Source: an uncultured SAR86 cluster bacterium
GTDB taxonomy: Bacteria; Pseudomonadota; Gammaproteobacteria; Magnimaribacterales; D2472
DNA length: 64,000 bases
Direction of reading: 5' to 3'
NCBI GenBank assembly: GCA_902594005.1
Contig: CACJKN010000002.1
Location: 3,639-67,638, forward strand
The notes beneath the pieces were generated by a model. The model saw only the letters and a list, made by a program, of their open reading frames with translations. It had not been told where the DNA came from and ran no database searches. Shown piece after piece: positions 1-64,000 of the stretch. Every line of letters begins with the position of its first letter. Positions within the stretch are counted from its first letter, which is position 1. A program made the position numbers and the translations under genes.

Positions 1-636
1 TTTCATTTTTTCTTCAACGCTTGATGATTCTTTTTCGATAATAGAAGCAAGGATGATTCCTTCATATTTAGACTTAAGGGGATTGTCTATTGGTTTATCA
101 TTCCAAATTATATCTACATAACTTTTTAGTTCAGATGAAGATTTGTTAAGCAGTAAAGATAAATTTGTATTCTTTTTGTAAAAATATGTATCAGGTAAAA
201 GAAGGCCTTCAATAGAATTATTGATTAAATCAATGCATGAAAAATCTTCACAATCATTATTAAGATTTAAGGTATTTATATATGAGCTTAAATCAAACCT
301 GTTCGTCCCATCACTTATAACAAATTTATGAGTAATGGTTTCGCCTAACTTCATCTTGGTAAGAACCTTAAAAAGACTATCATCTATTAAATATTCTCCA
401 GCCTGAATAGTCCTAAAATCAAATAAGTAAATACCTAGTAAAAATAATGATTTTTCAAAGAAATTATTAGATTCATATATTCCGTTGTATAAATCTAATA
501 TTGAGGAGTTAGGTTTTACTTCATATGTGAATGGTTCAAGTGTTATTTTATTGTTATAAAAGCTTTTTAATGACCCATAGAGAGTAAATGATGCTAAGAG
601 AAAAATACCGATTAGTCTTAGTAGATATTTTATCAA
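1..636 (-). CDS. mltG: Endolytic murein transglycosylase MltG/YceG, N-terminal ~212 codons (gene continues past the left window edge)
   Basis: Absent from the ORF track because it has no stop inside the window. Hand translation of the minus strand from TTG at 636-634 (directly after the fabF stop) gives LIKYLLRLIGIFLLASF (membrane anchor) ... IQAGEYLI ... IEGLLLPDTYFY ... YEGIILASIIEKESS, which are YceG-family motifs. Its position downstream of fabF matches the E. coli order. Confidence 0.7.
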   Translation of the reverse strand, partial: MIKYLLRLIGIFLLASFTLYGSLKSFYNNKITLEPFTYEVKPNSSILDLYNGIYESNNFFEKSLFLLGIYLFDFRTIQAGEYLIDDSLFKVLTKMKLGETITHKFVISDGTNRFDLSSYINTLNLNNDCEDFSCIDLINNSIEGLLLPDTYFYKKNTNLSLLLNKSSSELKSYVDIIWNDKPIDNPLKSKYEGIILASIIEKESSSVEEKMK

Positions 637-1860
637 TTAGACAGACTTAAAAATAAGAGTTGAGTTGGTTCCGCCAAAACCAAATGAATTATTTAACGAA
701 ATATCTATTTTCATATCTCTGGCTTCTTTTGGAATGAAATCTAAATCACAACCTTCATCAGGATTATTTAAATTAATTGTTGGTGGAGAAATATTATTAA
801 CAATAGATAAAATTGAAAATATTGATTCTACAGCTCCAGCCGCACCTAAAGTATGGCCTGTCATAGATTTAGTTGAGCTAATTGGTGGAGGTGAATCAAA
901 AATAGATTTAACGGCATTGCATTCTGCAAGATCGCCAAGAGGTGTTGATGTTGCATGAGCATTTATATAATCAATGTCATTTGTTGAAATACCTGCATCT
1001 GATATTGCTCGAGAAATTGATAATGAAGCACCAGCACCATCTTCTGATGGTGCAGTCATATGATATGCATCAGAACTCATGCCAAAACCAATAACTTCTG
1101 CATATATATTCGCTGAGCGATTTTTGGCATGCTCATATTCTTCTAATACAAGAATTGCGGCTCCATCTGACAATACAAAACCATCGCGACCTTTATCCCA
1201 TGGTCTACTTGCTGTCTTTGGATCATCGGATTTACTTAAAGCTCTTGATGCAAGAAAACCTGAAACCCCTAAAGGTGTAGTTGCCATTTCAGAACCTCCT
1301 GTAACCATAACATCTGCATCTCCATAGGCTATCAATCTTGCGCTAGTTCCAATGGCATGATTACTTGATGCGCACGCAGTTACAATAGATAAATTTGGAC
1401 CTGTATATCCATTAATAATACTTAAGTATCCAGGCGTCATATTGATTATAGATCCAGGAACAAAAAATGGAGATACCCTCTTGAATGATTTTTTATTAAG
1501 TATATCTTTATTTTTTTCTATGCTATCCAAACCCCCGATGCCTGATCCTATATTCAAACCAACTCTATCTTTATTAACATTATTATCCAAACCAGCATCT
1601 TCAATAGCCTGAATACCCGCAGTCACACCATATTGAACAAATGTATCTAAGCGTCTTATATCTTTGGAATCTATATATTCAGCTGGATCGAAATCTCGAA
1701 TTCTTCCACCAACCTTAATTGGCATATGTTCTAGATCAACAATATTCTCAGAGATGCCTGAACATCCATTTATGCAGTTAGACCATGATTCATCAACAGA
1801 GTTACCTAAGGGAGAAATTAATCCCATTCCAGTAACTACAACTCTTCGAGGAAGTTGCAT
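637..1860 (-). CDS. fabF: 3-oxoacyl-ACP synthase II (KAS II)
   Basis: 407 aa. Active-site Cys context IVTACASS; HATSTPLGD and GHTLGAAG His motifs; C-terminal NSFGFGGTN. Lies directly downstream of acpP. Confidence 0.95.
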   Translation of the reverse strand: MQLPRRVVVTGMGLISPLGNSVDESWSNCINGCSGISENIVDLEHMPIKVGGRIRDFDPAEYIDSKDIRRLDTFVQYGVTAGIQAIEDAGLDNNVNKDRVGLNIGSGIGGLDSIEKNKDILNKKSFKRVSPFFVPGSIINMTPGYLSIINGYTGPNLSIVTACASSNHAIGTSARLIAYGDADVMVTGGSEMATTPLGVSGFLASRALSKSDDPKTASRPWDKGRDGFVLSDGAAILVLEEYEHAKNRSANIYAEVIGFGMSSDAYHMTAPSEDGAGASLSISRAISDAGISTNDIDYINAHATSTPLGDLAECNAVKSIFDSPPPISSTKSMTGHTLGAAGAVESIFSILSIVNNISPPTINLNNPDEGCDLDFIPKEARDMKIDISLNNSFGFGGTNSTLIFKSV

Positions 1861-1868
1861 TTAAGATA

Positions 1869-2108
1869 TTAGGAATTTTCGACTATGTAATCTACAGCTT
1901 CTTGAACTGTTGAGATTTTTTCAGCATCTTCATCAGCAATTTCAAGATCGAATTCTTCTTCCAAAGCCATCACTAGCTCCACAGTGTCAAGAGAATCAGC
2001 ACCAAGATCGTCAACAAATGATGAATCAGTATTTACTTCTGACTCAGCAACACCGAGTTGTTCGCAAACAATTCCAGTAACAGTTTTTTCAATTTCACTT
2101 CTTTCCAT
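1869..2108 (-). CDS. acpP: Acyl carrier protein
   Basis: 79 aa, acidic. Phosphopantetheine site [20 protein letters not shown]. Confidence 0.95.
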
Positions 2109-2164
2109 ATTAGTACCTCAATTGAAAGTTTGGTTATTTTAACGTGCAAGTTAAAAAATACCAA

Positions 2165-2884
2165 CTAATACATAAATAAGCCTCCATCAACAGAAATGGT
2201 TTGGCCAGTTATATAATTTGCTTTATCAGAAGCAAGAAACACTATGCATTTAGCTACATCTTCGACGGTACCAAATCTTTTCATTGGTATATTCTTACTT
2301 ACCTCAACTTTTTCATCATCATTCAAAAAGTTTGTCATGTCAGTCTCAATAAAGCCAGGCGCAACAACATTTGATGTAATATTTCTAGATCCAAGTTCTT
2401 TAGCTAAAGATCTTGAGAAACCAACCATTGCTGACTTTGATGAAGAATAATTAACTTGGCCAGAGTTGCCCATAAGGCCAGCAACTGATGAAATGTTGAT
2501 CACTCTTCCAAATTTATTTTTTACCATGGGTTTTATAAAAGCCTTAGTAACTCTGAATAATCCATTTAAATTTGTCTCTATAACATCATCCCAATCTTCA
2601 TCTTTCATTCTCAAAAATAATTGATCTTTGGTAATACCTGCATTATTGACAAGCACTGATGGGAGAAGATCTTTAGATTTAAGATCCGTAAACAAGTTTT
2701 TTATGCTTTCTTTTGACATTAGGTCTAACTGAACAGAGATAGCACTATCGTCTCCTATGAGTTCACCTAGATTAAAATCACCTCGTGATGAACCAATTAC
2801 CTTATATCCCTCTCTAGAGAAATTTTTAGCAGCTTCTAGACCAATTCCTCTTGAAGCGCCTGTGACTAAAACAATCTTACTCAT
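2165..2884 (-). CDS. fabG: 3-oxoacyl-ACP reductase (SDR family)
   Basis: TGASRGIG cofactor motif, NNAG, and the YSSSK catalytic Y-x3-K. Located between fabD and acpP. Confidence 0.9.
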   Translation of the reverse strand: MSKIVLVTGASRGIGLEAAKNFSREGYKVIGSSRGDFNLGELIGDDSAISVQLDLMSKESIKNLFTDLKSKDLLPSVLVNNAGITKDQLFLRMKDEDWDDVIETNLNGLFRVTKAFIKPMVKNKFGRVINISSVAGLMGNSGQVNYSSSKSAMVGFSRSLAKELGSRNITSNVVAPGFIETDMTNFLNDDEKVEVSKNIPMKRFGTVEDVAKCIVFLASDKANYITGQTISVDGGLFMY

Positions 2885-3798
2885 ATATTTTGCACCTTAT
2901 CTTTAAAATTTAGATCAGCCATATAAAGAATACTTTGTAAATCATAACCCTTTGATAAACCACATAAAATATTTTTTGGACCAATTTCTATTAAGCATGA
3001 AGCGGAATTAGAAATTTTTTCCATAGTTTTAGTCCAAAGAACTGGTTGAGTTAGTTGATTTAGAAGATTTTGTTTAATTGAGGATAAATCAGTCTCAATC
3101 TCACCAGTATGATTTTGTATGATTGAATATCTTGGAAGAGAAAAAATAATTTTTTGGAGAGACTCATTAAATTCGTCTGCAGCATCAGTCATTAATTTGG
3201 TATGAGATGCAATACTAACGTTTAATTCTATGCATCTTTTTGCACCAATTCCTGGAAGTAAATTACTTGCCATTTCTACACCTTCAATATTTCCAGCAAT
3301 TACAGTTTGCTTCATAGAGTTATAATTTGCAGAAGCTACGTAAGCTTTTTCATTAGACTTATTAATTTGTGAACAAACTTCATCGATAATTTTTGAATCA
3401 AGTCCAAGTATAGCCATCATTTTACCTTCTTCAGAGCTTTGCATTAACTTACCTCTGAGATGAGTTATTTTTATGGCATCTTCAAAAGTTATTGATTCTG
3501 CAAACATTAAAGCTGAGTATTCTCCAAGTGAATGACCAGCTATTACTTTTGGGGTTGGTAAAGATAAATTTTTATATGCTTCTGAAAAAATGGCCGAAGA
3601 TAAGACCAGAAGCGGTTGAGTAAAAGTAGTTGAATTTAATTTAGACTCATCCTCTAAAATGCTATTAACATCATAACTTAGTATTTCAGATACAATTTCG
3701 ATCTTTTCATTTATGAAAGACTGATCAACCAAATCAGTTTGAAGCATTTCAGGATGTTGTGAGCCCTGACCAGGGAATACACAAGCTATGGAGCCCAT
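2881..3798 (-). CDS. fabD: Malonyl-CoA:ACP transacylase
   Basis: FPGQGSQ N-terminus and GHSLGEYSAL nucleophile elbow. 4-bp overlap with fabG. Confidence 0.9.
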   Translation of the reverse strand: MGSIACVFPGQGSQHPEMLQTDLVDQSFINEKIEIVSEILSYDVNSILEDESKLNSTTFTQPLLVLSSAIFSEAYKNLSLPTPKVIAGHSLGEYSALMFAESITFEDAIKITHLRGKLMQSSEEGKMMAILGLDSKIIDEVCSQINKSNEKAYVASANYNSMKQTVIAGNIEGVEMASNLLPGIGAKRCIELNVSIASHTKLMTDAADEFNESLQKIIFSLPRYSIIQNHTGEIETDLSSIKQNLLNQLTQPVLWTKTMEKISNSASCLIEIGPKNILCGLSKGYDLQSILYMADLNFKDKVQNI

Positions 3799-3801
3799 TT
3801 C

Positions 3802-4005
3802 TTACTCTTGTTCTTGATCTTCTTTAACTGGCTTTCTTAAATCCTTTACAAGTCTTCCTTTGTAAAAGCCATCCTTAGTCATTTGATGCCTCAAATGTTT
3901 CTCACCAGATACTTGATCAGTTGACAATGTAAGGTTCTTTAGCTTGTCATGAGATCTTCTCATGCCAATTCTTGAACGTGTTTTTTTACTCTTTTGTACG
4001 GCCAT
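3802..4005 (-). CDS. rpmF: 50S ribosomal protein L32
   Basis: [22 protein letters not shown] is the typical L32 N-terminus. 67 aa with an acidic C-terminal extension. Confidence 0.9.
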
Positions 4006-4054
4006 AATTATAAAAAAGCGTATCCTAACAAATATATTCTTAAATGAATAGTAA

Positions 4055-4969
4055 TTAAGTATCCAAATAACTTAACATTTTTTCAAACTGGTCGTCATAA
4101 TCTGCAACAAAAGTATTTCTTTTATTCTCAAGATCTAAAAAAGATATTTCAGACGAATGAAGTCCTAATCTTTTTACACCTGAATGTTTTAATCGAGTGT
4201 TAAAGTCGTTACATCCATACTTCTTGTCATTGGCGATATTTTTGTTAATTTTTTCACATTGAGCTCTTATTTGATGCGTTCTTCCTGTGAGAATCTCTAT
4301 TTCTATCAAAGAACTACAATCAAACTTTTTTAGAGGCTTTAAGATTGATTTTGCCTCTTTACCATTTTTATTGATTGAAACTTTTTTGAATGACCCTTTT
4401 GTGTTTGTATTAATACTGTCTTCTATAACCATTTCTTCAGAAATGAAGTCCTTTACTATAGCGTGATAAATCTTTTTTACTTTTCTTTGTTTTAGTTGAT
4501 TATTAAAAAAACCTAAGAATTTTTGGTTTTTAGCAATTACCAAGCAGCCAGATGTACCCTTATCAAGCCTATGACATAAATTTAATGAATTATCTTTTAA
4601 AACTGATCGCAATATGTCAATAAGACCATGATCATTCTTTGTTCCGCTATGAACAGCATAATTCGATGGTTTATTGTAGATGAGGAAATCCTCATCATCG
4701 TATATCACTCTATCTTTAAGAAAAGTATATTTGCTTATATTAATATCTAAAATCTTCTCATGATTAATTAGATTAGGCGGTATCCTTATTAAGTCATTTT
4801 TTGATAGTTTAGTATCAGGTTTGACTCTTTTTGAATTAACTCTAACTTCTCCTTTTCTAATAACTTTGTAGATTTTTGATTTAGGAATATTTTTAAAATT
4901 AGAAAAAAGGAAGTTATCTATCCTTCTTCCTTCATTATCATGATCTACGGTTATATTTTTGACAGACAT
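4055..4969 (-). CDS. rluC: 23S rRNA pseudouridine synthase, RluA family (RluC-like)
   Basis: N-terminal S4-like region (RIDNFL...KGEVRVN) and catalytic [12 protein letters not shown] motif. Divergent from rne, as rluC is in E. coli. Confidence 0.7.
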
Positions 4970-5155
4970 AAATTATATATATACGATAAGCACAATAATT
5001 ATAGTTTATGTTGAATAGTTCAACATAATAGAGATAGAAAAATACTAATTTTACTTTCAGCTCTCCATCCCGAGCTGTTTAGAAAGCAATAAGAGTAAGA
5101 CTTTCTAAAAATAACCTAAATGGTATTAACTATCTCCTTAACTAAAGGAGTTAGT
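4970..5155 (+). promoter_or_regulatory. rne promoter/5' leader with three hairpins (possible RNase E autoregulatory leader)
   Basis: Hand-found inverted repeats: ATGTTGAA-TAG-TTCAACAT (5008-5026), CAGCTC-N8-GAGCTG (5058-5077), TAGAAAG-N14-CTTTCTA (5080-5107). Followed by the SD AAGGAG (5145-5150). E. coli rne has a structured autoregulatory 5' UTR. Confidence 0.35.
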
Positions 5156-7132
5156 ATGAAAAGAATATTAATAAATAGTTCTTATAACGACGAATTACGT
5201 GTTGCACTTGTTGACGGTGCGAAATTATTTGATTTAGATACAGAAGTTACTGACAGAGTTCTATACAAAGGAAGTATCTTCAAGGCAACAGTTTCTAGAA
5301 TTGAGAAAAGTTTGAATGCGGCTTTTGTAGATTTTGGATCGAGTAGGCATGGGTTCTTACCACTAAAAGAACTATCAAGAAACTTTTACAAAAAAAATTC
5401 ACAAGGTAAATCAGAATGCACTCTAAAAGAGGGTCAAGAGATACTTGTTCAAATAAATAAAGAGGAAAGAGGCACTAAAGGTGCAACTTTATCAACTCAG
5501 ATATCCATAGCTGGCCGTTTTATGGTTTTAATAGCTAATTCTGATAAATCAGGTGGTATTTCAAGAAGAATTACAGGAGATGAGAGAGAAGATCTAAAAA
5601 ATCAGATCTCAAAACTAGATATACCGGAGGGCATGAGTGTGATTATTCGAACTGCTGGTATAGATAGATCATTTGAAGAACTACAAAATGACCTCAACTA
5701 TCTTATTTCTCTATGGGATGATATCAATGCTACACAAGCTTCAGCCGACTCGCCTCAATTGATTTACAAAGACGACAAGCTAATAGTTCGAGTTTTTAGG
5801 GATATTTTTCGAGATGATATAGAAGAAATTTTAGTGGATGATAAATCTGTATTTGAGGAAGCTAAAAATTTTGCTGAATTAGTTATTCCTGATCAAAAAG
5901 ACAAAGTAAAGCTATATGATGAAGAAATCCCTCTTTTTAATAGATATCAAATAGAATCACAGATTGAATTAGCTTTCCAAAGAGAGATTTCTCTTCCATC
6001 AGGAGGATCTATAGTTATAGACCCTACTGAAGCAATGACAACTATTGATATTAATTCAGCTCGATCAACTAAAGGTAAAGATATTGAAGAAACAGCTCTT
6101 AAGACAAACTTAGAGGCAGCAAAAGAAATTGCAAGACAATTAAGGTTAAGAGACGTTGGCGGGTTAATAGTTATAGATTTTATCGATATGCAAAATGAAG
6201 ATTCACAAAATAAAGTTGAGAATGCTTTTAGAAGAGCCGTATCGTCTGATAGAGCTAGAATCCAAATAGCAAGTATTTCAAGATTTGGATTGCTTGAAAT
6301 TTCTAGGCAAAGACTTAAACCTTCTTTAAACGAGACATATGACATAGAGCATGTTTTAGTTAGGGGGCCAAGATCAATTGGGCAATCTATTTTAAGAATT
6401 ATCGGTGAAGATGTTGCTAAAGATAATACAGCAGAAATACAGGTATATGTTCCTGCCGATGTTGCTAGCTACTTACTAAATGAAAAAAGAAGAGATATTC
6501 TGAGTATAGAGAATTCTACAGGTGTAAAAATCTTAATTATTGCTGATCCTTATAAATCAAGACCATATTACAAGGTAATAAGAATTAAAGATTCTGAAGT
6601 AAAGAAAAAATCTTCATATGAGTTAACTCCTGATAGTCCAAAACCAGATACTGATTGGAGAGATGAAAAATCTGGATCAAAGCTTAACCCGCTGGTAGAT
6701 GCCACTGACCATAAAAAGAATCATAAATCTGGTGGTGGTATTTTAAGCTGGATCAAAAGTTTAACTGCTTCACCGCAACCAAAAAAAACAACAAAGAAAA
6801 AATCTCCTCAAAAAAGACGTCCTCGCAAGGGAAATTATAAGAAAAAGAATGCTAACACCTCTAAATCTAGACCAAACAGAAAACCTTCTTCATCTAAGAA
6901 TACAAGAAGACCTTCTTCATCTAGGAGTACAGGAAGGCCTTCAAAGTCTGTTGATAGGAAGCCAAAAAATGACTCTAGAACAAAAGATACCAGAAAAAAA
7001 GCTCCATCAAGAAAACCTAGAGTAGAAAAAGATACTGCCAAAAAAATATCCGGCAGACAGGATATTGTTAAGGAAACAAAAAAGAAGCCTGAGCCCCCAA
7101 CTAGAGCTTTGAACGATCCTCGAGATAACTAG
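5156..7132 (+). CDS. rne: Ribonuclease E (RNase E/G family) with a short basic C-terminal tail
   Basis: MKRILINSS...ELRVALVDG N-terminus, S1 domain (GSIFKATVSRIEKSLNAAFVDFG), DNase-I-like/Zn-link region (TIDINSAR...GLIVIDFIDM). The tail from about residue 530 is K/R/P/S-rich. I prefer the ATG at 5156 (SD AAGGAG 5 nt upstream) over the track start at 5120. Confidence 0.85.
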   Translation: MKRILINSSYNDELRVALVDGAKLFDLDTEVTDRVLYKGSIFKATVSRIEKSLNAAFVDFGSSRHGFLPLKELSRNFYKKNSQGKSECTLKEGQEILVQINKEERGTKGATLSTQISIAGRFMVLIANSDKSGGISRRITGDEREDLKNQISKLDIPEGMSVIIRTAGIDRSFEELQNDLNYLISLWDDINATQASADSPQLIYKDDKLIVRVFRDIFRDDIEEILVDDKSVFEEAKNFAELVIPDQKDKVKLYDEEIPLFNRYQIESQIELAFQREISLPSGGSIVIDPTEAMTTIDINSARSTKGKDIEETALKTNLEAAKEIARQLRLRDVGGLIVIDFIDMQNEDSQNKVENAFRRAVSSDRARIQIASISRFGLLEISRQRLKPSLNETYDIEHVLVRGPRSIGQSILRIIGEDVAKDNTAEIQVYVPADVASYLLNEKRRDILSIENSTGVKILIIADPYKSRPYYKVIRIKDSEVKKKSSYELTPDSPKPDTDWRDEKSGSKLNPLVDATDHKKNHKSGGGILSWIKSLTASPQPKKTTKKKSPQKRRPRKGNYKKKNANTSKSRPNRKPSSSKNTRRPSSSRSTGRPSKSVDRKPKNDSRTKDTRKKAPSRKPRVEKDTAKKISGRQDIVKETKKKPEPPTRALNDPRDN

Positions 7133-7916
7133 ATATAAGCTGTCCCGAGATTGATAATTTAGGTGGCACATTCGGAAGGTCATCTATTTTGAACCATTTG
7201 GCATCCTCAAGTTCTGCTTCTTCTATTTTTATTTCACCTGATTCGTATTCACAAAAATATCCAAGCATTAGCTGACTAGGAAATGGCCACGGCTGACTTC
7301 CAAAATATGTAATATTTTTAACAGAAACATTTACTTCTTCCATAACCTCTCTTCTTAGAGCCTCTTCTGCTGTTTCACCAGCTTCAATAAAGCCAGCTAA
7401 AGTGCTATACCAGTTTTCAGGGAAAAATTTGTTTCTTGCTAACAAAACCTCGTCTCCTCTAGTAACTAGCGTTATTATGCAAGGCGAGATCTTTGGATAA
7501 ATAAATTCTTGATTGCAAGGTCTAACAAAAGCACCCTCTTTTTCTTGAAAGGATAATTTTCCAGAACATCGAGAACAGTATTTCGTTTCATCAATCCAAT
7601 GCACCAACTGCTTAGCAGTAAAAACAACTCCATCATTTTCTGGATTAAAGTTCGCTAAAGTTCTTATTTCAATTAATTCTGCATCTTCAGGTTTATTTAC
7701 TAAAGTTATGTCTTTTAAGTTAATCGCATAAATGTATTCATCTTCATCGTGAGAAATACCTATTCTTGCCATATCAATATCACCCTCTAAAATTAAATAA
7801 TTTGCATCAAATTTATAAGATTTTTCCGATTTATCGTATAAAATCTTATTTTCTGAAATAAAAATATATTTGTTGTTATTTAATTCAGAGAAATTTTTAA
7901 AACGAGACCTAGACAT
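7101..7916 (-). CDS. nudC: NADH pyrophosphatase (Nudix)
   Basis: Nudix box GFIEAGETAEEALRREVMEEVNV, NudC-specific SQPWPFPSQLM, and a Cys-rich zinc-ribbon segment CSRCSGK...PC. The 3' end overlaps the rne 3' end by 32 bp. Confidence 0.85.
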   Translation of the reverse strand: MSRSRFKNFSELNNNKYIFISENKILYDKSEKSYKFDANYLILEGDIDMARIGISHDEDEYIYAINLKDITLVNKPEDAELIEIRTLANFNPENDGVVFTAKQLVHWIDETKYCSRCSGKLSFQEKEGAFVRPCNQEFIYPKISPCIITLVTRGDEVLLARNKFFPENWYSTLAGFIEAGETAEEALRREVMEEVNVSVKNITYFGSQPWPFPSQLMLGYFCEYESGEIKIEEAELEDAKWFKIDDLPNVPPKLSISGQLISSYLEDRSKL

Positions 7917-7930
7917 AAGTAATAATCATA

Positions 7931-9451
7931 ATGAATATATCCTTAATGTATAGTATGTTTTTAGGTGATTCACCTAGATGGTATAAACAAGCAATTCTTA
8001 GCTTTCTTATAATTAACCCAATACTACTTATCGTCCTTAATTCACTTGGTTTAAATGGTGGATTCATAATGGGCTGGATAATTCTGTTACAGTTCATTTT
8101 TACCTTAGCGCTAGCACTTAAATGTTATCCTCTTCAGCCAGGTGGTCTTCTTGCAATTGAAGCTTTAGTAATGGATCTTTCAAATCCATATTCAATGATG
8201 CATGAAATAGAGGCAAATATAGAGGTAATTCTATTACTTGTTTTTATGGTAGCTGGAATTTTCTTTATGAAAAATCTAATGCTTACTATATTCACTAAAC
8301 TACTTCTAAACGTTAAATCAAAAGTTTGGCTTTCTCTACTCTACTGTTTTACCGCAGCTTTTTTGTCAGCTTTTCTAGATGCTCTTACAGTTACAGCAGT
8401 TTTAATTGGAGTTACTGTTGGATTCTATAGAATTTATCATTTAATAATTTCGAATAAATATTTTGATGATACCACTCATGATATTCATAATGATGCATCT
8501 ATTGATTCTCTTAAAGTTGAGGAACTAGATGACTTTAAAGGTTTCTTAAGACAGTTAATTATGCACGGTGCCGTCGGTACTGCTCTTGGGGGTGTATGCA
8601 CAATTGTTGGTGAGCCTCAAAATTTATTAATTGCAAATATTGCTGGCTGGGATTTTATTGAATTTTTCTTATATATGGCGCCAGTTACGATGCCAGTATT
8701 CGTTGCTGGATTATTGGTTTGTTTTTGCTTAGAGCGATTTAAGTTAGCAGGTTTTGGATCGGAGTTATCAGGAAATATAAGAACCATTTTTGCTGAATAT
8801 GCAGCATACGAAGATCAAATTAGCAAAAATGATGACAAGAAAAAAGCTGAACTTGCAGTTGAGACATTTGTTTTAGTCTTATTAATCTTTGCCCTTGCTT
8901 TCCATATTGCTGAAGTTGGGATTATTGGTCTTGGCGTTATAATTCTTTTAACTTCTTTTAAAGGTATTACTCATGAGCATTATTTAGGAGATGCTTTTAA
9001 AGAGGCTTTACCTTTCACTGCTTTGCTTTGCGTCTTCTTCGCTATTGTTAGCGTTATACATGAGCAACACTTATTTACCCCTGTTATTAATTATGTTCTT
9101 ACTTTTAGTTTTGAAAGCCAGACAAGTATCTTCTTTATTGCAAACGGAGTTCTATCTGCAATTAGTGATAATGTTTTTGTAGCTACAATTTATATAAATG
9201 AAGTTAAAGCTCTTCTAGATGCAGGAAAGATTTCTTTAGAACATTTTAATAATCTTACAATTGCTATTAATACAGGAACGAATATACCTAGTATTGCTAC
9301 TCCAAATGGTCAGGCAGCATTTCTTTTCTTGCTTACCTCCTCTCTTGCTCCATTAATTAACTTATCTTATTTCAGAATGGTTTTAATGGCTCTTCCATAT
9401 ACAATTGTTCTCACGATAGTAGCCCTCATTTCAGTTTATTTATTCATCTAA
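7931..9451 (+). CDS. nhaB: Na+/H+ antiporter NhaB
   Basis: 506 aa polytopic protein. The N-terminus [21 protein letters not shown] parallels E. coli NhaB ([21 protein letters not shown]), and the length matches. Confidence 0.8.
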
Positions 9452-10411
9452 ATGTCACTAGATCGAAGGTTCTGCGTAGCTCCTATGATGAGATACACAG
9501 ATATGCATGAAAGATTCTTTTTAAGACTCATATCTAAAAAAGCAGTCCTATATACAGAAATGATTTCCACAGGAGCCCTAATACATGGAAATTGTGATTA
9601 TCAGTTAGATTTTAATAAAGAAGAGCATCCTGTAGCTGTTCAATTTGGTGGTTCTTCGCCTCAAGAGTTATCTCAATGCTCAATAAAGGCTGAAAAAAAG
9701 GGATACGATGAAATTAACCTGAATATAGGATGCCCATCTGAAAGAGTGCAAAAAGGTAATTTTGGAGTATGTTTAATGCTTGAGCCTGACCTGGTTGCAG
9801 AATGTGCAAGTAAAATGAGGAACTCCGTAGATATTCCTGTGACTATTAAATGCAGAACTGGTGTTGATGATAATGATGATTATGAATTTTTGAAATCATT
9901 TATAAGTACTGTCAAGGATTCTGGTGTTAAAACTTTTATAATCCATGCGAGGAAAGGAATTTTAAAAGGTTTAAGCCCAAGACAAAATAGAAATATCCCA
10001 CCCTTAAACTATCAAAAAGTTTATTCAATAAAGGATGATTTTCCAGAATTAGAAATTATTATTAATGGCGGCATCAAAACTATTAGTGAGGCAAAGAATC
10101 ATCTTACTTATGTAGATGGAGTTATGTTGGGAAGAGCAGCCTACGATGATCCTTTTATGCTCAGTGATATAGATTCTGAAATTTACTCAAATACTAAAGT
10201 AGAGATAAGTAGAAAAGATCTTCTTACAGAATATTTAAATTATGTTCATCTTATGACTCAAAAAGGTTATGACCCTAAAATTATGTTGAAACATGTATTT
10301 GGGCTTAAAAAAGGTGAAAAAGATGCTAAAAGATTTAGGGTAAAAGTAGCTGAGATAATGAACTCATCGAGTCTGGTTAAAAACAAAGATGACTTACTAT
10401 CAATGGTTTAG
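9452..10411 (+). CDS. dusA: tRNA-dihydrouridine synthase A
   Basis: FCVAPMMRYTDMHERFF, NLNIGCPSERVQKG and IHARKG motifs of the DusA subfamily. Confidence 0.85.
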   Translation: MSLDRRFCVAPMMRYTDMHERFFLRLISKKAVLYTEMISTGALIHGNCDYQLDFNKEEHPVAVQFGGSSPQELSQCSIKAEKKGYDEINLNIGCPSERVQKGNFGVCLMLEPDLVAECASKMRNSVDIPVTIKCRTGVDDNDDYEFLKSFISTVKDSGVKTFIIHARKGILKGLSPRQNRNIPPLNYQKVYSIKDDFPELEIIINGGIKTISEAKNHLTYVDGVMLGRAAYDDPFMLSDIDSEIYSNTKVEISRKDLLTEYLNYVHLMTQKGYDPKIMLKHVFGLKKGEKDAKRFRVKVAEIMNSSSLVKNKDDLLSMV

Positions 10412-11106
10412 TTATCTCCAAATATATCTTCCATATCATCTAAAAATTCATCTTCCTCAGTCGAACCATTATTAATTTCATATTCTCTAGATTGGACATA
10501 AGCATCTTTAACAAAAATATACTTATCTCCGATAATAAGTGTTTCAGCATCTAGAAGGCGCTCTCTAGTCTCGAGAGCATCAATACCTACCAATGTTATC
10601 TTTACATCATTATCTTCCATTGCGAATGTACCGGAAAGGAAGCTTGAAATTGGTCTACTCAATAAATCTCTTGGATTACTCGGGCCTAAAAAGGGAAGCA
10701 TAATATAAGGGCCTGAATCAAAACCCCAAACACCAAGTGTTTGTCCAAAATCTTCCTCATGTCTTTCAAGACCCATTTTTGATGCAACATCAATTAAGCC
10801 AAATAATCCAATAGTAGAGTTGATAACAAATCTACTTGCATCATTGAATGCATATTTAATTTCTCCCTGGAGTACTTGATTTATAGTGGTATCAATTTCT
10901 TCAAGATTATTAAAAAAGTTTGTTACTCCTGTTCTAGCAAATTGAGGTGTAACTTTTCTATATGTTAAGGCAGCTGGCTTTAAAAGTTTTTCATCTAATT
11001 TCTCATTAAAGATAAAAATATCCCTATTTAGATCCTCAAATGGATCATTTATTTCTTCACCAAAGATTGGAAAAGATAATAATAAAATAAGTAAAAATCT
11101 ATTCAT
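10408..11106 (-). CDS. mlaA: Outer-membrane lipid asymmetry protein MlaA/VacJ
   Basis: DPFEDLNRDIFIFNEKLDEKLLKPAALTYRKVTP and GPYIMLPFLGPSNPRD are VacJ-family signatures. Has an N-terminal signal peptide. Confidence 0.8.
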   Translation of the reverse strand: MNRFLLILLLSFPIFGEEINDPFEDLNRDIFIFNEKLDEKLLKPAALTYRKVTPQFARTGVTNFFNNLEEIDTTINQVLQGEIKYAFNDASRFVINSTIGLFGLIDVASKMGLERHEEDFGQTLGVWGFDSGPYIMLPFLGPSNPRDLLSRPISSFLSGTFAMEDNDVKITLVGIDALETRERLLDAETLIIGDKYIFVKDAYVQSREYEINNGSTEEDEFLDDMEDIFGDN

Positions 11107-11794
11107 GCTCTCTGATTGCTCGTATTGTATTTAGAAATAAAGTATCTAATTTTAAATCATCAAATGGATATGTTGAATCTATGAATTTTTTATCATATTC
11201 AACTCTATCTAAAACTGTATTCTCAGTTTCTAAGTTAAAACTCTGGAAATCATCACTTTGATGAATATTGTTTAGGATAATGCCTAATACTTTAATATTT
11301 AAGCTTGCAAAAACATGTTCAGATCTCCTTAAATCTGCAATTGATAATTTAGATATAGTTGATACTAAAATTACAAAATCAGGAACAATTTTTTGACATA
11401 CCGTTAAATAGGCATCGCCTGTTCCAGGAGGCATATCAATTAAAAGAAAATCTAGTTCGTCCCAATTAGTTTTTTCATATATCTGGTTGATGGCAGAGCT
11501 CAACATGGGCCCTCTCCAGATAGCAGCATTTTTATCGAGTAAGAATCCTAGAGAGTTTACTGAAATATTATCAACTTTTTTTGGTATATATGGTCTGTCA
11601 GTATTTTTTTTATCTACTTCAATATTCTTATCATTAATGTCGAATAATATATCTTGATTAGGGCCGTAAATATCTGCATCTAAAATACCAACTTTGCTCT
11701 CCTTTGATAGAGCTGTAGCTAAAAAAGAGCAAACAGTTGATTTACCAACTCCGCCTTTTGCTGAAGCAATTGCAATAGTTTTTTTTATAGTCAT
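11099..11794 (-). CDS. apbC: Mrp/ApbC-type P-loop ATPase (short form, lacks the CxxC cluster-binding motif)
   Basis: IAIASAKGGVGKST deviant Walker A and DMPPGTGD. Divergent from metG, like E. coli mrp. No DUF59 N-domain, and no Cys pair after the ...LGIILNN segment. Confidence 0.7.
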   Translation of the reverse strand: MTIKKTIAIASAKGGVGKSTVCSFLATALSKESKVGILDADIYGPNQDILFDINDKNIEVDKKNTDRPYIPKKVDNISVNSLGFLLDKNAAIWRGPMLSSAINQIYEKTNWDELDFLLIDMPPGTGDAYLTVCQKIVPDFVILVSTISKLSIADLRRSEHVFASLNIKVLGIILNNIHQSDDFQSFNLETENTVLDRVEYDKKFIDSTYPFDDLKLDTLFLNTIRAIREHE

Positions 11795-11833
11795 TATCTA
11801 ATTAACTTATAATATATTAAAAATTATCACAAA

Positions 11834-13783
11834 ATGAAATCACGAAAGATTCTGGTAACAAGCGCATTGCCATATGCGAATGGTTCAATACATATTGGGC
11901 ATGTTCTTGAATCTGTAATTACTGATATCTGGGTAAGATACCAAAATCTTAATGGTAATGAATGTCTTTACTTTTGTGCAGATGATACGCACGGAACTCC
12001 TGTCATGCTGAAAGCCAAAGAGCTTGGAATAGAGCCTGAAGAGCTTATTAAAAGAACTAGAGAGGAGCATATAAGAAGTTATTCAAAATTTAATATTAAT
12101 TTTGATAATTTTTATACTACGCATTCAGACGAGAACAAGAAATATGCTGAAGATATTTATCAAAAATGTAAAGAAGGAAATCTAATTTTTAAAAAAGAAA
12201 TTGAACAGTTTTATGACTCGGAAGAAGGTTTATTCTTATCTGATAGATTTATAAAAGGCACATGTCCAAAATGTGGCGCTGAAGATCAGTATGGTGATGG
12301 TTGTTCTGTCTGTGGCACGACTTATACACCCGATGATTTAGTAAATCCAGTATCATCATTATCGAATTCTGAGCTTACCAAGAAAAAAACTGAACATGTG
12401 TTTTTTGATTTACCTCAAATGAAAGATTTTCTTGAAAATTATCTCAAAGACTTAGCTCTTCAAGATCCGATAAAAAATAAACTAAATGAGTGGATTGAGG
12501 ATGGGTTAAAGCCATGGGATATATCAAGAGACAAACCATACTTTGGATTTGAAATACCTGGAGAAAAAGATAAATATTTTTATGTTTGGCTTGATGCACC
12601 GATTGGATATTTAGCTTCTGCAAAAAATTGGGCAGAAAACAATAGTATGGATATGAATGATTTATGGGGTGAAAGCTCTGATTATGAAATTCATCATTTT
12701 ATTGGAAAAGATATTGCCTATTTTCATGCCCTATTCTGGCCAGCGCTTTTAAAGTCATCAAATATTCGCTTACCTGAGTCAATAAATGTTCATGGATTTT
12801 TAACTATTGATGGTGAGAAGATGTCAAAATCCAATGGAACCTTTATAAATGCAGATGATTTTGCTGAAAATTATGATGGTGAATTATTAAGATATTATTT
12901 TGCAGATAAGTTTAATAATTCAATTGATGATCTAGATTTTAATGAAGATGAATTTATTCAAAAAATTAATTCAGATATCGTCGGCAAATATCTAAATATT
13001 GCTAGCAGAGTTTCAAAATTTATTGAGAAGAATGGCAATAGTCTCTCTGCAAACTTAGATGAAGACTTTATTAAGAAAAATCTGGCTAAGATCGATGAAG
13101 TGATTGAGCATTATGAAGACTTAAATCTTTCTAAATCTGTAAAAATTATTATGAAGATGGCAGATGAAGTTAATAAATATATTAATGAGAATGAGCCTTG
13201 GAAATCTAGTGAAGAAAAGGCTGTAGAGGTATCTTCGACAGCAATTAACTGTTTTAGAGTTATCTCAATATTGCTTAATCCTGTTCTACCAACAATAACA
13301 TCAAAGGCTTTAGAGGTATTTAATGATAGTGCTACAAATGATTTTAATAATATTAAGGATTATCTTGTAGATACAAAAATTAATCCATATAAGCCCCTAT
13401 TAAAAAGATTAGAAAAAGCTAAAATAAATGAGGAAATTGAAATGGAAGATTCAAATTTAATTGATATCAAAGATTTTGCAAAGGTTGAGCTTCGCGTAGC
13501 TAAAATTGTTAAAGCTGAAGGTATAGAAGAAGCTGATAAGCTCATAAAATTACATCTTGATGTGGGTGATCTTGGTAAAAGAACTGTTTTTGCTGGCATA
13601 AAAAGTGCATATGATCCTGAGAGTCTTAATGGAAGACATGTTGTATTAGTTGCAAATCTTGAGCCAAGGAAAATGAAATTTGGAGTATCGGAAGGAATGG
13701 TCTTAGCGTCGAGTAATGATGAGGGATCAATTTATTTAATATCACCAGATGAAGGTGCAAAGCCAGGTCAGTTAGTTAAATAA
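11834..13783 (+). CDS. metG: Methionyl-tRNA synthetase with C-terminal tRNA-binding (EMAP-like) domain
   Basis: HIGH region (YANGSIHIGHV), KMSKS (GEKMSKSNG), Zn knuckles CPKCGAEDQYGDGCSVCG, C-terminal VELRVAKIVKAE...GQLVK. Confidence 0.95.
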   Translation: MKSRKILVTSALPYANGSIHIGHVLESVITDIWVRYQNLNGNECLYFCADDTHGTPVMLKAKELGIEPEELIKRTREEHIRSYSKFNINFDNFYTTHSDENKKYAEDIYQKCKEGNLIFKKEIEQFYDSEEGLFLSDRFIKGTCPKCGAEDQYGDGCSVCGTTYTPDDLVNPVSSLSNSELTKKKTEHVFFDLPQMKDFLENYLKDLALQDPIKNKLNEWIEDGLKPWDISRDKPYFGFEIPGEKDKYFYVWLDAPIGYLASAKNWAENNSMDMNDLWGESSDYEIHHFIGKDIAYFHALFWPALLKSSNIRLPESINVHGFLTIDGEKMSKSNGTFINADDFAENYDGELLRYYFADKFNNSIDDLDFNEDEFIQKINSDIVGKYLNIASRVSKFIEKNGNSLSANLDEDFIKKNLAKIDEVIEHYEDLNLSKSVKIIMKMADEVNKYINENEPWKSSEEKAVEVSSTAINCFRVISILLNPVLPTITSKALEVFNDSATNDFNNIKDYLVDTKINPYKPLLKRLEKAKINEEIEMEDSNLIDIKDFAKVELRVAKIVKAEGIEEADKLIKLHLDVGDLGKRTVFAGIKSAYDPESLNGRHVVLVANLEPRKMKFGVSEGMVLASSNDEGSIYLISPDEGAKPGQLVK

Positions 13784-14808
13784 TGAAAGAAACGGATATT
13801 TTAATAGTTGGAGCAGGTCCCGTAGGACTTTTTACAGTTTTTGAAGCTGGCCTATTAGGATTAAATTGCACATTAATCGATAACTTAGACAAACCTGGCG
13901 GGCAATGCGCCGAGCTTTATCCTGAAAAACCTATCTATGATATCCCAGGAGTCCCATTTCAAACAGCACAAGAACATGTTGACGCCCTATTAAAGCAAAT
14001 AGAACCTTTTGATTATGATTTAAATTTATCCCAAAGAGTTCAAACAATTTCAGAAGATGGTGACTTTTGGATTGTAGAAACTAATGAGGGTAATAAATTT
14101 AAAACAAAAAATATATTCATTGCAGCAGGTGCTGGATCTTTTGAACCAAGAAGACCGGCAAATATTGAAAATCCTGATTTATTTCTCAATAAGGGAGTAA
14201 CGTATGCCGTAAGAAATATGGATCAATACAAAGACAAAGAAGTATTCATTTTTGGTGGCGGAGACTCTGCTTTAGATTGGACAGTGGAATTAAGTAAAAT
14301 CGCCTCTCATGTTAGCTTGGTTCATAGAAGAGATCAGTTTAGAGGTGCATATAAAACTGAACAAGAAATGAGAGATTTAGTTAAAAATGAAAAAGTTAGT
14401 CTTTTTACACCTCACTTAATCAATGAAATAGTTGGAGACAAAAAAGTAACTGGAGTTAAACTTAAGAACTTCGAAACTTTAGAGATTTCGGAACATAAAG
14501 CCGATGAACTGCTATTCCTCTTTGGTTTAAATAAAAAACTAGGCCCAATACTTGATTGGGAGATTGATTTAGAAGATAAAAAAATATCTGTAAATACCAC
14601 TACTTTTGAAACATCTAAAAAAGGTATATTTGCTGTAGGTGATATTAATCATTACGAAGGAAAGCTTGATCTTATTTTATGTGGATTCCATGAAACAACA
14701 CTTGCAGTCCAAGAGGCTTTTAAGAGAATAAATCCTGGTGAGAGAGTTCCCTTTGGATATACAACCTCAAATAAAAAACTTCAAAAAAAACTTGGCGTAA
14801 TTGATTGA
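13783..14808 (+). CDS. Ferredoxin-NADP+ reductase, thioredoxin-reductase-like type
   Basis: DILIVGAGPVGLF FAD motif, GGQCAELYPEKPIYDIPG, second dinucleotide fold FGGGDSALDW. No CxxC redox pair, which fits an FNR rather than a TrxB. Confidence 0.75.
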   Translation: MKETDILIVGAGPVGLFTVFEAGLLGLNCTLIDNLDKPGGQCAELYPEKPIYDIPGVPFQTAQEHVDALLKQIEPFDYDLNLSQRVQTISEDGDFWIVETNEGNKFKTKNIFIAAGAGSFEPRRPANIENPDLFLNKGVTYAVRNMDQYKDKEVFIFGGGDSALDWTVELSKIASHVSLVHRRDQFRGAYKTEQEMRDLVKNEKVSLFTPHLINEIVGDKKVTGVKLKNFETLEISEHKADELLFLFGLNKKLGPILDWEIDLEDKKISVNTTTFETSKKGIFAVGDINHYEGKLDLILCGFHETTLAVQEAFKRINPGERVPFGYTTSNKKLQKKLGVID

Positions 14809-15380
14809 AAGAAAAGTTTAGAAAGTTCCTTCCGGTAGTTGTAGATATGGAAACTGGTGGTTTTGATCCAGTTAACGATGCACTATTGGAAATTGCTATT
14901 ACTCTTATAGATTACGACAAAGAATTTCGAGTTGGCACCACTCATAGGCATCACATAATACCGTTTGAAGGTTTAAATGTATCTGAGGAATCTCTCGAAT
15001 TTACCGGCATTGATCTTAATCACCCTCTAAGAAATGCAGTTGATGAAAAAGAAGCTTTAAAAGACCTTTTTAGTATCATCAATAAACATAAGAATAAATA
15101 TGAGTGCAGTAGAGCTATTCTTGTTGGACATAATGCTCATTTTGATTTGGGTTTTTTAAATGAGTCCATTAAGAGAAATAATATTAAAAGATCTCCTTTC
15201 CACCCCTTCTCAGTTTTTGATACTGTATCTATAGGTGGAATTTTTACTGGTCAAACTGTCCTTGCAAGAGTTGCTAAAGAGCTAGGCTTTGATTATGAAA
15301 ACGAATTGGCTCATTCAGCATCATATGATTCAGAAATTACGGCGAAAGTTTTCTGTAAAATCTTAAATAAAATAGATTAG
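14805..15380 (+). CDS. rnt: Ribonuclease T (DEDDh exonuclease)
   Basis: FLPVVVDMETGGFDP (ExoI), GHNAHFDLGFL (ExoII), HSASYDSEITAKVF (ExoIII with His). TTG start overlaps the upstream stop. Confidence 0.8.
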   Translation: MKEKFRKFLPVVVDMETGGFDPVNDALLEIAITLIDYDKEFRVGTTHRHHIIPFEGLNVSEESLEFTGIDLNHPLRNAVDEKEALKDLFSIINKHKNKYECSRAILVGHNAHFDLGFLNESIKRNNIKRSPFHPFSVFDTVSIGGIFTGQTVLARVAKELGFDYENELAHSASYDSEITAKVFCKILNKID

Positions 15381-15691
15381 CCTAATGCATCATCAACAAG
15401 TTTTTGAAGCTCGCCTGATTCATGCATTTGCGTAACAATGTCACAACCCCCAATTAACTCACCGGAAATAAAAACCTGAGGAAAGGTTGGCCAGTCAGTT
15501 ACAGAAGGAAGTGTTGCTCTAACTTCTTGATTTTCTAGGATATCAACAAATGAGAATTGAGCCCCACAATCTATTAATGCTTGTACAGTCTTTGATGAAA
15601 AACCGCATCTTGGCTCATATGGCGTGCCCTTCATATAAATAAGCACAGGATTTTCTTTGATTTGTTGTTTAAGTTTTTCTTCTAGGCTCAT
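15377..15691 (-). CDS. grxD: Monothiol glutaredoxin Grx4
   Basis: CGFS active site (PRCGFSSK), WPTFPQVFISGELIGGCD. Confidence 0.9.
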   Translation of the reverse strand: MSLEEKLKQQIKENPVLIYMKGTPYEPRCGFSSKTVQALIDCGAQFSFVDILENQEVRATLPSVTDWPTFPQVFISGELIGGCDIVTQMHESGELQKLVDDALG

Positions 15692-16434
15692 TTAATTATC
15701 TTAATATACTGTGAAAGAACATTATCCAATCCATGGATAAGTGATTCAGTTATTATAGCGTGACCAATTGAAACTTCATCAATAATATTGAGATCAATTA
15801 ATTCAGGAAGATTTTCTAAGTTGAGGTCATGACCCGCATTGAGTTTTAAATTATTTGATTTTATATACTTGAAAATCTCATGCATTTCTTCAATGTATGA
15901 AACTCTTTCATCTTTGTTAAGTTTTGCATATGGTCCAGTATAAATTTCTACTGCATTTACACCCATTTCCAAAGCATAATCTACAGATTCGAGATTGGCA
16001 TCAATAAACATACTTACGTGTGAACAATCTTCATGGAGTCTTTCTATAATTAATTTTAATTCCTCATCATGATCTCCCCTTATCCAACCATGATCTGAGG
16101 TTATTTGATTGTCTTCATCCGGAACAAGTGTTGCTTGATAAGGTTTTATATCTTTAACTAAGTTTTCGTATCCCCTAAATGAACCATTTTCATTATTAAA
16201 TGGGTTACCCTCAATGTTAAATTCAAGATTATTTTCTTTACATAAAGTAGCTAAATCTATGACATCTGATGACAAAGCATGTCTCTCATCTGATCTAGGA
16301 TGAAGAGTAAGGCCACAAATATCATGCTCCATACATGATTTAGCAAAATTCACTAATGATGGATAATCTGATCCTCTTGCATTTCTAAGAAGTGCAACCT
16401 TATTCAAGTTAACGCTTAAATTTGTTTTATTCAT
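15688..16434 (-). CDS. pdxJ: Pyridoxine 5'-phosphate synthase
   Basis: LSVNLNKVALLRNARG N-terminus, HPRSDERH, EGNP, VSIGHAII. PdxJ family pattern. Confidence 0.85.
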   Translation of the reverse strand: MNKTNLSVNLNKVALLRNARGSDYPSLVNFAKSCMEHDICGLTLHPRSDERHALSSDVIDLATLCKENNLEFNIEGNPFNNENGSFRGYENLVKDIKPYQATLVPDEDNQITSDHGWIRGDHDEELKLIIERLHEDCSHVSMFIDANLESVDYALEMGVNAVEIYTGPYAKLNKDERVSYIEEMHEIFKYIKSNNLKLNAGHDLNLENLPELIDLNIIDEVSIGHAIITESLIHGLDNVLSQYIKIIK

Positions 16435-16468
16435 AAAATCTATATTAATTATAACTAATATTTATGTT

Positions 16469-17806
16469 TTAACTAATATTTTCTTTTATAGTCGAATGAG
16501 CTTCTCGTGAAATATTATGTTTTGATAAAAGATAGCTAGCAAGAAAAAAACACATTACTGGAATAAAGTGATACATATATAAAAGAGTATTCTTGGTAAA
16601 TTCTGAATTATCAGATCCTAAAGTAATATCAAAACCAATTACACTCTCAAGAAATATATAAGGAAAGGCTACCGCAAGGGTATAACCTACTTTGGTAATT
16701 GTTGTGTAGTATGCAAACATAGCTCCAGATTTATTAACATCTGATTCTGCCTGCTCTGCATCCGAGACGTCAGCTACCATAGAAATAATCAATGGTGCAG
16801 CGCCTGAAAAGGATATCCCATACATTGCCAGAACAAAAAATAGTACTCCTGCTTTTACTGATTCACTTGCATCACTTATATAAAGAACAACAAAAAATTG
16901 GAGTAGAAATAGAATCCCTGCATATAGAAGACATAATGATGCAGCAAAATGTTTTGTAAATTTTAGGCCAATATATCTCCATAAAAATATTCCTATAACC
17001 GCAAATGTAAAGTTTACGAATATAGCCCTTGATGCGTAATCACCAAGCTCAAGAATAGAGTCCATAAAGATTACAAATAAACCGCCAGTTAAGCTTTGAG
17101 CGAAAGCAAGAAGAACGCTTGCCAAAACAAGTCTATTTAAAGTTTTATTCTTAAAGAATCTCTTGAAGGATTTTAGTGGGTTATCGTAATTTGAAGCAGT
17201 CCTCTTATCATCTAAAAAAAATAGACCAAGAAATATTGTTAGAGGAATACCAACCAAAGCGAATACACCAATTGCATTGATCTTTAGGAGAAATGATCCT
17301 TCATAGATCTCTATTACTGCAGGTATAGAAATAACAATTAATGTTGCGATGATCGCAATAATTTCTCTCAATGTTAATAATTTAGTTCTTTCATCATATT
17401 CAGGAGCGATAAATGATGCCCATGAAAGCTGAGCTATATTGGCAAGGGTAAATCCGCTGTAAAGAGTAAATAAAGCAATAAACAAGTACCAACCACTAAT
17501 AAATTCATCTTGAGGAAAAAAAAGGAAATATGCGCTTAGGCATAAAACAGGTAGCGATAAGAAAATCCAATGTTTGTGTTTTCCAAATCTTGATGGATAT
17601 CTGTCAACCAATGCGCCCATAATGGGATCAGTGAATACGTCTATAATTCTGCCAGCAAAGAAGATTAATCCCACCAAAGAAAGTCCAAGATTATAGTTTG
17701 AAGCATAAAAAGGAAGAATATATACAAGGATAGGTATCCCGGTTACTGGAAATGGAAAAACCAATAATGAATATATGATCTTTTTATTGTTTTCTGAAAT
17801 AACCAT
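16469..17806 (-). CDS. MFS transporter, glycoside-pentoside-hexuronide (GPH) cation symporter family
   Basis: 12-TM profile. DVFTDPIMGALVDRYPSRFGKHKHW matches the GPH loop 2-3 signature (compare MelB DAITDPIMG...RWGKFKPW). Confidence 0.7.
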   Translation of the reverse strand: MVISENNKKIIYSLLVFPFPVTGIPILVYILPFYASNYNLGLSLVGLIFFAGRIIDVFTDPIMGALVDRYPSRFGKHKHWIFLSLPVLCLSAYFLFFPQDEFISGWYLFIALFTLYSGFTLANIAQLSWASFIAPEYDERTKLLTLREIIAIIATLIVISIPAVIEIYEGSFLLKINAIGVFALVGIPLTIFLGLFFLDDKRTASNYDNPLKSFKRFFKNKTLNRLVLASVLLAFAQSLTGGLFVIFMDSILELGDYASRAIFVNFTFAVIGIFLWRYIGLKFTKHFAASLCLLYAGILFLLQFFVVLYISDASESVKAGVLFFVLAMYGISFSGAAPLIISMVADVSDAEQAESDVNKSGAMFAYYTTITKVGYTLAVAFPYIFLESVIGFDITLGSDNSEFTKNTLLYMYHFIPVMCFFLASYLLSKHNISREAHSTIKENIS

Positions 17807-17845
17807 TTGGATTAGAATACTATACTTGTAATTAATCTATTTTAA

Positions 17846-18019
17846 ATGGCTAAATTAAATAAAAATCTTTTAAATATCCTGGTCTGTCCTGTCTCCAAAG
17901 GGAAGTTAGTTTATGATGAAGAAAATAATGAACTCATCTGCGAAGAGTCTAAATTAGCTTATCCAATTATTGATGGCATTCCTGCTATGCTTAAAGAAAA
18001 AGCACGTAAGATTTCTTAA
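17846..18019 (+). CDS. ycaR: Trm112/YcaR-family small protein (UPF0434)
   Basis: 57-aa ORF below the track threshold, translated by hand: MAKLNKNLLNILVCPVSKGKLVYDEENNELICEESKLAYPIIDGIPAMLKEKARKIS. Collinear with E. coli YcaR (LLEIIACPVCNGKL...ELICK...AFPLRDGIPVLLE). Confidence 0.75.
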   Translation: MAKLNKNLLNILVCPVSKGKLVYDEENNELICEESKLAYPIIDGIPAMLKEKARKIS

Positions 18020-18044
18020 TCCTTTTATTTTATAATTCTAGTAT

Positions 18045-18122
18045 GCGCCTGTAGCTCAGTTGGATTAGAGTGCTTGGCTACGAACCAAGAGGTCGGAGGT
18101 TCGAATCCTTCCAGGCGCGCCA
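18045..18122 (+). tRNA. tRNA-Arg (anticodon ACG)
   Basis: Hand-folded cloverleaf: acceptor GCGCCTG/CAGGCGC, anticodon arm CTTGG-CTACGAA-CCAAG, T arm GGAGG-TTCGAAT-CCTTC, encoded CCA. The 3' end abuts the stop codon of the convergent gene. Confidence 0.9.
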
Positions 18123-19205
18123 TTAATTATTAGAATTAGCATACTGGTTTAATAGAATGCTTTTTACCTCATTTTGCTCGTCTTTTAGCCTCTCTGAGAA
18201 GTATTCATTGTCTTCAAGTTTAAGATCTTTATTCAAAATAGATAAAGCATCTTTATTTGTAGGATGATTATGAAACTGATTAGATATTTCATTAGTTATT
18301 TGCTCAGCAACTATCTCATAAGAGTCTGATCCGAAGTTCATTACATTTCCAATATTCAATACTACCGATCCTTTAAAGCCTGATATTCCCCTAGATATAC
18401 TTTCAAGGTCTTCATTTTCTTTTTTTTCATAAAAGCCCTTTACCTCGGTCTCATAAATCTCTTTAGCTTTATTCAAATCATTTGGGTCAAACTCATATGA
18501 AATAGATACTGGAATAACTTTCATTTGATTAAAGAAATCAGAAATAGATAACTCTTTTCTTTTGGTAAGATGGATCATTTTTAGAATTGCTGGATCTGTT
18601 ATATCTTTACCATCTTTTGCCCTTCCCTCACGTTGAGCAATCCAGATAGATTCATTTTCAACTTTTACTTTATTGAATATGAATTCTGAAACTAGATTGA
18701 GTGATTGATAAATTTCTCTCTTTGATGATCCAGATCTTGGTATTATAAAACTCTTATTGAGGCGCATAAGATCTGCAGCCCACTTTTGATCCATAAGATT
18801 ACTACCTACAGCTATATTTACAGTAGAAAAGTCATTTTTGTGAAGAGCAAGGTTTAAAAACGCAGGGTCTAAAGTAATGTCTCTATGATTTGAAATAAAT
18901 AGATATGAAGTATTTTCTTGAAGGTTTTCCAGCCCATTATATGTAAAACCACTTGATGTATCTTTTATGATCTTTTCCATAATCTTTTCATACATATTTT
19001 GATATTGATGGATTGATTTAATTTTTTTGAATCTTCTGCTGAGATATAAAGATAAAAATAATCCCAAAAAAGAATTTAAAAAAGTGTTGTGGTAGCCCCT
19101 GGAATGTAAAAAGGCATTTATAACTTTCTTATTAGATGCAAGTTCACGAAGTTTAGATTCAACTTCGTGATCATAATAAGGCCTTATTTCTTCAAATTTA
19201 TCCAA
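18123..19205 (-). CDS. Phospholipid/glycerol acyltransferase family protein (PlsC-domain)
   Basis: HX4D acyltransferase motif in FISNHRDITLDPAF, plus the later QREGRAKDG block. Substrate unknown. Confidence 0.6.
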   Translation of the reverse strand: MDKFEEIRPYYDHEVESKLRELASNKKVINAFLHSRGYHNTFLNSFLGLFLSLYLSRRFKKIKSIHQYQNMYEKIMEKIIKDTSSGFTYNGLENLQENTSYLFISNHRDITLDPAFLNLALHKNDFSTVNIAVGSNLMDQKWAADLMRLNKSFIIPRSGSSKREIYQSLNLVSEFIFNKVKVENESIWIAQREGRAKDGKDITDPAILKMIHLTKRKELSISDFFNQMKVIPVSISYEFDPNDLNKAKEIYETEVKGFYEKKENEDLESISRGISGFKGSVVLNIGNVMNFGSDSYEIVAEQITNEISNQFHNHPTNKDALSILNKDLKLEDNEYFSERLKDEQNEVKSILLNQYANSNN

Positions 19206-19242
19206 GTTGTATAATGATTTTTAAGAGTATTTTACAAAATAT

Positions 19243-19986
19243 ATGAAAGATTACCTAAATTATGATGGTTTGGCTGTTATGGCTCATCGAGGCGGCTCTC
19301 TTGAAGCTCCTGAAAATACCCTTGAATCATTCAAATACGCTTTAGATATTGGTTCAGATATCATTGAAACAGACATACAACTAAGCTCTGATGGTATTCC
19401 ATATATCTTTCATGATGATGACTTAAAAAGAATCCCTGGTATAGAAAAGAATTTTAATGAGCTTTTAGCTTCTGAAATAGATGAATTAAATATTTTTGAT
19501 GATTGCAAAATACCAACACTTGAAGAAACGCTAAAACAATTTCCTAATACTAAATTTCAAATTGATTTTAAAACAGATGAAGTAGTCGATCCTGCAATTG
19601 AGATAATTAATAAGTTGCCACATATTAAAAAGAATTTATGTGTTGCCAGTTTTTCAAGTCAAAGACTACAAAAAATTAAATCTAAACTTAGTGACGTAAC
19701 CTATTCAATGGGTCCTCATGAAGTACTTAAGCTTCTTCTTAAAAGCTTTGGAATATATAGAGGTGAAATTACTGGTGATTGCCTGCAAATACCAATTTAC
19801 AGATATGGCATTAAGATTGTTACAAGGAGATTTGTAGATTTTTGTAAACATGAGAATATCAAGATTTCTGTTTGGACAATTAATAGTATTGAAGAAATGG
19901 ACTATCTGATTGACTTAGATGTGGATGGCATAATAACAGATAAGCCTAAAGCTTTGATCAATCTGCTTGCTTCAAAAAATACTTAA
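19243..19986 (+). CDS. Glycerophosphodiester phosphodiesterase (GDPD, UgpQ-like)
   Basis: MAHRGGSLEAPENT, IETDIQLSSDG, VWTIN and GIITDKP are typical GDPD blocks. Confidence 0.8.
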   Translation: MKDYLNYDGLAVMAHRGGSLEAPENTLESFKYALDIGSDIIETDIQLSSDGIPYIFHDDDLKRIPGIEKNFNELLASEIDELNIFDDCKIPTLEETLKQFPNTKFQIDFKTDEVVDPAIEIINKLPHIKKNLCVASFSSQRLQKIKSKLSDVTYSMGPHEVLKLLLKSFGIYRGEITGDCLQIPIYRYGIKIVTRRFVDFCKHENIKISVWTINSIEEMDYLIDLDVDGIITDKPKALINLLASKNT

Positions 19987-20155
19987 CAAGAGCTTTTCTT
20001 GCAAAATAATACATAGGGAGAATAATAATTGAGCAAATTAGTATTTCTACTCCAATACTATAATCAATAAGAGATCTTATATATCTTGCAATGAATAAAC
20101 TTATAAGGCCCATTAGTGAATAAAAGATAATTGAATTCTTGCTAAATAATTTCAT
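19958..20155 (-). CDS. Hypothetical small membrane protein (2 predicted TM)
   Basis: 65-aa hydrophobic ORF overlapping the upstream MFS gene by 14 bp (possible coupling) and the convergent GDPD gene by 29 bp. No recognisable motif. Confidence 0.3.
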   Translation of the reverse strand: MKLFSKNSIIFYSLMGLISLFIARYIRSLIDYSIGVEILICSIIILPMYYFARKALVKYFLKQAD

Positions 20156-21383
20156 TTGGATATTTCACGTATCTTAATAAAAACCCGCCGGCAATAAACA
20201 ACACAATAATTGGTACAAGAGCTATTTGTAGATTATTAAATATACCTATAAACATTCCAACTAATGCAGGACCCATCACAGATCCGGCTCTGCCAAATGT
20301 ATTGTAAAAACCAAAAAACTCGCCAGATTTATTTGTAGGAATTATTTTGGAGAAAAAGCTTCTCGATGCAGCTTGAATACCGCCCTGGACTGAACCTATC
20401 AGTACTGCCATAACATAAAATTCTGAAGAGTTGGAAAGTGCTGTTGAGTAAATAACAACGCATATATAAATAAAGATGGTTGCATAAAGAACGACTTTAT
20501 CGTCATATTTATTACCAATATAAGACCAAAAAAGTGTTGATGGGAATGCAACAAATTGAACTAAAATTAGTGCAACAATAATCGCCGATTGATCAATTCC
20601 AATGTTTTCAGCAAAAATTGCTGCAAGCGACATAATTGTATGAACACCATCAATATACAAAAAGAAGGCAAATAAAAATAACAAAACATTTTTATTTTTC
20701 TGAATATCTCTAAACGTGGTTACAAATCCACCAAGAACTTCTTTGAGATTTCCAGTTTTTTCAACTTCACGCTCTTTATAATTAATTGCTAAAGGAAGTA
20801 AGAAAATAAACCACCACACTGATACAGTTATAAATGCCCATCTTACTGCTTCAGCTTCATTACTTAAGCCAAAGGTTTCAGGTTGAAGGACCATGAAAGC
20901 ATTCAAGGCAAATAACAACCCTCCCCCCAAGTATCCTAATGCATAACCATAGCTAGATACTTTTGTTAGCTGATCTTCTGAAGCAACATAAACCAGCATT
21001 TTGTCATAGAGCACAACTGCTGAAGCAAAAGAGAAAAATGAAATGCCATAAAGAATGAGAGCCATTAACCATTTGCCCATCGGAATAAAGTAAAAGGAGG
21101 CAACTGATACAATTGATAATAAAGTAAAAATTATAAATAGAATCTTTGTTAGTCTTTTATAGTCGGTTACTGCACCAATAATTGGAGCTGAAACAAGAAT
21201 AATTAAATTTATTATTGTTAGTGCAAATGCAAGATATTGAGTTGCTTGAAGTGACTCAAGATCATTAGACCAGTAGCTTGCATAAAATAGTGGAAAAAAT
21301 GCAGCAATAACTGTGGTTGCATAGGCTGAGTTACCGAAATCATAGAATATCCAAGACTTAATTTCTTTGTTAAAATCCTTCAT
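20142..21383 (-). CDS. MFS transporter, UMF1/Atg22-like family
   Basis: WIFYDFGNSAYATTVIAAFFPLFY N-terminus typical of UMF1. About 12 TM. Confidence 0.65.
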   Translation of the reverse strand: MKDFNKEIKSWIFYDFGNSAYATTVIAAFFPLFYASYWSNDLESLQATQYLAFALTIINLIILVSAPIIGAVTDYKRLTKILFIIFTLLSIVSVASFYFIPMGKWLMALILYGISFFSFASAVVLYDKMLVYVASEDQLTKVSSYGYALGYLGGGLLFALNAFMVLQPETFGLSNEAEAVRWAFITVSVWWFIFLLPLAINYKEREVEKTGNLKEVLGGFVTTFRDIQKNKNVLLFLFAFFLYIDGVHTIMSLAAIFAENIGIDQSAIIVALILVQFVAFPSTLFWSYIGNKYDDKVVLYATIFIYICVVIYSTALSNSSEFYVMAVLIGSVQGGIQAASRSFFSKIIPTNKSGEFFGFYNTFGRAGSVMGPALVGMFIGIFNNLQIALVPIIVLFIAGGFLLRYVKYPNEII

Positions 21384-21507
21384 AATTCTTTAATTAAATA
21401 TGAACGATAACGAAACAACGAAGTTCGCAACATTCTTTTTGGTTGGCATAGCACTATTAGTTTTTCTTCTTGGTGTTGGCTCATATTTTTATAGTATATA
21501 TATGTAA

Positions 21508-21843
21508 TTACCCCGGTGGCCACGAAAGTGGTCTTCCAGCCAGCAGATGTAAGTGAAGATGAAAGACTGACTGTCCGGCTTTCGCTCCATTATTAATAAC
21601 AATCCTAAAAGCATCTTTTGTATCATGATCTTCCGCTATTTTGTTGGCAGCAATAAGAAGCTTTCCCAATAATGCGCTATCGCTCTCATCTGATAAAGAT
21701 AGTTGGGGAATTTCTTTTTTGGGGATTATTAAAATATGAATAGGAGCTTGAGGATTAATATCATTAAAAGCTATACAAAAATCATCCTCATATAAAATAT
21801 CTGTCGGTATTTCTTTATCGATAATTTTTTTAAAGATGGTCAT
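21508..21843 (-). CDS. HIT-family nucleotide hydrolase (HinT-like)
   Basis: Histidine triad QSVFHLHLHLLAG. 111 aa. Confidence 0.85.
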   Translation of the reverse strand: MTIFKKIIDKEIPTDILYEDDFCIAFNDINPQAPIHILIIPKKEIPQLSLSDESDSALLGKLLIAANKIAEDHDTKDAFRIVINNGAKAGQSVFHLHLHLLAGRPLSWPPG

Positions 21844-21845
21844 GC

Positions 21846-22037
21846 CTACATGAAAACTCTTGGCAGAACCCTAATAGCAATATAAAAAATTCCTGCGGTC
21901 ATAACGAGACCTAGAAAAATCACTAAAAGATCTCTTAAAAATGCTGTTAACCTTCCATTTCTTTTAGCTTTTACTAAATTAATTATAAAAAATGTTATAG
22001 CTAAGAGTGATGCGGTAAGTATTAATATTTGAATCAT
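21846..22037 (-). CDS. Hypothetical small membrane protein
   Basis: 63 aa, two hydrophobic helices. Tightly packed between dedA and HIT (7-bp and 2-bp gaps). Confidence 0.35.
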   Translation of the reverse strand: MIQILILTASLLAITFFIINLVKAKRNGRLTAFLRDLLVIFLGLVMTAGIFYIAIRVLPRVFM

Positions 22038-22044
22038 AATAAGT

Positions 22045-22548
22045 TTATAAAATTGAGCTTAATCCTGTAGTGAGTATTATAAGGCCAAAACCCCATACCG
22101 AAATAGCTAAAATAGATGCTCTATAGAATTTCATAAATTCCATACCTGTCATCCCTATTAAAAATGGAACAATAGCCCTCATGGCAGGAATAAATCTACC
22201 CAATACAACTGTAAGTTGACCAAATCTATCAATAAAATTATTTCCTCTCTCAATAATACTCTCTCTTTTTTTAAAAAACTGTGTCTCAAGCACAAGTGGA
22301 CCAAATCTTTTTCCTAAAACAAAGCTGATAACATCGCCCGCATGCGCTCCAATCATAGCTAAAGGAACTATGCTATATAAATCAAGAAGATTGTTGTTAT
22401 AAAGAAATACGCAAATTGAAAAAAGAATTGCACTTGAGAGAATGCTACCCACAACAACAAGTGATTCAGCAAAAGCAAATAATAAGATTAATAAATACGA
22501 ATATTGGAGATTATTTGCAATAAAATCTAAAACGTTATCTAGTGACAT
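22045..22548 (-). CDS. DedA-family membrane protein
   Basis: 167 aa. GKRFG...LGRFIP..R...P...G pattern of the DedA/SNARE-associated family. Confidence 0.75.
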   Translation of the reverse strand: MSLDNVLDFIANNLQYSYLLILLFAFAESLVVVGSILSSAILFSICVFLYNNNLLDLYSIVPLAMIGAHAGDVISFVLGKRFGPLVLETQFFKKRESIIERGNNFIDRFGQLTVVLGRFIPAMRAIVPFLIGMTGMEFMKFYRASILAISVWGFGLIILTTGLSSIL

Positions 22549-23671
22549 CTAAATTATCCAAAATTTGTTCAAATGAAACTAATTTAAAGTTTTGATTTAC
22601 TTTATTTTCGCCAGTGTAGTTGTATCCATCTTGGACAATCATGACTCCTAATGGAAAATCATCACAAAAATCTAACTGGTTTTTATTATCTTTGCATTTT
22701 AAATTGTAATTAAGCGTCTCGATTCCATCTGTATCTGAAACACCATCAATACTTCCATTTCCAATAATCTTGAAACTACTAATAAAACCATATGGGGCTT
22801 GTCTGTTATAAATATTAAACTTGCCATCGCCTTGTGATGAAAGAATAATATAACCATCATTCTTGTCTGTCTTGTAAATAGACACTCCTTCAGGATCGCC
22901 AAATATTTGACCTCTTCTAGAATCAATTAAAAATGGTTTACCTACAAAATCAAAGTTTTTATCGAATTTATATGCTTTTAAATTTCCTCTTACATTTTCC
23001 TCTGAAATAAAGAGCGTTGAATTTTCATCGTCAAATACACATCCTTCAGATTCTCCTCCGTTACTGAAGGTTTTTAACAAATTTAATCCATTTCCATCTA
23101 AATAATAAACCTCAACATCGGGACCCCTATCTTCAGTTACAAATACTACAAATCCATATTTTGGATGTACTCCGGCACATGTTCCATATATATTTGATTC
23201 AGATTTAACTCTGAAATTTGGCTTTACTGGAATTTGAAAATTATTTTTAGTATTTGAAAGTTCTGACATCATGGAATCATTTATTTCCTCATCGATGAAT
23301 ATCCATAAATCTACAGTATTTAAGGATCTATTAGTACCTACCAAGAATGAATAATCTTTTTTTGTTTTAATATTATTATTTTTAAAGTCGAGATTTAACG
23401 TCCTTGTATCTATATTGTTTATTTGGCCTACTGGAGAGAACGTAATTTTATCTCCCCTTAAGTTATATGCATAAATACCCGCTCTCTTATCAGTACCAAA
23501 TACTATAGATAAAGCAGGAAATTCTTTATTAAGCCAAAAAGCAGGATCATCAGCAGCATCACCCCTTGTATCTATTGGGGGAGTTTCATAAATTGGATAA
23601 ACCTCAAAAATGTCTGAGTAGGTATATTGTATTGAAAGAAAACAAAAAAAATATAATAAATACTTATGCAT
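22535..23671 (-). CDS. Beta-propeller phytase (3-phytase), exported
   Basis: Signal peptide MHKYLLYFFCFLSIQYTYS; DAADDPAFWLN, SEGCVFDDE and DPEGVSIY blocks; repeated propeller-like DGxxxT/E segments. Confidence 0.75.
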   Translation of the reverse strand: MHKYLLYFFCFLSIQYTYSDIFEVYPIYETPPIDTRGDAADDPAFWLNKEFPALSIVFGTDKRAGIYAYNLRGDKITFSPVGQINNIDTRTLNLDFKNNNIKTKKDYSFLVGTNRSLNTVDLWIFIDEEINDSMMSELSNTKNNFQIPVKPNFRVKSESNIYGTCAGVHPKYGFVVFVTEDRGPDVEVYYLDGNGLNLLKTFSNGGESEGCVFDDENSTLFISEENVRGNLKAYKFDKNFDFVGKPFLIDSRRGQIFGDPEGVSIYKTDKNDGYIILSSQGDGKFNIYNRQAPYGFISSFKIIGNGSIDGVSDTDGIETLNYNLKCKDNKNQLDFCDDFPLGVMIVQDGYNYTGENKVNQNFKLVSFEQILDNLDVTR

Positions 23672-23679
23672 AATTTTTA

Positions 23680-24276
23680 TTATGATGATTGGTTTATCCA
23701 GTTTAATAAATAAGCATGTGCGGCCCTGTGAGCCTCAATCTTCCCAATCTCATTAAGAGAATTATTTTCTTTAACATTTAAAGAGAAAACAGAAATTATT
23801 ATTTGTAACATAACCCTGAATACCCCATCTTTATCAAACATTTCAGGTAATTTTATATTTGATTCAACATAGGTTTTCATTTCCGACGATAATCCATGAA
23901 TTGATTCTGAGGGTAATGAAGGAGATATAGTGTTTGAAAGAATGAGTATTTGAGCAGGTTTACAATCTATAAAGAAATTATAAATGATCTCAATAGCTCT
24001 CATTACAACTACAGATGTTTGATCAGTATTTATTGATTCTGTCTTTTCTTTAAAAATCTTTTCACAATTATTTAAGTATCTATTTATCATGAATTCTTTT
24101 AAAGCATCAGGTGTTGGAAAAAATTTATAGGTTGATGTCCTTTTAAGATCTGAATATTTGGCAATATTTGCAATTGTTATTGAATCTAAACCTCTTTGCT
24201 CTAAAAGATTTTCTGCTGTTTCAAAAATTTTCTCAATTCGCTTTCTACTTCTTGCTTGTTTAGCCAAATTTTCCAT
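23680..24276 (-). CDS. TetR-family transcriptional regulator
   Basis: N-terminal HTH: GLDSITIANIAKYSDLKRTSTYKFFP. Confidence 0.75.
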   Translation of the reverse strand: MENLAKQARSRKRIEKIFETAENLLEQRGLDSITIANIAKYSDLKRTSTYKFFPTPDALKEFMINRYLNNCEKIFKEKTESINTDQTSVVVMRAIEIIYNFFIDCKPAQILILSNTISPSLPSESIHGLSSEMKTYVESNIKLPEMFDKDGVFRVMLQIIISVFSLNVKENNSLNEIGKIEAHRAAHAYLLNWINQSS

Positions 24277-24320
24277 ACAACAATTATGAACAAATGTTAC
24301 AAAAAGTAAATTAAAAGGAA

Positions 24321-25238
24321 TTAAAATTTATATTCTGTTCCAACAGAAATATAATCGACCTTTCCTTTGTTGGAAGACTCTCTTGAAGACTGGTGTATAA
24401 AAATCTTGGTCTTGTCATTAATCTTATAGGTATAACCAAATGATCTTTGCTCTCCATCATCTATTTTCATATCAGATTTAGCATTTTGAAAATATATAGA
24501 ACTTTTAACAGATAGCTTTCTGTTAATGCTAAAGATATGACCTTCATCTTTTTTATTTGTTGATATCTTTTTAGAGTTTTGCAGCAATAATCCAATATCA
24601 AAGTTATAAACAGCAAACATTAAAGCAAGTCTTGTGCTATCAAAACCCTTAGCATCTTTATCTACGGATAATGCTGAATTAATATTCTCTGTTTTATATG
24701 TAATTGAGTAAGAATAAAAGTCGCCTGATGATTGGCTGATAGAGTTTAAGCTTACTTTCATGCCCTCAATTAATTCAGGACTTTCATATCCTACAAAGCT
24801 ATTCATCCTATTTTCGCCTTGTAAAATATATTTTATATCTGCTCTTGTGTCGTTAAATAGGTCTACTTTTAATTGTCCTAACTTTAAGGCAGAATCATAG
24901 GTTCCTGCGTAAAGTTTACCAAAATCACCTTTGATACCAACGAACGTATTTCTCTCTTTAAAAACCTTCTCGCCGTCAGCTTTGCCATCGGTGGGATCAA
25001 TTTCATTCTCTGCCTGGAAAATTAATGAGTATTTGTCATTTAATTTAAAATTACCTTTAATACCAATTCTTGATGCATTATTTACAAAATTAGTATTTGA
25101 TTCTTCTGCAGAATCTTCGTTCTCATAACTAAAATTTAATTTGCCATAAAATGAAACACTGGCTGTAATACTTGAAGTAAAGAAAATTAATGCGGATAAA
25201 GCAAACAGCTTTTTGGCCCTCATTATTTTAAACTCCAA
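24321..25238 (-). CDS. Small outer-membrane porin (general Gram-negative porin-like)
   Basis: Signal peptide, FYGKLNFSYEN...NASRIGIKGNFKL...TFVGIKGDFGKLYAG beta-strand pattern, C-terminal ...VGTEYKF (terminal Phe). The true start may be the MRAKK Met at 25223. Confidence 0.7.
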   Translation of the reverse strand: MEFKIMRAKKLFALSALIFFTSSITASVSFYGKLNFSYENEDSAEESNTNFVNNASRIGIKGNFKLNDKYSLIFQAENEIDPTDGKADGEKVFKERNTFVGIKGDFGKLYAGTYDSALKLGQLKVDLFNDTRADIKYILQGENRMNSFVGYESPELIEGMKVSLNSISQSSGDFYSYSITYKTENINSALSVDKDAKGFDSTRLALMFAVYNFDIGLLLQNSKKISTNKKDEGHIFSINRKLSVKSSIYFQNAKSDMKIDDGEQRSFGYTYKINDKTKIFIHQSSRESSNKGKVDYISVGTEYKF

Positions 25239-26475
25239 ATATAAATCTAATTGTAAAGAAGAAGAATGCTGTTAAAACTGCTCCCACTGGAATGGTGACA
25301 AGCCATGAAAGGATTATTCTTCCAATTGATGAATAATCCAGATGCGATACACCTTTAGCTAAACCAACTCCTATGACCGCTCCAACAAGTGTATGAGTAG
25401 TCGAGATTGGAAAACCAATGTACGTTGCGGCAACAACTGTCGATGCTGCGGCCATTTCAGCAGAAAACCCTAAACTAGGAGTTAGTGTTGTTATCTTTGT
25501 ACCAACAGTTTTGATAACTCGGCCACCAAGCATCGCTAATCCAAAAACTATACCTGCACCACCGATAAGAAGAACATAGGGACTAACCGCTGATTTAGCA
25601 CCAATAGCTCCTTCGGAAGTAACGCTTATAATTGCTGACATTGGACCAATTGCATTTGCAACATCATTTGATCCATGGGCAAAGGCCATAGCTGAAGCTG
25701 TAACAATCATTAAAATAGCAAATGCAGACTCAACTCCATATTCTCTTATTTTTTCACTATTGAGTCGGAGAAGAATGGCTGTGATTATTGAAACCACAAC
25801 ACCAAATATAACTGTAACTAGCAACACCTCACTATCAGATAGAGGAAGGCCAACATGCTTTAATCCTTTTCTTGCTGTTACTAAAGCAATTATGATCGCA
25901 ACAAAAAAGCTATATATGGGAATTAATGAGACTGCTGCCTGGGATGGGTCTCTCCTATCCAAGATAAACTTTTTTGCACTAAGATAAATAAAGAATGAAA
26001 ATGTTCCTGCAAATACTGGGGAAGTAACCCAGCTGGCAGCAATAGTTCCAACTTTTCCCCATGATACTGCGTAAAACCCAGCAGAAACGATCACAAAGCC
26101 AACAATAGATCCAACAATTGAGTGTGTAGTTGAAACAGGCCAACCTTTTGAACTTGCAATTAGCAACCAAGTTGCAGCTGCCAGTAATGCTGACATCATT
26201 CCAATAATAAATATATTTTCTTGACCTACATATAGATCTGGATCAACTATGCCTTTTCTAATAGTTGAAGTAACTTCACCTCCAGCAAGATAAGCGCCAA
26301 GAAATTCAAAGACAGCAGCAATTAATATTGCTTGTTTAAATGTTATTGCCTTGCTACCAACTGAAGTCCCCATTGCATTTGCAACATCATTGGCTCCAAT
26401 TCCAAAAGCCATAAAAAAACCTGCAAAAGCAGCAATTAGAAGTATTAGGGTAGGATCAAGAAAAAGAGTTTCCAT
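25228..26475 (-). CDS. pitA: Inorganic phosphate transporter, PiT family
   Basis: Duplicated GANDVANAMGT / GSNDVANAIGP signature. 415 aa polytopic. Confidence 0.9.
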   Translation of the reverse strand: METLFLDPTLILLIAAFAGFFMAFGIGANDVANAMGTSVGSKAITFKQAILIAAVFEFLGAYLAGGEVTSTIRKGIVDPDLYVGQENIFIIGMMSALLAAATWLLIASSKGWPVSTTHSIVGSIVGFVIVSAGFYAVSWGKVGTIAASWVTSPVFAGTFSFFIYLSAKKFILDRRDPSQAAVSLIPIYSFFVAIIIALVTARKGLKHVGLPLSDSEVLLVTVIFGVVVSIITAILLRLNSEKIREYGVESAFAILMIVTASAMAFAHGSNDVANAIGPMSAIISVTSEGAIGAKSAVSPYVLLIGGAGIVFGLAMLGGRVIKTVGTKITTLTPSLGFSAEMAAASTVVAATYIGFPISTTHTLVGAVIGVGLAKGVSHLDYSSIGRIILSWLVTIPVGAVLTAFFFFTIRFIFGV

Positions 26476-26480
26476 AATTT

Positions 26481-26522
26481 ATGACATTATTTAAACAATC
26501 TTTTGTAACAGATAAGTTACAA
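26481..26522 (-). promoter_or_regulatory. Candidate Pho-box-like direct repeats upstream of pit
   Basis: Minus-strand reading: TTGTAAC-TTAT-CTGTTAC-AAAA-GATTGTT-TAAA-TAATGTCAT, ending 5 nt before the pit ATG. These are 7-bp repeats at an 11-bp period with AT-rich spacers, resembling the E. coli Pho box CTGTCAT-AAAA-CTGTCAT (4/7 and 5/7 matches for the first pair). Confidence 0.3.
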
Positions 26523-26584
26523 ATATAAATCTTTTTTGTTAATTAAAAAGGAGGTTTGGTAACAAGATTGTTTATAAGAATAAT

Positions 26585-27040
26585 CTAAAAATTAATTTCA
26601 ACGATATATCCATCAAGTTTAGATTTTTGAATCTTTATATCAGAAGGATTTTTATTAAAAAAAAGAGAAAGCTCGTTAACAACATCGGCTAGCAAATCTA
26701 ATCTAGAAATTGTAAAGGTAAGATTTTCCCTACCATTAATATTTCTCAACTCAATGTTTTCTTGATTGAGTAGTTTTAGCTTCTCATTATCGGAAATGTG
26801 TTCATAAATACTCACACCAGAAAGTTTGATGTTCTGACTTTCAATATTTGCAGAAATAATATTTGCTTTCTCAAGCACATAGAGATAATCACTTTCAGTA
26901 CTTTTATGGATTCTTTTAACATTCCTTAAATCTGAAGATACAGAATTAATTAAAAAAGAAATTAAAAGGATGCCTAAAAGTCCAAGAGACAAAAGTACTA
27001 GCTTTTTTTCTCTTTCGTTTAAGTTTCTATAAAAATCCAT
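26585..27040 (-). CDS. gspM: Type II secretion system protein M
   Basis: 151 aa, single N-terminal TM (LVLLSLGLLGILLISFLI). Last gene of the gsp cluster, start overlapping the gspL stop. Call is mainly positional. Confidence 0.6.
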   Translation of the reverse strand: MDFYRNLNEREKKLVLLSLGLLGILLISFLINSVSSDLRNVKRIHKSTESDYLYVLEKANIISANIESQNIKLSGVSIYEHISDNEKLKLLNQENIELRNINGRENLTFTISRLDLLADVVNELSLFFNKNPSDIKIQKSKLDGYIVEINF

Positions 27041-28146
27041 TATGAATACCTGAATGTAAGTTTCCCTGAGACCTTATTACCATTCTCGTTAATTTCCTCA
27101 TTAATAAGTACCACACCAAAGTTGGTAAATAAACTTTTCGCCAGATTAAACTGAGAAGCAGGCATATCATCAATTTCAATAACAAGTTGTTGGGTTTCAA
27201 TTAAAATCTGAGTAGATTTAACATAATCTAAATTGAATCTATCAATATACTTGAAGTACGAATTATCAAAATTATATCTTTCAATAGATTGCGTTTGTTG
27301 ATTTGCAAGAAGTTGATCAATCTGTGCACGAGCGTTAATCACTCTATTAAAGCTTGGATTGAGCGTTTTAAAAATTATAAGAGTCTCCTTTTTATAATTA
27401 TCTATTTGACTTTGAAGGATATTTTTTTGGATAAAAGGAAAACTAACCATTATTAAAAATATTGCAGACAGAGCTATAACATCTCTTTTAGTTATCATCA
27501 ATTTGTTTAAAACATTTGCAATAGTCGGCCTAAATTTAAAGAAATTAATACTAGAGTCATTTGATGCAAGAAATTGTTCTTGCAACTCCTCTAAATCTCC
27601 TGATTTTTCTTCAAGGTCATCAATAGCTATAGACTCTAAAAAGGAATCAGAGTGTTCATTTGGTATGGAGAATCCTCTACCGTCTGAAAGCTTAATTAAT
27701 GATTTATGTTTGGTATTTACTGAAACACCTGTATCTGTTTCACCGAGCAAGAAATATTCTGGAATTAAAAAGATTTTATTATTAAGTTTACTTAGCTCAT
27801 TCTGAATATCTTCATAATATTCCTTATCAATGAGAAAAACTAAATCATTGTTATTTTCTGAGAAAGAGAAAAATTCCTGGTTAGAAATATCATTTACAAG
27901 AATATCTTCTTTATCTGCAAAGAACCTTGCTTCATATTTCTCTTTTGTTTCGCCTTCTTCTTTGTTGAAGTTGAACGTTGAAATCTTTGAGCTATCTAAA
28001 AGAAGATAAATTATTGAAGCAGGATCAATATTATTTTTTAAATCACTTAAAGATATTTCTTCTTCCTGAATCTTTTTATTACCTTCAAAGCAAACTAAAT
28101 TAAGCTTCTTTGAAGAAAAATCTGTTGAAATAATATATTGCTTCAT
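27040..28146 (-). CDS. gspL: Type II secretion system protein L
   Basis: 368 aa, cytoplasmic N-domain plus a central TM (VIALSAIFLIMVSFPFI) plus a periplasmic C-domain. Located between gspK and gspM. Mainly positional/architectural. Confidence 0.6.
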   Translation of the reverse strand: MKQYIISTDFSSKKLNLVCFEGNKKIQEEEISLSDLKNNIDPASIIYLLLDSSKISTFNFNKEEGETKEKYEARFFADKEDILVNDISNQEFFSFSENNNDLVFLIDKEYYEDIQNELSKLNNKIFLIPEYFLLGETDTGVSVNTKHKSLIKLSDGRGFSIPNEHSDSFLESIAIDDLEEKSGDLEELQEQFLASNDSSINFFKFRPTIANVLNKLMITKRDVIALSAIFLIMVSFPFIQKNILQSQIDNYKKETLIIFKTLNPSFNRVINARAQIDQLLANQQTQSIERYNFDNSYFKYIDRFNLDYVKSTQILIETQQLVIEIDDMPASQFNLAKSLFTNFGVVLINEEINENGNKVSGKLTFRYS

Positions 28147-29109
28147 CTAGTTATTATATGTTCTTGTTGTAATAGTAGCTCTTCCCTTCTCTATTGTAAT
28201 TAAAGATTTGCTTTTGAATGTAAAATTTTCATAAATCGTATCAGACATTAAATAAAAACTTTCTGTATTAGTTGAAAAATTATTCATGCTTTTATCGGGT
28301 AAGTAGTTTGTAAATACTTCTTTAAATTCTTCAATGGTTTTGAATCCATCAACAGGGCTATTCATGATCAAATATTCTGCATCATCTATTGATATACCCA
28401 AATAAGATGCAAGAACAAGAGCGTCTTCTAACTCAAGTGTATTTACATTTATATTTGTTTTTTCAGAATATGGAATAACGCATATGTATTTCTTCAGATC
28501 ATTTAAATCAAACTCTCTTGAAGCTGGTAAGTTATTTAATTCTGAGAAATCATAAAGAGTTCTTTTGGATGTATATTGTCTTGGTTCATTTATGGGGCCT
28601 GTATAAAAATAATCTTCATATCCGTTTGATCTTGGCTGATCATCATAATCAACCCAATCAATTATCTGGTCAATAAATGAATCAATTTGTCTTTCATCAT
28701 AATTAAGAAATATCAACATGTTACTCAAGATAGAGATAGACCTATCATTAGGAAGCTTGTTATTTTCTGCAGAAATTAGTAATGAATTTAAGTTAAAGCA
28801 ATTTGATGTATCTACTAATCTAGATCGAATAAGGAATCCATTACTTTCAAAAAATATTTCATCCTTCAATAATTGATCATTTTTTGTAAGGTATCCTTTG
28901 TTATATCTTAAATTTTGATCGATTAGATCTATTCCAAGACTTTCCATATTTCTTTGAAGCTGAATCGATGTTGATTGAAATTCAATATATGTTGATCTTT
29001 TGATAGATTTAAAAAATATTTCACCTAGAGATACGCTTATTCCAGAAAGAATAAGTACAATCAGTAGCACTGAGATTAACACTACTCCTCTTTTATTATC
29101 TGTATACAT
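28147..29109 (-). CDS. gspK: Type II secretion minor pseudopilin K
   Basis: RGVVLISVLLIVLILSGISVSL N-terminus typical of GspK (no Phe at +1). 320 aa. Confidence 0.75.
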   Translation of the reverse strand: MYTDNKRGVVLISVLLIVLILSGISVSLGEIFFKSIKRSTYIEFQSTSIQLQRNMESLGIDLIDQNLRYNKGYLTKNDQLLKDEIFFESNGFLIRSRLVDTSNCFNLNSLLISAENNKLPNDRSISILSNMLIFLNYDERQIDSFIDQIIDWVDYDDQPRSNGYEDYFYTGPINEPRQYTSKRTLYDFSELNNLPASREFDLNDLKKYICVIPYSEKTNINVNTLELEDALVLASYLGISIDDAEYLIMNSPVDGFKTIEEFKEVFTNYLPDKSMNNFSTNTESFYLMSDTIYENFTFKSKSLITIEKGRATITTRTYNN

Positions 29110-29683
29110 AATCTATGTTTGGATTAATAATTATTTCAAAATCTCTGTCCTTATCGTTTATCTCAATTTTCACAAGTTTTGGAATCTTATATGCTGCAGT
29201 TTGCCCAGCGGGCCACTCTGTGAACCATCTGTTATCGGATAAAAAAGATATTTCTAAATCGTCAATATTATTGAAAATAACTGAATCTATATGATCATCA
29301 TAATCATAAGGATCTGCTGTAAAGTAAACTCTTCTAATAAATTTTGTATCATTGAATAAATATTCAATTCTTGAGATAGACGATCTCGAACTATCAATTC
29401 TATTAATAAAACCAAGGAAAGTAATTTTCTTGTCTGTATTGCTCCCTATAAAATTAGGTAGCTGATTCCCAAAGTTATCTCGCATGGGTAAATTAACTGC
29501 TGACATAAGATCCCTTCTTATCGTGCTCACTCCTAAGTTAAATACTTTTATATCATCTACTTTTGATTTGCTTTGATTCCTTAAATCAATGGATGATTGA
29601 AGAAAGTTTGTAGAAACAATTGCAATTATGGAAAGAATAACTAAAGATATTAGTACTTCTATTAGTGTGAAACCTTTTTTCAT
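29096..29683 (-). CDS. gspJ: Type II secretion minor pseudopilin J
   Basis: Prepilin leader MKKGFTLIEVLISLVILSII. 195 aa. Confidence 0.8.
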   Translation of the reverse strand: MKKGFTLIEVLISLVILSIIAIVSTNFLQSSIDLRNQSKSKVDDIKVFNLGVSTIRRDLMSAVNLPMRDNFGNQLPNFIGSNTDKKITFLGFINRIDSSRSSISRIEYLFNDTKFIRRVYFTADPYDYDDHIDSVIFNNIDDLEISFLSDNRWFTEWPAGQTAAYKIPKLVKIEINDKDRDFEIIINPNIDYVYR

Positions 29684-30046
29684 TTAATTCTTTTTTAAAA
29701 AACCCTTAGTTTCATATACAACTTGGGAGTTATCTTTTTTGGTTATTTCTATTTGATATTCAATGTAAGATTTCATTGGGGCTTCATTAAATGTTTCTTT
29801 CCACTCCCACTCATCTCCATAAAAAACTAAGGAACCGCTTCTATTTTTTTGATTAAATGGTTTTTCTAAAGTATTAATTAAAGAAATCCTATTATTTGCT
29901 ATCTCTCTAGCAATTACTCTATTTTCTAAAGAGAAGATTGATAATGTTGTTGAGCTCAATGTTTGATAAACCGACATAACAGCGACGCTAAGTATTAAAA
30001 GCGATACCGAAACCTCTATTAAGCTAAAACCTCTCTTAAAATTCAT
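29684..30046 (-). CDS. gspI: Type II secretion minor pseudopilin I
   Basis: MNFKRGFSLIEVSVSLLILSV leader. 120 aa. Confidence 0.8.
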   Translation of the reverse strand: MNFKRGFSLIEVSVSLLILSVAVMSVYQTLSSTTLSIFSLENRVIAREIANNRISLINTLEKPFNQKNRSGSLVFYGDEWEWKETFNEAPMKSYIEYQIEITKKDNSQVVYETKGFLKKN

Positions 30047-30536
30047 CAGTTCTTAAGAATTCTCCTCCATGAGTAAGAACAAAATTATATTTCTGATTAT
30101 TGTTGTAAAAAGTGAATTTTGCTCCTGTTGTTTCACCAGATGGATAAAATAAGATATATGGTAAATCTAGATCATCATTAGATAGCTTAAATTTAAGACC
30201 ATCGCTTGTTTCAATTTCTTTTTCAAAATCAATAAATTCATTCCAGGTGTAGCTATATATGGGTTTCGAGATTATTCCAGTTTCTTCATTAGTTATTTCA
30301 TAAACAGCCTGTTCATTTGTATTTGCATACCATCCTAAGACTTTTCCACGAATTATGCTTTCTTGGGAGATTTCAGAAAAGTTTTCTTCTAATGTCTTAG
30401 GTGAGTTACTAATGTTAACAATATTGGTATTCAGAAGAAGTATTGATGACATCAAGCCAATAATAACAATTACAATAAGTAATTCTATTAATGTAAATCC
30501 TGGTTTTTTATTTAAGCCAATTACCAAGGTCTGCAT
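30036..30536 (-). CDS. gspH: Type II secretion minor pseudopilin H
   Basis: KPGFTLIELLIVIVIIGLMS leader. I use the Met of MQTLVIGLNKKPGFTLIE (30536) rather than the track start at 30569. This still overlaps the gspG 3' end by 29 bp. Confidence 0.75.
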   Translation of the reverse strand: MQTLVIGLNKKPGFTLIELLIVIVIIGLMSSILLLNTNIVNISNSPKTLEENFSEISQESIIRGKVLGWYANTNEQAVYEITNEETGIISKPIYSYTWNEFIDFEKEIETSDGLKFKLSNDDLDLPYILFYPSGETTGAKFTFYNNNQKYNFVLTHGGEFLRTDEF

Positions 30537-30927
30537 TTTCACCTGTTCCTCCTTCCACTCCATCAGCACCTAAAGTGTAGACATCATAGGATGAGTTTTT
30601 TAAGCCAGGATACAGATATAGGTATTCTCTACCCCATGGATCTTGAGGGAAAGACTTTATATAACCTCCTTCAGGATAGAGTGACGGTCGTTTAAGATCT
30701 GACGGAGGAACAACTAATGACTGTATTCCTTGATCAGTAGTTGGGTAAGTTAGCTCATTAAATTTATAAAGCTCTAGCGCTTTCTCAATTTGTGAAATAT
30801 CTGCTCTCACTTTTTCTAAATTTGCTCTTTGGAGAAAAGGAGACACATTAACTGCAACTACTGTAGCTAGTATGCCGAGTATCACAATTACTGCCATAAG
30901 CTCAATTAAAGTAAATCCTTTTTTCAT
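30508..30927 (-). CDS. gspG: Type II secretion major pseudopilin G
   Basis: MKKGFTLIELMAVIVILGILA, DPWGREYLY and GADGVEGGTGENADLGNW are highly characteristic of GspG. Confidence 0.95.
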   Translation of the reverse strand: MKKGFTLIELMAVIVILGILATVVAVNVSPFLQRANLEKVRADISQIEKALELYKFNELTYPTTDQGIQSLVVPPSDLKRPSLYPEGGYIKSFPQDPWGREYLYLYPGLKNSSYDVYTLGADGVEGGTGENADLGNWLK

Positions 30928-30929
30928 AA

Positions 30930-32123
30930 TTAATTTAATATTAGTGTGTTCATTTGCATTATAGGAATAAGTATAGCCATAACGATTAAAAGAATAAATC
31001 CACCCATCACAATAATGATTAATGGCTCTATGAGAGATAAGACAGTTGAGCGAGTTGTTTCAATCTCAGATTTCATAAAGTTAGAAGCTTTTTTGAACAT
31101 CGGAGTGAGATTGCCAGACCTATAACCGCTGGAAATGAGTTGGTTAAAGATATCTGGAAATATTTGTTCGCGGGTTAAAGCACGTGAAAAATCAGAACCC
31201 TCTTTTACTGACTTTATTATTTTGTTAAGACGATCTTTAAGATAAGCATTATTCAAAACATCAGATGTTTCTTTTAGCGCATCGTCTAGAACTATCCCTG
31301 ATGACATTAATAAGTACATAGTGCTACTGAATCTTTCAGTCTCAGATTTTAATAAAAATCCTCCAAATATTGGAATTTTAAGAAATATTCTATGAATATT
31401 TATTGCCTTATCAGTACTTAGTAACCTCTTATAATAGAAAAAAGAAACACCTAATATCAGTATAATAGAGGGAATTATATAAATCATATTTGAAGATATA
31501 TTCATTAATATTGATGTAAGTAAGGGAAGATCAACGCCTGATTTAACGAATTGATTTACAACCTGGGGCATTACAAAAGTAAGTAGTGAAATTACTACAA
31601 CAATTGAAAAAGAAAAAAGAATAAACGGATATGTTAAAGCAGTCCGAACTTTCTGATTAATAGATAAACTTTCTTCGAGATAATCTGACAATGATTTAAA
31701 CATCTCAACAAGCCTTCCTGAAGTATCACCAGCTTTAATTAAAGATACATATGTATTATCAAAAACTTGAGGGTAAGCCTCCATAGCATTACCTAGTCTT
31801 TTGCCCTGAATTATTTCATCCCTTAAATTAAATAATATATTTTTTAAATCTTTATTTTTAACTTGCTCAGCAGTCATTTTTAAAGCCTCATCAATTTGAG
31901 CAGCTGCCTCAAGAAGTGTGCCAATTTGCCTAGTAGCAAGAACCAAATCCTTATTTTTGATTTTATATCTTTTGGTAGTTTGAGATTTTATTTCTTTAAG
32001 TTTGTGTGGTATTAAATTTAGACTTTTTATTTCCTTTCTTGCCAATCTTTCACTTTCGGCATTTATAAATCCTGATTGAACTGAGCCTTCAGAATCAAAA
32101 GCCTTATAACTATACGAAGGCAT
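30930..32123 (-). CDS. gspF: Type II secretion inner-membrane platform protein F
   Basis: 397 aa, duplicated GspF domain, 3 TM. Located between gspE and gspG. Confidence 0.9.
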   Translation of the reverse strand: MPSYSYKAFDSEGSVQSGFINAESERLARKEIKSLNLIPHKLKEIKSQTTKRYKIKNKDLVLATRQIGTLLEAAAQIDEALKMTAEQVKNKDLKNILFNLRDEIIQGKRLGNAMEAYPQVFDNTYVSLIKAGDTSGRLVEMFKSLSDYLEESLSINQKVRTALTYPFILFSFSIVVVISLLTFVMPQVVNQFVKSGVDLPLLTSILMNISSNMIYIIPSIILILGVSFFYYKRLLSTDKAINIHRIFLKIPIFGGFLLKSETERFSSTMYLLMSSGIVLDDALKETSDVLNNAYLKDRLNKIIKSVKEGSDFSRALTREQIFPDIFNQLISSGYRSGNLTPMFKKASNFMKSEIETTRSTVLSLIEPLIIIVMGGFILLIVMAILIPIMQMNTLILN

Positions 32124-33615
32124 CTTCTTTTATATTGTTAGATCTAATGAGCTCATCACAAGACGTTATACCTTTTATAAGAAGATCTGAGCATGAAGAA
32201 TTTATAGACGGAGCATTTTTAAATACATACTCATTAATCTCATTCTCTGACTTTTCATTGTGAATCATGTCTTTAATGTTTTTATCAACATTTACGCACT
32301 CTGCAACAGCAATTCTTCCTTTGTATCCGGTACCATTACACTTATCACAGCCCTTGTGATCATAAACTTCAAGATTGTGCTTAAGACCAAACAAATCAGC
32401 AATGTCTTTGTTAATAGTGGTTTTAACTTTGCAGCTATCACATAACCTTCTTACAAGTCTTTGAGAAATTACTGTTTTCAAACTTGAAGATATTAAAAAT
32501 GATTCTATTCCCATATCTCTCAACCTAGTGATAGCTCCGACAGCGCTATTTGTGTGCACTGTTGATAAAACTAGATGGCCCGTTAAGCTAGCTTGAATAG
32601 CAATTTGGGCAGTTTCTGTATCTCTTATTTCTCCTACCATCACTACATCAGGATCTTGCCTTAGCATTGCACGTAATCCCGTAGCAAAAGAGTATCCAGT
32701 TTTTTGATTAACCTGTGTTTGGCCAATGCCCTTCAGGGTATATTCAATTGGATCCTCAACAGTAAGAATATTTTGAGACGAGTCACTAAGATCTCTAAGA
32801 CCAGCATAAAGTGTTGTAGTTTTTCCTGAGCCTGTTGGTCCAGTAACTAGAATAATACCTTCTGATTCACTTAAAGACTTCTTATAGGTTGAAAGTATTG
32901 TTTGCGGTAAACCAAGATCATTAATGTTAATTTGTGCTGATTGTTTATCTAAGAGTCTTAATACAATTCTTTCTCCATATGTAGATGGTAAAGTTGAAAC
33001 TCGAACATCAACATTTTTATCTCCTAGGGATAAAGAAACTCTTCCATCCTGTGGCAACCTCCTTTCAGAAATATCAAGTTTTGAAATAACCTTTAGTCTG
33101 GCAATAATTAATGGTGTGAGTCGAGGATCTTGAGATAAAACTTCCTGCAGTATTCCATCTATCCTATATCTTACTGATAAAGAATCTTCATAGGGCTCAA
33201 AGTGAATATCAGATGCTCTTAACTTAATTGCCTGACTTAAAATACCGTTTATAAGTTTTATGATTGGGGCATCATTGCTCCCGCTTAATAAATCTTCTGT
33301 AGCTGTAATTGTTCCTGCAAAAGTTTTAAGATCAAAATTATCTTTAAGTTCTTCTGAAAGTTCAGAGTTTTGTGAAATTACAGAAAAATTTGATGTTATG
33401 AGGTTATTTAATTCCTCAGCATTACAAATTTCTACTTTAAATGATTTACCTATATACCTAAATAGCTCCTGATGTATATCAAAGCTTAGCTCTGAAGTTG
33501 AATAAATTTTAATCTCGCCATTTTTATCTATTCCAAAGATATTATTCTGTTTTACGAAGTCGTAAGGAAGAATGCTCGATGTTTCTGCCACAACATCATT
33601 AGGTATATCAGACAT
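32110..33615 (-). CDS. gspE: Type II secretion ATPase E
   Basis: Walker A GPTGSGKTTTLY, Asp box, Walker B DPDVVMVGEIRD, His box, tetracysteine CDSC...CDKCNGTGYKGR. Confidence 0.95.
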   Translation of the reverse strand: MSDIPNDVVAETSSILPYDFVKQNNIFGIDKNGEIKIYSTSELSFDIHQELFRYIGKSFKVEICNAEELNNLITSNFSVISQNSELSEELKDNFDLKTFAGTITATEDLLSGSNDAPIIKLINGILSQAIKLRASDIHFEPYEDSLSVRYRIDGILQEVLSQDPRLTPLIIARLKVISKLDISERRLPQDGRVSLSLGDKNVDVRVSTLPSTYGERIVLRLLDKQSAQININDLGLPQTILSTYKKSLSESEGIILVTGPTGSGKTTTLYAGLRDLSDSSQNILTVEDPIEYTLKGIGQTQVNQKTGYSFATGLRAMLRQDPDVVMVGEIRDTETAQIAIQASLTGHLVLSTVHTNSAVGAITRLRDMGIESFLISSSLKTVISQRLVRRLCDSCKVKTTINKDIADLFGLKHNLEVYDHKGCDKCNGTGYKGRIAVAECVNVDKNIKDMIHNEKSENEINEYVFKNAPSINSSCSDLLIKGITSCDELIRSNNIKEDAFV

Positions 33616-35463
33616 TTATTTATCTTTTGTGAGGTCGATTAGCTTAGATTGCTGCTTAAGCAACTGTTCTGCTTTGATAAAATTATACTTTTCAGTCGAA
33701 ATCTGAGAAACCGATTCCGAGTCAACTAAAATCTTAGGTCTTAAAAAGACCATTAAATTCTTTTTAACTTTTGACTCACTGGATGATTGGAATAATTTAC
33801 CGAGAACTGGAATTGAACCAAGGACAGGAACTCTCTGAACATCTTCCTGAATATCTTCGTCAACCAAACCGCCCAAAACAATAATTTGATTATTATCTAC
33901 CAATACAGTTGTTTCTATTGTTCTTTTATTTGTAATTAAATCAGTAGTCCCGGTTAAAGGGCCAGCAACACCAGATACTTCCTGTTTTATCTCTAAGATA
34001 ACTGAATTTCCCTCATTAATTTGAGGCTTTACTGAAAGCTTTATACCAACCTCTTCTCTTGAGGTTGTCCTGAAGGGATTTGTATTATTTGAACCTAAAC
34101 TTTCACCTGTTGTAATAGGAATTTCCTGACCAATAACAGTAGAAGCTTCCTCATTGTCCATTGCCAATAATGATGTAGTAGTTAAGATATTAGAATTCTT
34201 ATCTGCATCTATAGCATTAATGATCGCTATCATGCTGTCATCATCCTCTGAAATTCTTCCAATACCTGCAATTATGCCCTGAGAGTTTAAAAGCGAATTA
34301 GCTGCAATATTTGAAAAATTAGCATTATCACCAGACTCAATTGCAGATCCTGTTAAACCTAGTAGATCAGGTCCTGTTCCATTTTGGAATCTAGTAATTC
34401 CAATAGGTATTTCTCCATCTTCTGCACCAGCAAAAATAGTTTCTACACCTAAACTTCTTGCGGCTGTTTCTGAGAGCTCAACGACTATAGCTTCTACTAA
34501 TACTTGAGCCCTTCTAATATCAAGCTTAGATATTAGATTTCTTATAGTCGCTATATTTGATTCATCACTAGATACAACAACAGAATTTGTTGGAGCATGG
34601 TATGTAACTATTGGTTTTTCTGATTCTGAAGAAATAAATCTTGAAGCTATAGAACTAACTATTCCTGCAACCTCCTCAGCATTAGCATATTTAAGGTATA
34701 TAACAGCGACTGAACCTTCACTAATTGCATCAGCATCTAGTTGCTGAAGTGTCTCTTTAATTATGTTTGTCGTAATTGAATTGGCAGATACTATTACAGA
34801 ATTTGATGCACTAAAAGAAATGGCAACAAAATTATTGATTGTAGGATTATTTTGGGATTTTAACTTCTCAAGAATTCTAACTGCCTCAACTGATGAGAGA
34901 TTCTTTAAGTCAACAATAGTTACACTTGCGGTGTTATCTTCATCTAATGACTGAACTACTTCCGTTATTCTTTCAACATTGCTTTTTCTATCAACGACAA
35001 GCAAAGAGTTAATTGATGCAATGCTTGAAACATTCGCTTGTCTTCCAGCGATTGGTTTAATAAGTGGTAAAAGCTCAACTGAAGATCTATTTTTAAGCTC
35101 AATGACTCTTGTAATAAATTCACCGCCAGATTCTCCAGAGTTTTGATCTCTTGTTGCTTCATTTTCAGGAACAATCCTAACAAAATTTTCATCATTAAGG
35201 GCGCTAAAACCATTAACCTGTATTGTTCGCAAATAAACATCCCAAACTTCATCAGAAGATAGTGATGAGTTAGAAAAGATTGTGACTTTCCCCTTTACTC
35301 TAGGATCAAGAATAATAGTTTTCTTTGAAAAATTAGCTATATCTTGAGTTACTTTTTTAATATCTACATCTTCATAATTAAGAATAAAAGTTTCCTGAGA
35401 TTGCACAACAAAAAATGCACATAATGTTGTCACTAATAAAGATTTTTTAAAAAAGCTATTCAT
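33616..35463 (-). CDS. gspD: Type II secretion secretin D
   Basis: 615 aa. Signal peptide, N0-N3 repeats, secretin core (VPVLGSIPVLGKLF, LMVFLRPKIL). Confidence 0.9.
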   Translation of the reverse strand: MNSFFKKSLLVTTLCAFFVVQSQETFILNYEDVDIKKVTQDIANFSKKTIILDPRVKGKVTIFSNSSLSSDEVWDVYLRTIQVNGFSALNDENFVRIVPENEATRDQNSGESGGEFITRVIELKNRSSVELLPLIKPIAGRQANVSSIASINSLLVVDRKSNVERITEVVQSLDEDNTASVTIVDLKNLSSVEAVRILEKLKSQNNPTINNFVAISFSASNSVIVSANSITTNIIKETLQQLDADAISEGSVAVIYLKYANAEEVAGIVSSIASRFISSESEKPIVTYHAPTNSVVVSSDESNIATIRNLISKLDIRRAQVLVEAIVVELSETAARSLGVETIFAGAEDGEIPIGITRFQNGTGPDLLGLTGSAIESGDNANFSNIAANSLLNSQGIIAGIGRISEDDDSMIAIINAIDADKNSNILTTTSLLAMDNEEASTVIGQEIPITTGESLGSNNTNPFRTTSREEVGIKLSVKPQINEGNSVILEIKQEVSGVAGPLTGTTDLITNKRTIETTVLVDNNQIIVLGGLVDEDIQEDVQRVPVLGSIPVLGKLFQSSSESKVKKNLMVFLRPKILVDSESVSQISTEKYNFIKAEQLLKQQSKLIDLTKDK

Positions 35464-35839
35464 TGCTAAACCTATTATTTATTGTAAATTTTTTACCTTG
35501 AAATTCAAAAATTATTACACTTTTATCAACTTGCACTAATTTATATTTATTTTCTAATAACTCATTTATCTGAACTACGTATTCTTTACCTCCCTTTTTT
35601 ACAATCACTGATGTATTCTCATCACCCAGTCTTACAGCGGATAATTCGTAGTTAAAGCTTGCAGGAGGTGTATTAGAAATATCGCTTCGTATAGTAGTGT
35701 TTTGAACATTGATTGGTCTAATTACAGAAAAATCCTCTATCTTATTAGAGCTATTCAAAATTAAAGTGTTAACAAGTAGATATGCTGATAGTGATATCAC
35801 TAAAAAGTAGAACACATATTTTAAATTTACTTTATTCAT
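35456..35839 (-). CDS. gspC: Minimal GspC-like protein (TM + HR domain only)
   Basis: 127 aa. N-terminal TM, then YELSAVRLGDENTSVIVKKGGKEYVVQINELLENKYKLVQVDKSVIIFEFQGKKFTI, which resembles the GspC/PilP HR fold pattern. 8-bp overlap with gspD. No PDZ or coiled-coil region. Confidence 0.55.
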   Translation of the reverse strand: MNKVNLKYVFYFLVISLSAYLLVNTLILNSSNKIEDFSVIRPINVQNTTIRSDISNTPPASFNYELSAVRLGDENTSVIVKKGGKEYVVQINELLENKYKLVQVDKSVIIFEFQGKKFTINNRFSNE

Positions 35840-35904
35840 ATTAAAAAACGAACTGAGTATTTTAGCTTATTTAAAAGTAATATACTCTAAAGAACTATCT
35901 TAAG

Positions 35905-37113
35905 TTAGGAATTGTAAATAGGGAGTGTAAACCAAAAGGTGCTACCTTTCTGCCTTCTTTTCATGACACCAACTTGACCACCAAGGCTTATTGTGAGATT
36001 TTTTACAATTGCAAGCCCAAGACCGCTCCCAGTTTTTTGGCTAGCTCTTGCATCTGGCGTTCTATAGAATCGCTTAAAAACTAGCTCTTGATCAGAACTT
36101 TGTATACCTATTCCAAGATCTTTAACTAAAACTTTAATGAAGTTCTTCTCTTTCTTTACCTCTATCTCAACCTCGCCTTCATCATTAGCTTTAGTATATT
36201 TAATAGCATTATCTAGAAGATTTGTCATGATTCTTTCAACGGCAGCCTCATCAGCTAGAACGTTGGGTAGTTTTTTTTCTATAAAATTAATATTTATTCC
36301 TTTCCTTTTAGCAGAACTGTAATGTGAATCTTTTACAATACTCACTACATCACATACATTTAATTCATTGAGATCTAAATGAATCTCGCCATAATCAATC
36401 CTCGACAAGTCTATTAAATCACTGACCAAGCCTGAGATCCTTTCTGTATTATGAAGAATAGCTTTAGTAAAGGTTTTTGCATCCTTCTTATTGTCAATAG
36501 CCCCGTTCATCAAAGTTTCAGCATTTGCAGAAATGACACTAACGGGAGTTCTTAATTCATGTGATAAATTCGAAATAAAATCTCTTCTCATAGAAGCATT
36601 TGCCCTTAATTCAGTAACATCATTAATGACAAGAATGATTTCGTTTGTTGTTTTTGATCTATTTATAGATCCAAGTAACCATTTAGGATTTGAACTTTCG
36701 CCTTGTATCTGAAATTCATATTGGAATAAGCCATCTTTTAAAGCATTTTTAAACATATTCTTTAATGCATTAATTTTTAAATCATTGATATTTTTATTTT
36801 TAAGGGATTTGATCTCAAATATCTTTAGCATGCTTTCATTTGCATATGTAATATCTCCAGATGTGCTAGCAAGCAGAACGCCCTCTCCCAAGTTATCTAA
36901 AACACTTCCAAAGGAATCTGTTTGCTTTGCAATCAATTTGAATCTTATGCGATTAATCCGCCAAACAACCAATGATGAAAATAATGAAAATAAAATAATA
37001 GTGATGCTAATTTCAAGATTAGAACTGTAAGCCCCATCAAAGTAGCTCTGAATTAAAAAGAACGATATAAATGAAATTAAGAAAACACTGAAGATTCTAA
37101 GAAAAGAAAACAT
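35905..37113 (-). CDS. phoR: Sensor histidine kinase, PhoR-like
   Basis: Two N-terminal TM, PAS-like segment, H-box FISNLSHELRTP, N box LLDNAIKYT, G boxes DLGIGI / GSGLGLAIV. Located 6 bp downstream of the PhoB-like regulator. Confidence 0.65.
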   Translation of the reverse strand: MFSFLRIFSVFLISFISFFLIQSYFDGAYSSNLEISITIILFSLFSSLVVWRINRIRFKLIAKQTDSFGSVLDNLGEGVLLASTSGDITYANESMLKIFEIKSLKNKNINDLKINALKNMFKNALKDGLFQYEFQIQGESSNPKWLLGSINRSKTTNEIILVINDVTELRANASMRRDFISNLSHELRTPVSVISANAETLMNGAIDNKKDAKTFTKAILHNTERISGLVSDLIDLSRIDYGEIHLDLNELNVCDVVSIVKDSHYSSAKRKGININFIEKKLPNVLADEAAVERIMTNLLDNAIKYTKANDEGEVEIEVKKEKNFIKVLVKDLGIGIQSSDQELVFKRFYRTPDARASQKTGSGLGLAIVKNLTISLGGQVGVMKRRQKGSTFWFTLPIYNS

Positions 37114-37119
37114 TAGACT

Positions 37120-37815
37120 CTAATCAGATGACCTAGAGAACCTATACCCAACACCTCTGATTGTTTGGATATGTTTACCCATTTCTTTGAGTTTTTCTCT
37201 TAATCTTTTAACGTGGGTATCGACGGTTCTGGTAGTAACATGGGATGAATATCCCCAAACTTCCTCTAGAAGCTGGTCACGGGTTTGAACCCTACCTCTT
37301 CTGTCAACTAGATGCTTTAAAAGTTTAAATTCCAAGGCAGTTAAATTTATCTCAACATCATTAACATAAACCTCATGAGAATCGTCATTAATATTCAAGC
37401 CATCAAAAGAAATGACTGTATTGGACTTTGAGGCTCCTTCCTGAGTATTTCTTTTTAATATTGCTTTGATTCTTAACATAAGCTCTCTTACGCTAAAAGG
37501 TTTTGTTACATAATCATCTGCGCCAAGCTCAAAACCAACCACTTTATCAACTTCATCCCCTTTAGCTGTAACAATTATTACAGGAATATCTTTATAAATG
37601 TTTGATGACTTAAGGGTTTTACAAAAGTCTAATCCCGAACCATCTGGAAGCATTAAATCAAGAATTATTAAAGATATGTTATTTGATGAAAGTTGGTCAT
37701 CAGCTTCTTGAAGATTAAGAGCACTTAAGGGGTGAAACCCTTCATTAGCTAAATTATAAGAAACTGTTTTATTTATATCTGGTTCGTCTTCTACTACTAA
37801 AATATGATGCGACAT
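37120..37815 (-). CDS. phoB: OmpR-family response regulator, PhoB-like
   Basis: Receiver ILVVEDEPD...LILDLMLPDGSG...TAKG. Winged helix LTALEFKLLKHL...VWGY...RTVDTHVKRLREKL...IQTIRGVGYRF. Confidence 0.7.
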   Translation of the reverse strand: MSHHILVVEDEPDINKTVSYNLANEGFHPLSALNLQEADDQLSSNNISLIILDLMLPDGSGLDFCKTLKSSNIYKDIPVIIVTAKGDEVDKVVGFELGADDYVTKPFSVRELMLRIKAILKRNTQEGASKSNTVISFDGLNINDDSHEVYVNDVEINLTALEFKLLKHLVDRRGRVQTRDQLLEEVWGYSSHVTTRTVDTHVKRLREKLKEMGKHIQTIRGVGYRFSRSSD

Positions 37816-37853
37816 AATTATTAATTAGTATTTATACATTATAAAGATAAAAT

Positions 37854-39530
37854 TTAAAGCTCTTTTTCATAATTCACAAACATTTCACGTAACTGCGTTT
37901 TTGAGAATTTACCTGAACCAACTCGCGGCAATGGATTATCTTCAAAAACTACAAATGCAGGGATCTTAAACTTTGCCAATCTCTCAGCTAGGAAGGAATT
38001 TAACTCATCTTCATCTAGGTTTTTAGAGTCTTTAAGATGGATCGCAGCACAGAGTTTTTCACCAAGTCGCTCTTCAGGAATACCAAAAACACAAACCTCT
38101 GAGACAGATTCATGCTCATATATTGCTGCCTCTACCTCAATACAAGAAATATTTTCTCCACCTCTGATGACTAGATCCTTGACTCTATCAACTATGTGCA
38201 GAAATGGGCCATTAAAATACCCTAAATCACCAGACTTAAACCATCCTTCATCATTTAAAACTTCGTTTGTTGCTTCCTCATTTTTCCAATAGCCAGCCAT
38301 GTTTGCTGGGCTCTTAATAACAATTTCTCCAACTTCTCCTTCAGGCAATGAATTCCAATTAGAGTCAATAATATCTATATCGGTTAATGGAGGAACGACT
38401 CTTCCACAGCTTGAGGGATTTTGAAGATATTCATCACCGCCACCTATAGTTCCGATTGCATTAGTTTCAGTTAATCCATATCCAATAGAGGGTCTAGCTT
38501 TAAAAGCTTCATCAAGTTGTTTCACATGTTCTGGAGGTCTTGCAGCACCTCCTCCTGATAAGTCTTCAAGGTTGCTTAGATCATATTTATCTCTATCAGG
38601 ATGATTTAGAAGCTCCCAAGTTTGTGTCGGAACACCTGTAATATTTGTTATTTTTTCTTTTTCAAGAAGCTCAAGTGCTTCTTTTGCATCCCATTTTTTC
38701 ATCATAACTATCTTTCTACCAACCGGAATTGACATAAAGAAACCAACATGACTGCCGGTTACATGAAATAAAGGAACACAATGAAGAATTGATAGTTGCT
38801 TACCACTATTAACATCTAATCCATCACCATATAACTCAACCCTTATCTGAGAAATACATAACCATGAAAAGAAGCCTGAAATCATACTTTTATGAGTTAA
38901 TAAAACGCCTTTAGGGTTTCCAGTAGAACCTGATGTATAAAATATAGTTGCATTGTCTTCACCAGAAATATCTACTTCTGGCCATGAATCACTTTGATCT
39001 TTAATAAAATCATAGAAGTCTTGATGATCATTAGTTTCTGATCTCACTGAAACTTTTATTAAATCAAGATCATCCAGACCCACCAATCTTTTATCATCAG
39101 CAATTAGGAGCTTTGCCTCACTATTTTGTAGACCATATGTTACTTCTTTGGGAACCCACCATGAGTTTAGAGGAACCGCTACAGCTCCGATCCCAATAAT
39201 CCCCATCATAGCAATGATGTATTCAGGAGAATTGACCATGCAAATTGCTACTCTGTCTCCTTTTTGTATACCAGCAGCAATCAATGCGTTAGCAAGTTTT
39301 GCTGATTTATCGAATATTTCTTTGTATTCATATCGCTCATCATCATAGACAAGCCAATCTTTATCAGGATGAAGTAATCCAAAATCAAAAAACTTTCTTA
39401 AATTTTCTGGTATTGCTGGATTGCAAAACTCTCGGTAAGTTACGCCCTTATCATTAGTAACTTCTTTAAACTCAAAAATTTGACCAGGCTCTGTGTATTT
39501 CTTTACTGCTTCTGAGTATGCATCTGTCAT
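37854..39530 (-). CDS. AMP-dependent acyl-CoA synthetase/ligase
   Basis: AMP-binding motif IFYTSGSTGNPKGVLLTH, YGLTE and GDLGY blocks, C-terminal GKFSK. Confidence 0.8.
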   Translation of the reverse strand: MTDAYSEAVKKYTEPGQIFEFKEVTNDKGVTYREFCNPAIPENLRKFFDFGLLHPDKDWLVYDDERYEYKEIFDKSAKLANALIAAGIQKGDRVAICMVNSPEYIIAMMGIIGIGAVAVPLNSWWVPKEVTYGLQNSEAKLLIADDKRLVGLDDLDLIKVSVRSETNDHQDFYDFIKDQSDSWPEVDISGEDNATIFYTSGSTGNPKGVLLTHKSMISGFFSWLCISQIRVELYGDGLDVNSGKQLSILHCVPLFHVTGSHVGFFMSIPVGRKIVMMKKWDAKEALELLEKEKITNITGVPTQTWELLNHPDRDKYDLSNLEDLSGGGAARPPEHVKQLDEAFKARPSIGYGLTETNAIGTIGGGDEYLQNPSSCGRVVPPLTDIDIIDSNWNSLPEGEVGEIVIKSPANMAGYWKNEEATNEVLNDEGWFKSGDLGYFNGPFLHIVDRVKDLVIRGGENISCIEVEAAIYEHESVSEVCVFGIPEERLGEKLCAAIHLKDSKNLDEDELNSFLAERLAKFKIPAFVVFEDNPLPRVGSGKFSKTQLREMFVNYEKEL

Positions 39531-39607
39531 AAAATATCCCCTTTAGATGATCTTAAATTCTACTATGCTTTTGTGGAAAATAATATTATGTTTTAATAGT
39601 AAAAGTT

Positions 39608-41236
39608 ATGAGTTCTGGTAAATTACATTTTGCAAAAATTTGGGAGTCAAATGCAAAGCTTGTTGGTGACTCTCCAGCACTAATTAATGATTCACAAGTT
39701 GTCTCTTGGTCAGAGTATGAGTCACAGGCATCAAAGATTGCTAATTTCCTTCAAGAAAAAGGACTTAAACAGGATTCGAAAGTTGGAATATATTTACATA
39801 ACTGTAATGAGTTTCTTATTGCTCAGTTTGGTGTTTTTAAAATGGGCGGTTGCCCCATCAATGTTAACTATAGATATAAAGAAGATGAACTTGTTTATCT
39901 TTTAGATAACTCAGATACTGAAGCAGTTTTTTTTCATGGTTGTTACTCATCTCAAATTGATTTAATTAAAGATAAGCTTCCTCAAGTTAAAGCTTACATT
40001 CAAATTGATGATGGAACGGAGCCCTTAAATGATAATGCTGTCTTCTTTAATGAAATAATTAAAAATTTTGATCCGCTCCCACCTCAAGACAGATCGGAAG
40101 AAGAAATTTATATGTTGTATACAGGTGGTACAACCGGAATGCCTAAAGGTGTTATGTATAAGCAAGGTGGTTTTGTAACAAGTATGTTAAAGACTCTCAA
40201 AGCGATGGGTTTTGAAATGCCTGATGATATAGATCAACTACCTGAATATGTTGCAAAAATTAAAGAAGCAAACATGCTCCCAAAATCTCTGGTCGCTTGT
40301 CCTTTGATGCATGGAACTGGAATGTGGTTAGGAGCTTTTCTGCCGATGTTGACTGGTGGGTGTGTGGTATCTGTTCCAAATCTAAGTTTTGATGCTGATA
40401 AGTTGTGGGAAGAAGTCGAAAGATCCAAAATTTCTAGTATTGTAATTGTTGGTGATGCTTTTGCTAAGCCAATGTTAGAGTCTCTTAATAAAGCTAAAGA
40501 GGCTGGAAAACCGTACGATATTTCTTCTGTTATGTTAATAATTTCATCGGGAGTTATGTGGAGCAGTGAGGTTAAGAAGGCACTTCTTGAACATCATGAC
40601 ATGATGTTAATGGACACTATGGGTTCTACAGAGGGTGGCATGGGTGCATCAATAACTTCTAGAGCAATGCCAACAGAAACAGCTAAATTTAGATTAAATC
40701 CAGGAACAGTTATAGTTTCTGATGATGGCGAGGAAGTTGAGCCGGGTTCTGGAGTAATGGGTAAAATTGGAACGAGTGGATTAGTTCCTGAGGGATATTA
40801 TAAAGACCCTGTTAAGTCAGCTGAAACTTTTAAGGAATTCAATGGTGTTCGATACAGCTTCCCTGGTGATTATGCAACAATCAATGAAGATGGAACTATT
40901 AATCTTTTAGGCAGAGGAAGTAATTGCATTAACACTGCCGGTGAAAAAGTCTATCCAGAAGAGGTTGAGGAAGCTATTAAATTAAGCGAGAGTGTATATG
41001 ACTGTCTTGTTGTTGGATTAGATGATGAAAAATTTGGTCAGAGAGTAGTTGCAGTTGTTTCACTGAATAAAAATTCTGATATTTCGGAGCAGGATCTAAC
41101 TGATTTCACAAAAACTAAGATTTCTGGATATAAAGCTCCCAAAAACATACTATTTGTTGATGAAGTAAAAAGAGCTCCAAATGGAAAAGCAAACTATAAA
41201 TGGGCAAAAGCTGAAGCTATAGATAAGCTATCTTAA
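39608..41236 (+). CDS. AMP-dependent acyl-CoA synthetase/ligase (second, divergent)
   Basis: MLYTGGTTGMPKGVMY, GSTEG, GDYATINEDGTINLLGRGS, NGKANY. Confidence 0.8.
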   Translation: MSSGKLHFAKIWESNAKLVGDSPALINDSQVVSWSEYESQASKIANFLQEKGLKQDSKVGIYLHNCNEFLIAQFGVFKMGGCPINVNYRYKEDELVYLLDNSDTEAVFFHGCYSSQIDLIKDKLPQVKAYIQIDDGTEPLNDNAVFFNEIIKNFDPLPPQDRSEEEIYMLYTGGTTGMPKGVMYKQGGFVTSMLKTLKAMGFEMPDDIDQLPEYVAKIKEANMLPKSLVACPLMHGTGMWLGAFLPMLTGGCVVSVPNLSFDADKLWEEVERSKISSIVIVGDAFAKPMLESLNKAKEAGKPYDISSVMLIISSGVMWSSEVKKALLEHHDMMLMDTMGSTEGGMGASITSRAMPTETAKFRLNPGTVIVSDDGEEVEPGSGVMGKIGTSGLVPEGYYKDPVKSAETFKEFNGVRYSFPGDYATINEDGTINLLGRGSNCINTAGEKVYPEEVEEAIKLSESVYDCLVVGLDDEKFGQRVVAVVSLNKNSDISEQDLTDFTKTKISGYKAPKNILFVDEVKRAPNGKANYKWAKAEAIDKLS

Positions 41237-41796
41237 TGAAATCCTTTAAAAATAAGTTTCTATATTTTATAGAGAAGGTACCTGGTGACTTTTTTTCTAA
41301 TACATTAATATATTTGTGCGAACACGATAGTAATGGTGCTTTTGGCTTTATAGTAAATCAGCCTACTGATTTTACTGTTTCAAAATTTTTATCATCAATA
41401 GGTAGTAAATCTAATAATCATATAACTAGCTTTGAAAGACTTATGCGAGGAGGTCCAGTAGATCTAGATAAGGTTTTCATGCTGCATAACGATAGATCAA
41501 TCTCAAATGTGAATACTAGTCCTTTAACTGATAGGCTTTTTCTTACAAGTGCCCCAGAGGTAATTAACAGTGTAAATACTAATGCTGGGCCAAATAAATT
41601 TAAACTATTTCTTGGGTATTGTGGCTGGTCAGCAAATCAACTTGATTCTGAAATTAAGAATAATTCTTGGCATGTCATAGATGCAAATACTGATTTAATA
41701 TTTGATGAGCCTCCCCATAATCTGATTTCAGCAGTTTCTGAAGATTTAGGATATGACTTATCGAATATCTCTGGTGAAAGTAAAAAGGTTCATTGA
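41236..41796 (+). CDS. yqgE: YqgE/AlgH family protein (UPF0301)
   Basis: GAFGFIVNQP, GGPV and GYCGWSANQLDSEI are family hallmarks. Confidence 0.8.
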   Translation: MKSFKNKFLYFIEKVPGDFFSNTLIYLCEHDSNGAFGFIVNQPTDFTVSKFLSSIGSKSNNHITSFERLMRGGPVDLDKVFMLHNDRSISNVNTSPLTDRLFLTSAPEVINSVNTNAGPNKFKLFLGYCGWSANQLDSEIKNNSWHVIDANTDLIFDEPPHNLISAVSEDLGYDLSNISGESKKVH

Positions 41797-43487
41797 TGAA
41801 AATTATTAATAATTTGTTTCTTGCGCTTGTTTTAATATCCATACCTTCGCAATCGATTGCTTCTTATGCTCAATCAGATATCTCTTCAGATGGAGTGGTT
41901 GCAACTCAGCACTATCTAGCAACTGAAATAGGTGAAAATATATTAACTCAAGGCGGCAATGCCTATGATGCAGCTATAGCAGTTGGCTTCGCATTAGCAG
42001 TTGTTCTTCCAAGAGCTGGAAATATAGGTGGTGGTGGATTTATGGTCATTTATGATGAAGATTCAAACGACACCTATGCTATTGATTATCGTGAAAAGGC
42101 TCCTGCTGCATCTTTTAGAGACATGTATCTAGATGAAAATGGAGAATTTGATATTCTCAAGTCAACATTTGGATATAACGCAATTGGTGTTCCTGGGACA
42201 GTTCATGGTTTTTGGAGTGTTCATCAAAGATTTGGCTCTCTTCCATGGGCAGATCTAATTCAACCAGCAATCATTTTAGCTGAAAGAGGTTTTGTCATGT
42301 CCGATTATATGGCTCAGACCCTTAATAATTATTCTGAAAAAATGTCATATTATGACGAAACTCGAAATATATTTTTAAGAAACTACCCTAACCTAAAAGA
42401 TTCTAGGTTAATACAAAATGATCTGGCTAAAACATTAAAAAGAATACAAAAGGATGGCCTAAATGGATTCTATTCAGGAGAGACAGCTTCCTTAATCGCT
42501 GCTGATATGAAAGAAAATGGCGGGTTAATCACAGAGCAGGATCTTTTAGATTATAGATCCGTTTGGAGAGATCCCATTAAAGGAACTTACAGAGGAAAAA
42601 CAATAGTTACCATGCCTCCTCCCTCATCCGGCGGTATTCATCTTATTCAAATGCTTAATATTTTAGAAAATTTTGAACTAGATACTTATGAACACAATAG
42701 CTATCAATATGTATCTTTGCTTTCAGAAACAATGAAATATGCATATGCTGATAGATCTGAATATCTTGGAGATCCAGATTTTTTTGAAGTACCTATCTCT
42801 AAAATAACATCAAAGGAATATGCAAAAAAGATTTCTGCATCAATTAAAGAGTTAGGCGTCTTGCCCTCATCAAAAATTAATCCAGGAATGTATATAAATC
42901 CTGAATCTAATGAAACGACTCATTTCTCAATCGCTGACAAGTTTGGAAATGTTATATCTAATACCTACACCATAAATTCAGCTTTTGGATCAGGTGTTAC
43001 GATTAAGGGTACTGGAATACTAATGAATAATGAGATGGATGATTTTTCAGGACAGCCTGGTGTTCCAAATCAATTTGGATTATTGGGTGGTATTGCAAAT
43101 GAAATAGAGCCTGCCAAAAGACCTTTAAGCTCTATGACACCAACAATAGTTTTTGATAATGATGAGCCATTTCTAGCGATTGGCTCTCCTGGAGGCTCAA
43201 GGATTATTACTGCTGTTTTGCAAATTATTTTAAATGTTATTGATTTTGAGCAATCTTTAGAAGAGGCAACAGATAGTAAGAGAGTTCACCACCAATGGTA
43301 TCCTGATGATATTGATATAGAAGAAACCTATAACCAAATTAATGAATTAATTGATCTGGGTTATAAGATTGATATTATTGATACAGCTACATGCACACAA
43401 TCAATTATGATTGATGATGGTGAGTTTATTGGAGTTTCTGATTTAAGAAGGCCGGACTCTCTTGCATTGGGAGTTAAAAATGATTGA
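41793..43487 (+). CDS. ggt: Gamma-glutamyltranspeptidase, exported
   Basis: Signal peptide. GGNAYDAAIAVGFALAVV, autoprocessing/nucleophile Thr in ESNETTHFSIAD, GSPGGSRII. Confidence 0.9.
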   Translation: MMKIINNLFLALVLISIPSQSIASYAQSDISSDGVVATQHYLATEIGENILTQGGNAYDAAIAVGFALAVVLPRAGNIGGGGFMVIYDEDSNDTYAIDYREKAPAASFRDMYLDENGEFDILKSTFGYNAIGVPGTVHGFWSVHQRFGSLPWADLIQPAIILAERGFVMSDYMAQTLNNYSEKMSYYDETRNIFLRNYPNLKDSRLIQNDLAKTLKRIQKDGLNGFYSGETASLIAADMKENGGLITEQDLLDYRSVWRDPIKGTYRGKTIVTMPPPSSGGIHLIQMLNILENFELDTYEHNSYQYVSLLSETMKYAYADRSEYLGDPDFFEVPISKITSKEYAKKISASIKELGVLPSSKINPGMYINPESNETTHFSIADKFGNVISNTYTINSAFGSGVTIKGTGILMNNEMDDFSGQPGVPNQFGLLGGIANEIEPAKRPLSSMTPTIVFDNDEPFLAIGSPGGSRIITAVLQIILNVIDFEQSLEEATDSKRVHHQWYPDDIDIEETYNQINELIDLGYKIDIIDTATCTQSIMIDDGEFIGVSDLRRPDSLALGVKND

Positions 43488-43570
43488 TAAACTAATTGTG
43501 ATTTCTGTATATGCAGTACCAACAATACTTTTTTTAGTCTTTTGTTATTTCTTTACAAAAAGAAAGTAAA

Positions 43571-44305
43571 TTGTTTCTTATAGACTACTTAATATTTTTC
43601 TTTATTGGGGCTATTTTTGGAAGCTTTATATTCAGCTTTATCAATAGGCACTCATCTGAACTAGAATCAGCAAATGTATCGATTGTAAGTCCGCCCTCTT
43701 TTTGTCCTCAATGTAAAAAAACTCTTAAGCCTATTATGCTAATACCAATATTCAGCTATATATTTTTAAAAGGTAAATGTTGGTATTGCAAATCTGCAAT
43801 TAAGTCCTCCTATTTATTTTATGAAATATTGATTGGTGTTTTTTCAGTTGCTTTCTTTGTTGCATTCGAAGTCTCATGGGTTAGTATTTTAAAGTACATT
43901 GTTTGCTTATTAATCATCATGCAAATCCTTCTAGACTATAGATTTCTTTTGCTTTCAACGAATATAAGTATTTTGATAATACTTTTGGGGTTAGGTTTAG
44001 CATATCTAGATATAAAGGTCTCAATCATAGACTCGTTTATAGGTCTTTGTTTAGGTTACATCTCGTTGTGGCTAATTAATTTTATTTTTAAGATTATTAA
44101 GTCTAAAGATGGTATTGGTGGTGGTGACTTTATTTTTCTTGCAGCTCTTTGCTCTTTAATGGGCTACAAATTTATTGGACCAATAGTTCTTGGCGCATCA
44201 TTAATTTCTTTATTAATTTATTTAGTTTCAAATAAAGAAAAACAGCTTTTACCATTTGGTACCGGAATGGGGATAACCACATTATCTTTGATTTTCTTTT
44301 TATAA
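43571..44305 (+). CDS. pilD: Prepilin peptidase (A24 family; PilD/GspO)
   Basis: CPQCKKTL...CWYCKS zinc motif, catalytic-Asp context GIGGGDFIFLAA, polytopic. TTG start. Unlinked from the gsp cluster (about 8 kb away). Confidence 0.85.
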   Translation: MFLIDYLIFFFIGAIFGSFIFSFINRHSSELESANVSIVSPPSFCPQCKKTLKPIMLIPIFSYIFLKGKCWYCKSAIKSSYLFYEILIGVFSVAFFVAFEVSWVSILKYIVCLLIIMQILLDYRFLLLSTNISILIILLGLGLAYLDIKVSIIDSFIGLCLGYISLWLINFIFKIIKSKDGIGGGDFIFLAALCSLMGYKFIGPIVLGASLISLLIYLVSNKEKQLLPFGTGMGITTLSLIFFL

Positions 44306-44381
44306 ATTGAACTAATTCAAAAAATACGTGTCTATATAAGTGTTGACCGATTCCTCTTAATTTTTTCCCCAGGGGTCAACT

Positions 44382-44411
44382 AAAAGCGGGCCTTGGTCCG
44401 CTTTTGTTTTT
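44382..44411. terminator. Bidirectional intrinsic terminator between pilD and tRNA-Gly
   Basis: AAAAGCGGGCC-TTGG-TCCGCTTTTGTTTTT: GC-rich stem flanked by an A-run and a T-run, 2 nt from the tRNA 3' end. Confidence 0.65.
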
Positions 44412-44413
44412 AA

Positions 44414-44489
44414 TGGAGCGGGTGACGGGATTCGAACCCGTACCAATAGCTTGGAAGGCTATTGTGCTAGCCGTTAACACCACACCCGC
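44414..44489 (-). tRNA. tRNA-Gly (anticodon UCC)
   Basis: Hand fold of the reverse complement: acceptor GCGGGTG/CACCCGC, anticodon arm ATAGC-CTTCCAA-GCTAT, T arm ACGGG-TTCGAAT-CCCGT, CCA encoded. 76 nt. Confidence 0.9.
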
Positions 44490-44511
44490 ATAGAGAAAGG
44501 TATTATAAAAT

Positions 44512-44537
44512 AAAAAAGGGGCATAAGCCCCTTTTTT
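44512..44537 (-). terminator. Intrinsic terminator downstream of the secreted-paralog operon
   Basis: AAAAAAGGGGC-ATAA-GCCCCTTTTTT, 14 bp after the stop of the 44552-45334 gene. Confidence 0.7.
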
Positions 44538-44551
44538 AAATTAAGTAAATT

Positions 44552-45334
44552 CTAATTATGAGTGTTGTAAACCATATGAGCTTGATATGTATCAGCACCA
44601 GAACATGACTCAATATGCTTAGATCTTTCTTTTCTTATGCCAGAATCTTCAAGAAGATCAGAAAATTCTGCCCAAGAAGAAATCATATTCATTCTGCTTT
44701 CTGCATTATACCAATGCGTCATCATAAGAAAGTCCCAATCAGCTCCAGTCTGGTTACCTCGGTATGGTGTGAAAAAACTTACCCCATAACCATTCAGCCC
44801 AAAGTCTTTAGCTAATTTTTCTTGTTTAGCATAAAGAGCCTTAAGTTCAGCAACATTTGCATCCTCAGTAAGCTTGCACCTTCTCCAATCAGTAAAAAGT
44901 CGTTCATCCCTATCTTCCATAGGAATTCTAAGTCTAAGGACTGAATGAAATCTCATTGATACAGCACCCTTAGCACAATCTCCAACATTCTGGGGCGGTA
45001 CATCATTATCGCTTGCCCATTTTGGGTAATCATTCATGTATGCACCCCATTCCTTGTATTGATCTTGACCGCTAGGCCAATTTCCCCACATGACGTAGTC
45101 ATATTCAGCATCATTATCCCAAATTGGTAATAAATTGATCCTGTTATACTGTAGACCTTTTTCTTTTAGAAAATCTTCATAAGGAGCTTGCTCTACCAAA
45201 AGATCAGCATAGCTTTTGCCTTCATTAAAATTGCAAAAAAAGAATTCAGATCTATGAATGTACTGATCAGATGTTTCTGCAAATGCAGCTACACTACTGA
45301 ATAAAATTGTAAATGTAATAACTAAATTTCTCAT
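44552..45334 (-). CDS. Secreted protein of unknown function, paralog 1 (internally duplicated ~100-aa module)
   Basis: Signal peptide MRNLVITFTILFSSVAAFA. Module 1 SEFFFCNFNEGKSYADLL...MWGNWPS, module 2 WRRCKLTEDANVAELKALY...MMTHWYN. W/D-rich. Shares its architecture with the next two ORFs. Confidence 0.6.
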   Translation of the reverse strand: MRNLVITFTILFSSVAAFAETSDQYIHRSEFFFCNFNEGKSYADLLVEQAPYEDFLKEKGLQYNRINLLPIWDNDAEYDYVMWGNWPSGQDQYKEWGAYMNDYPKWASDNDVPPQNVGDCAKGAVSMRFHSVLRLRIPMEDRDERLFTDWRRCKLTEDANVAELKALYAKQEKLAKDFGLNGYGVSFFTPYRGNQTGADWDFLMMTHWYNAESRMNMISSWAEFSDLLEDSGIRKERSKHIESCSGADTYQAHMVYNTHN

Positions 45335-45335
45335 A

Positions 45336-46088
45336 TTAGTTAGGAACTCTCATTCCATACCCTATATATGAAGTTGTGTTTTTACATTCCCACCCTTGCA
45401 TATTTTGAGCAGCTTCGCTTCCTGCTAGCTTCTCCCAAAATCTATCAGCATTTACACCCATCTCTGAAATGCTTGATGTGTACATTAGTCTATGAAAGTC
45501 TGCATCAGAATTTGTTTCTGTTGTTGGAACTATAAGCTTTCTTCCAACAGTATCACCATTTTCTTTAGCAAATTTTGCAAAATCAACATATCCATCGTAG
45601 ACATTATTAAGGGTGACGCCCTCTTCAAGATAACATTCAGAATAGGCCGCATACATTACCATACCTGCTTCAAGTGCAGCTGGTTCTGATACCGTCCATT
45701 GCCATGTATCAACGACAGCAGTATTAGTAATTGGTATATCACTAAATAGATCTATGGCATCATCATCCGTTGCCCAATTTTCTAAAGCAGCAAATTGAGC
45801 TGTAGGAGTTGGCCAAGTATTAACCCACATAAAATCATGAGATGATAAGTCACTGCTGTATTGTGGCCTTAGAATTGCAACTGTCATTGAATCCCAAGTA
45901 TCGCCTTGATCATCAGTCCAATCAGCAAAATCATCATACCAATCCATTAAATCTTCAAGATCTTTGCCTTTGTTAAAAGTTCCAAAAAAATACTCAGCCT
46001 TATTAGAAACAGGCTCATATTTATTTTCAGATTCTTGAGCAAAAATATTAAAAGAAAATGCTAATGAAAAAATCATTAAATATTTCAT
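45336..46088 (-). CDS. Secreted protein of unknown function, paralog 2
   Basis: Signal peptide MKYLMIFSLAFSFNIFA. AEYFFGTFNKGKDLEDLMDWYDDF...MWVNTWPT aligns with paralog 1. C-terminal WECKNTTSYIGYGMRV matches the paralog 3 end. 1-bp gap to paralog 1. Confidence 0.6.
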   Translation of the reverse strand: MKYLMIFSLAFSFNIFAQESENKYEPVSNKAEYFFGTFNKGKDLEDLMDWYDDFADWTDDQGDTWDSMTVAILRPQYSSDLSSHDFMWVNTWPTPTAQFAALENWATDDDAIDLFSDIPITNTAVVDTWQWTVSEPAALEAGMVMYAAYSECYLEEGVTLNNVYDGYVDFAKFAKENGDTVGRKLIVPTTETNSDADFHRLMYTSSISEMGVNADRFWEKLAGSEAAQNMQGWECKNTTSYIGYGMRVPN

Positions 46089-46215
46089 AAATATCCTCCA
46101 AAAAAAATTATTTTGATGAGAAAGATCTCTCCCTTAGATGTTTCAAATCTCTAATAAAGATTGTTTCAAGAACAAAAGGAAAAATCAATATATAGTTAAA
46201 AAAAACACCTAAAAA

Positions 46216-46947
46216 CTAAAAGACTTTATAACCGATGTATGAATTTGAAGAGAAGCACTCAGATTGCTCAGAAAAAAGATCTTTTATTTCAATTGAATCT
46301 TCACTATCAATCCAGCTAGCGTAAAAATTATCTCTATCTATAGAGGAATTAAAAAAGTTATGCCAGTAGAAGTTCCTTGAACTAGAATCTGAGTTAAGAA
46401 AATCAGCTTTATAAGAAATACTATACTCATTCAATAGGTTATAAAAATAATCTGAAGCAACCTTAAACGTTCCAAAGTTTGAATCTGGGCCAAATTCACA
46501 ATCTAGAATTTCTAAGTAGAAAATATCATCTTGCTGATCTAACTTTGAAATTAATGTAGTTGCAACAAGATTATTATTTTTTTGCAGACACTGAAATATA
46601 TTGTTTTCAGAATTAATGAATAAGTTAAGATTCTCTTGATCAATAGATTCTTTATTTTTTACATTGATTATAAAATTTTTAATTTCATCATCTTGGCTGT
46701 CTGAAAAATAAAAATCTAATTGATATTCAAAACTATGATTCTTAAGTAGTTGAGAAAGTTTAGGAATGTATTGCTCAAGGTCATTTAAGTTATTATTTTG
46801 ACTTAAAGTACATTCATATTGAGAAATAAAGTAGTTTTGGTTTGGCTGCATTAATTCAGAGAGATTTTGTTGATTATCTGAGACTTCGTTGCTACATGAA
46901 GCAAGAAAAAATAGAGAAATTAAAAAATTTTTATACGGCATCATCAA
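46216..46947 (-). CDS. Lipoprotein of unknown function, paralog 3 (very AT-rich, N/D/S-rich)
   Basis: Lipobox LFFLASC. YFISQYECTL...NDLEQYIPKL and FYLEILDCEF... modules. C-terminal SECFSSNSYIGYKVF. Confidence 0.55.
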   Translation of the reverse strand: MMMPYKNFLISLFFLASCSNEVSDNQQNLSELMQPNQNYFISQYECTLSQNNNLNDLEQYIPKLSQLLKNHSFEYQLDFYFSDSQDDEIKNFIINVKNKESIDQENLNLFINSENNIFQCLQKNNNLVATTLISKLDQQDDIFYLEILDCEFGPDSNFGTFKVASDYFYNLLNEYSISYKADFLNSDSSSRNFYWHNFFNSSIDRDNFYASWIDSEDSIEIKDLFSEQSECFSSNSYIGYKVF

Positions 46948-46960
46948 CTATAATCAATAC

Positions 46961-47917
46961 ATGAATAATTTTATCAAATTATATCTTTTATCTAGCTTAA
47001 GTTTATCTTTTATAAATGCAGATACTACTAAATTTGGTCTAGGTTCTTGTCTTGATCAAGATTACCCTCAACCAATTTGGGAAGCAATTGAAAAAGAAGA
47101 CTTGGATTATTTTGTTTTCTTGGGAGATAACGTCTATGGGGATTTACCCAGTGGATCTCTCAGAAAAATGGTAAGTGCCTATAAAAAACAAAAGAATAAT
47201 TTTCCTAAATGGATGGAAGACGTAAAAATTTTACCTATATGGGATGATCATGATTACGGCTTAAATGATGCTGGCTCAGAATATCCTCTAAAGAGACAAT
47301 CACAAGAGATATATCTAAATTTTTGGGAAATACCATTAGACGATGATAGGCATAATAGAGATGGTATTTATTTTTCAGAAGAAAAAATAATACAGGGAAA
47401 AGTTTTTAAACTAATATTTCTTGATACAAGATTTTTTAGATCTAAGTTGAATGGTCCAAAAGGAAAATATGTTGAAAATCTAGATCCTGATGCAACAGTA
47501 CTTGGAAGCTCTCAGTGGAGCTGGCTCGAGAATGAACTCAAAGATGAGTTTGATTTCTTAATAATATTTAGCTCCATTCAAATAATTGCCAAAGATCATC
47601 CTTACGAGAAGTGGAGCAACTTCCCTCTAGAGCAACAAAGATTGTTTAGCCTAATTGATAATCACAAAGATAACGTCTTGCTTGTTTCCGGAGATAGACA
47701 TAGAGGCGGTATCTACAATATGGATGGCATTTATGAAATAACTTCTTCCTCTATGAATAAGCCTGGCAGTTCTTTTGATGAAACTGACGAATATTTAATA
47801 GATGAAACTTACTATAAAGAAAATTACGGAGTTATTGAGATTGACAACAACTCCGTTCTAGTTGAATTATTAGATATAGAGGGAGAGATTATAAACAGTG
47901 TTAAGCTGTCTTATTAA
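46961..47917 (+). CDS. phoD: PhoD-like alkaline phosphatase/phosphodiesterase (metallophosphoesterase), exported
   Basis: Signal peptide MNNFIKLYLLSSLSLSFINA. FGLGSCLDQDYPQPIW, FLGDNVYGD, WDDHDYGLND, VSGDRH. Start moved to the ATG at 46961 (the track start 46889 would overlap the divergent gene). Confidence 0.75.
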   Translation: MNNFIKLYLLSSLSLSFINADTTKFGLGSCLDQDYPQPIWEAIEKEDLDYFVFLGDNVYGDLPSGSLRKMVSAYKKQKNNFPKWMEDVKILPIWDDHDYGLNDAGSEYPLKRQSQEIYLNFWEIPLDDDRHNRDGIYFSEEKIIQGKVFKLIFLDTRFFRSKLNGPKGKYVENLDPDATVLGSSQWSWLENELKDEFDFLIIFSSIQIIAKDHPYEKWSNFPLEQQRLFSLIDNHKDNVLLVSGDRHRGGIYNMDGIYEITSSSMNKPGSSFDETDEYLIDETYYKENYGVIEIDNNSVLVELLDIEGEIINSVKLSY

Positions 47918-47999
47918 TCTATAAAATTAAGACAAACTTTGCTTATAGAACTTTCCTTCATTAACTCGTCTAATTTTTTAAAAATTTTACTCATTTTAT

Positions 48000-48060
48000 T
48001 GTGTCCTAATTGTGACATTTACATGTCAATTTGTAACATTAATGTCACATAATAGACACA
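48000..48060. repeat. 60-bp imperfect palindrome in a convergent intergenic gap
   Basis: Hand alignment of 48000-48029 against the reverse complement of 48030-48060 gives 20/30 matches, in the blocks TGTGTC...TGTGACATT / AATGTCACA...GACACA. Contains the sub-palindromes TGACAT-TTAC-ATGTCA (48013-48028) and TGTAACAT-TA-ATGTCACA (48032-48049). Confidence 0.7.
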
Positions 48061-48080
48061 TTAGCAGGAAAGTCAAGTAT

Positions 48081-48968
48081 TTAGAGGTCTTCAAGCAAGA
48101 ATGGAGCAGCGGCTTGAATCATTTTTGAGTTTTCATGGGCTGCATTTTTGACAACTTGCAACCGCCATCTAAATGGCATATTTAAAGAATCTGCAATGAG
48201 AACATTTCTTTCAAAATAACGAATACCCCTTTGAAATCTATTATTGCCCTGCTCTTTTGCACCTTTATCATTTCTTAATGAACCATCATTAGGGTCTGTA
48301 TCTTCATCACCAAGCATAATCGCTCCTTTGACAGATAAGAACCATTTGAGTCTATCTTCAGATATAGGCATGTCTTTTACACCATAAGGATAATTAATAT
48401 CTTTTAAAAAGGTATACCATCCAGCATTGGCCATAACCGCTTTTTCAGCCCTGGTATCCTGACCAAATAAAAGATATCTATGTACAAACTGCGATCCACC
48501 TGAGTGACCATAAATTCTATATGAGTTCTCCTGAATATCGAATTTAGACCTAAAATAATCAAATATTAAACTGATTGAATCACTTAGAGAGTTACTAGGA
48601 TTATTTTGAGGTTCCAGACAATAGCCCGAATACTCATATTCACAACTCCTTCCTTGAGCGAGTTTTTTATCAACAACAAGAGAGTTATAGGACGGAAAAG
48701 CTGCTTTATCAAACTTTGGTGCAATCAGAATAATATTTTTATTATTCGTATATTCATACCATTTTGTAAAATATGATTCGGCTGTCCTTGATGCGCCATG
48801 AATAACAAAAAGGACTTTAGTATCCTCATTAACCTCCTCCGGAAGCGAATAAAAGATTTCTATATCTGGTTTTGACCAAAGTGAGAACGTTAACTTATTG
48901 AAGCTGTCTGCCAAAGAAGAAAAAGAGATAAATAAGCAAACTATAGAAAAATACAATTTTATGCGCAT
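48081..48968 (-). CDS. Alpha/beta hydrolase (esterase / PHB-depolymerase-like), exported
   Basis: Signal peptide MRIKLYFSIVCLFISFSSLA (start at 48968 preferred to 49025). Nucleophile elbow GHSGGSQF. VIHGASR oxyanion region. Confidence 0.65.
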   Translation of the reverse strand: MRIKLYFSIVCLFISFSSLADSFNKLTFSLWSKPDIEIFYSLPEEVNEDTKVLFVIHGASRTAESYFTKWYEYTNNKNIILIAPKFDKAAFPSYNSLVVDKKLAQGRSCEYEYSGYCLEPQNNPSNSLSDSISLIFDYFRSKFDIQENSYRIYGHSGGSQFVHRYLLFGQDTRAEKAVMANAGWYTFLKDINYPYGVKDMPISEDRLKWFLSVKGAIMLGDEDTDPNDGSLRNDKGAKEQGNNRFQRGIRYFERNVLIADSLNMPFRWRLQVVKNAAHENSKMIQAAAPFLLEDL

Positions 48969-49006
48969 ATATGCATAATAAAGCAAATAATAATTATTTA
49001 CACACA

Positions 49007-50110
49007 ATGATCTTTGATAATTCATCCATCAAAGCGATTCATGAATCGCCCTACAAGTTTGTAATTTCATCCAGTGGTGGAGGAACTAATGCAATTTCTA
49101 CTTTAATGGGTGTGCCAGGTGCAAGCCAATCCATTTTAGAATCTTATGTGCCCTACTCGAGAGAATCTCTAGATATTCATTTAAACAAAAAACCTGATCA
49201 TTATTGTTCACAAGCAACATCGCTTCATATGGCATCATTGGCATATAAGAAAGCATTAAAGATATCCGATATTGATAAAAAATATCTATTTGGTATCGCT
49301 GTAACAGCCTCTTTGAAGAGTAATTACAATAAGCTTGGTGAGCATAGATTTCACATCGCCTTGCAAAACGAGAAACAAACTGTAGTCATCAACTGTGTTC
49401 TTGAAAAAAATATGAGATCTCGTGAAGAAGAAGAAAATTTATTATCAACATTTATATTAAATTTGATATCAAAGTCTTGTGCTTTAGAGTTTGAATATCC
49501 CCAAATATCTGATGAGATAGAAATTAGTGAAGTTCATGGAGAAAAAGATTGGATTGACCTAATTGATGACAAAGTCGGCTTTATCTCCAATACAGCAAAC
49601 AAACCTGAATTAATATTTCCTGGATCATTTAACCCTCTTCATAAAGGTCATCTTAAGATGAAAGAGGTCGCGGAAAGGAAAACTGGAATGGATCTATATT
49701 ATGAAATCTGTATTGATAATGTCGATAAGCCGCCATTAACTTTCTTTGAAATCTCAAACACAATCAATCAATTTGAAAATGATTCCTGGGTTTTAACAAA
49801 GGCTGGGAGATTTATTGATAAAGCCAAATTATTTGAAAATGCTACTTTTGTTATCGGTTATGACACCCTAAGAAGATTATTTAATGAAAAGTATTATGAA
49901 AATTCAAAAATCATGAAGGAAAATCTAATGATCTTTGATGACTTCAATATAAACTTCCTAGTATTTGGGAGAAAAGATTTTGATAAATTTAGATCTCTTG
50001 AAGATGTTGATATACCAGCGGAATTAAAACCCAGATTTACAGGTTTTGATGAAGATACATTCAGAGATGACATATCGTCATCAGAAATAAGGAAAAAGGA
50101 ATTAGATTAA
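49007..50110 (+). CDS. Fusion protein: PncC/CinA-C-like (NMN deamidase-like) N-domain + NadD-like nucleotidyltransferase C-domain
   Basis: N-domain: FVISSSGGGTNAISTLMGVPGASQSILESYVPYSRESL parallels PncC TAESCTGG...GSS..F..G.V.YSN..K. C-domain: FPGSFNPLHKGHLKM (the (T/H)xGH motif) and terminal ISSSEIRKK (the ISST.IR motif of NadD/NMNAT). Start at 49007 (MIFDNSS) or 48971. Confidence 0.6.
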   Translation: MIFDNSSIKAIHESPYKFVISSSGGGTNAISTLMGVPGASQSILESYVPYSRESLDIHLNKKPDHYCSQATSLHMASLAYKKALKISDIDKKYLFGIAVTASLKSNYNKLGEHRFHIALQNEKQTVVINCVLEKNMRSREEEENLLSTFILNLISKSCALEFEYPQISDEIEISEVHGEKDWIDLIDDKVGFISNTANKPELIFPGSFNPLHKGHLKMKEVAERKTGMDLYYEICIDNVDKPPLTFFEISNTINQFENDSWVLTKAGRFIDKAKLFENATFVIGYDTLRRLFNEKYYENSKIMKENLMIFDDFNINFLVFGRKDFDKFRSLEDVDIPAELKPRFTGFDEDTFRDDISSSEIRKKELD

Positions 50111-50301
50111 CTGTGAGGCGGTAATTTAGCTTCAACAAACCATTCGTGAACTCTCTTCACAGGATTAAACTTCTTAAGTCTGAGTTTAGTATTTTCTAAA
50201 ATAAATTTTCTAGTTTTAATTACAGTGTAGTGATAGGTGTGAGAATCACGCGTTTCACCTTCAGGAATTAAATATACTTTTGTTTGTTTTTTATCTGCCA
50301 T
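50107..50301 (-). CDS. rpmG: Divergent ribosomal protein L33 homolog (no Cys, stand-alone)
   Basis: MADKKQTKVYLIPEGETRDSHTYHYTVIKTRKFILENTKLRLKKFNPVKRVHEWFVEAKL aligns with E. coli L33 (...[48 protein letters not shown]) with a ~7-aa insertion. Start at the Met at 50301. Confidence 0.55.
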   Translation of the reverse strand: MADKKQTKVYLIPEGETRDSHTYHYTVIKTRKFILENTKLRLKKFNPVKRVHEWFVEAKLPPHS

Positions 50302-50343
50302 AACGTGCTGAATTATACACAAGAACTAGGAATTTTAAACAGA

Positions 50344-51249
50344 TTAAATGCTATTAATATAATTAAGACTGCCAAAAAGACAGGTATAACCCCTATTCGC
50401 TACTTTGACACCGACCTTATTAAGAATTTCCTTATGAATATCACTTTTTCCTTCTAAAAAATGCTTATTAAATAAATCTTTATTTGCTATCGTCAAAAAA
50501 GACCTAGAAAGAGACCCTGCAAGAATAATTCCACCTCCGTTTGAGAATGCCAGCGATAAGTCTGAGAGAGTTCTTGCAAAAGCTATGGTAAACATATTAA
50601 TTACCTCTATGGCATCATCGTCACCATTGAGAGAAAGAGAAAAGATCTCTTCTGACTTAACCTTATCTCCAGTCTTTATTTCAAACATTCTAGAAATTCC
50701 AGTACCTGAAATAACATCCTCTAAAACATTAAATTCATCACTGTTTATCTTTAGAAGAGATTTCAAAGCAGATAAGCCTAAGTTGGTGTTTCCTATCTCT
50801 GTTGCGATCACATTATTACCAGAAATCACTGATGCACCCAGACCAGTACCAGGCCCAATTACTAGAAAGGTATCATTAAAGGGCTCACCCTCTTTAAAAG
50901 TATCAAAATCATTTTCAGCGAATGTTCTGATACTATATCCAATTGACTCCCAGTCATTTAGCAAATAACAGGATTCTAGGTTAAATCTTTTTCTAATTTC
51001 ATCAGCATCTATTTCAAAATTCCTATTGGTCATCTTGATTGAATTGTTTACCTTAGGCCCTGCAACAGAAAAAACAATATTTTTAACATCTGCCTCAGCT
51101 AACAGCTCTGACATCAAATTATCAAAATCATTTAAGCTATCAAGTTCAGCTTTGTTTTCTGAAACAAAATCAGAATCTCCAATATTTGAATATGCGTATC
51201 TAATATTTGTTCCGCCAATATCAACAAGAAGAAGATTCTTATCTAGCAC
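50344..51249 (-). CDS. glk: Glucokinase
   Basis: LLLVDIGGTNIRYAY phosphate-1 motif, GPGTGLG, ILAGS. 301 aa. Confidence 0.8.
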   Translation of the reverse strand: MLDKNLLLVDIGGTNIRYAYSNIGDSDFVSENKAELDSLNDFDNLMSELLAEADVKNIVFSVAGPKVNNSIKMTNRNFEIDADEIRKRFNLESCYLLNDWESIGYSIRTFAENDFDTFKEGEPFNDTFLVIGPGTGLGASVISGNNVIATEIGNTNLGLSALKSLLKINSDEFNVLEDVISGTGISRMFEIKTGDKVKSEEIFSLSLNGDDDAIEVINMFTIAFARTLSDLSLAFSNGGGIILAGSLSRSFLTIANKDLFNKHFLEGKSDIHKEILNKVGVKVANRGYTCLFGSLNYINSI

Positions 51250-53681
51250 TGAATAACTCTCTTGGAACTTCTATCTTTATTTATGACAATCTTATTGATA
51301 TCTATGTCCCATTTTCCAGAAGTCATTAACATCGCAGGAATATATACTTTAGATAAATCTAGACCGCTTTTCTCTAGACATTTATAACTAATATCAACCT
51401 CGATCCAAGAATTATTATTTTGATCACTCAAGAAATCCATTAAATTAATTGCTCCACTGCAATTTACACCACAAGTTGCAACAAAAAATAATAGGTCATC
51501 AGATCTGGAGTTTACTCTAAACTTAATACTCACATATGGGTTGCTTAGCTCACTCATGACAAGGTTCTCATTCAATGATATGCCCCAGGCATTCATTAGC
51601 TCAGAATCATTAAAAACAATGTTTCTAGAGTCATACTGCTGATTAAGATCAAATCTTTTCAAAGAAATATTTTTTTCAGGGCTGGTGTATAAATTAGCAT
51701 TCACAATCGATGGAGATTTATTATTTTCAATTACAAACTCATTAGCGTTCAAAGGGGAGCCTTCAAAAATTATCTTACTTTCAATCTTTTCTATTATTTC
51801 TTCTTCTTCAAGAAAAGGGATATTAATACTATCGGAATAAGATAATCCATACCCAAAGGCAAATAAATGATCGGATAGAGGATCATTAGAATTTAGAACA
51901 GTCTGCGTAGATTTTTTAGGCCAAGTAAATGAAAGTTTTCCTGTGAAATCTTTATTTATATTTCCATCTTTTTTCAAGACAACATCAGCTATTCCTTCAA
52001 CGGCCTGACCAGGCAACCATGCAGCAATAAAAGCGGAGGAAAGATTTATTTGTTTGTTAACCGCCAGAGGCCTTCCGCTTAAAAATATTGAAGTAATGGG
52101 AATAGATTCGTTGCTAAGCTTTCTCATTGCATTTAAATAATTTAAGTCGGAGGATTTAAATGATAAATTCTTCACATCACCAAAGAACTCTGCATAGGGA
52201 TTTTCTCCATAAACTGAAATTACATAGTCAGGTTTTTGTTTGTAAGTGCCATTTTGTGAAAACTCTATTGAGCCTCCATTCTCAATGACTTGTTCAGCTA
52301 AAGCTTCGTATATGGATAGTGTATTTGGGAAATCTGACCTATTTAATTCAGTGCCCTGCCATGTGATTGTCCAGCCACCCATTTGATTCATTATTTCAAC
52401 AGCAGCATTACCAATTACTAAAAAATGTTTTGTTGAATCAAGAGGAAGTAAATTATCATTATTCTTAAGCAGAACTAGTGACTTTGATACCGCTTCTCTT
52501 GCAAGCTCTCTATGCTCAATTTTACCAACATAATTTTCATACTCATGTGGCTTTCGCCCATCAAGCATTCCAAGCCTATCCTTTACAGTGAGGATTTTTC
52601 TAACAGCATCATCCAATCTATCCTCTGAAATATCTCCAGATTTAACTGCCCTGACTGTGTTTGTATAAAGCTCTTTCCATTCATCAGGAGCCATATAAAT
52701 ATCCACACCAGCATTAAAACTTTCAGGACAATTTGCATTTGTACAACCTGGAACCTCTCCATGACCATTCCAATCTCCGACAACCAACCCATTGAAGCCC
52801 ATTTGATCTCTCAAAACGTCAGTTAAGAGATATTCGTGACCATGCATTTTCACTCCATTCCATGAGTTAAAACTTGCCATAACAGATTGAACACAAGCTT
52901 CAAAAGCTGAATAGTATGGCGTTCCATGTATGTTCTTCAAACCACCTTCAGAAATCCTGGTATCACCCTTATCAATACCCTTAAAAGTGCCGCCATCACC
53001 AATGAAGTGCTTCGCAGTTGCCATAATATGATTTGAATCAAGAAATTCATCACCGGTTCCTTGAACTCCCTCGATAAAAGCTTTTCCTATTCTTGATACA
53101 AGATCTTGATTCTCTGAAAAACCTTCATAAGTCCTTCCCCAAGTATCATTCTGAGGAACTGTGATTGTAGGAGCAAAAGTCCAAACAATCCCTGTTGAGA
53201 GGACTTCCTTAGCTACAACCTCTGCAATTCTTTTAATCAGGTCAGTATCTTGAGTCGCACCAATACCTATGTTGTGTGGGAATACAGTTGCTCCAATGAC
53301 ATTACTATGACCATGCACTGCATCTGTCCCCCATATAATTGGAACAATTTGATCTCCAATAATTGGTGAAGCATCATAATAAGCTTTGCTTAGATTTTGC
53401 CAATCTTGGACTGTGCTAGTTTTTTTATTATTTGGCCAACTTCCGCCTCCGTTGAGAATTGAACCTAACTGGTACTTTTTTGCTTCTCCAGGTGTGACAT
53501 ATTGGATATCAGGCATAATTATTTGCCCTATCTTTTGCCTTAATGTCATTTGATTAATGATTTCATCAAGGTTCTTTGAGTCCTCAATATTGCAAGTTGA
53601 TGGACTTGACCAATCTATAGATGCACTAGTATTTATAGAAATACCTAATAATAAGGCAATTAAGAAATATCTTTTTACCAC
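51243..53681 (-). CDS. Glycoside hydrolase family 3 beta-glucosidase/exo-beta-glucanase with extra C-terminal domain, exported
   Basis: Signal peptide. GH3 blocks SILNGGGSWP, WGTDAVHGH and KHFIGDGG, nucleophile region GFNGLVVGDWNGH. About 170-aa additional C-terminal domain (812 aa total). Confidence 0.85.
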   Translation of the reverse strand: MVKRYFLIALLLGISINTSASIDWSSPSTCNIEDSKNLDEIINQMTLRQKIGQIIMPDIQYVTPGEAKKYQLGSILNGGGSWPNNKKTSTVQDWQNLSKAYYDASPIIGDQIVPIIWGTDAVHGHSNVIGATVFPHNIGIGATQDTDLIKRIAEVVAKEVLSTGIVWTFAPTITVPQNDTWGRTYEGFSENQDLVSRIGKAFIEGVQGTGDEFLDSNHIMATAKHFIGDGGTFKGIDKGDTRISEGGLKNIHGTPYYSAFEACVQSVMASFNSWNGVKMHGHEYLLTDVLRDQMGFNGLVVGDWNGHGEVPGCTNANCPESFNAGVDIYMAPDEWKELYTNTVRAVKSGDISEDRLDDAVRKILTVKDRLGMLDGRKPHEYENYVGKIEHRELAREAVSKSLVLLKNNDNLLPLDSTKHFLVIGNAAVEIMNQMGGWTITWQGTELNRSDFPNTLSIYEALAEQVIENGGSIEFSQNGTYKQKPDYVISVYGENPYAEFFGDVKNLSFKSSDLNYLNAMRKLSNESIPITSIFLSGRPLAVNKQINLSSAFIAAWLPGQAVEGIADVVLKKDGNINKDFTGKLSFTWPKKSTQTVLNSNDPLSDHLFAFGYGLSYSDSINIPFLEEEEIIEKIESKIIFEGSPLNANEFVIENNKSPSIVNANLYTSPEKNISLKRFDLNQQYDSRNIVFNDSELMNAWGISLNENLVMSELSNPYVSIKFRVNSRSDDLLFFVATCGVNCSGAINLMDFLSDQNNNSWIEVDISYKCLEKSGLDLSKVYIPAMLMTSGKWDIDINKIVINKDRSSKRVIQC

Positions 53682-55237
53682 AGGCTGATATAGATTATTG
53701 ATAGTATCACTACAACTACAACAGTATTTACATTAAAAGCTTTAGATGTTGCAAAACTCATATCATTTAAATTAATAGCCTTAGGACTATCTGTATAGCC
53801 TTGAATCAGAGATGTTAAATAGCAAACAAAGAATGATGAAAAGAACACCACAGCCATTCTGTGAATAAATGGGTATTCAGGGAAAAAGTAAAATATAAAT
53901 ATTGATAAAGCTAGAGAAGTTAATGCAGCATTAAGTACTGATAATGTTGTAGCTTTTGGCCAAAATAGAGCTACTAAAAATATCACTAAAATCCCTGGAG
54001 TAAAAAATCCTGTAAAGTTTTGAATATATTGAAATGCTGACTCAAGACTTCCCAAGAGAGGTGTAGCAGAAAATACTGCTATTACTAAAGCAACAACCGA
54101 AGTTGATCTTCCAATGTTAACTAATCTTGCATTAGATGGATTATTTGTTGCATAAGCTCTATATACATCCATAGTAAATATTGTGCTTATGCTGTTAGTC
54201 ATAGATGCTAAAGACGAAACAATGGCTGCAATTAATGCAGCAAAAGTTAATCCGAGCAATCCATTGGGTAGTAAAGACATCATCATAGGATATGCTTTGT
54301 CACTTGTTTCAAGTAATGGGAATAGAACAGCTGCGCAAATTCCAGGAAGCACAATAACAAGCGGCATTATAATTTTTAAATAGGCTGCAAACATCACTCC
54401 CTTTTGTGCCTCTGGTAGAGACTTAGCACCAAGCGCTCTTTGTGTTATGTATTGATTAAAGCCCCAATATGCGAAGTGAGCTATCCAAAGACCGCCAATT
54501 AAGACCCAAACACCTGGAAGGTCTTTGTAGGATGGATTATCTGGAGATAAAATAATGTCCCATTTTTCAGGTAATGACCTATACACTTCAACGAAACCAT
54601 CAGTAACAACACCATTTCCAATCTTTGATAAAGCAATGAATGAGACGGCTAATCCACCAAATATTAATAGTACAACTTGAATGATATCTGTAAGTGCAAC
54701 AGCCTTTAATCCTCCGTATAACGAATATGCTAAAGATAATATTGCAAGTAAAACCAAGCCATAGAAGGTCTCAAGTCCTGTTAGTGTATTTATAGCAAGT
54801 GAACCAAGCCATAAGACTGAAGTAAGATTGATAAATACATACACTGCAAGCCAGAAAAAGGATAATACCAAGCTAACTCTTTTATCGAAGCGCTGCTCTA
54901 AGAATTGCGGCATTGTATAAATTTGTTTTTTTAGAAAGAGAGGCAAGAAATACTTTGCCATTACAATTAGAGCAATTGCAGCTGTAAGCTCATATGTCGC
55001 AATAGCTATACCCACCACAAAACCCTGACCTGACATACCGATAATTTGTTCTGCAGAAATATTTGCAGCTATCAAAGAGGCTCCTATTGCCCACCAAGGG
55101 AGCGACCTACCAGCTAAAAAATAATCCTCAGGACTTCTTTCAGATCCTGATTGTTGCCTAGAAACATATGTAGCAATAGCGATTATACCAACGCAATAAA
55201 TTGCAATGATTGAAAAATCTAATGAATTAAAAAACAT
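53675..55237 (-). CDS. Sodium:solute symporter (SSS family, SGLT-like sugar transporter)
   Basis: 520 aa, about 13-14 TM. YFLAGRSLPWWAIGASLIAANISAEQIIGMSG and GGLKAVALTDIIQ are SSS signatures. Confidence 0.8.
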   Translation of the reverse strand: MFFNSLDFSIIAIYCVGIIAIATYVSRQQSGSERSPEDYFLAGRSLPWWAIGASLIAANISAEQIIGMSGQGFVVGIAIATYELTAAIALIVMAKYFLPLFLKKQIYTMPQFLEQRFDKRVSLVLSFFWLAVYVFINLTSVLWLGSLAINTLTGLETFYGLVLLAILSLAYSLYGGLKAVALTDIIQVVLLIFGGLAVSFIALSKIGNGVVTDGFVEVYRSLPEKWDIILSPDNPSYKDLPGVWVLIGGLWIAHFAYWGFNQYITQRALGAKSLPEAQKGVMFAAYLKIIMPLVIVLPGICAAVLFPLLETSDKAYPMMMSLLPNGLLGLTFAALIAAIVSSLASMTNSISTIFTMDVYRAYATNNPSNARLVNIGRSTSVVALVIAVFSATPLLGSLESAFQYIQNFTGFFTPGILVIFLVALFWPKATTLSVLNAALTSLALSIFIFYFFPEYPFIHRMAVVFFSSFFVCYLTSLIQGYTDSPKAINLNDMSFATSKAFNVNTVVVVVILSIIYISLW

Positions 55238-55248
55238 GCTATCCCCTT

Positions 55249-56658
55249 TTAAAAGTTTACAACTCTAATTGCATCAGAATGTTTCTCAGAAAACATTCCA
55301 GAAATAAGAACAAACTTTAATTTTCTCTTTTTACTTAAAACCTTTTTGAGTGTATTAGCAATTTTAGACATATTATTTTTATTATCAACAATACTTTTTT
55401 GATAAAAACTTAAAACGGAGCCAACTAATGAAAGCTGTCTATGAACTCTTTTATCGTTTGTGAAAGCATATATTGGAGCGTTGAATGGCTTTGCATTGGA
55501 AACAAGGTTTGCTGTATATCCACTTCTTGTAATAACGATAATACCATCAGCATCAATTGACTCAGAAAGATCTCTAGCAGTCTTAGCTAAGTATTCCCAA
55601 TCGCCACTTAATTCAAGTTTTTCTTCATAACCTAATGTTCTAAATTTTTCTGACCTATCAGCTATTGATTTAAGAAATTTTATGCATTCAATTGGATATT
55701 TCCCAATACTGGTCTCACCAGATAACATAATTGCATCTGCACCCTCATAAATAGTATTAGCAACATCAGTTACTTCAGCTCTGGTAGGTGTTGGTTTCTC
55801 TATCATTGATTCTAACAAGTGAGTAGCTACGATAGATCTTCTACCCCATTTTGAACATGCATACATTATGCGTCTTTGTACATTTGGTAGATCAGCCAAG
55901 CTTGTTTCAATTCCAAGATCGCCTCGGGCAACCATGACAGCATCTGATTCTTGAGTAATAGCATGAATATTAGAAAGGCCTTCATTATCTTCAATCTTTG
56001 AAACAATTTTTATTTGTGATTTCTTTCTCTTAAGGATTTTTCTTAAGTTATGAATATCTTCTATTTTTCTAACAAAGGAAAGAGCTATGTAATCTACATC
56101 ATGTTTGATAGCAAAATTTATATCGGCCTTATCTTTTTTAGTTATGGAAGGAAGGTCTATCCTAACTCCGGGCAGATTAACGCTTCTCTTGCTACCAATT
56201 TTTCCTCCATCAATAACTCTGCATAAAAGCTTGTCATCATGTTTTTCTAAAACTTTAAAATTTACTAGGCCATTATCTACAGAAATCTTAGAGCCTTTCT
56301 TTACACTATTAATTAAGCCTCTATAGTTAATTTTGATAGATGATGTCTCAACATCAACTTCATCTCTTACAGTAAGATTTACTTTATCACCGAGCTTTAA
56401 ATCAAGAGACGTATCCCTATCTCCTGTTCTGATTTCAGGGCCTTGAGTATCTATCAAAATGGAAATTGGCCCCATTTTAATATCTGGATTTTTATTAATT
56501 AATTTAACATTATTAATTATATTTAATGCCTCATCATGAGATGCATGTGACATATTAATTCGAACAACATTCATTCCAGCTAAGTACATCTTTTGCATTG
56601 TGATTAATTCAGATGTAGCTGGGCCAATAGTGCAAATAATCTTTGTTCTAGTGAACAT
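55249..56658 (-). CDS. pyk: Pyruvate kinase
   Basis: TKIICTIGPA, VVRINMSHA, MVARGDLGIE, ATHLLESM, MLSGETSIGKYP. Confidence 0.95.
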   Translation of the reverse strand: MFTRTKIICTIGPATSELITMQKMYLAGMNVVRINMSHASHDEALNIINNVKLINKNPDIKMGPISILIDTQGPEIRTGDRDTSLDLKLGDKVNLTVRDEVDVETSSIKINYRGLINSVKKGSKISVDNGLVNFKVLEKHDDKLLCRVIDGGKIGSKRSVNLPGVRIDLPSITKKDKADINFAIKHDVDYIALSFVRKIEDIHNLRKILKRKKSQIKIVSKIEDNEGLSNIHAITQESDAVMVARGDLGIETSLADLPNVQRRIMYACSKWGRRSIVATHLLESMIEKPTPTRAEVTDVANTIYEGADAIMLSGETSIGKYPIECIKFLKSIADRSEKFRTLGYEEKLELSGDWEYLAKTARDLSESIDADGIIVITRSGYTANLVSNAKPFNAPIYAFTNDKRVHRQLSLVGSVLSFYQKSIVDNKNNMSKIANTLKKVLSKKRKLKFVLISGMFSEKHSDAIRVVNF

Positions 56659-56708
56659 GAGGTGGATATTACATTAAAAAACAACCATAAGGAATTTTTT
56701 TCAACACA

Positions 56709-56928
56709 AAAAAAAACAGAGCTTGCGCTCTGTCTCTTAGTTCGAGTTCCTCAAGTGTCTAAAGTGAGATTTTCTTTAGCTCCTTGGATGCTATCTCTTC
56801 ATCCTTGGTGGGTTTTAAAGCTATTTTTTATCGTATACTCTTTAAAACGCTTTCGCCTTGAGGGCTCTTCCTTTGATTTCTCTTAAGTTTCCGTCTGCAG
56901 TTGGTCTCTTATCGGTCCTCAATAGGTA
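56709..56928 (-). ncRNA. Candidate ~220-nt structured RNA (stand-alone sRNA or cis-acting leader of the pyk operon), GGA-rich
   Basis: Bounded by a near-consensus sigma70 promoter (56935-56962) and an intrinsic terminator (stem CAGAGC/GCTCTG at 56717-56732 followed by 9 U). No ORF longer than 3 codons from any ATG. Hand-found helices: GTTTTAAAG/CTTTAAAAC (9 bp), GGATG/CATCC, CTAAAG/CTTTAG, long-range GAG-CCTCAAG/CTTGAGG-CTC. Six GGA motifs. Confidence 0.4.
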
Positions 56929-56934
56929 AAGTTA

Positions 56935-56962
56935 ATATTACGCTCTTTTTAAAAAGTGTCAA
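56935..56962 (-). promoter_or_regulatory. Sigma70-type promoter for the candidate RNA
   Basis: Minus-strand reading: TTGACA (56962-56957) - 16 nt - TAATAT (56940-56935). Lies 30 nt downstream of the glcB stop. Confidence 0.5.
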
Positions 56963-56992
56963 CACCTAAATGCAAAAAAAGTTAAGTTTTTT

Positions 56993-59152
56993 TCAAGGGT
57001 TATTTTTCTTAAATTCTAAACGCCACTTATGCAACAACGGCTCGGTATATCCACTTGGTTGAGAAGCTCCTTTTATTGCTAAATCCAAGGAAGCTTGAAA
57101 TGCAAATCCAGAAAAATTTGATCCCATTTTTTGATAGTCTGGACTATCTTTATTTTGTTCGTCAACTACTAGAGCCATCTCTTTAAAAATATCAATTACT
57201 TCTTCCTCAGAACAAATACCATGAAAAATCCAGTTTGAAATATGCTGGCTTGATATTCTACAAGTTGCTCTATCTTCCATAAGACCAATATTATTAATAT
57301 CTGGAACTTTTGAACATCCAATACCCTGATCAATCCATCTTACGACATAACCAAGAATGCCTTGAGCACTGTTTGCTATCTCATTCCTAATTGTTTGTTT
57401 ATCTAAATTCTCCTTTAAAAGAGGTATTGTTAAGATGTTATCTAAATCAGCATGCTCTCTTGATGATAGTTCATCTTGTTTTGATAACACATCAACCTGA
57501 TGATAATGCATTGCATGAAGTGTTGCAGCTGTAGGTGATGGAACCCATGCACATGTTGCACCAGATAATGGGTGAGCTATTTTAGTTTCTACCATATCTT
57601 TCATCTCATCCGGCATGGCCCACATACCTTTTCCAATCTGAGCTTTGCCACTAAGACCACAACTTATACCTACATCCACATTCCAGTCCTCATAAGCGTT
57701 TATCCATGATTGAGATTTCATTTCTGATTTCGGAACCATAGGGCCAGCTTCCATACTTGTATGTATTTCATCTCCAGTTCTGTCTAGAAAACCAGTATTT
57801 ATAAAAATTATTCTTTCTTTAGCTTTTTCAATGCAGGCCTTTAGATTAATAGTGGTTCTTCTCTCCTCATCCATAATTCCAACTTTTACGGTATTTTTTT
57901 CTAGCTTAAATAATCTCTCAACTGCATCAAATAAATCACACGTAAAAGCTACCTCCTCAGAACCATGCATTTTTGGTTTAACAATATACATACTGTTGTT
58001 CCCTGAGTTTGACAATGCATTCAATTGATTTAGATCATATAACGCAATACAAATCGTAAACATAGCATCTAAAATTCCTTCAAAAACCTCTTCGCCATTG
58101 TCTAATATTACTGAAGGATTCTGCATTAAATGACCTACATTCCTAATAAGCAAAAGACTTCTTCCGGGTAGAGAAAAAGAATTTCCATCAATATCTAAAT
58201 ATTTTCTATCTTCTTTTAAGACTCTTGTTAATTGTTTCCCATTTTTTTCAAATGTTTCAGAAAGATCTCCTTTCATCAGACCTAGCCAGTTTCTATAGGC
58301 AATTACTTTATCTTCAGCATCAACTGCGGCAACTGAATCCTCACAATCTTGGATTGTTGAAACTGCAGACTCCAAAAAAATATCTTTAATATTTGCTTTA
58401 TCAGTCTTACCAACAGGATGATTGGGATCTATTTGAATTTCTAAATGGAGATTGTTATTAACTAATAAGATCTCTGAAGGATTTTCAGGAGATCCATTAA
58501 ATCCTTTGAATTGATTTTCATTTTTTAGATAACTAATTTTATTTTGCTCAGCATGAAAAAGTAATCTTTGATCCTTAATTGAAATATTTGTAATATCTTT
58601 ATAACTAAGATCAGTGATTGGGAAACAGTCATCTAAAAATTGTTTTGAAAAATCAATAACCTTATTTCCTCTTATTTCATTATATGCACCCTCTTTTGAT
58701 GCACCTCCATCTTCTGAAATAACATCCGTCCCGTATAGTGCATCATAAAGACTGCCCCACCTTGCATTGGTTGCATTCAAAGCAAATCTTGCATTCATGA
58801 TAGGGACAACAAGCTGAGGTCCTGGGATACTTGAAATTTCAGGATCTGTATTCATGGTTCTGATTGTAAAATCTGCAGGCACTTCTTCTAAGTAACCTAT
58901 TTCTTGTAAAAACCTTTTATATTCATTTAAATTAAAATCATTATTCTTATGCCAAGCAGAGATTTGATCTTGCAACAAAGATCTTTTGGCTAATAAATCT
59001 TTATTTCTTTGATGGAATTCCTCTAAAAGACCTTCAAACTTTTCCCAAAACTCATCTGAGTTTATATCAAGTCCCGAGAGCACCTCATCATTAAGAAATC
59101 TATCGAGAGTATTATGAATATTAAGGCTGCCGCGTTTTATATAGTCTTCCAT
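56993..59152 (-). CDS. glcB: Malate synthase G
   Basis: 719 aa, the size typical of MSG. Blocks GPQLVVPIMNARFALNATNARWGSLYDALYGTD, IVKPKMHGSEE, MDEERRTT, MPDEM. Confidence 0.9.
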   Translation of the reverse strand: MEDYIKRGSLNIHNTLDRFLNDEVLSGLDINSDEFWEKFEGLLEEFHQRNKDLLAKRSLLQDQISAWHKNNDFNLNEYKRFLQEIGYLEEVPADFTIRTMNTDPEISSIPGPQLVVPIMNARFALNATNARWGSLYDALYGTDVISEDGGASKEGAYNEIRGNKVIDFSKQFLDDCFPITDLSYKDITNISIKDQRLLFHAEQNKISYLKNENQFKGFNGSPENPSEILLVNNNLHLEIQIDPNHPVGKTDKANIKDIFLESAVSTIQDCEDSVAAVDAEDKVIAYRNWLGLMKGDLSETFEKNGKQLTRVLKEDRKYLDIDGNSFSLPGRSLLLIRNVGHLMQNPSVILDNGEEVFEGILDAMFTICIALYDLNQLNALSNSGNNSMYIVKPKMHGSEEVAFTCDLFDAVERLFKLEKNTVKVGIMDEERRTTINLKACIEKAKERIIFINTGFLDRTGDEIHTSMEAGPMVPKSEMKSQSWINAYEDWNVDVGISCGLSGKAQIGKGMWAMPDEMKDMVETKIAHPLSGATCAWVPSPTAATLHAMHYHQVDVLSKQDELSSREHADLDNILTIPLLKENLDKQTIRNEIANSAQGILGYVVRWIDQGIGCSKVPDINNIGLMEDRATCRISSQHISNWIFHGICSEEEVIDIFKEMALVVDEQNKDSPDYQKMGSNFSGFAFQASLDLAIKGASQPSGYTEPLLHKWRLEFKKNNP

Positions 59153-59173
59153 ATTTATATTTTATCAGAGGTA

Positions 59174-59650
59174 TTAAACGCTTTCTTTAACTGCCAATCT
59201 CAAATCAAATGGAATACTGCCAAGATTGTCATGACTGTGCTTTAAAGATGTTATTGATTGAAAGAAAGAATCATCCATTTCGATTATCTTCCGTAAATTC
59301 ATGTCAATATGGCCCAATACAGTCTCATAGACAGTACATATATTATTTTCTGAGTCTAAAAGGCATCCCAATATATGGATACATTTCCTGTTTAAACCAA
59401 CAATCCTAAAAGAGGGATATATTGAATCACCTTCAAGAAACTCTTTAAAGTATTTTAAATTTTCCTCTAACGTAAATGAAGAATAACCATTATTGAAATA
59501 CTCATCATCAAATCCCATATCTGTGTACATTTGGCCCCAACACCCATCGAAACATCTGGTATATGATCCAGTGTTCATATGACCATTGTGGTCACACATC
59601 TCTTGAGTAACTAGTATTTTTTCACCATGATAAGGAAATAATTCTTTCAT
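59174..59650 (-). CDS. Hotdog-fold acyl-CoA thioesterase (4HBT-like)
   Basis: 158 aa. N-terminal V..EMCDHNGHMNTGSY resembles the 4HBT/YbgC catalytic region (D..GH.N...Y). Confidence 0.55.
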   Translation of the reverse strand: MKELFPYHGEKILVTQEMCDHNGHMNTGSYTRCFDGCWGQMYTDMGFDDEYFNNGYSSFTLEENLKYFKEFLEGDSIYPSFRIVGLNRKCIHILGCLLDSENNICTVYETVLGHIDMNLRKIIEMDDSFFQSITSLKHSHDNLGSIPFDLRLAVKESV

Positions 59651-59667
59651 AAGTAATGATTATTAAT

Positions 59668-59743
59668 TGGAGCGGGAAACGAGGTTCGAACTCGCGACCT
59701 CAACCTTGGCAAGGTTGCGCTCTACCAGCTGAGCTATTCCCGC
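59668..59743 (-). tRNA. tRNA-Gly (anticodon GCC)
   Basis: Reverse complement folds as acceptor GCGGGAA/TTCCCGC, D arm GCTC-AGCTGGTA-GAGC, anticodon arm CAACC-TTGCCAA-GGTTG, T arm GCGAG-TTCGAAC-CTCGT, CCA encoded. 76 nt. Confidence 0.92.
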
Positions 59744-59917
59744 ATCACAAGTGGGTAGTAAATATAACTGCAATGGAATGGGCTTTCAAGCAGAATTGTA
59801 AAAAGTTTAGTGATGAATGAGATTCATAAAACTCATCATTGCTCATCATTTTGGTATGATTAGAATTGTGGAACTTTTATTAGATTTTTAAGAAATGAGT
59901 AGGCTTCTTTATTTATC

Positions 59918-60823
59918 ATGATAGAAACAAAAACATTTTCACCAAATGTCTTTAATAGCTTTGCTATACAAGCTTATCGTTTAGTGTTTGGTCGTATTTT
60001 ACCTCAGTCATTGTTTCGCAATAAAATACCTGCTGAAGCAGATCGCAAGGCAGTGAAGGGAAAGTTTGATTTAGAGATTGTGAGTCACTGTTGGGGTTAT
60101 GCCAACATGTTAACCTATCAATTAAGTTCGTTTGTAAACTATCCACCAACAAAACTAAATTTAACTGTGACCGTTTTTTATGCTGAAGAAGATACTAAAA
60201 CAAAGGCTACATTGGACTTCTTTAGTCAAATAACCATGCCAAATATAACTTGGAATTTTCACCCACTTTCCAAAGGAAAGCTCTTCAGACGTGCCATAGG
60301 CCGAAATATGGCTGCGCGGTCAACAGAAGCTGACTGGATATGGTTTACAGATTGCGACATTATCTTTTATGAGAACTGCTTAGACTCACTCGCCGATAGT
60401 TTACAAGGCGAGAAAGGTTCATTGTTTTTTCCTAAAGAAGAAAAAATCACTGAGATGTTAAAAGATGATGACCCATTATTGTCAAACGGTGCCCAACCAC
60501 AAGTTATCGACATAGATACAGAAAATTTCAGTTTATATGAGCGTGATAAATCCCGTGATAAAGCACGCGGCGCATTTCAAATTGTTCATGGTGACGTTGC
60601 TCGTGCTATCGGTTATTGTGAAAAACTGTCAATATTTCAAACTGAATCTGACCGTTGGCGTAAAACCTATGAAGACACCGCCTTTCGCTGGCTACTTGGT
60701 ACTGATGGTGAGCCTAAGCATATTGATGGTGTTTTTCATATTCATCATGTTACAAAAGGACGTTATAAAGAAAATTCTCAATTGTCTAAAGTGCGTAGTA
60801 ATATCCGTTTAAGCCAAAAATAG
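59918..60823 (+). CDS. Putative GT-A-fold glycosyltransferase (DxD type), on a G+C-rich insertion
   Basis: 301 aa. ADWIWFTDCDIIFYENC contains a DxD-like DCD motif after a beta-strand, preceded by a Rossmann-like LEIVSHCWGY...LTVTVFYAEED segment. Adjacent to kdkA, which suggests an LPS-core function. Family not identified. Confidence 0.45.
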   Translation: MIETKTFSPNVFNSFAIQAYRLVFGRILPQSLFRNKIPAEADRKAVKGKFDLEIVSHCWGYANMLTYQLSSFVNYPPTKLNLTVTVFYAEEDTKTKATLDFFSQITMPNITWNFHPLSKGKLFRRAIGRNMAARSTEADWIWFTDCDIIFYENCLDSLADSLQGEKGSLFFPKEEKITEMLKDDDPLLSNGAQPQVIDIDTENFSLYERDKSRDKARGAFQIVHGDVARAIGYCEKLSIFQTESDRWRKTYEDTAFRWLLGTDGEPKHIDGVFHIHHVTKGRYKENSQLSKVRSNIRLSQK

Positions 60824-60827
60824 TTAC

Positions 60828-61553
60828 ATGGCATATATACAACAAAAAGCAGTTAAGTCCCACATCATGTTGTTTGATGGAGGCCATTTCCCTGCACCTG
60901 CCCCAAAAATGTTTACGGGTCAATATTGGAAAACACAAAATGCTATAACAGGACAGGCAACTGGCCGAGGCACCACCTACTTTTTTCAACATAACAAAAA
61001 TGAATATGTGTTACGGCACTATCGTCGCGGCGGCTTGATTGGAAAAGTACTAAGTGATCAATATATTTATACAGGTATTGAAAAATCACGAGCATGGCAA
61101 GAATTTAAGCTGCTACAGCACATGAAAAATATGGATTTAAATTGTCCAACTCCGATCGCAGCGATGTTGAAGAAGACAGGCTTATATTACCAAGCCGATA
61201 TCATTTTAAAAAAAATTTCCAGCGCTAAGGACTTACATCATATTTTACTAGCAAACAGCTTAACCGCTGATGTATGGAAAAAAATTGGGCAAACCATTGC
61301 CAAATTTCATCATCATCAGATTTATCTCCACGATTTAAATATCCACAACATTATGCTCGATATAGAAAACGAGGTTTGGTTAATTGATTTTGATAAATGC
61401 CGAATTAGAAAAGGCAGTAATTGGAAAAACTCAAACATAGCGCGTTTAAAGCGATCGTTTGAAAAAGAAAAACGGTTACATAATATTTATTGGCAACTAG
61501 CCGATTGGCAAATACTAATATCTGCCTATAACGAAGCGGCAATGGCTAATTAA
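60828..61553 (+). CDS. kdkA: 3-deoxy-D-manno-octulosonic acid (Kdo) kinase
   Basis: GQATGRGTTYFF, YVLRHYRRGGLIGK, AWQEFKLLQHM and LHDLNIHNIMLD...WLIDFDKC parallel the Haemophilus/Vibrio KdkA blocks (GRGTTWF, LRHY.RGGL, HxDLNxxNIL, DFD). Confidence 0.85.
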   Translation: MAYIQQKAVKSHIMLFDGGHFPAPAPKMFTGQYWKTQNAITGQATGRGTTYFFQHNKNEYVLRHYRRGGLIGKVLSDQYIYTGIEKSRAWQEFKLLQHMKNMDLNCPTPIAAMLKKTGLYYQADIILKKISSAKDLHHILLANSLTADVWKKIGQTIAKFHHHQIYLHDLNIHNIMLDIENEVWLIDFDKCRIRKGSNWKNSNIARLKRSFEKEKRLHNIYWQLADWQILISAYNEAAMAN

Positions 61554-61665
61554 CTCGATATTTAATCTCAGTAAATACTAATACATCGGTTTTAGAATCA
61601 GTATTTTCTACTTTTCCATGTTCAATGCTTGCACTTAATTTGACTAACCAATCACCGCAGGCTGC
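61546..61665 (-). pseudogene. 3' remnant (39 codons + stop) of an unidentified gene at the right edge of the G+C-rich insertion
   Basis: Minus-strand frame reads AACGDWLVKLSASIEHGKVENTDSKTDVLVFTEIKYRVN*. There is no start codon and in-frame stops lie immediately upstream (TAA at 61668-61666). Composition matches the insertion, not the host. Overlaps the kdkA stop by 8 bp. Confidence 0.45.
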
Positions 61666-61686
61666 TTAATAAAATCAAGGATTCAA

Positions 61687-62079
61687 CTAAATTTGCTTAA
61701 GAGCTTCAACCATTTTTGCTCTAACGATTTCAACTGCTTTAAAGGGTCTAATCATGACTTTAAAATTAAGTATCTTGCCATCATCATCCCACTCAATCAT
61801 ATCCACCCCATTTACGCTTATGTCATCAATTGTCGTCTCGAATTCTAGAACAGAGTGATTACCATCATTCAATTCTCTAGTGTATTTAAAGCTGTCCATA
61901 TTGAATGAAAGACCAGCCGCACTTAGATACATTTTTGTAATTTCTTTGCCTTCAAGTGGTGTAAAAACTACGGGTGAATAAAAAGTAGCATTATCGTTGA
62001 GAAGGTTATCAAGAAGCTCCATTTTCCCTTCAAGCATAACCTCATGCCATTTCTTTATATAATCTGCTGCGTCTGTCAT
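61687..62079 (-). CDS. NTF2/SnoaL-like fold protein
   Basis: 130 aa. W..V.EG....L..LL.D...F.SPV ... G....EW.DDGKI pattern typical of SnoaL-like domains. Confidence 0.5.
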   Translation of the reverse strand: MTDAADYIKKWHEVMLEGKMELLDNLLNDNATFYSPVVFTPLEGKEITKMYLSAAGLSFNMDSFKYTRELNDGNHSVLEFETTIDDISVNGVDMIEWDDDGKILNFKVMIRPFKAVEIVRAKMVEALKQI

Positions 62080-62101
62080 ATAAGTATTATAAATTTAATT
62101 C

Positions 62102-62134
62102 AAAAAAAAGGAGAGCAATGCTCCCCTCTTTTTT
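62102..62134 (-). terminator. Intrinsic terminator downstream of the TonB-dependent receptor gene
   Basis: AAAAAAAAGGAGAGC-AAT-GCTCCCCTCTTTTTT: 8-position stem (one mismatch) flanked by A8 and T6 runs, 15 bp after the receptor stop. Confidence 0.65.
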
Positions 62135-62149
62135 AAGATTGCTTAAAAA

Positions 62150-64000
62150 TTAGAAATCCTTTTGGAATCTAACTCCATATGCCATTGGAGGAGCATACAT
62201 TGCTTTAACAAATCCAGCATTAGCAGGATATGAATCAGTCTTTATAAGCTCATCAGTAGCATTATGTATGTAAAACTCTAAGCCCCAAGCATTAGCCTCA
62301 TTAATGAAAACCATACTAGTATTAACTGTATGCAAGTCATCTCTTCCACTATGGAATGGCTCTCTGTCATAGTTGCTTTCGTTATAGAACATTTCACCAG
62401 TGTAATTAACATTAATAATATTCATGATTCTAAAGCCGTTGCCAGTGTATGTATTATGCTCAAACTGAAGATTCCATGATAATTCCGGAGACCATGTTAG
62501 ATGTTTGCCACTTAAATCAATGGTTCCATCTGCATTGCACGGATCAACACCGACTAAAGCTCTTTCCATACAAAGATATCCATCTTGTGTAGCTTCAGCA
62601 GAACTTGATCCACCATTTTCTGTATCAAGCATTGATACCCAACCAAATAGACGACCTGCTTCATAAGGTCTCCAATCAAATTCTAGCTCAACACCTTGAA
62701 TGGTTGAATTTGGAACATTCTTTGTCATCAGTGTATAAATAGCTTGGCCATCTAATTCTCTGTATCCAACAAAACCAAATAATGTTCTTTGCATATCTTC
62801 GTAATCGCTGTAGAAAACGTTACCTAAAAGTTTGAGATCGCCATCGAGATGAACTGATTTAAAACCAAGCTCATATGTAGTATTTAATTCAGAATCATAC
62901 TCAAAGTTTATGAACTCACCATCGCCTCTATCAACATTATCGCCAAATCCACCAGCTTTATAACCAGTTGCAACTGATGCATAAAGGAATAGATCATCGT
63001 TTGCGATATAGTCAGCGCCCAGTCTCCATGTTCCTTGATCCCATTTAGCATCATAGTCATTTCGTGCATTAGCTACGAATGCTGAAAGATCATCACTACC
63101 GCTGATACCCATGCTTGGAAGCAAGTCATCAGATTGATAGTATTGATTCCATGGTGAGAAGGTAAAGTTTGTTCCATCAAAACCAGTTAGTGTTGTATCT
63201 CCAACAAAATCATAGCTTTCAAACCAAAAACAAGGGCCTCCATTACAATAAGCATTAGCATTATCGAAGTAGCCATATGTTTTATAAGTTCTTCCACCTA
63301 CGTCTCTTTTTTCATCCCATGTATGCCTATAACCTACTGTTAGGTTTAGACCATCAACACCTGTTTTATAGTCTAGTTGACCAAAAATAGCTGAAGTTTC
63401 TGTAGTTCTTTCTGGTTGAAGATATATTTCATGTAGCGGTCTAATAATTGGTCCAAGGAATGGCATTTCTACATCAAATCTAGTGTATGTCTCTTCATCC
63501 ATATGGAAAATACCGGCCACCCATTGAACGTCTCCTTCACCATCAGATTTAAGTTGGAACTCAAGGACATTAGATTTGTTATTCTGAATTGTTCTGTAAA
63601 GCTCATCAAACCACATAGGTTTAACAGCATTATTAAGAGCTGCTGCTGCATTTCCAGGAGAAAGTCCAAGAAGGCCAGCTACTGCATCTAAATCCTGCAT
63701 CCAAAAAGAGTACTGACAGCCATATGCGAATGATGATTCAACAGAACCACCCCAACCCATTTGACAGTTGTCATAACCCATATCCCAAGCAGTATTTTGG
63801 TAATATGCATCTCCATTAAAACCTGTTCCATTTGAACCAGCTACTCTAGGACCCCATCCATATTGGTAACCAAATAAGCCGCCAAAATGTCCTCTTAGTG
63901 CTGTCCAATTCATCATCATTGAATCAGGATGATTTCTAACAAAGCCATAAGCCGGGTGAGTTGGTGAAGTATGAAAACCACCATCACCATCGTACATTTG
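62150..64000 (-). CDS. TonB-dependent outer-membrane receptor, C-terminal ~616 codons (5' end lies beyond the right window edge)
   Basis: The frame stays open through position 64000 (Q precedes the track's Met). Alternating aromatic beta-strand pattern (YELGFKS, LGNVFYSDYEDMQ, GVELEFDW) and a C-terminal ...YGVRFQKDF with terminal Phe. Confidence 0.8.
   Translation of the reverse strand, partial: QMYDGDGGFHTSPTHPAYGFVRNHPDSMMMNWTALRGHFGGLFGYQYGWGPRVAGSNGTGFNGDAYYQNTAWDMGYDNCQMGWGGSVESSFAYGCQYSFWMQDLDAVAGLLGLSPGNAAAALNNAVKPMWFDELYRTIQNNKSNVLEFQLKSDGEGDVQWVAGIFHMDEETYTRFDVEMPFLGPIIRPLHEIYLQPERTTETSAIFGQLDYKTGVDGLNLTVGYRHTWDEKRDVGGRTYKTYGYFDNANAYCNGGPCFWFESYDFVGDTTLTGFDGTNFTFSPWNQYYQSDDLLPSMGISGSDDLSAFVANARNDYDAKWDQGTWRLGADYIANDDLFLYASVATGYKAGGFGDNVDRGDGEFINFEYDSELNTTYELGFKSVHLDGDLKLLGNVFYSDYEDMQRTLFGFVGYRELDGQAIYTLMTKNVPNSTIQGVELEFDWRPYEAGRLFGWVSMLDTENGGSSSAEATQDGYLCMERALVGVDPCNADGTIDLSGKHLTWSPELSWNLQFEHNTYTGNGFRIMNIINVNYTGEMFYNESNYDREPFHSGRDDLHTVNTSMVFINEANAWGLEFYIHNATDELIKTDSYPANAGFVKAMYAPPMAYGVRFQKDF

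Follow-up and report, generated by a model that had tools for sequence, protein, structure and literature searches.

A type II secretion system within a conserved phosphate-acquisition neighbourhood of SAR86 bacteria

SAR86 (Magnimaribacterales) bacteria are abundant in the ocean, and one of them carries a type II secretion system (T2SS) between the genes of a predicted phosphate two-component system and genes predicted to serve phosphate (Pi) uptake. The question raised by this locus is whether the T2SS is part of the phosphate response or merely placed beside it. The window, the whole 64,000 nucleotide stretch of DNA that was analysed, contains the series phoB, phoR, gspC to gspM, a PHO4/PiT carrier gene (pit), a porin gene, tetR, a beta-propeller phytase gene, dedA, a 63-aa ORF and HIT. 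All 20 ORFs between 37815 and 21508 are on the minus strand. Recomputed junctions leave gaps of 65 bp at phoR/gspC, 109 bp at gspM/pit and 44 bp at porin/tetR, the remaining junctions from phoB to HIT being 8 bp or less or overlapping. The HIT/MFS gap is 124 bp. The original prediction, made from the letters of the window, had described this single-strand array with the same three gaps as the only ones over 40 bp, and the ORF coordinates, strands and junctions bear it out.

The secretion genes and their neighbours

The gene identities first read from the sequence are supported by Pfam and NCBIfam matches, those of GspC, GspL and GspM being weak singly (Table 1). These three are all under curated cut-offs, however their position, size and weak but consistent matches agree with the assignment. 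The GspL and GspM profile alignments to the proteins of the outgroup cluster cover near full length, and a profile of the SAR86 GspC orthologues has a weak match (E 0.0099) to the GspC HR-domain structure PDB 2LNV. The Pfam scores of GspF, G, I, J and K exceed the gathering scores. GspH has an N_methyl match and a TIGR01708 match (E 7e-13) under the cut-off of that family, and the prepilin motif GF[TS]LIE is present in the pseudopilins G, H, I and J. GspE has the Walker A sequence GPTGSGKT and two CxxC motifs (tetracysteine). GspD is made up of N0, three Secretin_N and Secretin domains, and its N-terminus, MNSFFKKSLLVTTLCAFFVVQSQ, is an ordinary signal peptide with no lipobox, hence not that of a lipoprotein. 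The same GspF protein, without a single difference, occurs in 1661 collection blocks, TARA ocean metagenomes among them.

Table 1. Features of the locus, with positions in the window and supporting matches.
Feature	Position	Strand	Evidence
phoB-type response regulator	37120-37815	-	PF00072, PF00486; TIGR02154
phoR-type PAS histidine kinase	35905-37113	-	HisKA, HATPase_c, PAS
phoR/gspC spacer, short form	35840-35904	-	65 bp, without Pho box, without hairpin
gspC, TM helix and HR domain only	35456-35839	-	PF11356 20.5 bits; TIGR01713 E 1.3e-6
gspD secretin	33616-35463	-	TIGR02517 453 bits, cut-off 351
gspE ATPase	32110-33615	-	PF00437 474 bits
gspF platform protein	30930-32123	-	PF00482 180 bits
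gspG, H, I, J, K pseudopilins	28147-30927	-	Pfam T2SSG, T2SSI, T2SSJ, T2SSK, N_methyl
gspL	27040-28146	-	Weak Pfam/NCBIfam; hhalign E 4e-4 against outgroup GspL, 321 columns
gspM	26585-27040	-	Weak Pfam/NCBIfam; hhalign E 4e-4 against outgroup GspM, 138 columns
Pho box TGTAACTTATCTGTTACA in gspM/pit gap	26503-26521	-	Matrix score 8.9 nats, 18-mer match at 26503-26520
PiT/PHO4-family carrier, predicted for phosphate, type 1 allele	25228-26475	-	PF01384 369 bits
Outer-membrane porin with signal peptide	24321-25238	-	Porin_4 PF13609 66.6 bits
TetR-family regulator	23680-24276	-	TetR_N PF00440 23.4 bits, slightly under gathering score
Beta-propeller phytase, Sec signal peptide	22535-23671	-	PF02333 153 bits, residues 21-375
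dedA/VTT	22045-22548	-	Pfam
Conserved 63-aa membrane ORF	21846-22037	-	Orthologue in locus L023
HIT hydrolase	21508-21843	-	Pfam
Prepilin peptidase, gspO/pilD type	43571-44305	+	PF06750, PF01478
PhoD-like protein, short	46961-47917		PF09423 68.7 bits

The label 'minimal' that had been given to this T2SS is a fair one. GspC is only 127 aa, lacking PDZ and coiled-coil domains, and gspN, gspA/B and pilotin genes are absent from the set. The prepilin peptidase gene is 7.7 kb away from gspC on the opposite strand. In a genome of ~1.2 Mb, this is probably the sole T2SS of the cell.

The PiT type 1 allele has 82–88% identity across SAR86. Its NCBIfam matches, CysP at 108 bits and PitA at 71 bits, are both far under the cut-offs, and phosphate rather than sulfate is favoured as its substrate by the Pho box described below and by the SAR86 literature (PMC11582366). 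SAR86 are mostly without Pst and have pit as a core gene (PMC3358033, PMC11582366). The N-terminus of the phytase, MHKYLLYFFCFLSIQYTYS, is hydrophobic, the export signal being assigned by eye. Orthologues of the TetR-family regulator adjoin phytase and TonB-dependent receptor (TBDR) genes in other SAR86, and the dedA, 63-aa ORF and HIT genes occur together in locus L023, at 45, 53 and 64% identity. The signal peptide of the PhoD-like protein is Sec-type, not twin-arginine.

Gene order in relatives had been proposed as a check on the association, and among SAR86 species representatives the order phoR, gsp, PiT is kept at 56 of 57 and 52 of 55 informative loci. This order is near-universal, with GspF at only 53–65% identity among the species loci. 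In most SAR86, Ppx and PPK2 genes are found between gspM and PiT, therefore phosphorus genes flank the T2SS on both sides despite cassette turnover. Throughout the SAR86 order, the phosphate-acquisition neighbourhood that surrounds the T2SS is conserved.

Pho boxes at the two ends of the gsp cluster

The matrix used to search for Pho boxes describes an 18-mer direct repeat, [GT]T[CA]ACA-N4-TGT[AC]ACA, and was trained on 27 SAR86 PiT upstream regions with the window lineage excluded. In these 27 species the motif is 42–48 nt ahead of the PiT ATG. It shares the TGTCA core and the 11-bp spacing with the E. coli Pho box, the consensus of which is CTGTCATA(AT)A(TA)CTGT(CA)A(CT) (quoted in PMC2225411). 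Approximately 112 matches of at least 10 nats were found in 1.27 Mb of SAR86 loci, where ~8 would be expected. None of these are within mapped genes; the sites are before PiT, before TBDR-phytase pairs, before lipoprotein-TBDR pairs and after phoR.

In the window, the box in the gspM/pit gap is the only oriented match upstream of ~60 genes, the runner-up scoring 3.7. Its end is 27 nt from the pit ATG, and a -10-like element, GTTTAAATA, lies 10–11 nt downstream of it. The original prediction had cautioned that no convincing Pho box precedes gspC or phoB and had suggested a scan with a matrix from the clade. The scan, run with the PiT-upstream matrix, upholds the caution for those two genes but adds the box before pit. 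Upstream of phoB there is no match of at least 4 nats in the window (top score -3.3), nor of at least 10 nats in any of the SAR86 loci. No oriented box was found upstream of the PhoD gene. The position of the one box argues that the uptake-plus-phytase half of the array, the pit-to-HIT operon, is very probably controlled by PhoB.

The top score in the phoR/gspC gap of the window is 3.0 nats, against 10–16.7 nats in other species. Strong oriented boxes of up to 16.7 nats are present between phoR and gspC in the majority of other SAR86 species, namely in 28 with a long form of this spacer and 16 with an extra-long form, and at these 44 species loci the boxes point toward gsp. What lies downstream of them is either a 28-aa ORF or a lipoprotein gene and a TonB receptor gene; the Pho-box-driven lipoprotein, of 980 aa, is directly upstream of gspC in 16 SAR86 species and is absent from the window. 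The window lineage has lost this Pho-box module. In the species with boxes, a terminator-like hairpin followed by a T run is located between the Pho-driven unit and gspC, immediately ahead of the latter; the RNAfold energy is -11 to -17 kcal/mol in long-form species against -3.4 kcal/mol in the window. The T2SS of the boxed species may therefore be insulated from PhoB, and the hairpin speaks for insulation no less than for co-induction.

Possible control and clients of the secretion system

The preferred reading, to which a probability of about 0.5 is given, is of a phosphate island composed of phoBR, the minimal 11-gene T2SS and a PhoB-activated pit-to-HIT operon, with Pho exoproteins as the probable clients of the T2SS. 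When phosphate is scarce, PhoB in its phosphorylated form would bind to this direct repeat, which would take the place of a -35 element in the pit promoter. This would switch on a single operon of pit, porin, tetR, phytase, dedA, orf63 and HIT, supplying a porin and a PiT carrier through which Pi would enter, as well as the signal-peptide phytase. The T2SS genes of the window would most likely be transcribed through read-through from phoBR, because the phoR/gspC gap is only 65 bp and the hairpin has been lost from this short form. In addition, gspC may use an element of its own, ATAAGCTAAAAT, which resembles a -10 hexamer (TAAAAT) ~20 nt ahead of the gspC ATG. The T2SS would be a standing export machine, one that is not behind a Pho box in the window lineage, and its clients would probably include Pho-regulon exoproteins. 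The prime candidate in the window is the phytase; in sister lineages it is the 980-aa lipoprotein.

The original prediction of a phosphate-starvation system of secretion plus uptake is thus supported in part, by the conserved setting and by the box before pit, whereas gspC, phoB and PhoD have no such box upstream in the window. As to phosphate control of the T2SS, the sequences point to an association, and phytase or PhoD as T2SS cargo is suggested by signal peptides and adjacency. Both regulators also score under the NCBIfam equivalog cut-offs, which tells against the preferred reading. The best of 99 NCBIfam matches of PhoB is TIGR02154 (PhoB) at 250 bits, under the cut-off of 296, and PhoR has its top matches in PnpS (268 bits) and in phoR_proteo (215 bits), neither score reaching the cut-off of its family.

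It is rather unlikely, though the chance is a real one, that the T2SS is instead a general housekeeping exporter of any SAR86 exoenzymes (lipases, glycosidases etc.), with no special tie to phosphate and a position due to inherited synteny. The phytase would then be periplasmic, acting on phytate, or on Pi, entering via the porin or TonB receptor. Conserved synteny alone is weak evidence against this because two unrelated acyl-CoA synthetase (AMP-binding) genes upstream of phoB are conserved equally well, so that common inheritance, and not selection, may account for the adjacency. The -10-like element of gspC is likewise conserved in most of the distinct sequences that precede gspC in SAR86, and both the hairpin of other species and the unboxed gspC of the window fit a T2SS set apart from the Pho-driven units. 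In P. fluorescens, the gene for the Hxc cargo, the DING protein Psp, is induced by Pi limitation and hxcR is not (PMC2225411). Sister strains with an identical GspF have the phytase paired with a TBDR, which suggests phytate import and periplasmic hydrolysis without need of the T2SS, and a periplasmic role of the phytase fits this pairing equally well. The window phytase allele shares just 54% identity with the phytase linked to a TBDR, and a porin is in the place of the TBDR; such a porin-type cassette offers no obvious route for phytate (~660 Da) to a periplasmic enzyme. Against a housekeeping exporter there is also the presence of Pho-box-driven cassettes at both ends of gsp in all three spacer forms and all lineages, despite repeated cassette exchange.

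The stronger form of the original prediction, in which the T2SS is a dedicated, PhoB-induced and Hxc-like exporter of phytase and PhoD in the window genome also, is improbable. Induction would have to come from phoBR autoregulation and read-through, or from undetected weak boxes. The oriented boxes of the 44 species, a short form without a hairpin that lets phoBR transcripts enter gsp, and the detection of the Hxc proteins of P. aeruginosa, of which LapA is the cargo, only under Pi limitation (PMC9769906) would agree with it. However, phoB and PhoD have no upstream box at the scores given above and the hairpin of other species points to termination. HxcQ is a lipoprotein secretin (liposecretin), unlike the window GspD.

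It is very improbable that the repeated TGTnACA motif is a TetR operator, with the operon answering to a substrate and not to phosphate: the window site can equally be read as a perfect inverted repeat, TTTGTAAC-N6-GTTACAAA, a similar imperfect palindrome is found in the porin/tetR gap, and tetR is within or beside the cassette in nearly all loci, but the half-sites of other species are oriented direct repeats (GTCACA-N5-GTCACA) that recur every 11 bp and form arrays of up to 4–5, as is typical of OmpR/PhoB-family binding, the strongest sites adjoin phoR, 10 kb from tetR, and the same pattern precedes genes for PstS-type binding proteins in unrelated metagenome contigs (3 of 10 credible cases).

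Comparison with known phosphate-linked systems

Pho-linked T2SS are already known in Hxc and in the Xcp system of P. putida. The substrates of the latter, UxpA and UxpB, are reportedly phosphate-starvation phosphatases encoded nearby; it differs from the window system in substrates, host and host ecology. Secretion of phosphatases by Xcp is reported by Putker et al. (2013, as cited in PMC5082522). Hxc and, as assigned here, the window T2SS are both complete gspC-M-type clusters adjoining phosphate-scavenging genes with Pho-box promoters, and both have cargo, or in the window candidate cargo, with a Sec signal peptide. The P. fluorescens pattern of an induced cargo gene and an uninduced hxcR is that suggested by the window sequence. 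The differences are several. The window cluster is abutted by phoBR itself and then by the PiT carrier, porin and phytase genes, and its T2SS is probably the only one where Hxc is a second system. GspC is reduced, GspD lacks the lipobox, GspF is ~28–36% identical to any non-SAR86 homologue found, and LapA-type phosphatase (cargo LapA/LapB) and DING protein (Psp) are absent.

With the pstS and phoE promoters of E. coli, the pit promoter has in common the half-site core and phasing of the box, and its position in place of the -35 element, ~10 nt upstream of the -10 element. Like PhoE, the window porin is predicted to be under Pho control and to be induced along with a Pi transporter. In contrast to E. 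coli, the transporter is a PiT carrier and not PstSCAB, and the porin is of the Porin_4 type and not of the PhoE or OprP family. To our knowledge, E. coli PitA is not Pho-activated.

In Caulobacter crescentus, an aquatic oligotroph, phosphate starvation leads to the T2SS-dependent release of a phosphatase-linked lipoprotein, ElpS (PMC2996285). The Pho-box-driven lipoprotein upstream of gspC in 16 SAR86 species is a likeness to this, although the two proteins are unrelated and the SAR86 one is missing from the window. We know of no placement of the ElpS gene beside phoBR or within the gsp cluster. Together with Hxc/LapA, Hxc/Psp and the secreted PhyA of Xanthomonas oryzae, ElpS is a precedent for Pho-linked T2SS cargo, as far as the cited texts describe these. 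PhyA is a phytase by which the bacterium can grow on phytate (Chatterjee et al. 2003, as cited in PMC5735085), its export route not being named in the cited text of PMC5735085. Gene pairs of beta-propeller phytase and TBDR have been described (Lim et al. 2007, as cited in PMC5082522); the window has a porin instead of the TBDR, whereas its sister strains have exactly such a pair.

The gene array and its conservation in SAR86

The array forms an unbroken run on the minus strand from phoB to HIT, as the original prediction described it, and the recomputed junctions agree with the gaps reported for phoR/gspC (65 bp), gspM/pit (109 bp) and porin/tetR (44 bp). All remaining junctions in the array are overlapping or no longer than 8 bp, and 124 bp separate HIT from the next minus-strand gene, encoding an MFS transporter. 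In searches against Pfam and NCBIfam, the phoB product is an OmpR/PhoB-type regulator with PhoB as its best family and the phoR product is a PAS histidine kinase with PnpS and PhoR as its best families. GspD (453 bits against TIGR02517), GspE (474 bits), the PHO4/PiT carrier (369 bits) and the beta-propeller phytase (153 bits) were identified in the same way, as were the Porin_4 porin, the TetR regulator, the DedA/VTT protein and the HIT hydrolase. GspF, G, I, J and K score above thresholds and GspH matches TIGR01708 (E 7e-13). The GF[TS]LIE motif is present in the pseudopilins, and a Walker A motif plus two CxxC motifs in GspE. GspC, GspL and GspM are each weak as single family matches, their names being supported by array position. 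GspC is only 127 aa, made up of a TM helix and an HR domain (TIGR01713, E 1e-6; profile against PDB 2LNV, E 0.0099), and GspL and GspM align profile to profile with GspL and GspM of an outgroup cluster (E 4e-4 each); PDB profile searches with these two gave no useful match. Genes for gspN, gspA/B and a pilotin are absent. The component set, the short GspC and these missing genes therefore make 'complete minimal T2SS' a fair label, and this is probably the sole T2SS of a streamlined SAR86 genome.

An identical copy of the window GspF is present in 1661 blocks of the assembly collection, including TARA ocean metagenomes and a 1.23-Mb contig. Scanning a GspF alignment against GTDB species representatives yielded 69 SAR86-type loci and 11 outgroups, with GspF identity falling to 53–65% within SAR86 and to 28–36% in the nearest non-SAR86 relatives. 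The gene order is conserved, with phoR preceding gsp in 56 of 57 informative SAR86 loci, in about 20 of which the 10-kb flank reaches only the PhoR C-terminus at its extreme edge, and PiT downstream in 52 of 55. When the window proteins were mapped onto the outgroup T2SS clusters, phoBR or PiT orthologues were beside none of them. The synteny of two acyl-CoA synthetase genes upstream of phoB is kept equally well, so synteny by itself is no proof of a functional link.

Positions of features in the window and, where prefixed by L, in other SAR86 loci compared around the gsp cluster
Feature	Position or extent	Strand	Remarks
Acyltransferase gene	18123-19205		near array
GDPD glycerophosphodiesterase gene	19243-19986	+	near array
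ATG22-like MFS transporter gene	20142-21383	-	just past array
HIT gene	21508-21843	-	end of array
Window content compared beyond PiT	21508-26584		
pit leader indel	26476-26490		
pit Pho box	26503-26520		gspM/pit gap
phoB	37120-37815	-	start of array
Prepilin peptidase gene	43571-44305	opposite to array	
Three adjacent paralogues	44552-46947	-	between prepilin peptidase and PhoD-like genes
PhoD-like gene	46961-47917	+	
Five-half-site Pho-box repeat	48010-48061	+	
IMES-1 RNA motif	56733-56921	-	between two minus-strand genes
Short spacer	phoR end to gspD start 444-510 nt		12 loci, including window lineage; no Pho box, no hairpin
Long spacer	phoR end to gspD start 623-1170 nt		28 loci; Pho box(es), 28-aa ORF, hairpin
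Extra-long spacer	phoR end to gspD start about 6.2 kb		16 loci; Pho box, lipoprotein, receptor, hairpin
28-29-aa ORF	e.g. L032:6130-6216, L062:6013-6099		L018-L078
Ppx/GppA and PPK2 genes	e.g. L034:16222-17924	opposite to array	L013-L078
About 980-aa lipoprotein loci	L015:658-6234, L034:583-6214, 14 others; also L025:18971-21190		

The Pho-box motif and the phoR/gspC spacer

The PiT upstream regions of other SAR86 species have in common a motif of two, often four, 7-mers with an 11-bp period, for example ATTCACTCAAAAGTATTTATATCTTCACATAAACGTAACA. A matrix of 18 columns was fitted to 27 non-window sequences, giving [GT]T[CA]ACA-N4-TGT[AC]ACA; in these sequences the motif has a fixed position 42–48 nt before the PiT ATG, with a conserved GTTTAAATA element about 10 nt downstream of it. 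In 1.27 Mb of SAR86 loci there are about 112 matches of at least 10 nats, against about 8 expected from Markov shuffles, and none of them is inside a mappable gene. Their sites are downstream of phoR, upstream of PiT, of a phytase and of a lipoprotein-TonB receptor pair, and in the interval from tetR to a TonB receptor-phytase pair. Most matches in public metagenome contigs scanned with GTCACANNNNTGTCACAT are noise (chance or eukaryote-like), and the analysis was limited to 10 credible downstream genes, of which three code for PstS-type phosphate-binding proteins, one for a TonB receptor and one for a secreted ribonuclease. The repeat is taken here as a putative PhoB site, or Pho box. A generic scan for sigma-70 promoters and terminators found fewer sites than in shuffles and is uninformative in AT-rich DNA.

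The spacer between phoR and gspC has three forms among the SAR86 loci. Long-form spacers contain a very strong Pho box, or a pair of them (up to 16.7 nats), 42–75 nt after phoR. The extra-long form encodes a 980-aa lipoprotein with a duplicated domain and an 875-aa TonB-dependent receptor, followed by the same hairpin as in the long form. This hairpin, AAAATGAGCTAC-N4-GTAGCTCATTTTT, has a folding energy of -11 to -17 kcal/mol, and only a few bases separate its end from the gspC ATG. Its left half, A[AT][AG]AGCTA[AC]A[AC]T (also written ATAAGCTA[AC]A[AC]T), is kept even where the right half is not, and is ATAAGCTAAAAT in the window; by its sequence it looks like a -10 hexamer (TAnAnT). Neighbour joining of GspD, E and F gives a tree in which the three forms are interleaved, and the spacer has therefore been remodelled repeatedly.

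A basic ORF of 28–29 aa, M.K.IWNKFH.FMKSGRL.KVIKISGI, lies between phoR and gspC in 28 SAR86 species and has no copy in the window. It starts 21–41 nt downstream of the Pho boxes that are strongest in these loci and is followed by the terminator-like hairpin. The product was considered as a DUF1127-type small PhoR-binding protein (an idea from PMC12501420); this was rejected, there being no Pfam match even at E 10. The conserved peptide might act on PhoR or on the T2SS as a new feedback modulator.

These spacer features are consistent with gsp having its own promoter element in all SAR86, and with a terminator-like hairpin being placed after the strongly Pho-induced unit wherever such a unit is upstream. 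In the window there is no Pho-induced unit and the hairpin is gone, such that phoBR transcripts could run into gsp. Partial read-through would make the T2SS Pho-modulated, and insulation by the hairpin would make it Pho-independent; both are equally compatible with the sequence, which cannot choose between them.

Pho boxes in the window and exchange of cassettes

The view that the region has no convincing Pho box holds for gspC, with a best score of 3.0 in the phoR/gspC spacer, and for phoB, with -3.3 upstream. It is wrong for pit, since the gspM/pit gap contains a match of 8.9 nats and, among about 60 window genes, no other oriented upstream score exceeds 3.7. A TetR operator is a formal rival for this motif, because TGTnACA is self-complementary and the pit site therefore also reads as an inverted repeat, but this operator is mostly rejected on the oriented, multi-copy forms of the motif in other species and the copies that adjoin phoR. 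The uptake-plus-phytase operon is thus very probably a PhoB target.

The distance from the Pho box to the pit ATG is 27 nt in the window, 41 nt in near-identical strains and 42–48 nt in other species. The difference from the near-identical strains (L001, L006 and L014) comes from a 14-nt indel (ATATGGACTAAATT) in the pit leader, which would be very short in the pit mRNA of the window. The strongest Pho-box signal of the window (13.9 nats) is elsewhere, in five half-sites of 11-bp period (TGTGACA, ATGTCAA, TGTAACA, TGTCACA, AGACACA) between the convergent 3' ends of the PhoD-like gene (47917) and a gene for a 314-aa esterase-like protein (48081). It is oriented into the antisense strand of the esterase-like gene, with only a 16-codon ORF downstream, and might be the promoter of an antisense or small RNA, or a relic.

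Polyphosphate genes (Ppx/GppA and PPK2) are located on the opposite strand between gspM and PiT in 46–48 SAR86 loci, with a Pho box in the divergent gap; none are there in the window lineage. An aquaporin-family gene is sometimes present at the same place. The content beyond PiT differs even among strains with identical GspF (the window compared with L002–L005, L007–L009 and L012). The window cassette type is pit, porin, tetR and phytase. In the second type, tetR is on the opposite strand and is accompanied by a Pho box, an 840-aa TonB receptor and a phytase of 54% identity; PiT there shares only 64% identity, and the gspM-PiT gap is only 32 nt without a box. One contig, L007, is a hybrid of both. 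The identity break between the types is within gspL/gspM (95% and 89%). The T2SS cluster therefore serves as a conserved anchor, with swappable Pho-box-controlled phosphorus cassettes at both ends.

SAR86 thereby gains a defined Pho-box motif and a map of putatively Pho-controlled units (PiT, porin, phytase, TonB receptors, lipoprotein and 28-aa peptide). Together with the order-wide phoBR-T2SS-PiT island, these make a concrete regulon model that is testable with existing ocean metatranscriptomes and the one cultured isolate, HIMB1674.

Possible cargo and the role of the T2SS

Pho-linked T2SSs are already established, and the SAR86 locus resembles them by association. The P. aeruginosa Hxc system is known with LapA/LapB, the Hxc proteins being detected at low Pi only (PMC9769906), and that of P. 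fluorescens has a DING protein cargo that is Pi-induced, while hxcR is not (PMC2225411). Caulobacter ElpS is another case (PMC2996285). P. putida Xcp has been linked with phosphatases (Putker 2013, as cited in PMC5082522), and a Xanthomonas phytase is described as secreted (as cited in PMC5735085). The SAR86 locus differs from the known systems in having phoBR physically joined to the gsp cluster, a PiT-porin-phytase operon behind it, a minimal GspC and a non-lipoprotein secretin, and in being probably the only T2SS of a streamlined genome. The Pst transporter is missing from most SAR86 (PMC3358033, PMC11582366). The word 'secretion' is absent from three SAR86 genome papers (PMC3358033, PMC11582366 and the 2025 preprint 10.1101/2025.06.17.660167), and literature searches combining SAR86 with T2SS terms found no paper tying the two.

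By eye, a signal peptide or lipobox is present in the phytase, the porin, the PhoD-like protein, the three adjacent paralogues and the 314-aa esterase-like protein, and in GDPD there is neither. Nothing in the sequence points to the identity of a T2SS substrate. Porin together with PiT, as in the window, would suit a phytase acting outside the cell, with its product re-entering as Pi, and a TonB receptor together with the phytase, as in sister strains, would suit one acting in the periplasm.

The PhoD-like protein (318 aa, partial PF09423 match) has a Sec-type signal without a twin arginine. Its gene appears strain-variable, since the exact sequence is on only 5 contigs, compared with 1661 blocks for GspF. 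Of the three paralogues (260, 250 and 243 aa), two have a signal peptide and one a lipobox, and the family appears confined to marine metagenome sequences. They were dismissed as phosphate-related cargo, as the AlphaFold model (pLDDT 85.5), a tandem ferredoxin-like fold of chlorite-dismutase/ABM-like type (TM about 0.5), shows nothing phosphate-specific. The lipoprotein of about 980 aa consists of two tandem copies of a domain of about 450 aa, is paired with the 875-aa receptor, and has no Pfam family and no match among PDB sequences. A Pho box precedes its gene in two different genomic contexts, and the gene is directly upstream of gspC in 16 species. The lipoprotein may be a phosphorus scavenger exposed at the cell surface, and possibly a client of the T2SS.

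The proposed phosphate-starvation system of secretion plus uptake is supported in part, on its uptake side, through the pit Pho box, but the window T2SS has no Pho box of its own. Order-wide conservation and flanking Pho boxes link the T2SS to the phosphate island. A stronger reading, to which a probability of about one in five is given, is that the single T2SS of SAR86 is in effect a phosphate-starvation organelle, wired to PhoBR and kept in a genome of about 1.2 Mb mainly for export of Pho-regulon proteins, which may be the phytase and, from a TonB-receptor system, the 980-aa surface lipoprotein. Modular spacers, with nothing added, with a Pho box, 28-aa peptide and attenuating hairpin, or with a Pho box, lipoprotein-TonB receptor pair and hairpin, may then tune secretion capacity to phosphate stress.

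SAR86 (Magnimaribacterales) are among the most abundant surface-ocean bacteria and heterotrophs, and phosphate is often growth-limiting there. Should the T2SS export phytase or other phosphatases, SAR86 would add extracellular turnover of dissolved organic phosphorus beside TonB-receptor uptake. Should it not, there is still clear strain-level exchange of phosphorus-acquisition cassettes at fixed genomic anchors.

The genes for the MFS transporter, the cytoplasmic GDPD and the acyltransferase, near the end of the array, are also phosphorus-related and have no detectable Pho box. The window also contains an IMES-1 RNA motif (Rfam RF02034), scoring 198 bits where the gathering score is 81; an abundant non-coding RNA from metatranscriptomes has been mentioned in SAR86 genomes (Dupont et al. 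2012, PMC3358033).

What the first reader, a model, noticed from the sequence alone, without database searches (positions are those of the whole stretch)
44552..46947. Tandem triplet of paralogous exported proteins built from an internally duplicated ~100-aa module with conserved Cys positions
Sequence: three consecutive minus-strand ORFs (260, 250 and 243 aa). Two have Sec signal peptides and one has a lipobox (LFFLASC). Each has two similar halves that start with an aromatic-rich strand containing Cys or Gly: FFFCNF / WRRCKL; YFFGTF / YSECYL; QYECTL / ILDCEF. Each half continues with a helix-like acidic segment and a W/F-rich strand (MWGNWPS, MWVNTWPT). The C-termini share E/S-C-x5-6-Y-x-G/A-Y/H (SECFSSNSYIGYKVF, WECKNTTSYIGYGMRV, ESCSGADTYQAHMVY). 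I recognise no named family. The beta-alpha-beta-beta-alpha pattern is reminiscent of a ferredoxin-like/dimeric alpha-beta-barrel (ABM/NIPSNAP-like) duplication, but that is only an impression. Context: next to tRNA-Gly(UCC), divergent from phoD with 13 bp between the start codons, in a genome that otherwise seems to shed paralogs. Inference: candidate T2SS cargo or periplasmic binding/enzyme family, possibly linked to phosphate or organic-matter scavenging.
Basis: partly seen in the sequence, partly recalled or inferred. Interest (0 to 1): 0.6.

Follow-up and report, generated by a model that had tools for sequence, protein, structure and literature searches.

The report
Unclassified exported double-barrel protein family, SAR86
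Three neighbouring genes in an uncultured marine SAR86 bacterium encode related exported proteins, each a duplicated ferredoxin-like module apparently held by one disulfide per half; they belong to an ocean-wide family that matches no Pfam, NCBIfam or solved-structure sequence and whose function is unknown.

Summary
Three co-oriented minus-strand genes encode 260, 250 and 242/243 aa proteins. P1 and P2 have Sec signal peptides and P3 is a lipoprotein. P1 and P2 are clear paralogs (hhalign E 7e-10). P3 is a very divergent member, recognisable only with deep profiles (hhalign 90%, E 1.5e-6, all four Cys aligned).

The internal duplication is real: N-half against C-half profiles give 99% probability, E 8e-19. 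An AlphaFold model of P1 (pLDDT 87) shows two beta-alpha-beta-beta-alpha-beta modules. It matches tandem dimeric alpha+beta-barrel proteins (chlorite dismutase, coproheme decarboxylase, tandem ABM, 2pgc) at fold level only (TM about 0.5).

The family has about 362 clusters at 50% identity. It matches no Pfam or NCBIfam model and no PDB sequence, and all its members come from marine sequence data. It recurs as tandem arrays in SAR86. Cys co-occurrence argues for one disulfide per half.

Function is unknown. My lean is periplasmic cofactor-free enzymes, or carriers, for hydrophobic or aromatic compounds. That rests on the fold, a conserved Glu, and neighbouring exported hydrolases in other genomes. 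Links to phosphate or type II secretion are unsupported.

The parts
44552..45334 (-). P1: 260-aa exported protein with a Sec signal peptide (cleavage read as AFA|ETS); a tandem ferredoxin-like (DABB) protein with Cys34, Cys120, Cys153 and Cys244
   Evidence: ORF. Orthologs at 39-99% identity. AF2 model with pLDDT 86.9 and pTM 0.80. Foldseek PDB hits.
44930..45259 (-). P1 N-terminal module (residues 26-135): beta-alpha-beta-beta-alpha-beta. It carries the near-invariant Glu30, Gly39, Lys40 and Asp44, and the Cys34/Cys120 pair.
   Evidence: DSSP of the model, conservation over 76 members, N-half vs C-half hhalign.
44567..44902 (-). P1 C-terminal module (residues 145-256): the same topology, with the effectively invariant Cys153/Cys244 pair
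45336..46088 (-). P2: 250-aa exported paralog (signal peptide read as IFA|QES). It lacks the N-half Cys pair (Gly36 replaces the first Cys) and keeps Cys152/Cys235. Its stop codon is 1 bp from the P1 start.
46216..46947 (-). P3: 242/243-aa lipoprotein (lipobox LASC, Ser at +2). It is a highly divergent, N/S/F-rich family member with Cys46, Cys120, Cys150 and Cys231. The likely true start is the ATG at 46944.
   Evidence: Family membership. The AF2 model failed (pLDDT 36).
46089..46215 (-). 127-bp spacer between P3 and P2, with GGAGG 7 nt before the P2 ATG. No terminator-like hairpin was found here.
44511..44538 (-). Terminator-like hairpin (AAAAAAGGGGC-TTAT-GCCCCTTTTTT followed by a T run) 13 nt after the P1 stop. 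It is the likely end of the P3-P2-P1 transcription unit.
44414..44489 (-). tRNA-Gly(UCC). It lies immediately downstream of the array in all five syntenic loci scanned. In two relatives an additional family member sits just beyond it on the opposite strand.
46961..47917 (+). Short PhoD-like phosphatase gene, divergent from P3 with 13-16 bp between the start codons. It is a conserved neighbour in this syntenic slot only.

Best explanation
SHOWN. P3-P2-P1 is a compact, co-oriented array of three paralogs. It is probably one operon that ends at the hairpin at 44511-44538. The paralogs belong to a protein family that matches no Pfam, NCBIfam or solved-structure sequence. All members were found in marine sequence data, and the GTDB species genomes that carry P1-type genes are SAR86 or related Gammaproteobacteria.

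Each protein is about 250 aa and starts with an export signal: signal peptidase I type in P1 and P2, and a lipoprotein signal with Ser at +2 in P3. The mature protein is an ancient internal duplication of a module of about 110 aa with beta-alpha-beta-beta-alpha-beta topology. The whole chain matches tandem (pseudo-dimeric) alpha+beta-barrel proteins over its full length.

INFERRED FROM SEQUENCE AND TOPOLOGY. Each half is stapled by a disulfide between the end of strand 1 and the start of strand 4. These are Cys34-Cys120 and Cys153-Cys244 in P1. P2 has lost the first pair. P3, with Ser at +2, is probably outer-membrane anchored under the standard Lol sorting rule.

The family evolves by local birth and death. 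The slot between phoD and tRNA-Gly holds 2-4 members in different SAR86 lineages, and arrays of 2 to at least 3 members occur at other loci.

INFERRED FUNCTION (my commitment, about 35-40%). These are periplasmic, cofactor-independent enzymes of the ABM/DABB type (oxygenase, isomerase or cyclase-like chemistry). They would act in the pocket between sheet and helices on hydrophobic or aromatic compounds taken up or released in the periplasm. Paralogs would differ in substrate, and one conserved Glu on strand 1, four residues before the first Cys, would be the candidate catalytic or ligand-contact residue. Cofactor-free chemistry would suit the periplasm, where no nucleotide cofactors are available.
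For: Paralogy and duplication:
-.

Fold:
- AF2 model with pLDDT 86.9 and pTM 0.80, strands and helices in the order b-a-b-b-a-b twice.
- Foldseek PDB: 84 hits at E<=1e-3. All of the top 50 are tandem DABB proteins (coproheme decarboxylase, chlorite dismutase, anthrone-oxidase-like 5f9p, FN1347 3mcs, PenE 9kdp, marine metagenome protein 2pgc), aligned over 230-260 columns.

Disulfides:
- In 76 diverse members the four Cys columns read CCCC in 64.
- Both N-half Cys are absent together in 11, and only one member lacks just one of them.
- Cys153 is invariant, and Cys244 is present in all 75 members that have a residue at that column.

Export:
- Hydrophobic N-termini, with Ala at the -1 position in 65/76 members.

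Family size and lack of annotation:
- 362 representatives at E<=1e-3.
- No Pfam family is matched by more than 3 of 76 members even at E<=1.
- NCBIfam and PDB sequence searches are negative.
- Every source that names these proteins calls them 'hypothetical protein'.

Arrays and synteny:
-.

Functional lean:
- Glu30 is present in 74/76 members, and Asp44 and Lys40 are conserved in the N half only.
- In other genomes, family arrays sit next to exported alpha/beta-hydrolase esterases, a PETase-like protein, a carboxylesterase, small exported cupin-like and SnoaL/DUF4440-like proteins (weak, sub-threshold Pfam hits), FAD-dependent hydroxylases and TonB-dependent receptors.
- SAR86 is described as specialising in lipids, steroids and aromatic or polycyclic compounds (PMC3358033, PMC11582366).
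Against: - No activity, ligand or expression data exist.
- The fold match is only at topology level (TM 0.43-0.53, rmsd 5-8 A, 8-13% identity), so no function can be transferred from it.
- The neighbourhood association is with other family members in other genomes. In this window the nearest candidates are a PhoD-like gene, GGT, and a 314-aa exported protein with no Pfam hit and no significant similarity to those esterases.
- Several of the compared loci share synteny, so they are not independent observations.
- The conserved Glu, Lys and Asp could form a structural salt bridge. P3 lacks this Glu in its N half and has one at the equivalent position of its C half.
- An outer-membrane lipoprotein paired with soluble paralogs fits a carrier relay as well as it fits enzymes.
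- The disulfides are inferred. I could not measure distances in the model.
Confidence: 0.4

Rival explanations
1. Periplasmic carriers for hydrophobic cargo. The outer-membrane-anchored P3 would hand ligands entering through outer-membrane transporters to the soluble paralogs P1 and P2, or the reverse. This would parallel the LolB (lipoprotein) and LolA (soluble) pair, which share one fold. Paralog arrays would then reflect a diversity of ligands.
For: - This array combines one lipoprotein and two soluble members. L028 has two lipoproteins and one soluble member.
- Many aromatic positions are conserved: W55, Y63, W82, W86, W99, F150, F202 and Y250.
- TonB-dependent receptors lie within 6 kb of arrays in L026 and L029.
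- SAR86 is described as using lipids and steroids (PMC11582366).
Against: - Most arrays elsewhere (L026, L033) appear to contain only soluble members.
- Carriers rarely keep a near-invariant acidic residue across paralogs that share 15-20% identity.
- No DABB-fold periplasmic lipid carrier is known to me (own knowledge).
Confidence: 0.25
2. Haem enzymes of the chlorite dismutase / coproheme decarboxylase / DyP superfamily, which gave the best-scoring Foldseek hits.
For: - The top Foldseek PDB hits (E about 2e-7) are coproheme decarboxylases and chlorite dismutases, aligned over about 245 columns.
- Some members of that superfamily are periplasmic (own knowledge).
Against: - No His is conserved anywhere: no His column reaches 55% among 76 members. 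The proximal haem ligand of that superfamily is therefore absent.
- No Pfam match to any family, including Chlor_dismutase and Dyp_perox, recurs among the 76 members.
- TM is only 0.44-0.48 with about 10% identity.
Confidence: 0.03
3. Only P1 and P2 are related. P3 is an unrelated low-complexity lipoprotein whose Cys spacing resembles theirs by chance.
For: - Pairwise BLASTP gives E about 0.01.
- Shallow profile comparisons give 1-33% probability.
- The AF2 model of P3 failed, so there is no structural confirmation.
- P3 is compositionally biased (N/S/F-rich; GC 0.287 over 46001-48000, a stretch that also covers the phoD-like gene).
Against: - Deep profiles give 90.3%, E 1.5e-6, full-length and colinear, with all four Cys aligned.
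- Composition-preserving column shuffles never reach the observed score for the family N-half profile against either P3 half (0/150 each); the C-half profile comparisons are marginal.
- A P3-only jackhmmer profile picked family members and none of the unrelated ORFs in the local database of roughly 1,000 sequences.
- P3 has the same length and export status as the others, and sits at the same position in the slot in L028, where its 31%-identical ortholog shows the family motif C-x-x-N-E-G.
Confidence: 0.08
4. Non-catalytic envelope proteins, for example structural or stress-protective proteins, or metal-buffering proteins.
For: - About 13 of the 40 diverse members I read begin their mature chain with Asp-X-His, an N-terminal Cu/Ni-binding (ATCUN-type) pattern (by eye).
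- Plant and bacterial Dabb proteins are stress-associated and have no known chemistry (own knowledge).
Against: - P1, P2 and P3 in this window lack that N-terminal pattern, so it cannot be the core function.
- Nothing else points to a structural role.
Confidence: 0.12

Closest known systems
Tandem (fused) ABM / dimeric alpha+beta-barrel proteins: anthrone-oxidase-like 5f9p, FN1347 (3mcs), monooxygenase PenE (9kdp)
   Same: Chains of about 220-240 aa made of two b-a-b-b-a-b modules that form a pseudo-dimer. Foldseek E 7e-7 to 1e-5 over 232-265 columns. No metal or organic cofactor is needed in characterised ABM enzymes (own knowledge).
   Different: There is no recurrent Pfam match of any kind, so none to ABM, in the 76 members. 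Identity is 10-13% and TM 0.43-0.48. The known proteins are cytoplasmic and have no disulfides (own knowledge). This family is exported and appears disulfide-stapled.
PDB 2pgc, a marine-metagenome protein of unknown function (structural genomics)
   Same: It has the best TM-score of all listed hits (0.53 normalised to the query, 0.63 to the target; rmsd 5.4 A over 233 columns). It is also known only from ocean metagenomes and is also a duplicated barrel.
   Different: The profile search of PDB sequences shows no sequence relation. It is shorter (206 aa) with 10% identity. Its function is also unknown, so it gives no functional lead.
Chlorite dismutase / coproheme decarboxylase (HemQ) / DyP superfamily
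   Same: The same two-module fold, with the best Foldseek E-values. Some members are periplasmic (own knowledge).
   Different: There is no conserved His for haem ligation, no recurrent Pfam match, and TM below 0.5.
LolA / LolB (analogy of organisation only)
   Same: A soluble periplasmic protein and an outer-membrane lipoprotein that share one fold.
   Different: The fold is entirely different (an unclosed beta-barrel with a lid). This is an analogy recalled from knowledge and was not tested here.

Membership tests
Dimeric alpha+beta barrel (ferredoxin-like) fold class, tandem-fused form | Two consecutive b-a-b-b-a-b modules in one chain | tested here: met
   For P1: DSSP of the AF2 model (pLDDT 86.9) gives E26-36, H42-58, E64-70, E80-85, H89-109, E124-135, then E145-155, H161-178, E183-190, E202-208, H211-238, E241-256. 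P2 follows by full-length homology. P3 follows only by profile alignment, because its own model failed.
Dimeric alpha+beta barrel (ferredoxin-like) fold class, tandem-fused form | Whole-chain structural similarity to solved tandem barrels | tested here: met
ABM (antibiotic biosynthesis monooxygenase) and NIPSNAP Pfam families | Sequence match to the family model | tested here: not met
   No Pfam family was matched by more than 3 of 76 diverse members at E<=1, and neither ABM nor NIPSNAP appears in the list. P1-P3 have no Pfam hit above threshold.
Chlorite dismutase / HemQ / DyP haem enzymes | Conserved proximal His that ligates haem in the C-terminal module | tested here: not met
   No His column reaches 55% conservation in 76 members.
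Chlorite dismutase / HemQ / DyP haem enzymes | Sequence match to the family models | tested here: not met
Bacterial lipoproteins (P3 only) | Lipobox [LVI][ASTVI][GAS]C at the end of a hydrophobic signal sequence | tested here: met
   The sequence reads FLISLFFLASC|SNE. S17 and C18 are invariant in the 14-sequence alignment A3, and the distant ortholog in L028 has IFSC|GNS. This was read by eye, with no predictor run.
Sec-exported proteins (P1, P2) | An N-terminal n-h-c signal peptide with an AXA-type cleavage site | tested here: inconclusive
   The sequences read MRNLVITFTILFSSVAAFA|E and MKYLMIFSLAFSFNIFA|Q. Ala at -1 occurs in 65/76 family members. No signal-peptide predictor was available and there is no experimental localisation.
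Disulfide-stapled module (a feature proposed here) | Cys pairs that co-occur, and are close in space | tested here: inconclusive
   Co-occurrence is met: CCCC in 64 of 76 members, both N-half Cys absent together in 11, and only one absent in 1. It is only inferred from strand 1 and strand 4 being neighbours in this fold.
Pho regulon member | A Pho-box upstream of the operon | tested here: not met
   An E. coli-type Pho-box pattern with up to 3 mismatches gave 13 hits in the window against 16.9 expected, and none near 46900-47000. The SAR86 Pho-box is unknown, so this is a weak test.

The most novel reading that the evidence does not exclude
The family is a new class of exported, disulfide-stapled, cofactor-free enzymes, or a lipoprotein-plus-soluble carrier relay. 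SAR86 would use it in the periplasm to transform or shuttle hydrophobic or aromatic dissolved organic matter. Tandem paralog arrays would set substrate range, making the family a lineage-specific determinant of the SAR86 niche in the surface ocean.
Probability: 0.25. Interest if true: 0.7.

Novelty: new variant of a known kind. Interest (0 to 1): 0.45.

Why it matters
[quoted passage not shown] Its genomes are streamlined, so a family kept as tandem arrays of very divergent exported paralogs is likely to matter for how the cell deals with its surroundings.

The family is common in ocean data. The exact P2 sequence was seen on 713 contigs, and the 90%-identity cluster of P3 has 1,400 member sequences. 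It is nevertheless annotated everywhere as 'hypothetical protein' and matches no Pfam, NCBIfam or PDB sequence.

This report gives the family a fold, a domain architecture, probable disulfides, candidate functional residues and a genomic pattern. That makes it a tractable target for structure determination and ligand screening. The SAR86 isolate described in PMC11582366 now makes cell fractionation and expression tests possible in principle.

Tried and rejected
1. AF2 model of P3 from its 14 close orthologs: it failed (pLDDT 36), so I did not use it for fold search.
3. Profile search of PDB sequences: only noise (NDUFS5, E about 1).
4. Pfam on P1-P3 and on 76 diverse members, and NCBIfam on P1-P3: nothing consistent. 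The Imm75 hit to P2 (E 0.005, below the cut-off, 26 residues) is rejected as chance.
5. Pho-box pattern: fewer hits than expected by chance and none at the locus.
6. tblastn against plasmid and phage collections: no match. There is therefore no sign of a mobile-element origin.
7. Test of whether the window's 314-aa exported protein (48081-49025) is homologous to the esterases next to arrays in L026 and L020: not significant, and it has no Pfam hit. The esterase association cannot be claimed for this window.
8. Several neighbourhood look-ups returned contigs too short to be informative.
9. Literature searches for 2pgc and for SAR86 exported hypothetical proteins: nothing specific to this family.
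10. The script machine was lost. Systematic neighbour clustering and counting of N-terminal motifs could not be done.
Full report
WHAT IS THERE

The window is low-GC (about 0.33). It is 99% identical over the P1 gene to a single-cell genome labelled uncultured SAR86 cluster bacterium AG-894-D08 (L007).

At 44552-46947 there are three co-oriented minus-strand ORFs:
- P1, 260 aa, at 44552-45334.
- P2, 250 aa, at 45336-46088.
- P3, 243 aa from a TTG at 46947, or 242 aa from the ATG at 46944 that ortholog gene calls use.

The P2 stop and the P1 start are 1 bp apart. P3 and P2 are separated by 127 bp, with GGAGG ahead of P2 and no terminator-like hairpin. A strong terminator-like hairpin follows P1 at 44511-44538, and tRNA-Gly(UCC) comes next at 44414-44489. 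The phoD-like gene starts at the ATG at 46961 on the other strand, 13-16 bp from the P3 start.

ARE THEY PARALOGS?

P1 and P2 are clearly related: BLASTP E 4e-9 at 23% identity, and hhalign of their ortholog alignments gives 96.6%, E 6.7e-10 over 227 columns.

P3 is a different case. Pairwise and shallow-profile comparisons are not significant. Three further lines of evidence link it to the family.
- The family N-half profile scores 24.3 against the C half of P3 and 21.8 against its N half. Column-shuffled nulls give 11.0 +/- 2.1 and 10.0 +/- 2.4, and 0 of 150 shuffles reach the observed score in either case.
In round 2 it picked family members (4e-6 for P0120 and P0112, 8e-4 for the window's own P1) and no unrelated ORF. 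It then converged on the whole family.
- A syntenic Tara scaffold (L028) carries a 31%-identical P3 ortholog. With it added to the P3 profile, hhalign against 76 diverse family members gives 90.3%, E 1.5e-6 over 206 colinear columns. All four Cys align: P1 34/120/153/244 with P3 46/120/150/231.

I take P3 to be a true but very divergent member, at about 90% confidence.

INTERNAL DUPLICATION AND FOLD

N-half against C-half profiles give 90%, E 1.6e-6 within the P1 subfamily. Across the whole family they give 99.1%, E 8e-19 over 104 columns.

An AF2 model of P1 was built on a 35-sequence alignment of P1 and P2 relatives. It has pLDDT 86.9 and pTM 0.80, and shows b-a-b-b-a-b twice.

Foldseek against the PDB returns 84 hits at E<=1e-3. 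The listed top 50 are all tandem dimeric alpha+beta-barrel proteins: coproheme decarboxylases, chlorite dismutases, the tandem ABM proteins 5f9p, 3mcs and 9kdp, and the marine-metagenome protein 2pgc. The last has the best TM-score (0.53/0.63). Identities are 8-13% and TM is 0.40-0.53, so this is fold-class similarity and not family membership.

THE FAMILY

- Each of the three proteins has its own ortholog group, found in marine metagenomes and single-cell genomes.
- An exhaustive profile search finds 362 50%-identity cluster representatives at E<=1e-3. The full-length ones are nearly all 244-264 aa.
- No Pfam family is matched by more than 3 of 76 diverse members even at E<=1. NCBIfam and PDB sequence searches are negative. 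Source names are all 'hypothetical protein'.
- Species-representative genomes carrying P1-type genes are almost all SAR86 or unclassified Gammaproteobacteria MAGs.
- One cluster member is labelled Nitrosomonadaceae and one locus Lewinella. I cannot tell whether these reflect real spread or binning error.

CONSERVED FEATURES (76 members at about 15-25% pairwise identity)

- Cys153 is invariant, and Cys244 is present in all 75 members that have a residue at that column.
- Cys34 and Cys120 are both present in 64 members, both absent in 11 (P2 is one of these), and singly absent in one.
- In this fold strand 1 and strand 4 are antiparallel neighbours. Each Cys pair sits at the end of strand 1 and just before or at the start of strand 4. 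One disulfide per module is therefore the natural reading for an exported protein. This is an inference, because I could not measure distances.
- Gly39/Gly158, Pro70/Pro190 and Asp79/Asp201 are equivalent positions in the two halves and are probably structural.
- Glu30 (74/76), Lys40 and Asp44 are conserved in the N half only, an asymmetry typical of duplicated proteins that keep one functional site.
- In P3 the Glu four residues before the Cys is in the C half (Glu146, invariant).
- No His is conserved.

GENOMIC PATTERN

- The order phoD-like | P3 P2 P1 | tRNA-Gly | prepilin peptidase | GGT is conserved in the SAR86 lineages examined (L001-L004). Loci L007-L011 and L019 carry the same P3-P2-P1 array.
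- The content of the slot varies. L003 and L028 have an extra member beyond the tRNA on the opposite strand. L028 has only one soluble member between the P3 ortholog and the tRNA.
- Elsewhere, P1-type genes occur alone or in arrays of two or three (L020-L026). Unrelated contigs show three consecutive full-length co-oriented genes of 250-258 aa plus a truncated fourth (L033) or flanking genes of similar size (L036). I read family motifs in the three L033 genes by eye but did not test L036's neighbours.
- This is birth-and-death evolution of a locally duplicating family in an otherwise streamlined genome.

FUNCTION

Nothing tests function directly, so what follows is inference.

In other genomes, arrays lie next to the following:
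- an exported esterase (Abhydrolase_2 / Peptidase_S9 hits; an Esterase_PHB hit lies just below its cut-off) and an FAD-dependent hydroxylase (L026);
- a carboxylesterase, an acyl-CoA synthetase, an SDR, an AraC regulator and a TonB-dependent receptor (L029);
- exported cupin-like and SnoaL/DUF4440-like small proteins (both weak, sub-threshold Pfam hits), a PETase-like protein, an esterase and peptidase M2 (L005, L016, L020).

Several of these loci are syntenic with each other, so the number of independent contexts is small, perhaps four. In the window itself the neighbours are a PhoD-like gene, GGT, a prepilin peptidase and an unclassified exported 314-aa protein.

Taken with the fold (mostly cofactor-free enzymes among characterised relatives, own knowledge), the conserved Glu, and published views of SAR86 as a consumer of lipids, steroids and aromatic compounds (PMC3358033, PMC11582366), I lean as follows:
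- periplasmic cofactor-independent enzymes acting on hydrophobic or aromatic substrates, about 35-40%;
- a carrier relay between lipoprotein and soluble members as the main rival, about 25%;
- a haem enzyme of the chlorite dismutase type, effectively excluded (no His, no model match).

A phosphate link is not supported (phoD adjacency is limited to one slot). Type II secretion was not tested.

VERDICT

The functional guesses remain open.

This is a real, previously unclassified family within a well-known fold class. Its distinctive features are export, one apparent disulfide per half, and tandem paralog arrays in SAR86. It is moderately interesting: ordinary in kind, but abundant in the ocean, uncharacterised, and now well enough defined to test.

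Noticed in passing
window 56733-56921 (-): A full-length IMES-1 RNA motif (RF02034) scoring 198 bits against a gathering score of 81. As far as I recall, IMES-1 was described only from marine environmental sequences with no host assigned. Here it sits in a SAR86 genome.
   Followed up: no
family members P0108, P0120, P0143, P0159, P0160, P0166, P0169, P0176, P0177, P0188, P0189, P0196 (and possibly P0182); L026 6458-7997; L020 7583-7978 and 8738-9247: About a third of the diverse family members I read start their predicted mature chain with Asp-X-His (DDH, DNH, DAH, DQH, DHH). This is an N-terminal Cu/Ni-binding (ATCUN-type) pattern. The same D-H motif follows the signal peptide of the unrelated exported cupin-like and SnoaL-like neighbours in L020. 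Many other members start with Gln-Glu/Asp. P1, P2 and P3 of this window lack the His motif. I counted by eye only.
   Followed up: partly
L026 4658-5362 (+): An exported 234-aa protein with no Pfam hit lies two genes upstream of a three-member array. By eye it looks like a Cys-less two-module beta-alpha-beta protein (YIASYSVKV... and VYTIYRMEV...). It may be another exported barrel family.
   Followed up: no
window 46944-46961: The divergent start codons of P3 and the phoD-like gene are only 13-16 bp apart, so each promoter must lie inside the other gene. The same spacing (16 bp) is kept in L001.
   Followed up: partly
window 48081-49025 (-): A 314-aa ORF with a signal-peptide-like N-terminus and a GHSGGS motif that suggests an alpha/beta hydrolase. 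It has no Pfam or NCBIfam hit and no significant similarity to the esterases next to family arrays in L026 and L020. The ORFs as listed overlap by 55 bp at their 5' ends with the divergent CTP_transf_like gene at 48971-50110.
   Followed up: partly
window 46961-47917 (+): The PhoD-like protein is short: 319 aa from its ATG, against a 574-position NCBIfam PhoD model. It matches only part of the PhoD models (Pfam 68.7 bits, NCBIfam 28.5 bits against a cut-off of 1000). It is a metallophosphatase of the PhoD type but not a canonical PhoD.
   Followed up: no
L003 3223-3972 (-) and L028 6841-7563 (-): In two related genomes an additional family member sits directly beyond tRNA-Gly(UCC) on the opposite strand. 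The one in L028 is a lipoprotein. This member is absent from the window, where only 108 bp separate the tRNA from the prepilin peptidase gene.
   Followed up: partly

Follow-up and report, generated by a model that had tools for sequence, protein, structure and literature searches.

The ORF at 48971–50110 of a SAR86 cluster window (the whole stretch of DNA that was analysed, 64,000 nucleotides) encodes a protein in which a CinA-C/PncC-like module precedes a nucleotidyltransferase domain of NadD-like fold, and the family to which it belongs is an uncharacterised variant of the NadD/NMNAT kind. The motifs of the transferase are intact, while the CinA-like module has lost the catalytic pair of PncC and kept the residues that bind its ligand. 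The explanation that we favour, with about as much confidence as doubt, is that the protein is an NMN adenylyltransferase carrying a non-catalytic NMN-binding module.

Domain architecture

The features of the gene and its product are listed in table 1. The C-terminal half matched Pfam PF01467 (CTP_transf_like) over residues 215–375 with 41.8 bits, above the gathering cut-off of 21, and the same Pfam family was matched by 87 of 88 relatives. For the N-terminal half, the fusion protein alone reached 15 bits with Pfam CinA (PF02464), below the gathering cut-off of 23.5. Pfam CinA was nevertheless matched at E ≤ 0.01 by 52 of the 88 diverse relatives (best 1.9e-8), and the family profile matched the A. 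tumefaciens CinA structure 2a9s with E = 0.0017. When the full-length AlphaFold model (pLDDT 86.4, pTM 0.84) was compared with known structures by Foldseek, 2a9s was found at E = 3.9e-6 with a target TM of 0.68, and 21 CinA-family chains (2a9s, 4ct8, 6mr3 and 5kol among them) had a probability of 1.0 and target TM values of 0.65–0.72. Judged by these profiles and the predicted structure, the CinA relationship of the N-terminal half is real despite the sub-threshold score of the single protein. The pTM of the full-length model suggests a defined packing of the two domains against each other, and the linker residue W194 was invariant across SAR86 orthologues.

Table 1. Features of the fusion gene and protein, with nucleotide positions in the window.
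Feature	Residues	Position	Strand	Basis
Complete ORF, 379 aa, stop codon included		48971..50110	+	ORF call
CinA-C/PncC-fold domain, predicted non-catalytic ligand-binding	~18–178	49022..49504	+	Foldseek, profile, Pfam
SSSGGGT loop, equivalent to ESCTGG of PncC; S35 aligns with nucleophile S31 (AtCinA)	33–39	49067..49087	+	profile register
G50-A-S52 ... P61-Y62, retained PncC ligand-binding residues (AtCinA G46, S48, Y58)	50–62	49118..49156	+	alignment
L67 codon, site of the essential PncC general base (K61 E. coli, K63 A. tumefaciens)	67	49169..49171	+	three alignments
R151, equivalent to R145 in A. tumefaciens and R142 in E. coli	151	49421..49423	+	alignment
Inter-domain linker, short beta-strand and helix, W194	179–204	49505..49582	+	full-length model
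HIGH-superfamily nucleotidyltransferase domain, NadD-like fold	205–379	49583..50107	+	Pfam PF01467, domain model
GSFNPLHKGH, (H/T)xGH ATP-binding/catalytic motif, H224, H227	218–227	49622..49651	+	aligns with NadD GGTFDPVHYGH
NVDKPP, family-specific invariant motif (N250, K253), after strand beta-2		49718..49735	+	where NadD has NxxPPH(K/R)
GYDTLRR, GxD(T/S)L motif common to NadD/NMNAT; G296, D298, T299, R302 invariant		49856..49876	+	relaxed hhalign: opposite NadD IIGQDSL
ISSSEIR, ISSTxxR second ATP-binding motif, S369, S370, R374	368–374	50072..50092	+	aligns with DISSTKIR of NadD/NMNAT

An AF2 model of the C-terminal domain alone (pLDDT 88.6) gave 45 Foldseek matches at E ≤ 1e-3, nearly all of them to NadD, over 182–189 aligned columns. 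The similarity to these NadD structures was moderate (TM 0.5–0.6, rmsd 4–5 Å, identity 14–22%), with 8aih at 1.2e-5 and 1kaq at a TM of 0.60. PPAT was aligned over only about 130 columns, ATP sulfurylase was also matched, and the match to NadM (2qjo) was weak; a Nudix domain was absent from the fusion protein. The NCBIfam equivalog models for NadD all stayed far below their cut-offs (TIGR00482, 25.1 against 112.45 bits; PRK00071 sub-models, 13–16 against 150–240 bits), matching some 30 residues around HxGH.

A sequence-only reading of this DNA had described the product as a PncC-like and NadD-like fusion. Its domain calls were correct as to fold and superfamily according to Pfam, profile and Foldseek comparison; in Pfam the transferase assignment held for the protein itself, and that of CinA failed for the single protein and was recovered for 52 of 88 relatives. 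The motifs that had been quoted were all located in the ORF translation, including the altered SSSGGG in place of ESCTGG and VTASL (residues 111–115).

Transferase motifs

Both His residues of the (H/T)xGH motif (H224 and H227) were present in all 425 distinct family members for which residues were counted. In the second ATP-binding motif, S370 was found in 423 of these and R374 in 409, a further 14 having Lys at the latter position. In a smaller set of 88 diverse members G218, F220, N250, K253, F281, K284, G296, D298, T299, R302 and R334 were invariant, and K253 was also conserved in 425 of 425. By analogy with NadD, the NVDKPP motif, which contains N250 and K253, is presumed to contact the phosphate of the mononucleotide. 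With HxGH and ISSTxxR both intact, the domain appears to be an active adenylyltransferase as far as its sequence can tell. The choice between NMN and NaMN as acceptor lies beyond what sequence decides, and the nearest structures are those of NaMN-preferring NadD enzymes. To our knowledge, there is no reliable sequence determinant for a preference of NaMN or NMN.

Loss of the catalytic pair and retention of the binding residues in the CinA-like domain

The residue register of the N-terminal domain was taken from the alignment of the family profile with 2a9s and checked on the conserved G46, S48 and Y58 of that protein. The same register was obtained from two hhalign runs against E. coli PncC, so that three alignments agree. 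Individually these alignments are weak (E of about 0.002) and are anchored on invariant motifs, and the hhalign comparisons of the family profile with single E. coli PncC and NadD sequences, which gave weak local matches, were used for the register only. Residues were counted in the sets of 88 diverse and 425 distinct members, and additionally in viral members.

Of the two catalytic positions of PncC, that of the general base has been replaced throughout the family and that of the nucleophile is variable. At position 67, the last residue of PYSRESL (residues 61–67, nt 49151–49171), the 88 members had Leu (66), Met (14), Ile (3), Phe (2), Trp (1) or Val (1), and none had Lys. Among the 425 members, Leu (230) and Met (175) accounted for 405, and the 20 others were likewise residues other than Lys. 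The viral members also lacked Lys at this position, and their residue signature was the same as in the rest of the family. At position 35, equivalent to the nucleophile, Thr (54), Ala (19) and Ser (14) were found in the set of 88, and Ser (193), Thr (192) and Ala (37) in the set of 425, i.e. Ala occurred in roughly 9–22% over both sets. The E30, C32 and T33 residues corresponding to ESCTGG were unconserved among the 88 members. The residues for ligand binding showed the opposite behaviour: G50, S52, Y62 and R151 were each present in 88 of 88 members and, in the larger set, in 424, 421, 424 and 425 of 425, respectively.

Mutants of characterised enzymes allow these positions to be interpreted. 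In A. tumefaciens CinA the S31A and K63A variants are inactive, which supports a Ser/Lys dyad, and an alternative, asparaginase-like mechanism for PncC likewise uses K63 (PMC5384747). In E. coli PncC activity is lost in each of the variants S29A, Y56A, K61Q and R142A; S29A and K61Q retain NMN binding (Kd 37–125 µM), with K61Q favouring NMN over NaMN, whereas Y56A and R142A have lost the response to NMN (PMC8231969). The loss of the catalytic pair together with near-invariance of the binding residues is the pattern of a PncC-derived pseudo-enzyme, and the domain is thus predicted to be a ligand binder, by extrapolation from the engineered E. coli mutants, although a substitute catalytic residue is conceivable. 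The sequence-only reading had offered a non-catalytic variant as an alternative, in view of the altered ESCTGG motif.

Size and distribution of the family

One search found 2,034 homologues at E ≤ 1e-3, and a second search, against clusters at 50% identity, found 3,985 at E ≤ 1e-3, of which 760 reached E ≤ 1e-30. Among the matches listed, nearly all clusters were 350–420 aa long and matched as one stretch. On the strength of these sequence searches, the gene is far beyond what chance would produce and its two-domain architecture is widespread. Some members have an N-terminal TPR extension.

The fusion gene was present in each of the 80 best-matching genomes, all of them from SAR86 or related gammaproteobacterial species. 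The best 80 loci of the genomic search were all of SAR86 type, and the wider taxonomy was taken from the names of the sources. Named members from outside SAR86 belong mostly to Planctomycetota (Pirellulales, Thermoguttaceae, Thermostilla, Pseudobythopirellula). It had been proposed that such a fusion would suit a streamlined genome; this argument is weakened by the finding that the family is equally common in the large genomes of Planctomycetota.

Annotation of the members is inconsistent, with names such as 'CinA family protein', 'nucleotidyl transferase family protein', 'hypothetical' and, in JGI, 'PncC'; the automatic JGI annotation of relatives reads 'NaMN adenylyltransferase / NMN deamidase PncC'. 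PHROGs contained no family for the fusion protein, and no description of a CinA-like domain joined to a HIGH nucleotidyltransferase was found in the literature. A survey of CinA architectures published in 2013 expressly left such fusions out (PMC3855486). Two NMNATs from the literature were considered, the cyanobacterial NMNAT-C (PMC13036487, HxGH at residues 16–19) and yeast Pof1 (PMC13191266, H43...R227 in 258 aa). Both are single-domain enzymes without a CinA-like domain, and hence not of the same architecture.

Gene context in bacteria and viruses

The bacterial loci had no conserved NAD-related neighbour, and those of Planctomycetota type were without conserved neighbours altogether. Neither nadD, pncC, NAMPT nor a leuS-lptE-holA neighbourhood was present around the fusion gene in the window and 85 bacterial loci, and canonical nadD, pncC and NAMPT were also absent from about 1.5 Mb of SAR86 sequence surrounding it. 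A literature search found no work on nadD of SAR86. Within 10 kb of the fusion gene, NAMPT was absent from the window, the 80 SAR86 loci, three Planctomycetota-type loci and two huge-phage genomes. The latter two, from uncultured phages, were the only copies among GenBank phages.

In IMG/VR, relatives with 25–34% identity were found at 28 loci, which include giant-virus MAGs and contigs of 150–450 kb. A NAMPT gene (NAMPT_N and NAPRTase domains) was present at 14 of these (about 11 non-redundant), separated by 92–3,913 bp from the gene of the family; extending the flanks to 10 kb gave no more cases. At several viral loci the CinA-like and transferase halves were encoded by separate, adjacent ORFs, with an overlap of 4 nt in L103 and a gap of 7 nt in L111, and all of the loci with split halves were linked to NAMPT. 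Since the two modules are also encoded as adjacent separate genes in some viruses, they would be expected to function together. A Nudix gene was also present at some of the viral NAMPT loci; these Nudix neighbours had neither HxGH nor a nucleotidyltransferase match, and no other ORF in the viral loci carried the GxFxPxHxGH signature. NadE was not among the recurrent neighbours in these loci.

The product of NAMPT is NMN, which is turned into NAD+ by adenylylation alone. In phages, NAMPT and an NMNAT are known to form a functional pathway, as in KVP40 and NARP2 (bioRxiv 10.1101/2024.02.11.579819; PMC9503650). In a 2022 survey of viral NAD genes, NadM and NadR were the only partners, NadV was commoner than either, and NAD+ salvage was not seen in eukaryotic viruses (PMC9503650).

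Proposed function

According to the explanation that we favour, the C-terminal domain would adenylylate a pyridine mononucleotide, most likely NMN (NMN + ATP → NAD+ + PPi). A direct conversion of NMN to NAD+ appears the most likely reaction because the viral relatives adjoin a NAMPT, the enzyme that makes NMN. The N-terminal domain, which has kept the PncC pocket, may bind NMN or a close relative, and with the Ser/Lys dyad lost it would do so without deamidating it. It could then help the transferase to capture or select its substrate, or control it as an allosteric sensor. For SAR86 this would mean one-step recycling of NMN released by NAD+-consuming reactions (DNA ligase, NudC), and in viruses the protein would supply the final step of a pathway that NAMPT opens, leading from nicotinamide through NMN to NAD+ by analogy with NARP2. 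The linkage to NAMPT was seen in viral relatives at 25–34% identity only, which counts against this explanation.

The sequence-only reading had instead proposed a bifunctional enzyme, in which the N-terminal domain converts NMN to NaMN, the C-terminal domain converts NaMN to NaAD and the two steps are channelled. The two folds do match those of PncC and NadD, relatives carry the combined name in JGI, and in the SAR86 protein itself the nucleophile-equivalent residue is Ser (S35). The general base, however, is needed by both proposed PncC mechanisms and is Leu in this protein and never Lys in 425 members, and mutation of this Lys abolishes activity, as in K61Q and K63A (PMC8231969, PMC5384747). 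Ala occupies the nucleophile position in 19 of the 88 and 37 of the 425 members, and E30, C32 and T33 of ESCTGG are not conserved. Furthermore, a virus with NAMPT would on this scheme depend on NAD synthetase, and NadE does not recur beside the viral genes. The proposal itself had named a non-functional Ser/Lys of PncC or HxGH context, alongside a separate essential nadD, as speaking against it, and loss of the Lys is what was found; the channel is thus unsupported and we regard it as highly improbable. A different possibility is that the protein is the main NaMN adenylyltransferase, or one with dual NaMN/NMN specificity, acting as a replacement or paralogue of NadD in de novo and Preiss-Handler synthesis, with the dead PncC domain sensing NMN or NAD+. 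The best structural matches are indeed NaMN-specific NadD enzymes, the gene occurs in each of the 80 best-matching SAR86-type genomes, as expected for an indispensable function, and the roughly 1.5 Mb of SAR86 sequence, which covers the neighbourhood of the fusion gene only, held no canonical nadD. Against this stand the scores of the NadD equivalog models, far under their cut-offs, the patchy spread over SAR86, Planctomycetota and viruses, which looks accessory and not like universal housekeeping, and the viral partner NAMPT, which yields NMN and not NaMN. We consider such a role unlikely.

It is rather improbable, in our judgement, that the acceptor is some other phosphorylated compound bound by the CinA-like domain, such as an ADP-ribose derivative, a flavin, a cofactor precursor or an RNA or protein end. 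The moderate similarity to NadD, the additional matches to ATP sulfurylase and PPAT and the invariant residues peculiar to the family (N250, K253, K284, R302 and R334) would all fit another acceptor, as would the uninformative gene context in bacteria and the existence of the CinA paralogues YdeJ and YfaY of E. coli, which are without NMN deamidase activity (PMC3855486). Yet the NadD matches span the whole domain, unlike that of PPAT, the GxD(T/S)L and ISSTxxR motifs are of NadD/NMNAT type, and the tight linkage to NAMPT points to NMN specifically.

Beyond the function of the single protein, we tentatively propose, while expecting this to fail somewhat more often than to hold, that the family represents a third, hitherto unrecognised class of NMN adenylyltransferase, in which a NadD-derived domain is always partnered, by fusion or adjacency, with a PncC-derived NMN-binding pseudo-enzyme. 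It would then supply the missing partner of NAMPT to many uncultivated phages and to putative giant-virus MAGs, and serve SAR86 and Planctomycetota as a core NMN recycler.

Comparison with known systems

The N-terminal domain shares with PncC/CinA-C (PF02464; E. coli YgaD, A. tumefaciens CinA 2a9s) the fold, at a target TM of about 0.7, the Gly-x-Ser, Tyr and Arg residues and the order of the motifs. Unlike PncC, the family lacks the general-base Lys, does not conserve the nucleophile and has (T/S/A)GGG(S/T) in place of ESCTGG, and the SAR86 protein falls under the Pfam threshold. In these respects the domain is closer to the engineered K61Q variant of PncC, an NMN-binding probe, than to the enzyme. 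CinA folds without NMN deamidase activity have been described before, as inactive paralogues (E. coli YdeJ, 5kol, which was among the Foldseek matches, and YfaY) and 'nonfunctional' classes (PMC3855486), but these stand alone or are fused to MocF, and none was described with a HIGH nucleotidyltransferase partner.

NadD (8aih, 1kaq, 1k4k) was the best full-length structural match to the C-terminal domain, and has in common with it HxGH, GxD(S/T)L, ISSTxxR and a length of about 180 aa. It differs in the low identity (14–22%), in the failure of the NCBIfam equivalogs and in lacking the family's own invariant NVDKPP, K284, R302 and R334. A further difference is that in this family the transferase invariably has a CinA-like module as its partner, in the same protein or from a neighbouring gene.

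The viral relatives resemble NARP2 and the NadV and NatV proteins of phage KVP40 (NAMPT with a NadM-type NMNAT-Nudix protein; bioRxiv 10.1101/2024.02.11.579819) in that they adjoin NAMPT, and sometimes Nudix, following the same gene-pair logic. In contrast to those systems, the transferase is NadD-like and not NadM-like, a dead-PncC module takes the place of the Nudix domain, and the SAR86 copy has no NAMPT nearby. The family is also absent from PHROGs and from the list of NadM and NadR genes (PMC9503650).

NAD+ salvage has a central place in bacterial physiology and in the conflict between phages and hosts over NAD+ depletion. SAR86 ranks among the most abundant bacterial lineages of the sea, and the family is of relevance to NAD metabolism, marine microbial physiology and phage counter-defence. 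If the favoured explanation is true, automatic annotations as 'PncC' or 'NaMN adenylyltransferase / NMN deamidase' credit the family with a deamidation that probably does not take place, and metabolic reconstructions for SAR86 and Planctomycetota would be distorted by it. The family would then also be a third type of nucleotidyltransferase, beside NadM and NadR, to partner NAMPT in phages, and NAMPT-based salvage would extend to putative giant viruses. Moreover, nature would here have made a ligand-binding domain out of an enzyme, much as PncC K61Q was engineered into an NMN sensor.

Start of the ORF and surroundings in the window

The N-terminal 12–17 aa of the ORF were unconserved in orthologues and it overlaps a divergent ORF (48081–49025), so that M13 (nt 49007) is probably the true start. 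A scan for promoters and terminators gave a number of sites no higher than expected by chance. A role as a known defence gene was considered and rejected, the PADLOC result being a single chance-level match to Cas6. The GC content of the window is about 33%, and a 100% identical copy of the fusion protein was found on a contig of a SAR86-type MAG. Neighbours in the window are a PhoD-like phosphatase, an unassigned 314-aa protein, a weakly L33-like ORF, a glucokinase and a GH3 glycosidase. The window also contains a NudC-like Nudix gene, at 7101–7916, where the sequence-only reading had placed nudC.

Gene arrangement of the two modules and their neighbours

In some viral loci (L103 and L111, also L101, L105 and L110), the CinA-like half and the nucleotidyltransferase half of the family protein are encoded by separate adjoining ORFs. 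This arrangement is a Rosetta-stone case and shows the two modules to act jointly. The overlap between the halves is longer in L101 and L105, and these longer overlaps could be frameshifts.

Where contigs bear the label of giant-virus MAGs (GVMAG), the gene for NAMPT, the NMN-making enzyme, and the family gene are divergent neighbours (L090, identical to L120, 3293-6194; L097, identical to L126, 2368-6287), separated by just 92 bp in L120. In a 2022 survey (PMC9503650), no NAD+ salvage was found for eukaryotic viruses; the GVMAG loci would be an exception to this, provided that the binning is correct.

In the viral loci L089 and L101, a Nudix protein is encoded between the family gene and the NAMPT gene. 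The N-terminal 170-220 amino acids of these proteins open with a 'GRFQ' segment, which recalls the NMNATs of the NadM/NatV type. Neither an HxGH motif nor a Pfam nucleotidyltransferase match was found in them, and they may be degenerate NMNAT-Nudix proteins.

The gene that the sequence-only reading named nudC encodes a protein with a strong NUDIX match (77 bits), a zinc-ribbon-like CxxC motif and the motif 'SQPWPFPSQ'. On account of these three features, its product fits a putative NADH pyrophosphatase of the NudC type.

Table. Coordinates of genes and ORFs associated with the family gene.
Feature	Location	Strand	Remark
Putative nudC, 271 aa	window 7101-7916	-	NUDIX match
ORF upstream of family gene, 314 aa	window 48081-49025	-	divergent
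71-aa ORF	window 50107-50322	-	convergent on family gene; stop codons overlap, 4 nt
Glucokinase or ROK-family gene adjoining family gene, SAR86	window 50344-51249	-	convergent
Glucokinase or ROK-family gene adjoining family gene, SAR86	L086 9338-10243		convergent
ROK gene adjoining family gene, Pirellulaceae genome	L084 6491-7567		divergent
His_Phos_1 gene, Pirellulaceae genome	L084 11265-11846		about 2 kb downstream of family gene
Nudix protein between family gene and NAMPT	L089 6061-7128
Nudix protein between family gene and NAMPT	L101 6002-6889
Split ORFs, viral	L103 4953-5480 and 5477-6103		overlap 4 nt
Split ORFs, viral	L111 4443-4871 and 4878-5459		gap 7 nt

In a subset of SAR86 lineages (L065-L079), the family gene is followed, after approximately 1.3-1.9 kb, by a gene for a CobC-like histidine phosphatase (27-34% identity to E. 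coli CobC). In E. coli, cobC adjoins nadD; the proximity of the CobC-like phosphatase to the family gene may be a coincidence.

The 71-aa ORF showed a weak, sub-threshold match to ribosomal protein L33 (20.4 bits against a cut-off of 25), and a 64-aa ORF lies at the equivalent position in another SAR86 lineage (L086 9107-9301). The 314-aa ORF had no Pfam match at E <= 0.001. Its start resembles a signal peptide if read from the internal M21, and it contains the motif 'GHSGGS', which is typical of alpha/beta-hydrolase esterases.

Further members and architectures

Some members of about 660 aa (P0155, P0341, P0357, P0375 and P0379) carry a TPR-repeat extension of approximately 280 aa, N-terminal to the CinA-like and transferase domains. 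In BFVD, the 360-aa protein A0A6J5RR79 from an uncultured Caudovirales phage, whose sole annotation is 'Cytidyltransferase-like domain containing protein', matched the full two-domain model (E = 1.5e-23). BFVD entries that match in part include a protein from Terrestrivirus and one from Marseillevirus named 'competence-damaged protein'.
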